Positions 1 to 18,568 of a stretch of 18,568 nucleotides of DNA are shown here, piece after piece (positions within the stretch are counted from its first letter, which is position 1; each line of letters begins with the position of its first letter). Origin of the DNA: Planctomycetota bacterium (lineage in GTDB: Bacteria > Planctomycetota > UBA11346); the NCBI GenBank assembly GCA_038213805.1, contig JBBQSO010000098.1:1-18568 (forward strand), in the 5' to 3' direction. The translations under genes and the position numbers were made by a program. Below the pieces are notes generated by a model. The model saw only the letters and a program-made list of their open reading frames with translations. It ran no database searches and was not told the origin of the DNA.

Positions 1-140
1 ATCAGCCATCAGCCATCAGCCATCAGCCATCAGCCATCAGCCATCAGCCATCAGCCATCAGCCATCAGCCATCAGCCATCAGCCATCAGCCATCAGCCAT
101 CAGCCATCAGCCATCAGCCATCAGCCATCAGCCATCAGCC
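1..140. repeat. Perfect heptamer tandem array (ATCAGCC)x20, truncated by the window edge
   Basis: Direct reading: 20 consecutive ATCAGCC units at 1-140, then degenerate ATCCC-ATCAG running into the fcl stop codon (147-149). Confidence 0.97.
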
Positions 141-146
141 ATCCCA

Positions 147-1109
147 TCAGTGAGAGGCCATGCCCTTGGCATCGCCATGCTGCAGGAACCACTGATAGGT
201 CGAGGCCACGCCGTCGGCCAAGGCGATGCGTGGCGACCAGCCCAGGCGCTTGATGCGCGCCACGTCCATCAGTTTGCGTGGCGTGCCATCAGGCTTGGAG
301 GCGTCCCAGCGGATCTCTCCGCGGTGGCCGACAGTGGCCTGCACGAGCAGTGCGAGTTCCTTGATGGTGAGGTCCTCGCCGCAGCCGACGTTGACCAGGT
401 CGTTGCTGACTTGGCCGGCGTGGACCTCGCGCAGGACGAACAGGCAGCCTTCGGCGAGATCGTCGACATGGAGGAATTCGCGGCGCGGGCTGCCCGAGCC
501 CCATAGCGTCACCGGCGCGTCCCCAGCGAGTTTTGCCTCGTGGAATTTGCGCATCATCGCCGGCAGCACGTGCGACCCGTTGAGGTCGAAATTGTCGTGC
601 GGACCATAGAGATTGGTCGGCATCGCCGAGACGTAGTCGGTGCGGTATTGGCGATTGTAGCTCTCGACCAGTTTTACGCCGGCGATCTTGGCGATCGCGT
701 AGGGCTCGTTGGTCGCCTCCAGGGGCGCGGTCAGCAGCGAGTCCTCGGTCAGCGGCTGGGCCGCGTCGCGCGGGTAGATGCAGCTCGAACCCAGGAACAG
801 CAGCCGTGCCACCTCGTGCTTCCACGCGGCCTGGATGACGTTGGCCGCCATCATCAGGTTCTGGTAGATGAAGTCGGCGCGGAAGGTGTTGTTGGCGAGG
901 ATGCCGCCGACCTTGGCCGCGGCGAGGATCACATGGCTGGGCCGCTCACGCGCGAAAAACGCCTCGACCGCATCTTGGCGCGTCAGGTCCAGCTCGCGGT
1001 GGCTGCGCACCAGCAGGTTGCGGAAGCCGTGAGCCTGCAGATTGCGCACCAGCGCCGCACCGACCAGACCGGTATGCCCGGCCACGTAGATGCGCGCGTC
1101 CTCATTCAT
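147..1109 (-). CDS. fcl: GDP-L-fucose synthase (GDP-4-keto-6-deoxy-D-mannose epimerase/reductase), 320 aa
   Basis: [17 protein letters not shown] (NADP-binding GxxGxxG), [17 protein letters not shown], catalytic YAIAK (YxxxK), [30 protein letters not shown]. The ATG at 1109 overlaps the gmd 3' end by 8 nt. The ORF-track extension to 1451 lies inside gmd and is not credible. Confidence 0.96.
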
Positions 1110-2187
1110 GGTGCGAGGTGACCTTGAAGCCGTGCGCCTTGGCCAAGGCATCGCGGCGCGCCAGATCGAGGTCGGCGGCGACCATTTCCTTGGCCAGCTC
1201 CTGCACGGTGGTGGTCGGCTTCCAGCCGAGTTTGACCGCCGCCTTGGTCGGGTCGCCGAGCAGGGTCTCAACCTCGGTCGGGCGGAAATAGCGTGGGTCG
1301 ATGGCGACGATGGTCTTGCCGGTCGCGGCGTCGATGCCCTTGCTGTCCACGCCGGAGCCCTCCCAGCGCAGTTCGATGGCGGCCTCCTTGGCGGCGAGCT
1401 CGATGAAGGCGCGCACCGAGATCTGACGACCCGTGGCGATGACGAAGTCATCGGCCTGCTGCTGTTGGAGCATCAGCCACTGCATCTGCACGTAGTCGCG
1501 CGCGTGGCCCCAGTCACGCAGCGCGTCGATGTTGCCGAGATGCAGGCAGTCAAGCAGGCCGAGCTTGATGCGCGCGATGGCGCGCGTGATCTTGCGCGTC
1601 ACGAAGGTCTCGCCGCGCAGCGGCGACTCGTGATTGAAAAGGATGCCGTTGCAGGCGTACATGCCGTAGGCCTCGCGGTAGTTCACCGTGATCCAGTAGG
1701 CGTAAAGCTTGGCCGCGGCGTAGGGCGAGCGCGGGTAGAAGGGCGTGGTCTCCTTCTGCGGAGTCTCCTGGACCAGGCCGTACAGCTCACTGGTCGAGGC
1801 TTGGTAGAAGCGCGTCTTCTTGGTCAGTCCCAAGATGCGGATCGCCTCGAGCAGACGGAGGGTGCCGATGCCATCGACGTCGGCGGTGTATTCGGGCTGC
1901 TCGAACGACACCGACACGTGGCTCATCGCGCCAAGGTTGTAGATCTCGTCCGGCTGGACCTTCTGCACGATGCTGATCAGGCTCGCGCCATCACTGAGGT
2001 CGCCATAGTGCAGGAACAGGCGGCGGCCCGATTCATGCGGATCCTGGTAGAGGTGGTCGATGCGGTCGGTGTTGAAGAGCGAGGCGCGGCGCTTGATGCC
2101 GTGCACCTCGTAGCCCTTGGCGAGCAGGAGTTCCGTGAGATAGGCACCGTCCTGGCCGGTGATGCCGGTGATGAGCGCTTTCTTCAT
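1102..2187 (-). CDS. gmd: GDP-mannose 4,6-dehydratase, 361 aa
   Basis: [94 protein letters not shown] are hallmark Gmd motifs. Start placed at ATG 2187. Confidence 0.97.
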
Positions 2188-2256
2188 GGTCGCTGACGTT
2201 GCGACTGGCCGCTGGCCTTGCAAGAGCGAGTCCCTGGTGCGTCGCGCAGCGCGGTC

Positions 2257-2278
2257 GATGGCTGATGGCTGATGGCTG
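2257..2278. repeat. (GATGGCT)x3, reverse complement of the ATCAGCC array at 1-140
   Basis: GATGGCTGATGGCTGATGGCTG read directly; lies ~70 nt upstream of the gmd start. Confidence 0.85.
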
Positions 2279-2282
2279 TGGC

Positions 2283-2438
2283 AGTCCGGAGGTCCGGAAG
2301 TCTTGTGGTCCCACGTAAGCGGTGGAGCAACGTGTCAGATAGCGCAACGCCCATGCATTGGGTTCCGCGCCATGAATCGCCAACAATTCCGCTCACCAAG
2401 ACTTTCGGACCTCCGGACTACCGGACTACCGGACTACC
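2283..2438. repeat. AGTCCGGA-family inverted-repeat element A
   Basis: Left arm AGTCCGGAGGTCCGGAAGTC (2283-2302). Right arm GACTTTCGGACCTCCGGACT (2400-2419; 19/20 complementary), extended by GACTACCG units. Unique core 97 nt. Confidence 0.85.
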
Positions 2439-2448
2439 GCACCGTCCG

Positions 2449-3486
<1,038 letters not shown>

Positions 3487-3594
3487 CGGAGCTCCTTCAT
3501 GCGCGTCGGGCGCGCGGCTGTGGCCAGGATGCCGGAGGCGACGTGATGACAAGTGCAACCTTTCCCTGCGTCCTGCGTTGGACGCACACGGGGA

Positions 3595-3794
3595 CCGGAA
3601 GTCCGGGGTCCGCAAGTCTCGTTGGGAGGAATATGTCGGGCGCTACCAACCTCTACCTGGGCGCGCGTTGAACCCGGGAGCGATAGCGGTACCACTGCGT
3701 CGTCCATCGGTGCTGGGGATACTCGCGCAGTACCCAGGAAATCCTGCCTCCGACTTCAGGACTTCAGGACTTCAGGACTTCCGGACTTCCGGAC
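3595..3794. repeat. AGTCCGGA-family inverted-repeat element B, in the divergent moxR / DUF4175-like intergenic region
   Basis: Left arm CCGGAAGTCCGGGGTCCGCAAGTC (3595-3618) followed by TCGT. Right arm preceded by GCCTCC: (GACTTCAG)x3(GACTTCCG)x2GAC at 3752-3794. Core ~133 nt. Confidence 0.85.
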
Positions 3795-3852
3795 CCTGCT
3801 TAGCATCACCGCCACCACCCGGGCCCGACCGGCCAGGAGAGGGAGCCCAGCC

Positions 3853-6800
3853 ATGGATGTCCGCGGATTCCTGAGCACGGTGCGCGCCCGCCTGCGCCTG
3901 GTCCTGGTCCTCGATGGCCTCGCCCGCCTGGTCGTGGTGGCTCTTGCCGCATGCGCGCTCGCGGTACTGATCGACTATTTCTGTCAGCTCGCTGGCGCTG
4001 CGCGCCTGGTGGTGCTGGTCGCCATCGCCAGCGCCATCATCGCGCTCTTCCATCGCCGCCTGCTGCGCCCACTCGGTCGGCGCATGGATGACCGCGTCAT
4101 CGCCCAGCTCGCCGAGCGGCGCATGCCGGGGCTCGATGGCCGCCTGCTCAGCGAGGTCGATGGCATCGCCATGACCGACGGCCAGCTCGTTGGGGCCCTC
4201 ACCCGCGAGGCGGTCAAATCGCTGGTGCCGGCCGCGAGCGTGCCGCGCTGGCTGGGCCTGGCCCTGCTCGCCGTCATGGTGGTGGTCGCAGCCGGGGTGT
4301 TCCTGCCGGGCTTCTTCAAGGACGGCGTGAACCGCCTCTTCATGCCCCTTGGCGACAGCGAGTGGGAACGCAAGACCACCATCTCCGGCCATCTCGAGCG
4401 CACAGTCGTTCCCCTCGACGAACCGCTGGTGGTGTCCGTCGACCGCACCGCCGGACCGGAGGCGCCGCTGCGCCTGTCCTGGCAGTCCGGCCAGCGCGGG
4501 CCGACCGAGAGCCGCCAACTCGGTGGCCTTACCGGCCACTGGCACCAGGCCCTGGCCCTGCCGCCCGGCCTCTATGACCTGAGCGCCGAATCCGGCGACG
4601 CAAGACCGCTGCGCATGACCGGCCGGGTGGTGACGCGGCCGCTGCTGCGCGCCATCAGCGCGACCCTGACGCCGCCGCCCTACGCAAAGCTCGAACCCCA
4701 GCAGCTCGCCACCCTGGGCTGCTCGGCGCTGCCGGGTAGCCGCATCGACTTCACTCTCAGCTTCGCGCTCGAAACCGGCCGCACGGTCAGCGACGCTGTC
4801 GTGTCGCTGGATGGTCATGAAGTGCCGGTCACCCGCGACGGCGACACGTTGAAGGGTACCCTGCTGGTGCGGGCAGGCGGTGTGCTGGCCATCGCCCTGC
4901 ACGACCAGGATGGCATCGGTCCAAGTCCCGAGCCGCGCTTCACTCTCGCGCTGAGCGACGACCGCGCGCCGCTGGTCTCGCTCAGCGGCCCGCTGCTGCG
5001 GGAGGCCGTCACCGCGCGCGCCAGGGTCGCGATCACCGTCGACGCCAACGACGACTACGGATTGGGTGACCTGCAGCTGATCGCGCGCACCCGGCCTGCG
5101 ACCGAGCCCCAGCCCGTCGATGGCCAACCCACCGCGAAGGCGACGCCGCCCAAGGAGGCGGTGCAGCCCTTCCCCGGCATCGTCGGCCGTCGCGCCGTGA
5201 CCACCCACGCCACCGTGACCATCGCCGAGATCGCCGTCGAAGGTGACCTGGTGACCATGCTGGGCCGCGCCAAGGACGCCAACGACGTCACCGGCCCCGG
5301 CATCGGCGAGAGCCAGCCGCTCGAACTCAAAGTGGTGTCCGAGAGTGAGCTCATCCAGGAGCTCGACCGCCTGCTCGCGGAGGCGAAGGATCGCATCACC
5401 CAGGCGCGCGTCAGTATTTCGCAGGGCCTGGCCAAGCCCGAGGCGCTGGCCAACGCCAGCCGGGGCGCCGCCCTGGCTGCGGGCAAGGCCGGCGAGACCC
5501 TCGCCCAGGTGGTGCGCCGTTGGCAGCAGAACCAGCTGCCGGGCGAGCAGCTCACCCCGATCAGCGGTGCCGCCGACCTGGTCAACGGCGAGGCCGCCAA
5601 GGGCCTAATCGAGGCAATCAAGGGGCAGGAGAAGCCGGCACATGACGCCGATGACGCCCTGGCCAAGGCCGAACGTCTGCTGTCCAGCCTGCTTCAGGAA
5701 GGCGACCTCACACGCCTGCTCGCCAGCCTCCTTGAGCGCGAGAAGAATCTCAATGCCGAGAGCAAGGCCTTCGTACTCGAGCATCTCACCAAGCCGCTCG
5801 ACGCCGCCGCGCACGCCCGCCAGGCCAACCTCGCCGGCCGCCAGAAGGAACTCGCCGACGCGCTCAAGGACATCGAACGCCGCCTGCTCGGCGCCCCGGA
5901 CGCGAAGCTCGCGCCGGTGCAGGACCTGCTGCGCCAAGAAGCGCCGGCCGACCAGCTTCAGCAGGCCGCGGGCAACCTCGGGTCGGATACCCAACGCTCG
6001 CAGGCGGTGAAGCAGCAGGAACAGGCCATCCAGACCCTGACCAAGCTCCTGGACCTGCTGCGTGGCGGTGACGCCGACAAGGACCTCGCGCGCCACGCCG
6101 GCGAACTCGCGGCGCGTCAGGAGCGCCTGCTCGGCCAGCTCGAGCAGGGGGTCAATCCCAAGTCGCTCGCCGAGCAACAGGAGCAGTTGCGCAAGGAGAC
6201 CGAACAGTTCGGCAAGCAGCTGGGAGAAAAGCACGCTGCGGTCGCCAAGACCGTCGACGCCGCGGTCGGTACCCAGGGCGCGGCGCAGAAATCGATGCAA
6301 GGCGGTGACCAGGGCCAGTCAGAGGCCAACGCCGGTGCCGCCGCCAGCCTGCTGCGCGAGGTGCAGAAGCAGCTCGATCCGCAAAACGATCAGGACAAAG
6401 ACAAGCAGGAGGACGAGAAAAAGAAGAAGAAGGGCAAGGACGTGATGGCCCTGCTCAAGGAGCTGCACCGCGAGCAGGTCAAGCTGCTCACCGACAGCAC
6501 GCCCATCCACCAGCGCATCGCCGACGGCGCGCTCGACTTCGCCGCTCAGCGCGACGTGCCGGCGCTCGGCGAGCGCGAGGGCGACCTGCACCTACGGCTG
6601 ACCGAAGAGGGCATCAAGGAGCTCGACAAGCAACCTATCGCCGCCGCCGCCCTGGGCCGCGTCGGTGTGGCTCTTGAGAAGAGCGCCAAGTACTTGTCCA
6701 CCCCGGCACTCGGCGAGCGCGGCATGCGCCTCGAACGCATCGCGCTCTACGAACTCGCCCGCCTCATCGCCATCGTCGACGGCATGCCGCCGCCCAAGCA

Positions 6801-7470
6801 GAGCGATAAGAAGGGTGGCGGCGGCGGACAGCAGGGGACCCAGGCGCCCTTCCCGCCCGAGGCCGAACTGGGCCTGCTCGCCGCCATGCAGGAGGAGATC
6901 GCCGCGCTCACCGCCGCCGACCGCCCCATCGATCTCGCCGCGCTGCAGAAGAAGGAGGCCAAGCTGGTCGAGATGCTTGAGGGCGCCAGCCGGCCGGGCA
7001 GCCGCCCCAACCTGCTGCTGGCGCGCGCGCGCCGCGCCATGGACAGCGCCGCCGAGATGCTATCCGGTGGTGATCGCGGCGCGACCACCCGCAACGAGCA
7101 GTCGGCCGCTGAGGCCGCCCTGCGCCGCATGATCGCCGAAGCCGAGAGCGGCGGCGGCGGCAAGGGCGAGAAGAACCCCCAGCAGCAGCAGAAGCCGCAG
7201 GGCGGCAAAGGGCCGCCGCCACCGTCCAGCGGCGATGGCGAGGGCGGGGCTCCCGGCGGCAACGCCGCGGGCACGGCCAAGTCCGCGACCTCGGGCGACA
7301 AGCACGGTACCGGACCACAGGAGGTCGTCATCGATATCGAGGATGCCTTCCTACAACTGCCGCCGGAAGTCCGCGAGCGCCTCATCGAAGCGCGCAAGCA
7401 GCAGCTGCCCCCGGCCGCGGTGCCGATCTTCGAGCGCTATCTGGAGATGCTGCTGGAGAAGGGCAAGTGA
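3853..7470 (+). CDS. Large membrane-anchored coiled-coil protein, DUF4175-like, ~1205 aa
   Basis: AGGAGAGGGAG RBS then ATG 3853 (MDVRGFL). Three N-terminal hydrophobic segments. Beta-rich middle containing DDRAPLVSLSGP...ANDDYGL. Long Q/E/K/A heptad region, G/Q-rich linker, and C-terminal LQLPPEVRERL...IFERYLEML tail. Family assignment is from remembered architecture, not a search. Confidence 0.75.
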   Translation: MDVRGFLSTVRARLRLVLVLDGLARLVVVALAACALAVLIDYFCQLAGAARLVVLVAIASAIIALFHRRLLRPLGRRMDDRVIAQLAERRMPGLDGRLLSEVDGIAMTDGQLVGALTREAVKSLVPAASVPRWLGLALLAVMVVVAAGVFLPGFFKDGVNRLFMPLGDSEWERKTTISGHLERTVVPLDEPLVVSVDRTAGPEAPLRLSWQSGQRGPTESRQLGGLTGHWHQALALPPGLYDLSAESGDARPLRMTGRVVTRPLLRAISATLTPPPYAKLEPQQLATLGCSALPGSRIDFTLSFALETGRTVSDAVVSLDGHEVPVTRDGDTLKGTLLVRAGGVLAIALHDQDGIGPSPEPRFTLALSDDRAPLVSLSGPLLREAVTARARVAITVDANDDYGLGDLQLIARTRPATEPQPVDGQPTAKATPPKEAVQPFPGIVGRRAVTTHATVTIAEIAVEGDLVTMLGRAKDANDVTGPGIGESQPLELKVVSESELIQELDRLLAEAKDRITQARVSISQGLAKPEALANASRGAALAAGKAGETLAQVVRRWQQNQLPGEQLTPISGAADLVNGEAAKGLIEAIKGQEKPAHDADDALAKAERLLSSLLQEGDLTRLLASLLEREKNLNAESKAFVLEHLTKPLDAAAHARQANLAGRQKELADALKDIERRLLGAPDAKLAPVQDLLRQEAPADQLQQAAGNLGSDTQRSQAVKQQEQAIQTLTKLLDLLRGGDADKDLARHAGELAARQERLLGQLEQGVNPKSLAEQQEQLRKETEQFGKQLGEKHAAVAKTVDAAVGTQGAAQKSMQGGDQGQSEANAGAAASLLREVQKQLDPQNDQDKDKQEDEKKKKKGKDVMALLKELHREQVKLLTDSTPIHQRIADGALDFAAQRDVPALGEREGDLHLRLTEEGIKELDKQPIAAAALGRVGVALEKSAKYLSTPALGERGMRLERIALYELARLIAIVDGMPPPKQSDKKGGGGGQQGTQAPFPPEAELGLLAAMQEEIAALTAADRPIDLAALQKKEAKLVEMLEGASRPGSRPNLLLARARRAMDSAAEMLSGGDRGATTRNEQSAAEAALRRMIAEAESGGGGKGEKNPQQQQKPQGGKGPPPPSSGDGEGGAPGGNAAGTAKSATSGDKHGTGPQEVVIDIEDAFLQLPPEVRERLIEARKQQLPPAAVPIFERYLEMLLEKGK

Positions 7471-7492
7471 GAGCGCGGCGCCAGCGCCGCGC

Positions 7493-7686
7493 AGTCCGGA
7501 AGTCCGGAAGTCCGGAAGTCCGGAAGTCTCGTGGCGCGGAGGGGTGCCGTGAAATGCTCCGGCCTGCGCAAACCGCCGACGACCCACTCGTGTCGGGTCA
7601 ATCCCCTGGAACGCGCATGCCTGCCCCCGATTCTACAAGCCGCCTGCCTCCGACTTCCGGACTTCCGGACCTCCGGACTTCCGGAC
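7493..7686. repeat. AGTCCGGA-family inverted-repeat element C
   Basis: (AGTCCGGA)x4 AGTC at 7493-7528 followed by TCGT. GCCTCC then GACTTCCG-type array at 7652-7686. Core 123 nt. Confidence 0.9.
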
Positions 7687-8816
7687 GCGGCGTCAGCCGC
7701 AGGACTTCCGGACACGGCGTCAGTCGTAGGACTTCCGGACGCGGCGTCAGCCGCAGGACTTCCGGACACGGCGTCAGTCGCAGGACTTCCGCACACGGTG
7801 CGCTTGTCGCGCTGCTGTTCCTGATCGTCGCCATGCGCGCCGCACCGGCCGCCGACGCGCCGGCGGTGGCCGGGGATGCGGTGACGCCCGACAAGGTCGT
7901 CGACAAGGGCCTGGCGGCGCTGGTCAAGCTCCAACAGCCGGACGGCAGCTTCGACAACGCCACTGGCATCACCGCGCTGGCGGGCATGGCGCTGCTCTCG
8001 GGCGGGCACACGCCGACGCGCGGGCTCTACCACGAGGCCAGCGCCAAGGCGCTGAAATACGTGCTGAGCTGCCAGGACAAGGTCACCGGCTACCTGGGCG
8101 CGGACATGGGCAACATGTACAGCCACGGCTTTGCGACGCTCTACCTGGCGGAGTGCTACGGCATGGCGCCCGAGGGCAACCTGCGCCGCTCGCTCGAGGC
8201 CGGCATCGATCTCATCTACCACGCCCAGAACAGCGAGGGCGGCTGGCGCTACGCGCCCGCCCCGGTCGATGCCGACCTGTCGGTGACGATCTGCCAGGTC
8301 ATGGCGCTGCGCGCGGCGGCCAACGTCGGCGTCGGTGGCCAGACCACCACCGACGTCATGCGCAAGGCGGTCGGCTACGTCCGCCACTGCGCCAACGGCG
8401 ACGGCAGCTTCGGCTATCAGGGCGGCGGCAGCGGCTGGGGCACCAACGGCCCGGAGGGCGTGCCGCGCTGCGCGGCGGGCTGCATGGCGCTGATCGGCAG
8501 CGGCATCAACGACCTCGCCGACCCGGTGCTCGGCCCCTCGCTGCGCTTCCTCAAGAAACACGTCGGCGCGCACCTCCAGGGCAAGGGCGACTACTACTGG
8601 TACGGCGAGTACTACTCCGCCCAGGCGATGTTCCACAGCCCCGACACCGCCGACTGGGACGCCTACTGGAACCAGGCCTGGCCGATCTTCGCCAAACACC
8701 AGGAAACCGATGGCTTGTGGACGCGCTCGGACAACGTCGGACCTGCCTACAACTCGGCGATGGCGCTGATAATCCTGCAGATCCCGAACAACTACCTGCC
8801 GATCTTCCAGCGCTAG
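7617..8816 (+). CDS. Exported prenyltransferase / squalene-oxidase-repeat (alpha/alpha-toroid) protein
   Basis: Four QW-like repeats (LQQPDGSF, AQNSEGGWRY, CANGDGSFGY, HQETDGLW), MYSHGFATLYLAE and C-terminal YLPIFQR. Signal-like segment GALVALLFLIVAMRAAPAA. No DxDD cyclase motif. Start uncertain: in-frame ATGs at 7554, 7617 and 7833. Confidence 0.8.
   Translation: MPAPDSTSRLPPTSGLPDLRTSGRGVSRRTSGHGVSRRTSGRGVSRRTSGHGVSRRTSAHGALVALLFLIVAMRAAPAADAPAVAGDAVTPDKVVDKGLAALVKLQQPDGSFDNATGITALAGMALLSGGHTPTRGLYHEASAKALKYVLSCQDKVTGYLGADMGNMYSHGFATLYLAECYGMAPEGNLRRSLEAGIDLIYHAQNSEGGWRYAPAPVDADLSVTICQVMALRAAANVGVGGQTTTDVMRKAVGYVRHCANGDGSFGYQGGGSGWGTNGPEGVPRCAAGCMALIGSGINDLADPVLGPSLRFLKKHVGAHLQGKGDYYWYGEYYSAQAMFHSPDTADWDAYWNQAWPIFAKHQETDGLWTRSDNVGPAYNSAMALIILQIPNNYLPIFQR
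7675..7798 (+). repeat. 27-bp tandem repeat (GGACTTCCGGACRCGGCGTCAGYCGYA), 4 copies plus a partial copy
   Basis: Units start at 7675, 7702, 7729, 7756 and 7783 (partial). Two variants alternate (GACGCGG...GCCG / GACACGG...GTCG). In frame with the downstream CDS, encoding RTSG[RH]GVSR. Confidence 0.92.
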
Positions 8817-8832
8817 CGCCTGCGCGCTAGCG

Positions 8833-9016
8833 AGTCCGGAAGTCCGGAGGTCCGGGAGTCCGGAAGTCTCGTGAATCGGGAGTCGCCAGCGCGTCCACAG
8901 GCCTCCTCGTGAGGCTTCGGCGCGTGGGCCTTGCGGCGCCGGCGTCTGGCACGATTCTCCGCCGCGCACCAGCATGATCCCCGAACCCGCAGACAACGTG
9001 CCGTCGACTTCCGGAC
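8833..9016. repeat. AGTCCGGA-family inverted-repeat element D
   Basis: Left arm AGTCCGGAAGTCCGGAGGTCCGGGAGTCCGGAAGTC (8833-8868) followed by TCGT. Short right arm GACTTCCGGAC (9006-9016) preceded by GCCGTC. Core ~137 nt. Confidence 0.75.
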
Positions 9017-10137
9017 CAGCCGGCGCTGGCGGCGCTGCCGGCTCGCGCTACATCCACCCGTTGCGCATCGGCACCCTGGAGCTTGCCAACAACCTCTGCC
9101 TGGCGCCGATGGCGGGCTTCACCAACGTCGCCTTTCGCCTGATCGCCAAGGAGGTCGGCGGTTGCGGGCTGGTGGCCTCCGAGATGGTCGCGGCGATCGG
9201 TCCGCAGGGGCGCGGCGGCGAGGAACGCTTCCGCGTGCTGACGCGCAACGTGCCGGCCGAGAAGCCGCTCGCGATGCAGGTCTACGGCCGCGAGCCGGAG
9301 CTCTGCGCCATGACCGCGGCGGCGCTCGACCAGGCCGGGGCCGACCTCATCGACCTCAACTGCGGCTGCCCGGTGAAGAAGGCCAAGCAGTCGGGTTGCG
9401 GCGTGGCGCTGATGAAGGAGCCCGCGCTGGTCGGACAGATCATCCGCGCTATGTGCCAGGCCACCACCAAGCCGGTGACGGTGAAGATGCGCCTCGGCTT
9501 CGACGCCGAGAACCGCACCATGATCGAGGTCGCCACCGCGGCGGTCGAGAACGGTGCGCAGGCGGTGTTCGTGCACGCGCGCACCGGCGAGAGCAAGCAC
9601 GGCACCGCCGTCGACCTCAGCGGTCTCGCCGAGGTCAAGGCGGCGATGACGCGGCTGCGCGGCGCGGACTTCCCGGTCATCGCCAACGGCTCGATGGACA
9701 CCGCCGAGGCCATCCGCCGCGCCAAGGATGAGGGCGGCGCCGACGGCTACCAGATCGGCCGCGCCGCCTGCGGCGACCCCTGGCTGTTCCGCAACCTGCT
9801 CGCCGAGCTCACCGGCGGCGAGCCCTACACGCCCTCGCTCGACGAGCGCCGCGCGTTGCTGGAGCGGCACTTCCAGCTCATCAGCGAGCTCTTCGGCGAG
9901 GACCGCGGCACGCGCATCATGCGCAAGTACACCTTCTTCTACTGCAATGGCCTGCCCGGGGTGCGCAAGTTCCGGGACCGCTTCTGCCGCATCGGCAGCC
10001 GCGCGGAATTCATCGGCGTGATCGACGACTTCTTCGCCGACCTGCGCCAGCGCCGCGGCCTGGCTGATGAACCGGCGGAGCACCTCACGCTGTTCGACCG
10101 CGGCGGCGACGCTGACGAGGCGGGTGTGGATCACTGA
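8974..10137 (+). CDS. dusB: tRNA-dihydrouridine synthase (DusB/NifR3 family)
   Basis: LRIGTLELANNLCLAPMAG, SEMV, MQVYG, IDLNCGCP (catalytic Cys), PVTVKMRLG, VHART, PVIANG, IGRAACGDPWLF. Alternative start at in-frame TTG 9061. Confidence 0.9.
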   Translation: MIPEPADNVPSTSGPAGAGGAAGSRYIHPLRIGTLELANNLCLAPMAGFTNVAFRLIAKEVGGCGLVASEMVAAIGPQGRGGEERFRVLTRNVPAEKPLAMQVYGREPELCAMTAAALDQAGADLIDLNCGCPVKKAKQSGCGVALMKEPALVGQIIRAMCQATTKPVTVKMRLGFDAENRTMIEVATAAVENGAQAVFVHARTGESKHGTAVDLSGLAEVKAAMTRLRGADFPVIANGSMDTAEAIRRAKDEGGADGYQIGRAACGDPWLFRNLLAELTGGEPYTPSLDERRALLERHFQLISELFGEDRGTRIMRKYTFFYCNGLPGVRKFRDRFCRIGSRAEFIGVIDDFFADLRQRRGLADEPAEHLTLFDRGGDADEAGVDH

Positions 10138-10163
10138 GGATGTAGCCGGGAAGGCATGACATA

Positions 10164-10333
10164 TTAACGCAGAGGGCGCAGAGGGGGACAGCTCGAGGCC
10201 GCAGAGGACAGGCCGTGAAGGAAGGCGTGGAGCTGGCGGGCACCTGGAGGACGAGCAGCGCCCCTCCCTGATCGAGTCCTGAAGGTTGTCCTCTGCGGCC
10301 TTCTGCTTTTCCCCTCTGCGACCTCTGCGTTAA
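10164..10333. mobile_element. 170-bp MITE/REP-like element with 47-bp imperfect terminal inverted repeats built on CGCAGAG(G) units
   Basis: TTAACGCAGAGGGCGCAGAGGGGGACAGCTCGAGGCCGCAGAGGACA (10164-10210) versus TGTCCTCTGCGGCCTTCTGCTTTTCCCCTCTGCGACCTCTGCGTTAA (10287-10333): 41/47 complementary, TTAA at both ends, 76-nt core. The repeat is certain; mobility is inferred. Confidence 0.6.
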
Positions 10334-10380
10334 GAGGTCATATCCGGGGTCGTTGGCACGTCTGACGCCTTTGATCCTTC

Positions 10381-12204
10381 ATGCGCGCGATCCTTCCGCT
10401 GCGGCTGTGCATTTCCGCGACGTTCCTGTACGCCTTGGCGACGCTGGCGGGCTGGGGCGCCGAGGCGGCGGCGGTGGCCACCGAACCGGTTGCGACCCAC
10501 GCGGCGCCGGTGCGCACCGCTGGGCCCTGGGTGACCCTGGCCGAGGACGGCTCATGTGAGGTGGCGGTGGCGGTGCAGGCGCTCTCGGATGAGCAGGTCG
10601 CCACCATGATCTCGTTGGCCACCGCCGCTGGCGTCAGGCTGGCGGCACCGACCCTGCGCAAGCCCGATGTGCCGCACGACGCCCTCAGCGGCGACCGCGT
10701 GGCGGCCTTCCATCTCGTAGGCGAAGCGGCGCGCGGCTCCTTGGTGCTGAGCATCGGGCAGATGAGCTATCCGGTGACCATTCCGGCGACGCCCGCTGCG
10801 GGCGCAGCCGTGCGGGTCGCCCTCATCACGGCCCGCACCTATCCCGATGCCGCCGGACTGGAGGCCCTCGGCACTGCGCTCGGCGGGCCGGTGCAGGTCG
10901 TGGTCGCGACCGGTCCGGGCCTGGGCGATCGCCTCGGTACCGGCGGTTGGGAGGCGGGCGTGCCGCTGCTGGTGGTCAGTACGCAGCGACCCATTCCCGC
11001 TGGCGTCATCAGCGCCGAACCACGTCGCGAGCGTCTTGGCCCGGCGGCGCATGGCTGGCCGCACGGCACCGCCTGGGGGGCCCTCGGCCTGCCCGCGATC
11101 GCCGCCCTCGATCAGGCGGGGGTGAACGCGGCGCGCGATCCGCGGCGTTGGCCGGTGCTGTTGGCGGTGCAGGCGGATTGGGACCTCGGGCTGCGCGCGC
11201 GGCGCGGCGCGGGCGACCTGGCTGCGGCCGTGCCGCTGATCGCGCTGTGCCAACGCCTGGACGTGCCACTGGTGCTGGGCACCGGCAGCGGCTCTGGCTG
11301 GATCTCAGAACCGTTGCACGTCGAGCACAACCACCTGCAGGTGGTCGCCGGCGGCTGCCGATTCATCGCCGCCACCCCGGCCGGCGATGGGCTGGCCAGT
11401 CTGCCCGACGAGGTCGCCGCGGCCTGCGACGTGGCGGCCCTGGTCGGGCTCGCCGCCGACGCCGATACGCTCACCGCCGTCCTGGTCGCAGCGGAGGGGG
11501 GCGCGGTGGTCCAGCGCCTGGACTGGCGCCGCGACGATGACCTGCGCCTGGGCACCGGCTGGGGCGCCGGCGATGCGGCCAAGCTCACGCCGGCCTGGCT
11601 GGCCGGGGGCAAGGAAGCGCCGGCGGCGCTCGCCGACTTGGCGTGGCTGCCGCTCGCCCAGCTCGCCACCATCAAGCTTGGCGATGCCGACCGCATCGCC
11701 CTTGCCCAGGCCGCCCCCAAGGACGCCGCGAGCATGCGCCTGCTGCGCCGCCTGGTCGCGGTCGACGCGCTGGTGACCAGTGACCTGCAGAACCAGCTCG
11801 CCGAGCTGCCGGCACCGGTCGCGCGCGATCTGGCCCTGCGGCAGATCGCGCGTCCCCGTTTGATCGATGAGTCGCGCTGGGCCGCCTTCATCGCCCGGGA
11901 CATGGACGCCAGTGGCCTGGCGGCGCTGCTGCGCGCCTACGAGCAGCTCGCCGACGCCGACCAGGCGCAGCGCGTGCTCGTCCTGCTGCTCGGCCGGGTG
12001 CGTGCCCAGGCCGAGGGCCGCGTCCCGCCGGAGGCCGACGTCATGCTCGAGCACCGCCTGCTGTCGGCGATCTGCGATGCCGGCACGCTCAGCCCGACCC
12101 TGGTGCGCCCCCTGGCGGTGGCCCTGCGCGACCGCCTCACCGGGCTGCCACGGCAGCCGGTGGAGCGCTTCATCTCCCGCTATGGCGAGATCCGGCCGCC
12201 GTAG
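10381..12204 (+). CDS. Exported hypothetical protein, 607 aa; probable degenerate purple-acid-phosphatase/metallophosphoesterase fold plus C-terminal helical domain
   Basis: Long ORF filling the gap, with GC-rich third codon positions and an N-terminal signal-like segment. Segment order parallels calcineurin-like phosphoesterases, but the metal-binding motifs are absent (see findings). Confidence 0.7.
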   Translation: MRAILPLRLCISATFLYALATLAGWGAEAAAVATEPVATHAAPVRTAGPWVTLAEDGSCEVAVAVQALSDEQVATMISLATAAGVRLAAPTLRKPDVPHDALSGDRVAAFHLVGEAARGSLVLSIGQMSYPVTIPATPAAGAAVRVALITARTYPDAAGLEALGTALGGPVQVVVATGPGLGDRLGTGGWEAGVPLLVVSTQRPIPAGVISAEPRRERLGPAAHGWPHGTAWGALGLPAIAALDQAGVNAARDPRRWPVLLAVQADWDLGLRARRGAGDLAAAVPLIALCQRLDVPLVLGTGSGSGWISEPLHVEHNHLQVVAGGCRFIAATPAGDGLASLPDEVAAACDVAALVGLAADADTLTAVLVAAEGGAVVQRLDWRRDDDLRLGTGWGAGDAAKLTPAWLAGGKEAPAALADLAWLPLAQLATIKLGDADRIALAQAAPKDAASMRLLRRLVAVDALVTSDLQNQLAELPAPVARDLALRQIARPRLIDESRWAAFIARDMDASGLAALLRAYEQLADADQAQRVLVLLLGRVRAQAEGRVPPEADVMLEHRLLSAICDAGTLSPTLVRPLAVALRDRLTGLPRQPVERFISRYGEIRPP

Positions 12205-12252
12205 GTCGCGCTGATCCTCAAGGGTATTTTGAGCGCACCGACACGGATTGAT

Positions 12253-12367
12253 TGCGGAGAGCGGAGTGACCGTTCGACCAGGTCGTGAACCTGTGGATGG
12301 TGTCCAACAGCCTCCCGATGCCGGAATGAACGCGGCACGACCGGCACCCCGCGCTCCGCACTCCGCA
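12253..12367. repeat. TGCGGAG/CTCCGCA heptamer inverted-repeat element upstream of ychF
   Basis: TGCGGAGAGCGGAGTG (12253-12268) versus CACCCCGCGCTCCGCACTCCGCA (12345-12367): 14/16 complementary, core ~76 nt. Confidence 0.6.
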
Positions 12368-12443
12368 CCTATTCCCCCCAACCCCGAGCGCCCCTTCCCA
12401 CGTCCCAGCCCGCCATATGCTCCCGCTCCCCTCCGGAGCACCC

Positions 12444-13541
12444 ATGGGATTCAACTGCGGCATCGTCGGCCTGCCCAACGTCGGCAAGAGCACCATTTTC
12501 AATGCCCTGACCCAGACCCAGGCGGCGCAGGCGGCTAACTACCCGTTCTGCACCATCGAGCCGAACACCGGGATGGTGACGGTGCCCGACCCGCGCCTGT
12601 GGGTGCTGAAGGACATCGCCAAGACCGACAAGGTCATCCCCACCCAGATCGAGCTGGTCGACATCGCCGGCCTGGTCAAAGGTGCCTCCAAGGGCGAAGG
12701 CAAGGGCAACGAGTTCCTCTCCGCGATCAAAGGCGTCGACGCCATCCTGCACGTGGTGCGCTGCTTTGACGAACCCAACGTCATCCATGTCGACGGCAGC
12801 GTCGACCCGGTGCGCGACATCGAGGTCATCGACCTCGAGCTGATCCTCAAGGACCTCGACACCGCCAAGAACAAGCTCGACCGCTGCACCAAGCGCAAAC
12901 AGCTCGACAAGGAGGCCGCAGCCTGCGTGCCGACCCTGCAGAAGGTGCTGGCCGGGTTCGAAGCAGGCAAGCCGGCGCGCGCGTTGGAACTGACTCCTGA
13001 AGAACAGGCCCACATCGCCGACTGCCACCTCATCACCGCCAAGCCGATGCTGTTCGTCTGCAACATTCTCGAAGGCGACATCCGCGCCGGCGGCAATCAG
13101 CACAGCGCCGCGGTCACCGCCCACGCTGCCACCGTCGGCTCGCACGCCATCCTCATCTCCGGCAAGATTGAAGAGGAGCTCTGCACCTTGCCCGCCGCGG
13201 ACAAGAAATCCTTCATGGAGGACCTCGGCATGACCGAGCCGGGCGTCGACAGCCTGGTGCGCGCGGGCTACGAGCTGCTCGGCCTCGCCACCTACTTCAC
13301 CGCCGGCGTGAAGGAGGTCCGCGCCTGGCAGATCGCCAAGGGCTTCAAGGCGCCGCAGGCCGCCGGGGTGATCCACACCGACTTCGAGAAGGGCTTCATC
13401 CGCGCCGAGGTCGCCACCTACGACGACTACGTGAAGTTTGCCGGTGAGAAGGGCTGCAAAGAGGTCGGCAAGCTGCGCGCCGAGGGCAAGGACTACGTGG
13501 TCAAGGACGGCGACGTCATGCACTTCCTGTTCGCGAAGTAG
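12444..13541 (+). CDS. ychF: Ribosome-binding ATPase YchF (Obg family), 365 aa
   Basis: [89 protein letters not shown] before ATG 12444. Confidence 0.97.
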
Positions 13542-13563
13542 TCGCGCACCACCTGGAGCCGCC

Positions 13564-14784
13564 ATGTCGGAGCCCATCCCCGCGGACCTCTCCGCCTTCG
13601 CCGGCGAGATCGACAAGCTGGCGAGTCGCGGCGGTTTCAACCCGTTCGCGCTGCTCGCCGGGCAGACCGCCTTCCACTCCGTGTTCATCGCGCCGTTCTC
13701 GCCCAGCCTGAAAGACGCCATCGCCCGCTTCCTGGCCGACGGCAGCGGCCCGCTCGCCGATGTCGGCAAGGCCTTTCAGCAGCAGGGCGCCGCCCCGGCC
13801 GAGGCGGGCGCGCAGGCCCGCGCGATGTTTGCCGCCGCCCAGGGCATGCTGGTGGTGGTGCAGGTTGGTGACCACGGCCCCAGCACCATCCCGCAGCTGC
13901 ATTTCGGCATGCTCGACGAGGCCTTCTGCGCCCACGCCCTCGCCGCCTGTGGCGACCAGTTCCCGGCCAAGGACGCGCTGCGCGCCGCGCTCGCGGATCT
14001 GCGCGCCAAGACCCTGGGCGGCACGCCGTGGCCGGCGCTCATCGGCGGTCCGGGTGCGGGCTCCAACCTGGTCGCCTATTGGGAAGAGCTCGGCGACGCC
14101 CTGGTGGATGGTCTCGACCAGGGCATGGGCCACGGCGGCATCGAGCGCCTGCGCGACCTCGCGCACTGGATCGCGCGCGCGCTCGGCGACTGCCGCAAGA
14201 AGCTCTCCGAGGACGCGACGTTGATCGCGGTGCGCTGCCACCTGGTCGCCGACGAAGCGGCCCAGGGCCAGGCGCTGCTCGCCGGCCTGCTCAGCGCGGA
14301 CGCCGACGCCGACCACCTCGCCGAGCTGGTTGTGCACCTCGCCGACGCCGCCATCCGCCAGGGCCAGGGGGCCGCGAGCGGACTGTGGCTGGCCGATTTT
14401 GTGCCGCGCTTCGAGGCGCTGTTCGGCACCTGCTACGAACTGCGCCTGGCCGCCTTCAAGCTTGCCGCAGCCGCCGGCGCCGCCGAACCGGCCATGCTCG
14501 CCGCCGCCGCCGCCCTGCTTGCGGCCAACCGCAAATCGGCGCGCCAGGACCTCACCCGCGAGCCGCTGTGGCGGGTGACCGTCGCCGACCCTGGCGAGCT
14601 GCTCGACACCGCCGCCGCCGCCGCCCTGCTTGAGCGCAGCCCGACCTTCGTCGCCAAGCGCCTGGAGCAGGGCACCATCCCGACGGCGCGCCGGATCGAA
14701 AATGGCAACGAGGTGGTGCGCCTGCCCCGCCCCGCGCTGCTCGCGTGGAAGGCCGTGATGGACGCACACAAGCTGCTGGAGTGA
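13564..14784 (+). CDS. Hypothetical protein, 406 aa, with C-terminal excisionase-like (HTH_17-type) helix-turn-helix
   Basis: GGAG RBS then ATG 13564 (MSEPIPAD). Largely Ala/Leu-rich, helical-looking body. C-terminal LLDTAAAAALLERSPTFVAKRLEQGTIPTARR...VRLPRPALLAW fits the Xis/HTH_17 pattern. Confidence 0.72.
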   Translation: MSEPIPADLSAFAGEIDKLASRGGFNPFALLAGQTAFHSVFIAPFSPSLKDAIARFLADGSGPLADVGKAFQQQGAAPAEAGAQARAMFAAAQGMLVVVQVGDHGPSTIPQLHFGMLDEAFCAHALAACGDQFPAKDALRAALADLRAKTLGGTPWPALIGGPGAGSNLVAYWEELGDALVDGLDQGMGHGGIERLRDLAHWIARALGDCRKKLSEDATLIAVRCHLVADEAAQGQALLAGLLSADADADHLAELVVHLADAAIRQGQGAASGLWLADFVPRFEALFGTCYELRLAAFKLAAAAGAAEPAMLAAAAALLAANRKSARQDLTREPLWRVTVADPGELLDTAAAAALLERSPTFVAKRLEQGTIPTARRIENGNEVVRLPRPALLAWKAVMDAHKLLE

Positions 14785-14786
14785 GC

Positions 14787-14947
14787 GTCCGGAAGTCCGG
14801 GGTCCGGATGTCCGGAAGTCGCCTGCCCATGCGGTTGTGGCGCTGCGTGACAGGATACCTTCCGCTTCCGAGCCAACCTGGCGGCATGGCGTGCGGGCCT
14901 ACGGGGCTGTCCGACTTCCGGACTTCCCGACTTCCGGACTTCCGGAC
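14787..14947. repeat. AGTCCGGA-family inverted-repeat element E
   Basis: Left arm GTCCGGAAGTCCGGGGTCCGGATGTCCGGAAGTC (14787-14820), starting 2 nt after the upstream stop. Right arm GACTTCCG-type x4 plus GAC (14913-14947). Core 92 nt. Confidence 0.88.
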
Positions 14948-14974
14948 GCGGCCCCGCCGCCCAGGATCCCCGCC

Positions 14975-16003
14975 ATGCTGCCGTTCGCCTCCGCCGACCT
15001 GCCCGGACTCTCGGGAACCCACGATGCCCGGGACCGCTCCTGCGAGGAGATCCTCATCAAGCAGGCGGCGCGCACCGGCAAGTACCTGTGGTTGAAGGTG
15101 GCCAAGATCAACCTCGGCACCCAGCAGGCGCGCGCGGCGGTGGCGCGCGCAGCCAACGCCAGCGAGGACCTGGTCGAGTGCGCCGGTCACCGCGACCGCG
15201 CCGGCCGCTGCGTCCAGTGGTTCAGCGTGCCCGAGGCCAAGGTCGAGAACCCCGGCGCGCTGCGCCGCGCCGGCACCCAGGGCAAGATGCAGGTGCTGGA
15301 GCTGACCGCCTCGCACAAGCCGATCACTCCCGAGCTGGTCGAGCGCCTGCGCTGGACGGTGCGCCTGCGCGGCGGCGCCGCGGAGGACGGCTATCGCCGC
15401 GCCAAGGCCACCCTCGACCGCCTGCGCGGCGTCGGTTGCCCGAACTACTTCTCGCCGTCGCGCTTCGGCGAGGACGGCAGCATGGCGAAGTGGGGCCGGC
15501 TGCTGCTTCAGGGCAAGCGCCTTCCGCGCCAGGTGCTCGGCGCCGGAGTGAGTGAGAACCGCTGCCTGCGCGCCTGCCAGGAATGGCTGTTCAACCGCTA
15601 CCTGGCGCAGCGCGTCGCCGACGGCCTGCTCGCCACCGTCATTCCGGGCGACCTGATGCAGGCGCGCAGCGGCGCCATCGAACTGGCCGACGATCCCGAG
15701 CGCTTCGCGCGCCGCCTCGAAAGTTGGGAGGTCGCGCCGCTCGGCCCGCTGTTCGGTGCAACCATGGCCGCCAATGCCGATCTCGCCGCCGCGCGCGAGG
15801 CCGCGACCCTCGCCGGCGCCGACCTCGACGCCGATCTGGTCGAGCGCCTGCACGGCGACCGCCGCGCCATCCGCTTCCAGCCGGCCAAGCACCTGCTCGA
15901 CGTCGACGGCCCCGACCTGGTGCTCAGCTGCGACCTGCCCACCGACGCCTGCATCACCGCGCTGGTAGAGGAGCTGCTTAAACCGGAAGGCCACCTGGCG
16001 TGA
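14975..16003 (+). CDS. truD: TruD-family pseudouridine synthase, divergent, 342 aa
   Basis: AGHRDRAGRCVQWFS (cf. AGxKDxxAxTxQW), GCPNYFSPSRFG (cf. GVPNYFGxQRFG), WLFNRYLAQR, GPLFG, GDRRA, LPT...ITALVEEL. Start placed at ATG 14975 (MLPFASADLPG), downstream of element E. Confidence 0.8.
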   Translation: MLPFASADLPGLSGTHDARDRSCEEILIKQAARTGKYLWLKVAKINLGTQQARAAVARAANASEDLVECAGHRDRAGRCVQWFSVPEAKVENPGALRRAGTQGKMQVLELTASHKPITPELVERLRWTVRLRGGAAEDGYRRAKATLDRLRGVGCPNYFSPSRFGEDGSMAKWGRLLLQGKRLPRQVLGAGVSENRCLRACQEWLFNRYLAQRVADGLLATVIPGDLMQARSGAIELADDPERFARRLESWEVAPLGPLFGATMAANADLAAAREAATLAGADLDADLVERLHGDRRAIRFQPAKHLLDVDGPDLVLSCDLPTDACITALVEELLKPEGHLA

Positions 16004-16049
16004 GCCGGATCATCCCCCTCGATCTGAACCGCCAAGACGGCAAGACGCC

Positions 16050-16961
16050 ATGACGCTGGCGACGGTGTTCATGGGCACCCCTGAGATCGCGGTGCCGGCC
16101 CTGCGCCTGCTCGCCAGTCGCACGCGCGTGCTGCACGTCGTCACCCAGCCCGACCGCCCGGCCGGCCGCGGCCAGCAGCTCCAGCCGCCGCCGGTCAAGC
16201 AGGCCGCCCTCGACCTGGGCCTGCCGGTGTGGCAGCCCGAGACGCTCAAGGGCCAGGCCGATGCCCCGCAGCTCGCCGGCGCCGATCTCATCGTGGTGAT
16301 GGCCTATGGCGAACTGCTGCGCCAGGACCTGCTCGACCGGCCGCCCGGCGGTTGCGTCAATCTGCACGCATCGCTGCTGCCGCGCTGGCGCGGCGCCAGC
16401 CCGCTGCAGGCCGCGCTGCGCGCCGGTGACGCCAGCACCGGCATTTCGGTGATGCGCATGGTGCGCGCGCTCGACGCCGGCGCCGTCTACCTGCGCGAAG
16501 AGCTCCCGCTCGGCCCTCGCGCCACCCTGGCCGGCCTCCACGATGAGCTCGCCGTGACCGCTGCGCGGGCGCTTGGCCGCTTCCTCGACGGTTTTCCGGC
16601 CCTGCCCGCCGTTCCCCAGGACGAAGCGCTGGTGACCCACTGCCGCAAGCTGACCAGCGCCGACGGCCAGCTCGCATTCGCACGTACCGCCGCCGAACTC
16701 GACCGCTGGGTGCGCGCCTACACCCCGGCGCCCGGGTGCTGGACGCTCGCCCACGGCGAACGGCTGCGCATCCACGAGCTCGTGCCGCTGCCGGGGCACC
16801 CCGGCCTGGCGCCCGGCCACCTCGTTATCGACGGCGCGCGCCTGCTGGTCGGATGCGGCGACGGCGCCTGCGCGATCGTGCGCCTGCAAGCCGCCGGTAA
16901 GCGCGTCATGGACGCCGCCGAGTTCCTACGCGGCAACCGCTTGCCGGAGAGCCTGGGCTGA
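16050..16961 (+). CDS. fmt: Methionyl-tRNA formyltransferase, 303 aa
   Basis: VFMGTPE, VVTQPDRPAGRG, VMAYG, VNLHASLLPRWRGASP, LDAG, RAYTPAPG, LQAAGKRVMDAAEFLRG. Confidence 0.95.
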   Translation: MTLATVFMGTPEIAVPALRLLASRTRVLHVVTQPDRPAGRGQQLQPPPVKQAALDLGLPVWQPETLKGQADAPQLAGADLIVVMAYGELLRQDLLDRPPGGCVNLHASLLPRWRGASPLQAALRAGDASTGISVMRMVRALDAGAVYLREELPLGPRATLAGLHDELAVTAARALGRFLDGFPALPAVPQDEALVTHCRKLTSADGQLAFARTAAELDRWVRAYTPAPGCWTLAHGERLRIHELVPLPGHPGLAPGHLVIDGARLLVGCGDGACAIVRLQAAGKRVMDAAEFLRGNRLPESLG

Positions 16962-17028
16962 AGACCCGCTGGGCGCGTCGGACCATCCCGGCATCAGCCG
17001 CTGGGACGTCCGCGTCAACCCAGGGAGT

Positions 17029-17955
17029 TTACAGCGCGGGCTTGTCGCCGCCCTGGCCGTCCGCCGGGGGCGCTTCAGGGGCCGCACCGCCGCCAAGGCC
17101 GCTCCCCATCATCATGCCCAGCATCAGCAGCTGGCCATAGGGCGCGAGCGGGCTGTCCTTGCCCTCGGCGACCGTCCACGACAGGTCCTTCTTCACCATC
17201 TTGACTACCGTACTGTGCGGCTTGCCGAACGCGGTCCACCCCAGGGTCAAACTGCGCGCATCGCCCTCGCCCTCGACCTTGGTGACGGCGAACGAGTCGA
17301 GCATGGCATCGAGCTTCAGGTCGTAGACGGCAAGCGCAGCCTTCACCTCGGTGAGCGCCGGGCTGACCTTGCCGAGCAGATCGCGCAGCGCGAGCGCGCG
17401 CATCTGGGCCGCGGTGGTGAAGCCGGTGCCCTTGATGGCCGCCACCACGTGCACGAGGGCAGCGCGAAGCTTGACCTTGTCATTCAGGCCGGCCTTGGGG
17501 ATCCACGCGGCGACATCGTTGACGAAGCCCTGCAGTCCGGCGACATCCATCGCCGCCGTGCCCGGCTGCGCCGGTTGCTGGGCGGCCGCGCCCAGGAAGC
17601 CGGCGATCTGCTGCAGGCCCGCGACCAGCTCGTCGGGCTTGACCTGGGCCAGCGCGGGCTGGGCTTGGCTCATCAGCATGTCGACCGCGCTGGGCTGCTG
17701 CATCAGTGCGAGGAAGGCATTGACCTGGAGGTCGTCGTTCGCGTCGGCGCGCGTGACGTTGTCCGCGTACTGGCGCTCGGCCATCGCCTGCTGCTCCCTG
17801 GGCAGCAGCGCGAACAGGCCCTTGAGATCGTTGCTGCGTAGCGCCTTGGCCCAGGTCGCGACCAGCCCGTCCGGGGTCGCCGGATCGAGATTGGCCGCCT
17901 GGAGGGGGGCCCATGCCGCGGCAACGAGGACGAGGGAGAGCAGGAGCGCACGCAT
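17029..17955 (-). CDS. Exported hypothetical protein, 308 aa
   Basis: GAGG RBS then MRALLLSLVLVAAAWAPLQA (Sec-type signal). GC-rich third positions. Converges on fmt. Confidence 0.78.
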   Translation of the reverse strand: MRALLLSLVLVAAAWAPLQAANLDPATPDGLVATWAKALRSNDLKGLFALLPREQQAMAERQYADNVTRADANDDLQVNAFLALMQQPSAVDMLMSQAQPALAQVKPDELVAGLQQIAGFLGAAAQQPAQPGTAAMDVAGLQGFVNDVAAWIPKAGLNDKVKLRAALVHVVAAIKGTGFTTAAQMRALALRDLLGKVSPALTEVKAALAVYDLKLDAMLDSFAVTKVEGEGDARSLTLGWTAFGKPHSTVVKMVKKDLSWTVAEGKDSPLAPYGQLLMLGMMMGSGLGGGAAPEAPPADGQGGDKPAL

Positions 17956-18163
17956 GGATCATCCTCGGCGGGTGGAGGCTGGAGCGTAGAGAACGTGGAT
18001 GGCGGCGCAATGTGTCCGACAGGATCATCACCGCCCAACGTCAAGGTCGGGTCGAACCGGTCCGTTCTGGCGCGATCGCAGTCGGCACCAGAATTGCTTC
18101 TACGCCAGCAGCACCGGAATACGGTCTTTCTGAGTCAGCCAGCGCGCCTGGCAGGAGCCTCCC

Positions 18164-18568
18164 ATGTTCATGTTCATGGATCCCACCTACCTCATCATCA
18201 TGGTCGTCGGCATGGCTCTCTCAGGGCTTGCCGCCCTGTTGGTGAAGATGCAGTTCGCCCGTGCCCAGAAGATCACGATCGCCAGCGGCCTCTCCGGGCG
18301 GGAGGTCGCCGCGCGGGTGTTGCGCGATGCCGACATCACCGACGTCGAGATCGTCGAACACCCGGGCTTCCTGTCCGACCACTACAATCCCATGACCCGG
18401 ACCCTGGCGCTCAGCCCCGAGGTCTACCACGGCATCACCGCAGCAGCAGCCGGCATCGCGGCGCACGAGGTCGGCCACGCCATCCAGCACGCGCGCGGCT
18501 ACGCGCCGTTGTGGCTGCGCAGCATGCTGGTGCCGGTGGCGAACATCGGCAGCACCATCGCTCCGTAC
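18164..18568 (+). CDS. Putative neutral zinc metallopeptidase (YugP-like / Zn_peptidase_2), 3'-truncated by the window
   Basis: Not in the ORF track because there is no stop in the window. My translation from ATG 18164 (AGGAG RBS): MFMFMDPTYLIIMVVGMALSGLAALLVK...SGLSGREVAARVL...GFLSDHYNP...ALSPEVYHG...GIAAHEVGHAIQH...LWLRSMLVP. Contains HExxH and the LSDHYxP motif. Confidence 0.9.
   Translation, partial: MFMFMDPTYLIIMVVGMALSGLAALLVKMQFARAQKITIASGLSGREVAARVLRDADITDVEIVEHPGFLSDHYNPMTRTLALSPEVYHGITAAAAGIAAHEVGHAIQHARGYAPLWLRSMLVPVANIGSTIAPY

Follow-up and report, generated by a model that had tools for sequence, protein, structure and literature searches.

The window analysed here, an 18,568-nt stretch that makes up the whole of contig C98 (JBBQSO010000098.1) of a planctomycetal genome (G000; GCA_038213805.1), raises the question of what the short tandem arrays between its genes are and how they came to be there. 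All seven junctions longer than 150 nt between positions 1 and 15000 carry two short tandem arrays in inverted orientation, with a unique loop between them; the occupied junctions were read off the sequence, and Tandem Repeats Finder (TRF) together with an inverted-repeat scan placed the arrays at these sites. The features of the window are the following:

1–143: 3'-type arm, GATGGCT/AGCCATC family; TRF (ATCAGCC)x20.4, 100% matches
2257–2282: unpaired 5'-type array abutting element A (composite arm); TRF (GATGGCT)x3.9
2283–2448: element A, AGTCCGGA family; arrays 2283–2305 and 2397–2448; TRF 2413–2439
3589–3794: element B, AGTCCGGA family; TRF 3589–3618 and 3752–3794; left arm degenerate
7493–7798: element C, AGTCCGGA family; arrays 7493–7528 and 7652–7686
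8833–9016: element D, AGTCCGGA family; TRF 8833–8868; right arm 9004–9016, about 1.5 units
10156–10341: element E, CGCAGAGG, a variant of the GGAGRCGC family; arms 10156–10210 and 10287–10341
12253–12368: element F, TGCGGAG family; arms 12253–12272 and 12344–12368; TRF 12344–12368
14787–14947: element G, AGTCCGGA family; arms 14787–14821 and 14912–14947
16030–16056: unpaired CAAGACG-type array; TRF (CAAGACGS)x3.4

A first-pass annotation had reported these arrays, including five elements of the AGTCCGGA type, and both were found again (the five are A, B, C, D and G); it had described most of the longer junctions as occupied, where in fact all are. It had also joined the ATCAGCC arrays at 1–140 and 2257–2278 into one element, but these are separate, since GATGGCT forms the 5' arm and AGCCATC the 3' arm in 58 of the 63 strict pairs genome-wide. 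Because of this polarity, and because the window is a whole contig, array 1–143 is the 3' arm of an element truncated at the contig end; 18 of the 205 GATGGCT-family arrays are located at ends of contigs. Neither the sequence nor the inverted-repeat scan revealed an AGCCATC partner downstream of the 2257–2282 array; its position is taken by GATGCATGCATC in the relative G010 and by a GACGGCT-armed element in the congener G003. Of the proposed four or more unrelated unit alphabets, several families stand, but their number is rather three or four, as CGCAGAGG is a GGAGRCGC-family variant, with the inner GGAGGAC(A/G)GC motif common to both. The suggested CAAGACGS orphan arm is indeed unpaired and belongs to a small family (AAGACGCC) that numbers 10 arrays genome-wide, of which 4 are partnered; the window copy lies within a 46-nt insert between a truD-like gene and fmt, which is absent from G003, where stop and start overlap.

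Element A is located between the start of gmd and the stop of a moxR-like gene, both on the minus strand, and its 26-nt arms (2280–2305 and 2397–2422) are 92% complementary; an ortholog with a homologous loop was found in G010, and an element of a different family occupies the slot in G003. Element B (RNA fold z −3.8) lies where the moxR-like gene and a gene for a 1205-aa DUF4175-like protein diverge, in a gap of 208 nt here versus 47–49 nt in G003 and G010. Element C, between the DUF4175-like gene and a prenyltransferase-like gene, has 35-nt arms with 97% complementarity and includes a 27-nt higher-order repeat at 7675–7798 (TRF period 27, 4.6 copies); a reading frame from GTG 7467 is open throughout, and the element is missing in all 11 relatives with this junction, where stop and start overlap or nearly adjoin. 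Among 40 relatives, the loop of B has no match except one of 24 nt in G019 (E 5.2e-4), and the loop of C has no homologue. Element D, between the prenyltransferase-like gene and dus, has arms (8824–8844 and 9006–9026) with 81% complementarity and folds weakly (z −2.6; 2 of 200 shuffles fold equally well). Its 3' arm is within the translated dus frame: the only in-frame starts before the conserved RYIHP, ATG 8974 and GTG 8998, are both in the loop, and in all seven genomes with an element at the dus junction such starts occur only upstream of the 3' arm. Element E separates dus from a gene for a 607-aa protein (55-nt arms, 85% complementary, z −7.8), and its slot holds a different inverted repeat in each of G003, G010 and G005. 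Element F (z −3.8) lies between the 607-aa gene and ychF in a gap of 183 nt, versus 4 nt in G003, with a CTAGGGG-armed element in G005. Element G, between a gene for a 406-aa protein and the truD-like gene, has arms with 95–100% complementarity (z −8.0); unrelated inverted repeats occupy its slot in G003 and G010.

Eight or nine elements of the window belong to a population spread over the genome, and the idea that several unit families share a single architecture is supported. Genome-wide, the seven unit families comprise 605 arrays, and 459 of these have a reverse-complement partner at most 700 nt away; since mirror and complement-only controls gave 20 and 42 paired arrays, respectively, the pairing exceeds chance. 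Approximately 280 elements make up 0.76% of the genome. Arms have a median length of 4 units (usually 3–5) and form 27-bp stems, left and right arm lengths are uncorrelated (r = 0.07), and the interior is either one small gene or a gene-less, unique loop of 60–140 nt. The GGAGRCGC family has a defined terminal inverted repeat of about 45 nt, beginning GATCGAAC...GGAGG. We were able to show that the elements lodge in gaps beside stop codons, the median distance from the upstream stop codon to the arm start being 16 nt.

Element turnover is fast. In a comparison of 21 slots of G000 with G003 (about 90% flank identity), 8 were empty, 9 held an unrelated hairpin and 4 were retained, showing that elements are gained, lost and replaced among congeneric genomes; the presence/absence polymorphism anticipated by the first-pass annotation is therefore strong. 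In two of the retained elements (C65:17234, C94:1960) each unit of either arm differs by a single base, while the loop is conserved. Empty slots shrink to as little as 1–4 nt between genes in G003, which lacks the window elements B, C and F (B is missing in G010 too) and in which the slot of a GATGGCT-armed, gene-bearing cassette is empty. A unit-like word stands precisely at the junction of the empty site for 3 of the 9 gains (TGATGG in the opp slot, GTCCGGA at C65, GTCCTGGAC at element B), and no target-site duplication was seen at the gain junctions compared. Windows of three GATGGCT units number 748 in G000, 76 in G010 and 13 in G003. The orthologous loops of G000 and G010 diverge at an ordinary evolutionary rate.

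Elsewhere in G000, such arms enclose small genes:

C19:6015–6329: cargo gene, GATGGCT/AGCCATC arms
C29:26364–26612: cargo gene, GTCCGGAA arms
C28:59099–59443: GxxExxY cargo gene, GGAGGCGC arms
C115:11837–12145: cargo gene, GCTTCTC arms

The cargo is of two types (assigned by matches of E 2e-31 and 1e-22 to TIGR02436 and of E 7e-38 to TIGR04256): Avd-like four-helix-bundle genes (PF05635/TIGR02436), enclosed by GATGGCT, GTCCGGAA and GCTTCTC arms, and GxxExxY genes of the PD-(D/E)XK type (PF13366/TIGR04256), the single one of G000 being enclosed by GGAGRCGC arms. Clear inverted arrays bracket four of the six TIGR02436/TIGR04256 genes of G000, three of them with the families of the window, which bears out the link to these genes that the first-pass annotation had drawn. 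The same is true of relatives, whose four-helix-bundle genes have ATGTCCG arms in G009 and G002, GGGTCCG arms in G007, GTCGCGGG arms in G018 and GTCCGGAA arms in G010; the first three of these words also form gene-less arrays in those genomes. The words that wrap genes were shown to be the words of gene-less copies in the same genome. Protein identity tracks unit similarity (Spearman rho −0.51, permutation p ~0.0004, n = 13 cassettes, inflated by kinship). Only 4 of the 10 genome-by-family combinations with at least 30 array hits yielded a cognate cassette, in metagenome-assembled genomes that are 62–90% complete. The arm word is inherited along with the protein type, and the correlation is what linkage alone would yield. 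A trans-acting protein for each family, as had been proposed, is not supported by this count, nor by G000, in which the TGCGGAG and CCCTAGA families yielded no cassette. In the literature searched, the arm-to-gene link was not found; already published are pairs of inverted heptamers in Xanthomonas and the heptamers of the Coxiella intervening sequence (IVS) stem.

The hairpins had further been proposed to be ORF-less derivatives, which their interiors do not support: gene-less loops share no sequence mutually or with cassette interiors, 230 of 254 are single-copy in the genome, and only 62 of 32,131 loop pairs gave any BLAST hit, mostly duplicate calls or nested arrays. A copy-and-paste element should bring its interior, and the uniqueness of the loops therefore disfavours such a reading. 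The cassettes contain no transposase, and a search of G000 (90% complete) for reverse transcriptase (PF00078) yielded none. As to the RNA processing that had also been suggested, stem mismatches show no sense-strand G·U excess. RNase III is encoded in G000; as dus, the prenyltransferase-like gene and oppD have starts inside the loop, stem cutting by this enzyme would sever their start codons.

We consider it about an even chance (probability roughly 0.5) that these are selfish, IVS-like hairpin cassettes with arms linked to proteins. Since the same arms enclose small genes elsewhere in the genome, the window hairpins look like fast-turning-over members, devoid of genes, of a class of cassettes that is little described and akin to rRNA intervening sequences. 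The elements would be selfish and of the same kind as the IVS of 23S rRNA, each cargo protein may recognize its own periodic arms, perfect stems on transcripts would, by analogy with rRNA IVS, be substrates of RNase III, and the host would see mostly neutral passengers able to split operon transcripts. Several observations run counter to this reading: the cognate cassette in only 4 of 10 combinations, the unique loops, the lack of a sense-strand G·U signal, the absence of a transposase from the cassettes, of a reverse transcriptase from G000 and of target-site duplications, the gene starts inside loops, which stem cutting would sever, the protein-to-word correlation that linkage alone would give, and elements B and C, which were recently gained and have no loop source in 40 relatives.

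Alternatively, the hairpins might be host structural elements under selection at the ends of genes, where they would stabilise transcript ends, stand in for terminators or serve as sites of operon processing, with arms that grow and homogenise in situ via replication slippage and arm-to-arm repair, and with small genes inserting into pre-existing hairpins. The 16-nt distance to the stop codon would fit, as would the excess of convergent junctions (71 of 250 elements, 28%, vs 19% of all junctions, counts that depend on a crude GC3 gene caller with 3461 calls), the independent arm lengths, the hairpin kept while its sequence changes in 9 of 21 slots, the unit changes at C65:17234 and C94:1960, which agree with slippage and compensatory in-place repair, and a terminator-like GC tetraloop hairpin in at least 12 GATGGCT-family loops. 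However, divergent gaps, where transcripts do not end, hold 42 of the 250 elements, most convergent junctions of 100–300 nt have none (66 of 213 are occupied), and the hairpin is dispensable in the 8 slots that are empty in the close relative. Moreover, the 3' arms of the window are not followed by a T-run, a loop of about 85 nt does not resemble a terminator, stem mismatches lack a sense-strand G·U excess (40 vs 50 at ++ junctions, 30 vs 38 at −− junctions), and the same words at more than 90 loci require spread and not local growth, which makes a host origin rather unlikely.

It is distinctly improbable that the arms act at the level of DNA, as double- or single-stranded docking arrays for toroidal four-helix-bundle oligomers, possibly in a cruciform or looping device regulating or protecting the cassette, since arrays lack a detected cognate gene in 6 of 10 combinations and G000 has no cassette with TGCGGAG or CCCTAGA arms. 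Such a function would be consistent with strand-symmetric mismatch spectra, with all junction types being populated roughly proportionally, with unit-like microhomology at 3 of 9 insertion junctions and with arms of 3–5 units, which, at one unit per subunit, would suit the homopentameric toroid of a Xanthomonas homologue (PMC4990558). Classical MITEs, that is, non-autonomous deletion derivatives of an autonomous transposon whose transposase acts in trans, would account for the terminal inverted repeats, defined over ~45 nt in the GGAGRCGC family, for the great excess of gene-less over gene-bearing copies and, perhaps, for the nuclease-type fold in the family name of the GxxExxY cargo (PF13366 PDDEXK_3). 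This origin is very improbable, as the interiors are conserved neither among copies nor with the gene-bearing copy, the arms are tandem arrays of variable length and not fixed ends, and neither a target-site duplication nor a recognisable transposase was seen.

Among known systems, the IVS in helix 45 of Coxiella burnetii has a terminal stem of 28 bp with 2–3 tandem GACAGAT heptamers, strain-variable in number, at the first of which RNase III cleaves; IVS enclose nothing or a PF05635 four-helix-bundle (S23p) ORF, and the Coxiella IVS is termed selfish and sporadic in distribution (PMC4990558). The elements described here share the long stem around nothing or a four-helix-bundle ORF and the heptamers in the stem; unlike IVS, they lie between protein-coding genes, have arms that are pure tandem arrays and reach hundreds of copies of six or more word families in a single genome. 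Excision by RNase III is proven for the rRNA cases alone; 23S rRNA is absent from this assembly. The C19 cargo protein belongs to the same four-helix-bundle superfamily as Avd of diversity-generating retroelements (weak match to NF033474 DivGenRetAVD, E 5.6e-06, 26.6 bits, cut-off 80), but G000 has neither their reverse transcriptase nor a template/variable repeat pair.

REPs are 20–40-bp palindromes with GTAG/CGTC tags and RAYT transposases, and MITEs have a conserved interior and make target duplications (PMC3116915, PMC3184786, PMC3733652). Like MITEs, REPs and REPINs, the present elements are small dispersed intergenic hairpins whose gene-less copies outnumber the gene-bearing relative; they differ from MITEs in lacking a conserved interior and target duplications, and from REPs in not being GTAG/CGTC-tagged palindromes served by RAYTs. 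The cyanobacterial STRR are abundant intergenic tandem heptamers in direct arrays, of obscure origin. TAACTGA heptamers of Beggiatoaceae and cyanobacteria likewise form direct arrays, with one inverted case in 170 sets in BOGUAY (PMC4679880). Both resemble our arrays in being abundant, lineage-restricted intergenic tandem heptamers, often beside start codons, and differ in being described, in these accounts, as direct arrays without a cargo gene. In Xanthomonas campestris and X. axonopodis, intergenic GGGAATC heptamer arrays lie close together, convergent and on opposite strands in 70 (Xcc) and 75 (Xac) cases, and their authors pointed out the potential for a stem-loop or cruciform (Rehm et al., 2015; PMC4692102). 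These arrays were read as G-quadruplex repeats and are positionally conserved, 90% lying between the same ORFs; the text of that paper has no four-helix-bundle link and no occurrence of "S23" (PMC4692102). Most words of G000 are unable to form G-quadruplexes and turnover is fast, unlike in Xanthomonas; common to both are intergenic heptamer arrays paired on opposite strands.

The window, a complete contig of a planctomycete assembly (G000; 5.5 Mb, 69% G+C, 180 contigs, 90% complete), has an ordinary gene content according to Pfam, comprising an fcl-like epimerase, a GDP-mannose dehydratase, a MoxR-type AAA ATPase, a 1205-aa DUF4175-like protein, a prenyltransferase-fold protein, Dus, YchF, a TruD-like protein, Fmt and three proteins without family. 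The pairs of inverted short tandem arrays described for this stretch in the first-pass annotation were recovered by Tandem Repeats Finder and an inverted-repeat scan at 7/7 junctions longer than 150 nt between positions 1 and 15000. In each of these elements a 5' arm made of a tandem word of 7-8 nt is followed by a loop and a reverse-complement 3' arm:

Element A, 2283-2448
Element B, 3589-3794, degenerate left arm at 3589
Element C, 7493-7798
Element D, 8833-9016, right arm at 9004 of only ~1.5 units
Element E, 10156-10341
Element F, 12253-12368
Element G, 14787-14947

Five elements, including the two weak ones (B and D), are built from AGTCCGGA, and the remaining ones from CGCAGAGG and TGCGGAG, respectively. 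Folded as RNA, window elements are far more stable than shuffles, with z values of -8.0, -7.8, -3.8, -3.8 and -2.6. Their loops (77-161 nt) contain no TIGR02436 or TIGR04256 ORF, and the search of the window against Rfam gave no family match, apart from one sub-threshold sRNA match within a gene. The ATCAGCC run at 1-143 had been paired with GATGGCT at 2257-2282; this pairing had to be abandoned, because throughout the genome GATGGCT comes first and AGCCATC second (58/63 strict pairs), and the run is a 3'-type arm truncated by the contig end. Two further features of the window concern its coding sequences. A 27-nt higher-order tandem repeat (4.6 copies at 7675-7798; also at G000:C104:16242-16342 and, in a congener, G010:C347:2456-2565) consists of one TCCGGACT-type and one CGTCAGCC-type unit; at 9 codons it keeps the frame of the prenyltransferase-like gene, where its translation would yield an Arg/Ser/Gly-rich N-terminal repeat preceding the signal-peptide core. 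At 16003-16050, a 46-nt insert in G000 with a CAAGACG run at its end separates the truD-like gene from fmt and provides fmt with a new ATG; in the congener G003 the truD-like stop overlaps the fmt start (GTGA).

A census script recorded 4152 arrays of period 6-12 in G000, among which, with coding hexamers set aside, few words of 7-8 nt predominate, namely AGCCATC (206 arrays), AAGTCCGG (189), ACTCCGC (63), ACCCTAG (62), ACGCGGAG (43) and ACGGCTG (28). A reverse-complement partner within 700 nt was found for 459 of 605 arrays in seven families, compared with 20 in the mirror control and 42 in the complement-only control. The resulting ~280 elements with loops of up to 250 nt occupy 41.6 kb (0.76% of the genome). 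Loops measure 60-140 nt, with a peak at 60-100 nt (about 85 nt). The median arm comprises 4 units, left and right lengths being uncorrelated (r 0.07), and stems have a median of 27 bp (n=266 elements); rRNA intervening sequences (IVS) likewise have terminal inverted repeats that form a long stable stem. Arm polarity is constant inside each family, the 5' arm being mostly the G- or purine-rich strand. TCT(C/T)GTG is found beside the arms at 46 of the 186 AAGTCCGG-family ends (background 1.4%), and the inner motif GGAC(A/G)GCC, which adjoins the arms in four families, equals one unit of a related heptamer; the arms are therefore often composite. At least 12 GATGGCT-family loops have a GC-rich tetraloop hairpin, ACCGGCGC-NNNN-GCGCCGGT, immediately beside one arm (G000:C17:1-225, C31:26226, C22:65279, C94:1960 and others). 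The C17 copy has A6 and T8 on its flanks and resembles a bidirectional terminator, and the hairpin is kept in orthologous G003 elements, even with a different arm word.

Among 250 elements, 137 lie in tandem, 71 in convergent and 42 in divergent junctions, compared with 61%, 19% and 19% of all junctions; by these figures, which depend on crude gene calls, the elements use the junction types roughly in proportion. The idea of a hairpin at every junction was dismissed, since a tandem-arm element is present at only 66 of the 213 convergent junctions measuring 100-300 nt; another long inverted repeat was present in 15 of the remaining 147 (1 in shuffles).

The gene set of G000 includes five PF05635 genes and one PF13366 gene, three of which were checked with NCBIfam and assigned to TIGR02436 and TIGR04256. 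The association of such genes with inverted arms, which the first-pass annotation mentioned for diverse bacteria, is indeed present in this genome, at four loci outside the window: 4/6 of the genes lie within inverted arrays, three of these in the window's families.

C19, four-helix-bundle gene between oppC and oppD, GATGGCT/AGCCATC arms
C29, four-helix-bundle gene between guaB- and guaA-like genes, GTCCGGAA arms
C28, GxxExxY gene, GGAGGCGC arms with inner TCGGAGGAG motif
C115, four-helix-bundle gene, GCTTCTC arms

For TGCGGAG and CCCTAGA no such cassette was found in G000. Among long-loop candidates for further cargo, C6:80010-80541 proved to be the end of an ordinary 204-aa gene, and C34, C43 and C82 gave no convincing ORF. 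A 131-aa ORF on C13 (G000:C13:42101-42493; locus L031:302-694, minus strand) matches no Pfam or NCBIfam family. It encodes a conserved planctomycete hypothetical protein, for which a protein atlas yields only weak LSM/Hfq-like leads at 0.85, and lies between two CCGGACTT arrays beside a gene-less AAGTCCGG element; it may represent a third kind of cargo or a mere neighbour. The four-helix-bundle genes G000:C6:60284-60598, C9:20929-21243 and C115:11837-12145 have in common a conserved leader of ~130 nt, in which the inverted repeat GTCAAGGA...TCCTTGAC occurs, and form a second cassette subtype, unlike the C19 and C29 type.

Comparison with 387 kb of G003 (flanks ~81-97% identical) allowed both flanks to be matched for 21 elements. 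Eight of these slots are empty in G003, 180-530 nt being replaced there by 1-21 nt or by a native junction of short length; nine are occupied by an unrelated hairpin, whether of another word family or as a plain inverted repeat, and four by the orthologous element. The eight empty slots, among them that of the C19 cassette, bear out the presence/absence polymorphism expected of mobile or intervening elements. In 2/4 retained elements the loop is conserved and a one-base difference runs through all units of both arms (GATGGCT in G000, GACGGCT in G003). A genome-wide switch from GACGGCT to GATGGCT is not clean, as both words coexist in G003 (26 and 13 matches, respectively) and G010 (78 and 76); G000 has 17 and 748. 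G003 lacks elements B, C and F of the window, and G010 lacks B; at the slots of A, E and G, a different hairpin is found in G003, G010 or the relative G005. For 3/9 gains, too few for a statistic, a unit-like word is present in the empty site right where the junction falls, which hints at homology-guided seeding. Two slots with tandem-arm elements in G000 contain a dispersed non-tandem inverted repeat (GGTCGAGCTGGCGCTC...CCCTCCCGG / CCGGGAGG...GAGCGCCAGCTCGACC) in G003, on C13 (between dus and p607, the 607-aa gene preceding ychF) and on C7 near 39000; another hairpin family thus fills the same niches there.

Arm words are unevenly distributed among relatives. Exact 22-mers of GTCCGGAA number 141 in G000, 215 in G010, 114 in G005, 48 in G020, 47 in G006 and 32 in G007, and are scarce or missing in the other 35 genomes searched; ATGTCCG (G009 225, G007 109, G002 105, G008 92) is absent from G000. 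Relatives of the C29 four-helix-bundle protein have arms whose word differs between genomes: GTCCGGAA in G010 (90% identity), ATGTCCG in G009 and G002 (44%), GGGTCCG in G007 (41%) and GTCGCGGG in G018 (46%). Over 13 cassettes protein identity drops with word edit distance (Spearman -0.51, permutation p ~0.0004), a value inflated by three near-orthologous pairs, and simple linkage of gene and arms alone would give the same pattern. The suggestion that each arm family is served by its own protein was not supported: a cognate cassette was detected in 4 of 10 genome-by-family combinations with at least 30 array matches (G000, G010, G009, G002), and none was detected in G005, G006, G020, G007 (two families) and G008, whose assemblies are 62-86% complete. 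In the slot between the prenyltransferase-like gene and dus, four genomes have GTCCGGAA arms, G007 has GTCCGGG/GACTCCG, and G008 and G009 have ATGTCCG; across these arm words the length of the loop (79-84 nt) and the inner GTCTTGTG motif are alike, as is the ATG position in four of five genomes, and loop sequence similarity between arm-word groups is marginal (z 0-4.8). The same junction has a 3.6-kb insertion starting with a (CGAAGCC)n array in G022 (C26, L024) and a one-sided (GGTCNCT)n array of ~230 nt in G012, where four-helix-bundle genes are bordered by CTGGTCC-type arrays.

The elements had been proposed to be ORF-less derivatives of gene-bearing copies. This does not agree with their interiors, which are not common to the copies: 230 of 254 loops occur only once in G000, and the 62 matches among 32,131 pairs in a BLAST-type comparison are mostly duplicate calls or nested arrays. 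No source of new loops was found within G000, and for B and C, both recent gains, the loops gave a single 24-nt match against 40 relatives (E 5.2e-4), taken as chance. No target-site duplication is visible at the eight filled-versus-empty sites or at element B, although the diverged flanks of these sites could hide short ones, and the cassettes contain no transposase. A simple mobile-element model does not account for unique loops without target duplication, transposase or reverse transcriptase. End-capping of a telomerase-like kind by a reverse transcriptase was rejected as well, as G000 has no PF00078.

RNase III, encoded in G000 by an rnc-type gene, cuts the Coxiella IVS inside its 28-bp stem at the first tandem heptamer (PMC4990558). 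The sole usable start codon of dus, of the prenyltransferase-like gene and of oppD lies within the loop, and the 3' arm is therefore read as protein; cutting the stems there would be harmful. Such translation is limited to these individual genes and was discarded as a general rule, the gene frame being open through the proximal arm in 154/209 cases and the other frames in 148 and 152. A test for selection at the RNA level likewise showed nothing, stem mismatches having no excess of G·U-compatible pairs on the sense strand; a single G007 case (GTCCGGG opposite GACTCCG) is an anecdote for G·U.

Taken together, the elements look like gene-less members of an IVS-like class of hairpin cassettes with quick turnover, whose words accompany particular small proteins. 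A further reading, to which we give a probability of roughly 12%, is that arm words are written and rewritten under protein specification, each four-helix-bundle or GxxExxY protein dictating its own word of 7-8 nt. Such a process might seed on unit-like sequence next to stop codons, place inverted arrays around arbitrary DNA of ~80 nt and hold hundreds of dispersed arms in register with the evolving protein. If so, this would be a new kind of mobile or intervening element without transposase or reverse transcriptase; it would include the classic rRNA IVS as a special case, and RNase III excision at the mRNA level would be a means of remaining harmless.

To our knowledge, PF05635 (named '23S rRNA intervening-sequence protein') and GxxExxY are large families without known function, and we know of no explanation for the excess of heptamer repeats in bacteria or for rRNA IVS mobility. 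G000 joins these three puzzles, since it offers several word families, in each of which copies with and without a gene occur. Gain, loss and word switching are measurable between congeners, and questions on word binding, stem cutting and loop origin thus become testable. The elements also have practical consequences: they disrupt assemblies (in G000, one family has 18 of its arrays at contig ends), and they displace start codons of neighbouring genes, so that N-termini are mis-called by annotation pipelines.

Among known systems, MITEs have a shared interior and a target-site duplication, neither of which was seen in the G000 elements. REP/REPIN sequences are imperfect palindromes of 20-40 bp, with a tag defined as GTAG or CGTC (PMC3733652), whereas the present elements are tandem 7-8-mers around a loop of ~85 nt. 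Intrinsic terminators have a short GC stem, a small loop and a T-run; loops in G000 measure 60-140 nt instead, the 3' arms in the window are not followed by a T-run, and 42/250 elements lie in divergent gaps. Searches of full-text literature, subscription papers and database comment fields aside, turned up no paper in which arms of this inverted tandem kind are tied to genes of PF05635 or GxxExxY, and no description of multi-family gene-less copies. Direct heptamer arrays are reported from Beggiatoaceae and cyanobacteria (PMC4679880). The closest published description of the gene-less form (PMC4692102) is that of 70-75 convergent GGGAATC array pairs in Xanthomonas, interpreted there as G-quadruplex repeats without a gene link; as in G000, two close convergent intergenic arrays share one heptamer. 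The Xanthomonas word has the G-tract needed for a G-quadruplex, whereas AGTCCGGA, GATGGCT, TGCGGAG and CCCTAGA have no GGG on the 5'-arm strand, the exception being TCTAGGG, the complement of CCCTAGA. The closest experimentally studied relative is the ORF-bearing form, the rRNA IVS. It is inserted in a 23S/16S rRNA helix, whereas all window elements lie between protein genes (the 23S rRNA gene is missing from the G000 assembly); the likeness lies in the S23p/PF05635 ORF carried in the loop by the same-arm siblings of the ORF-less window copies on C19, C29 and C115.
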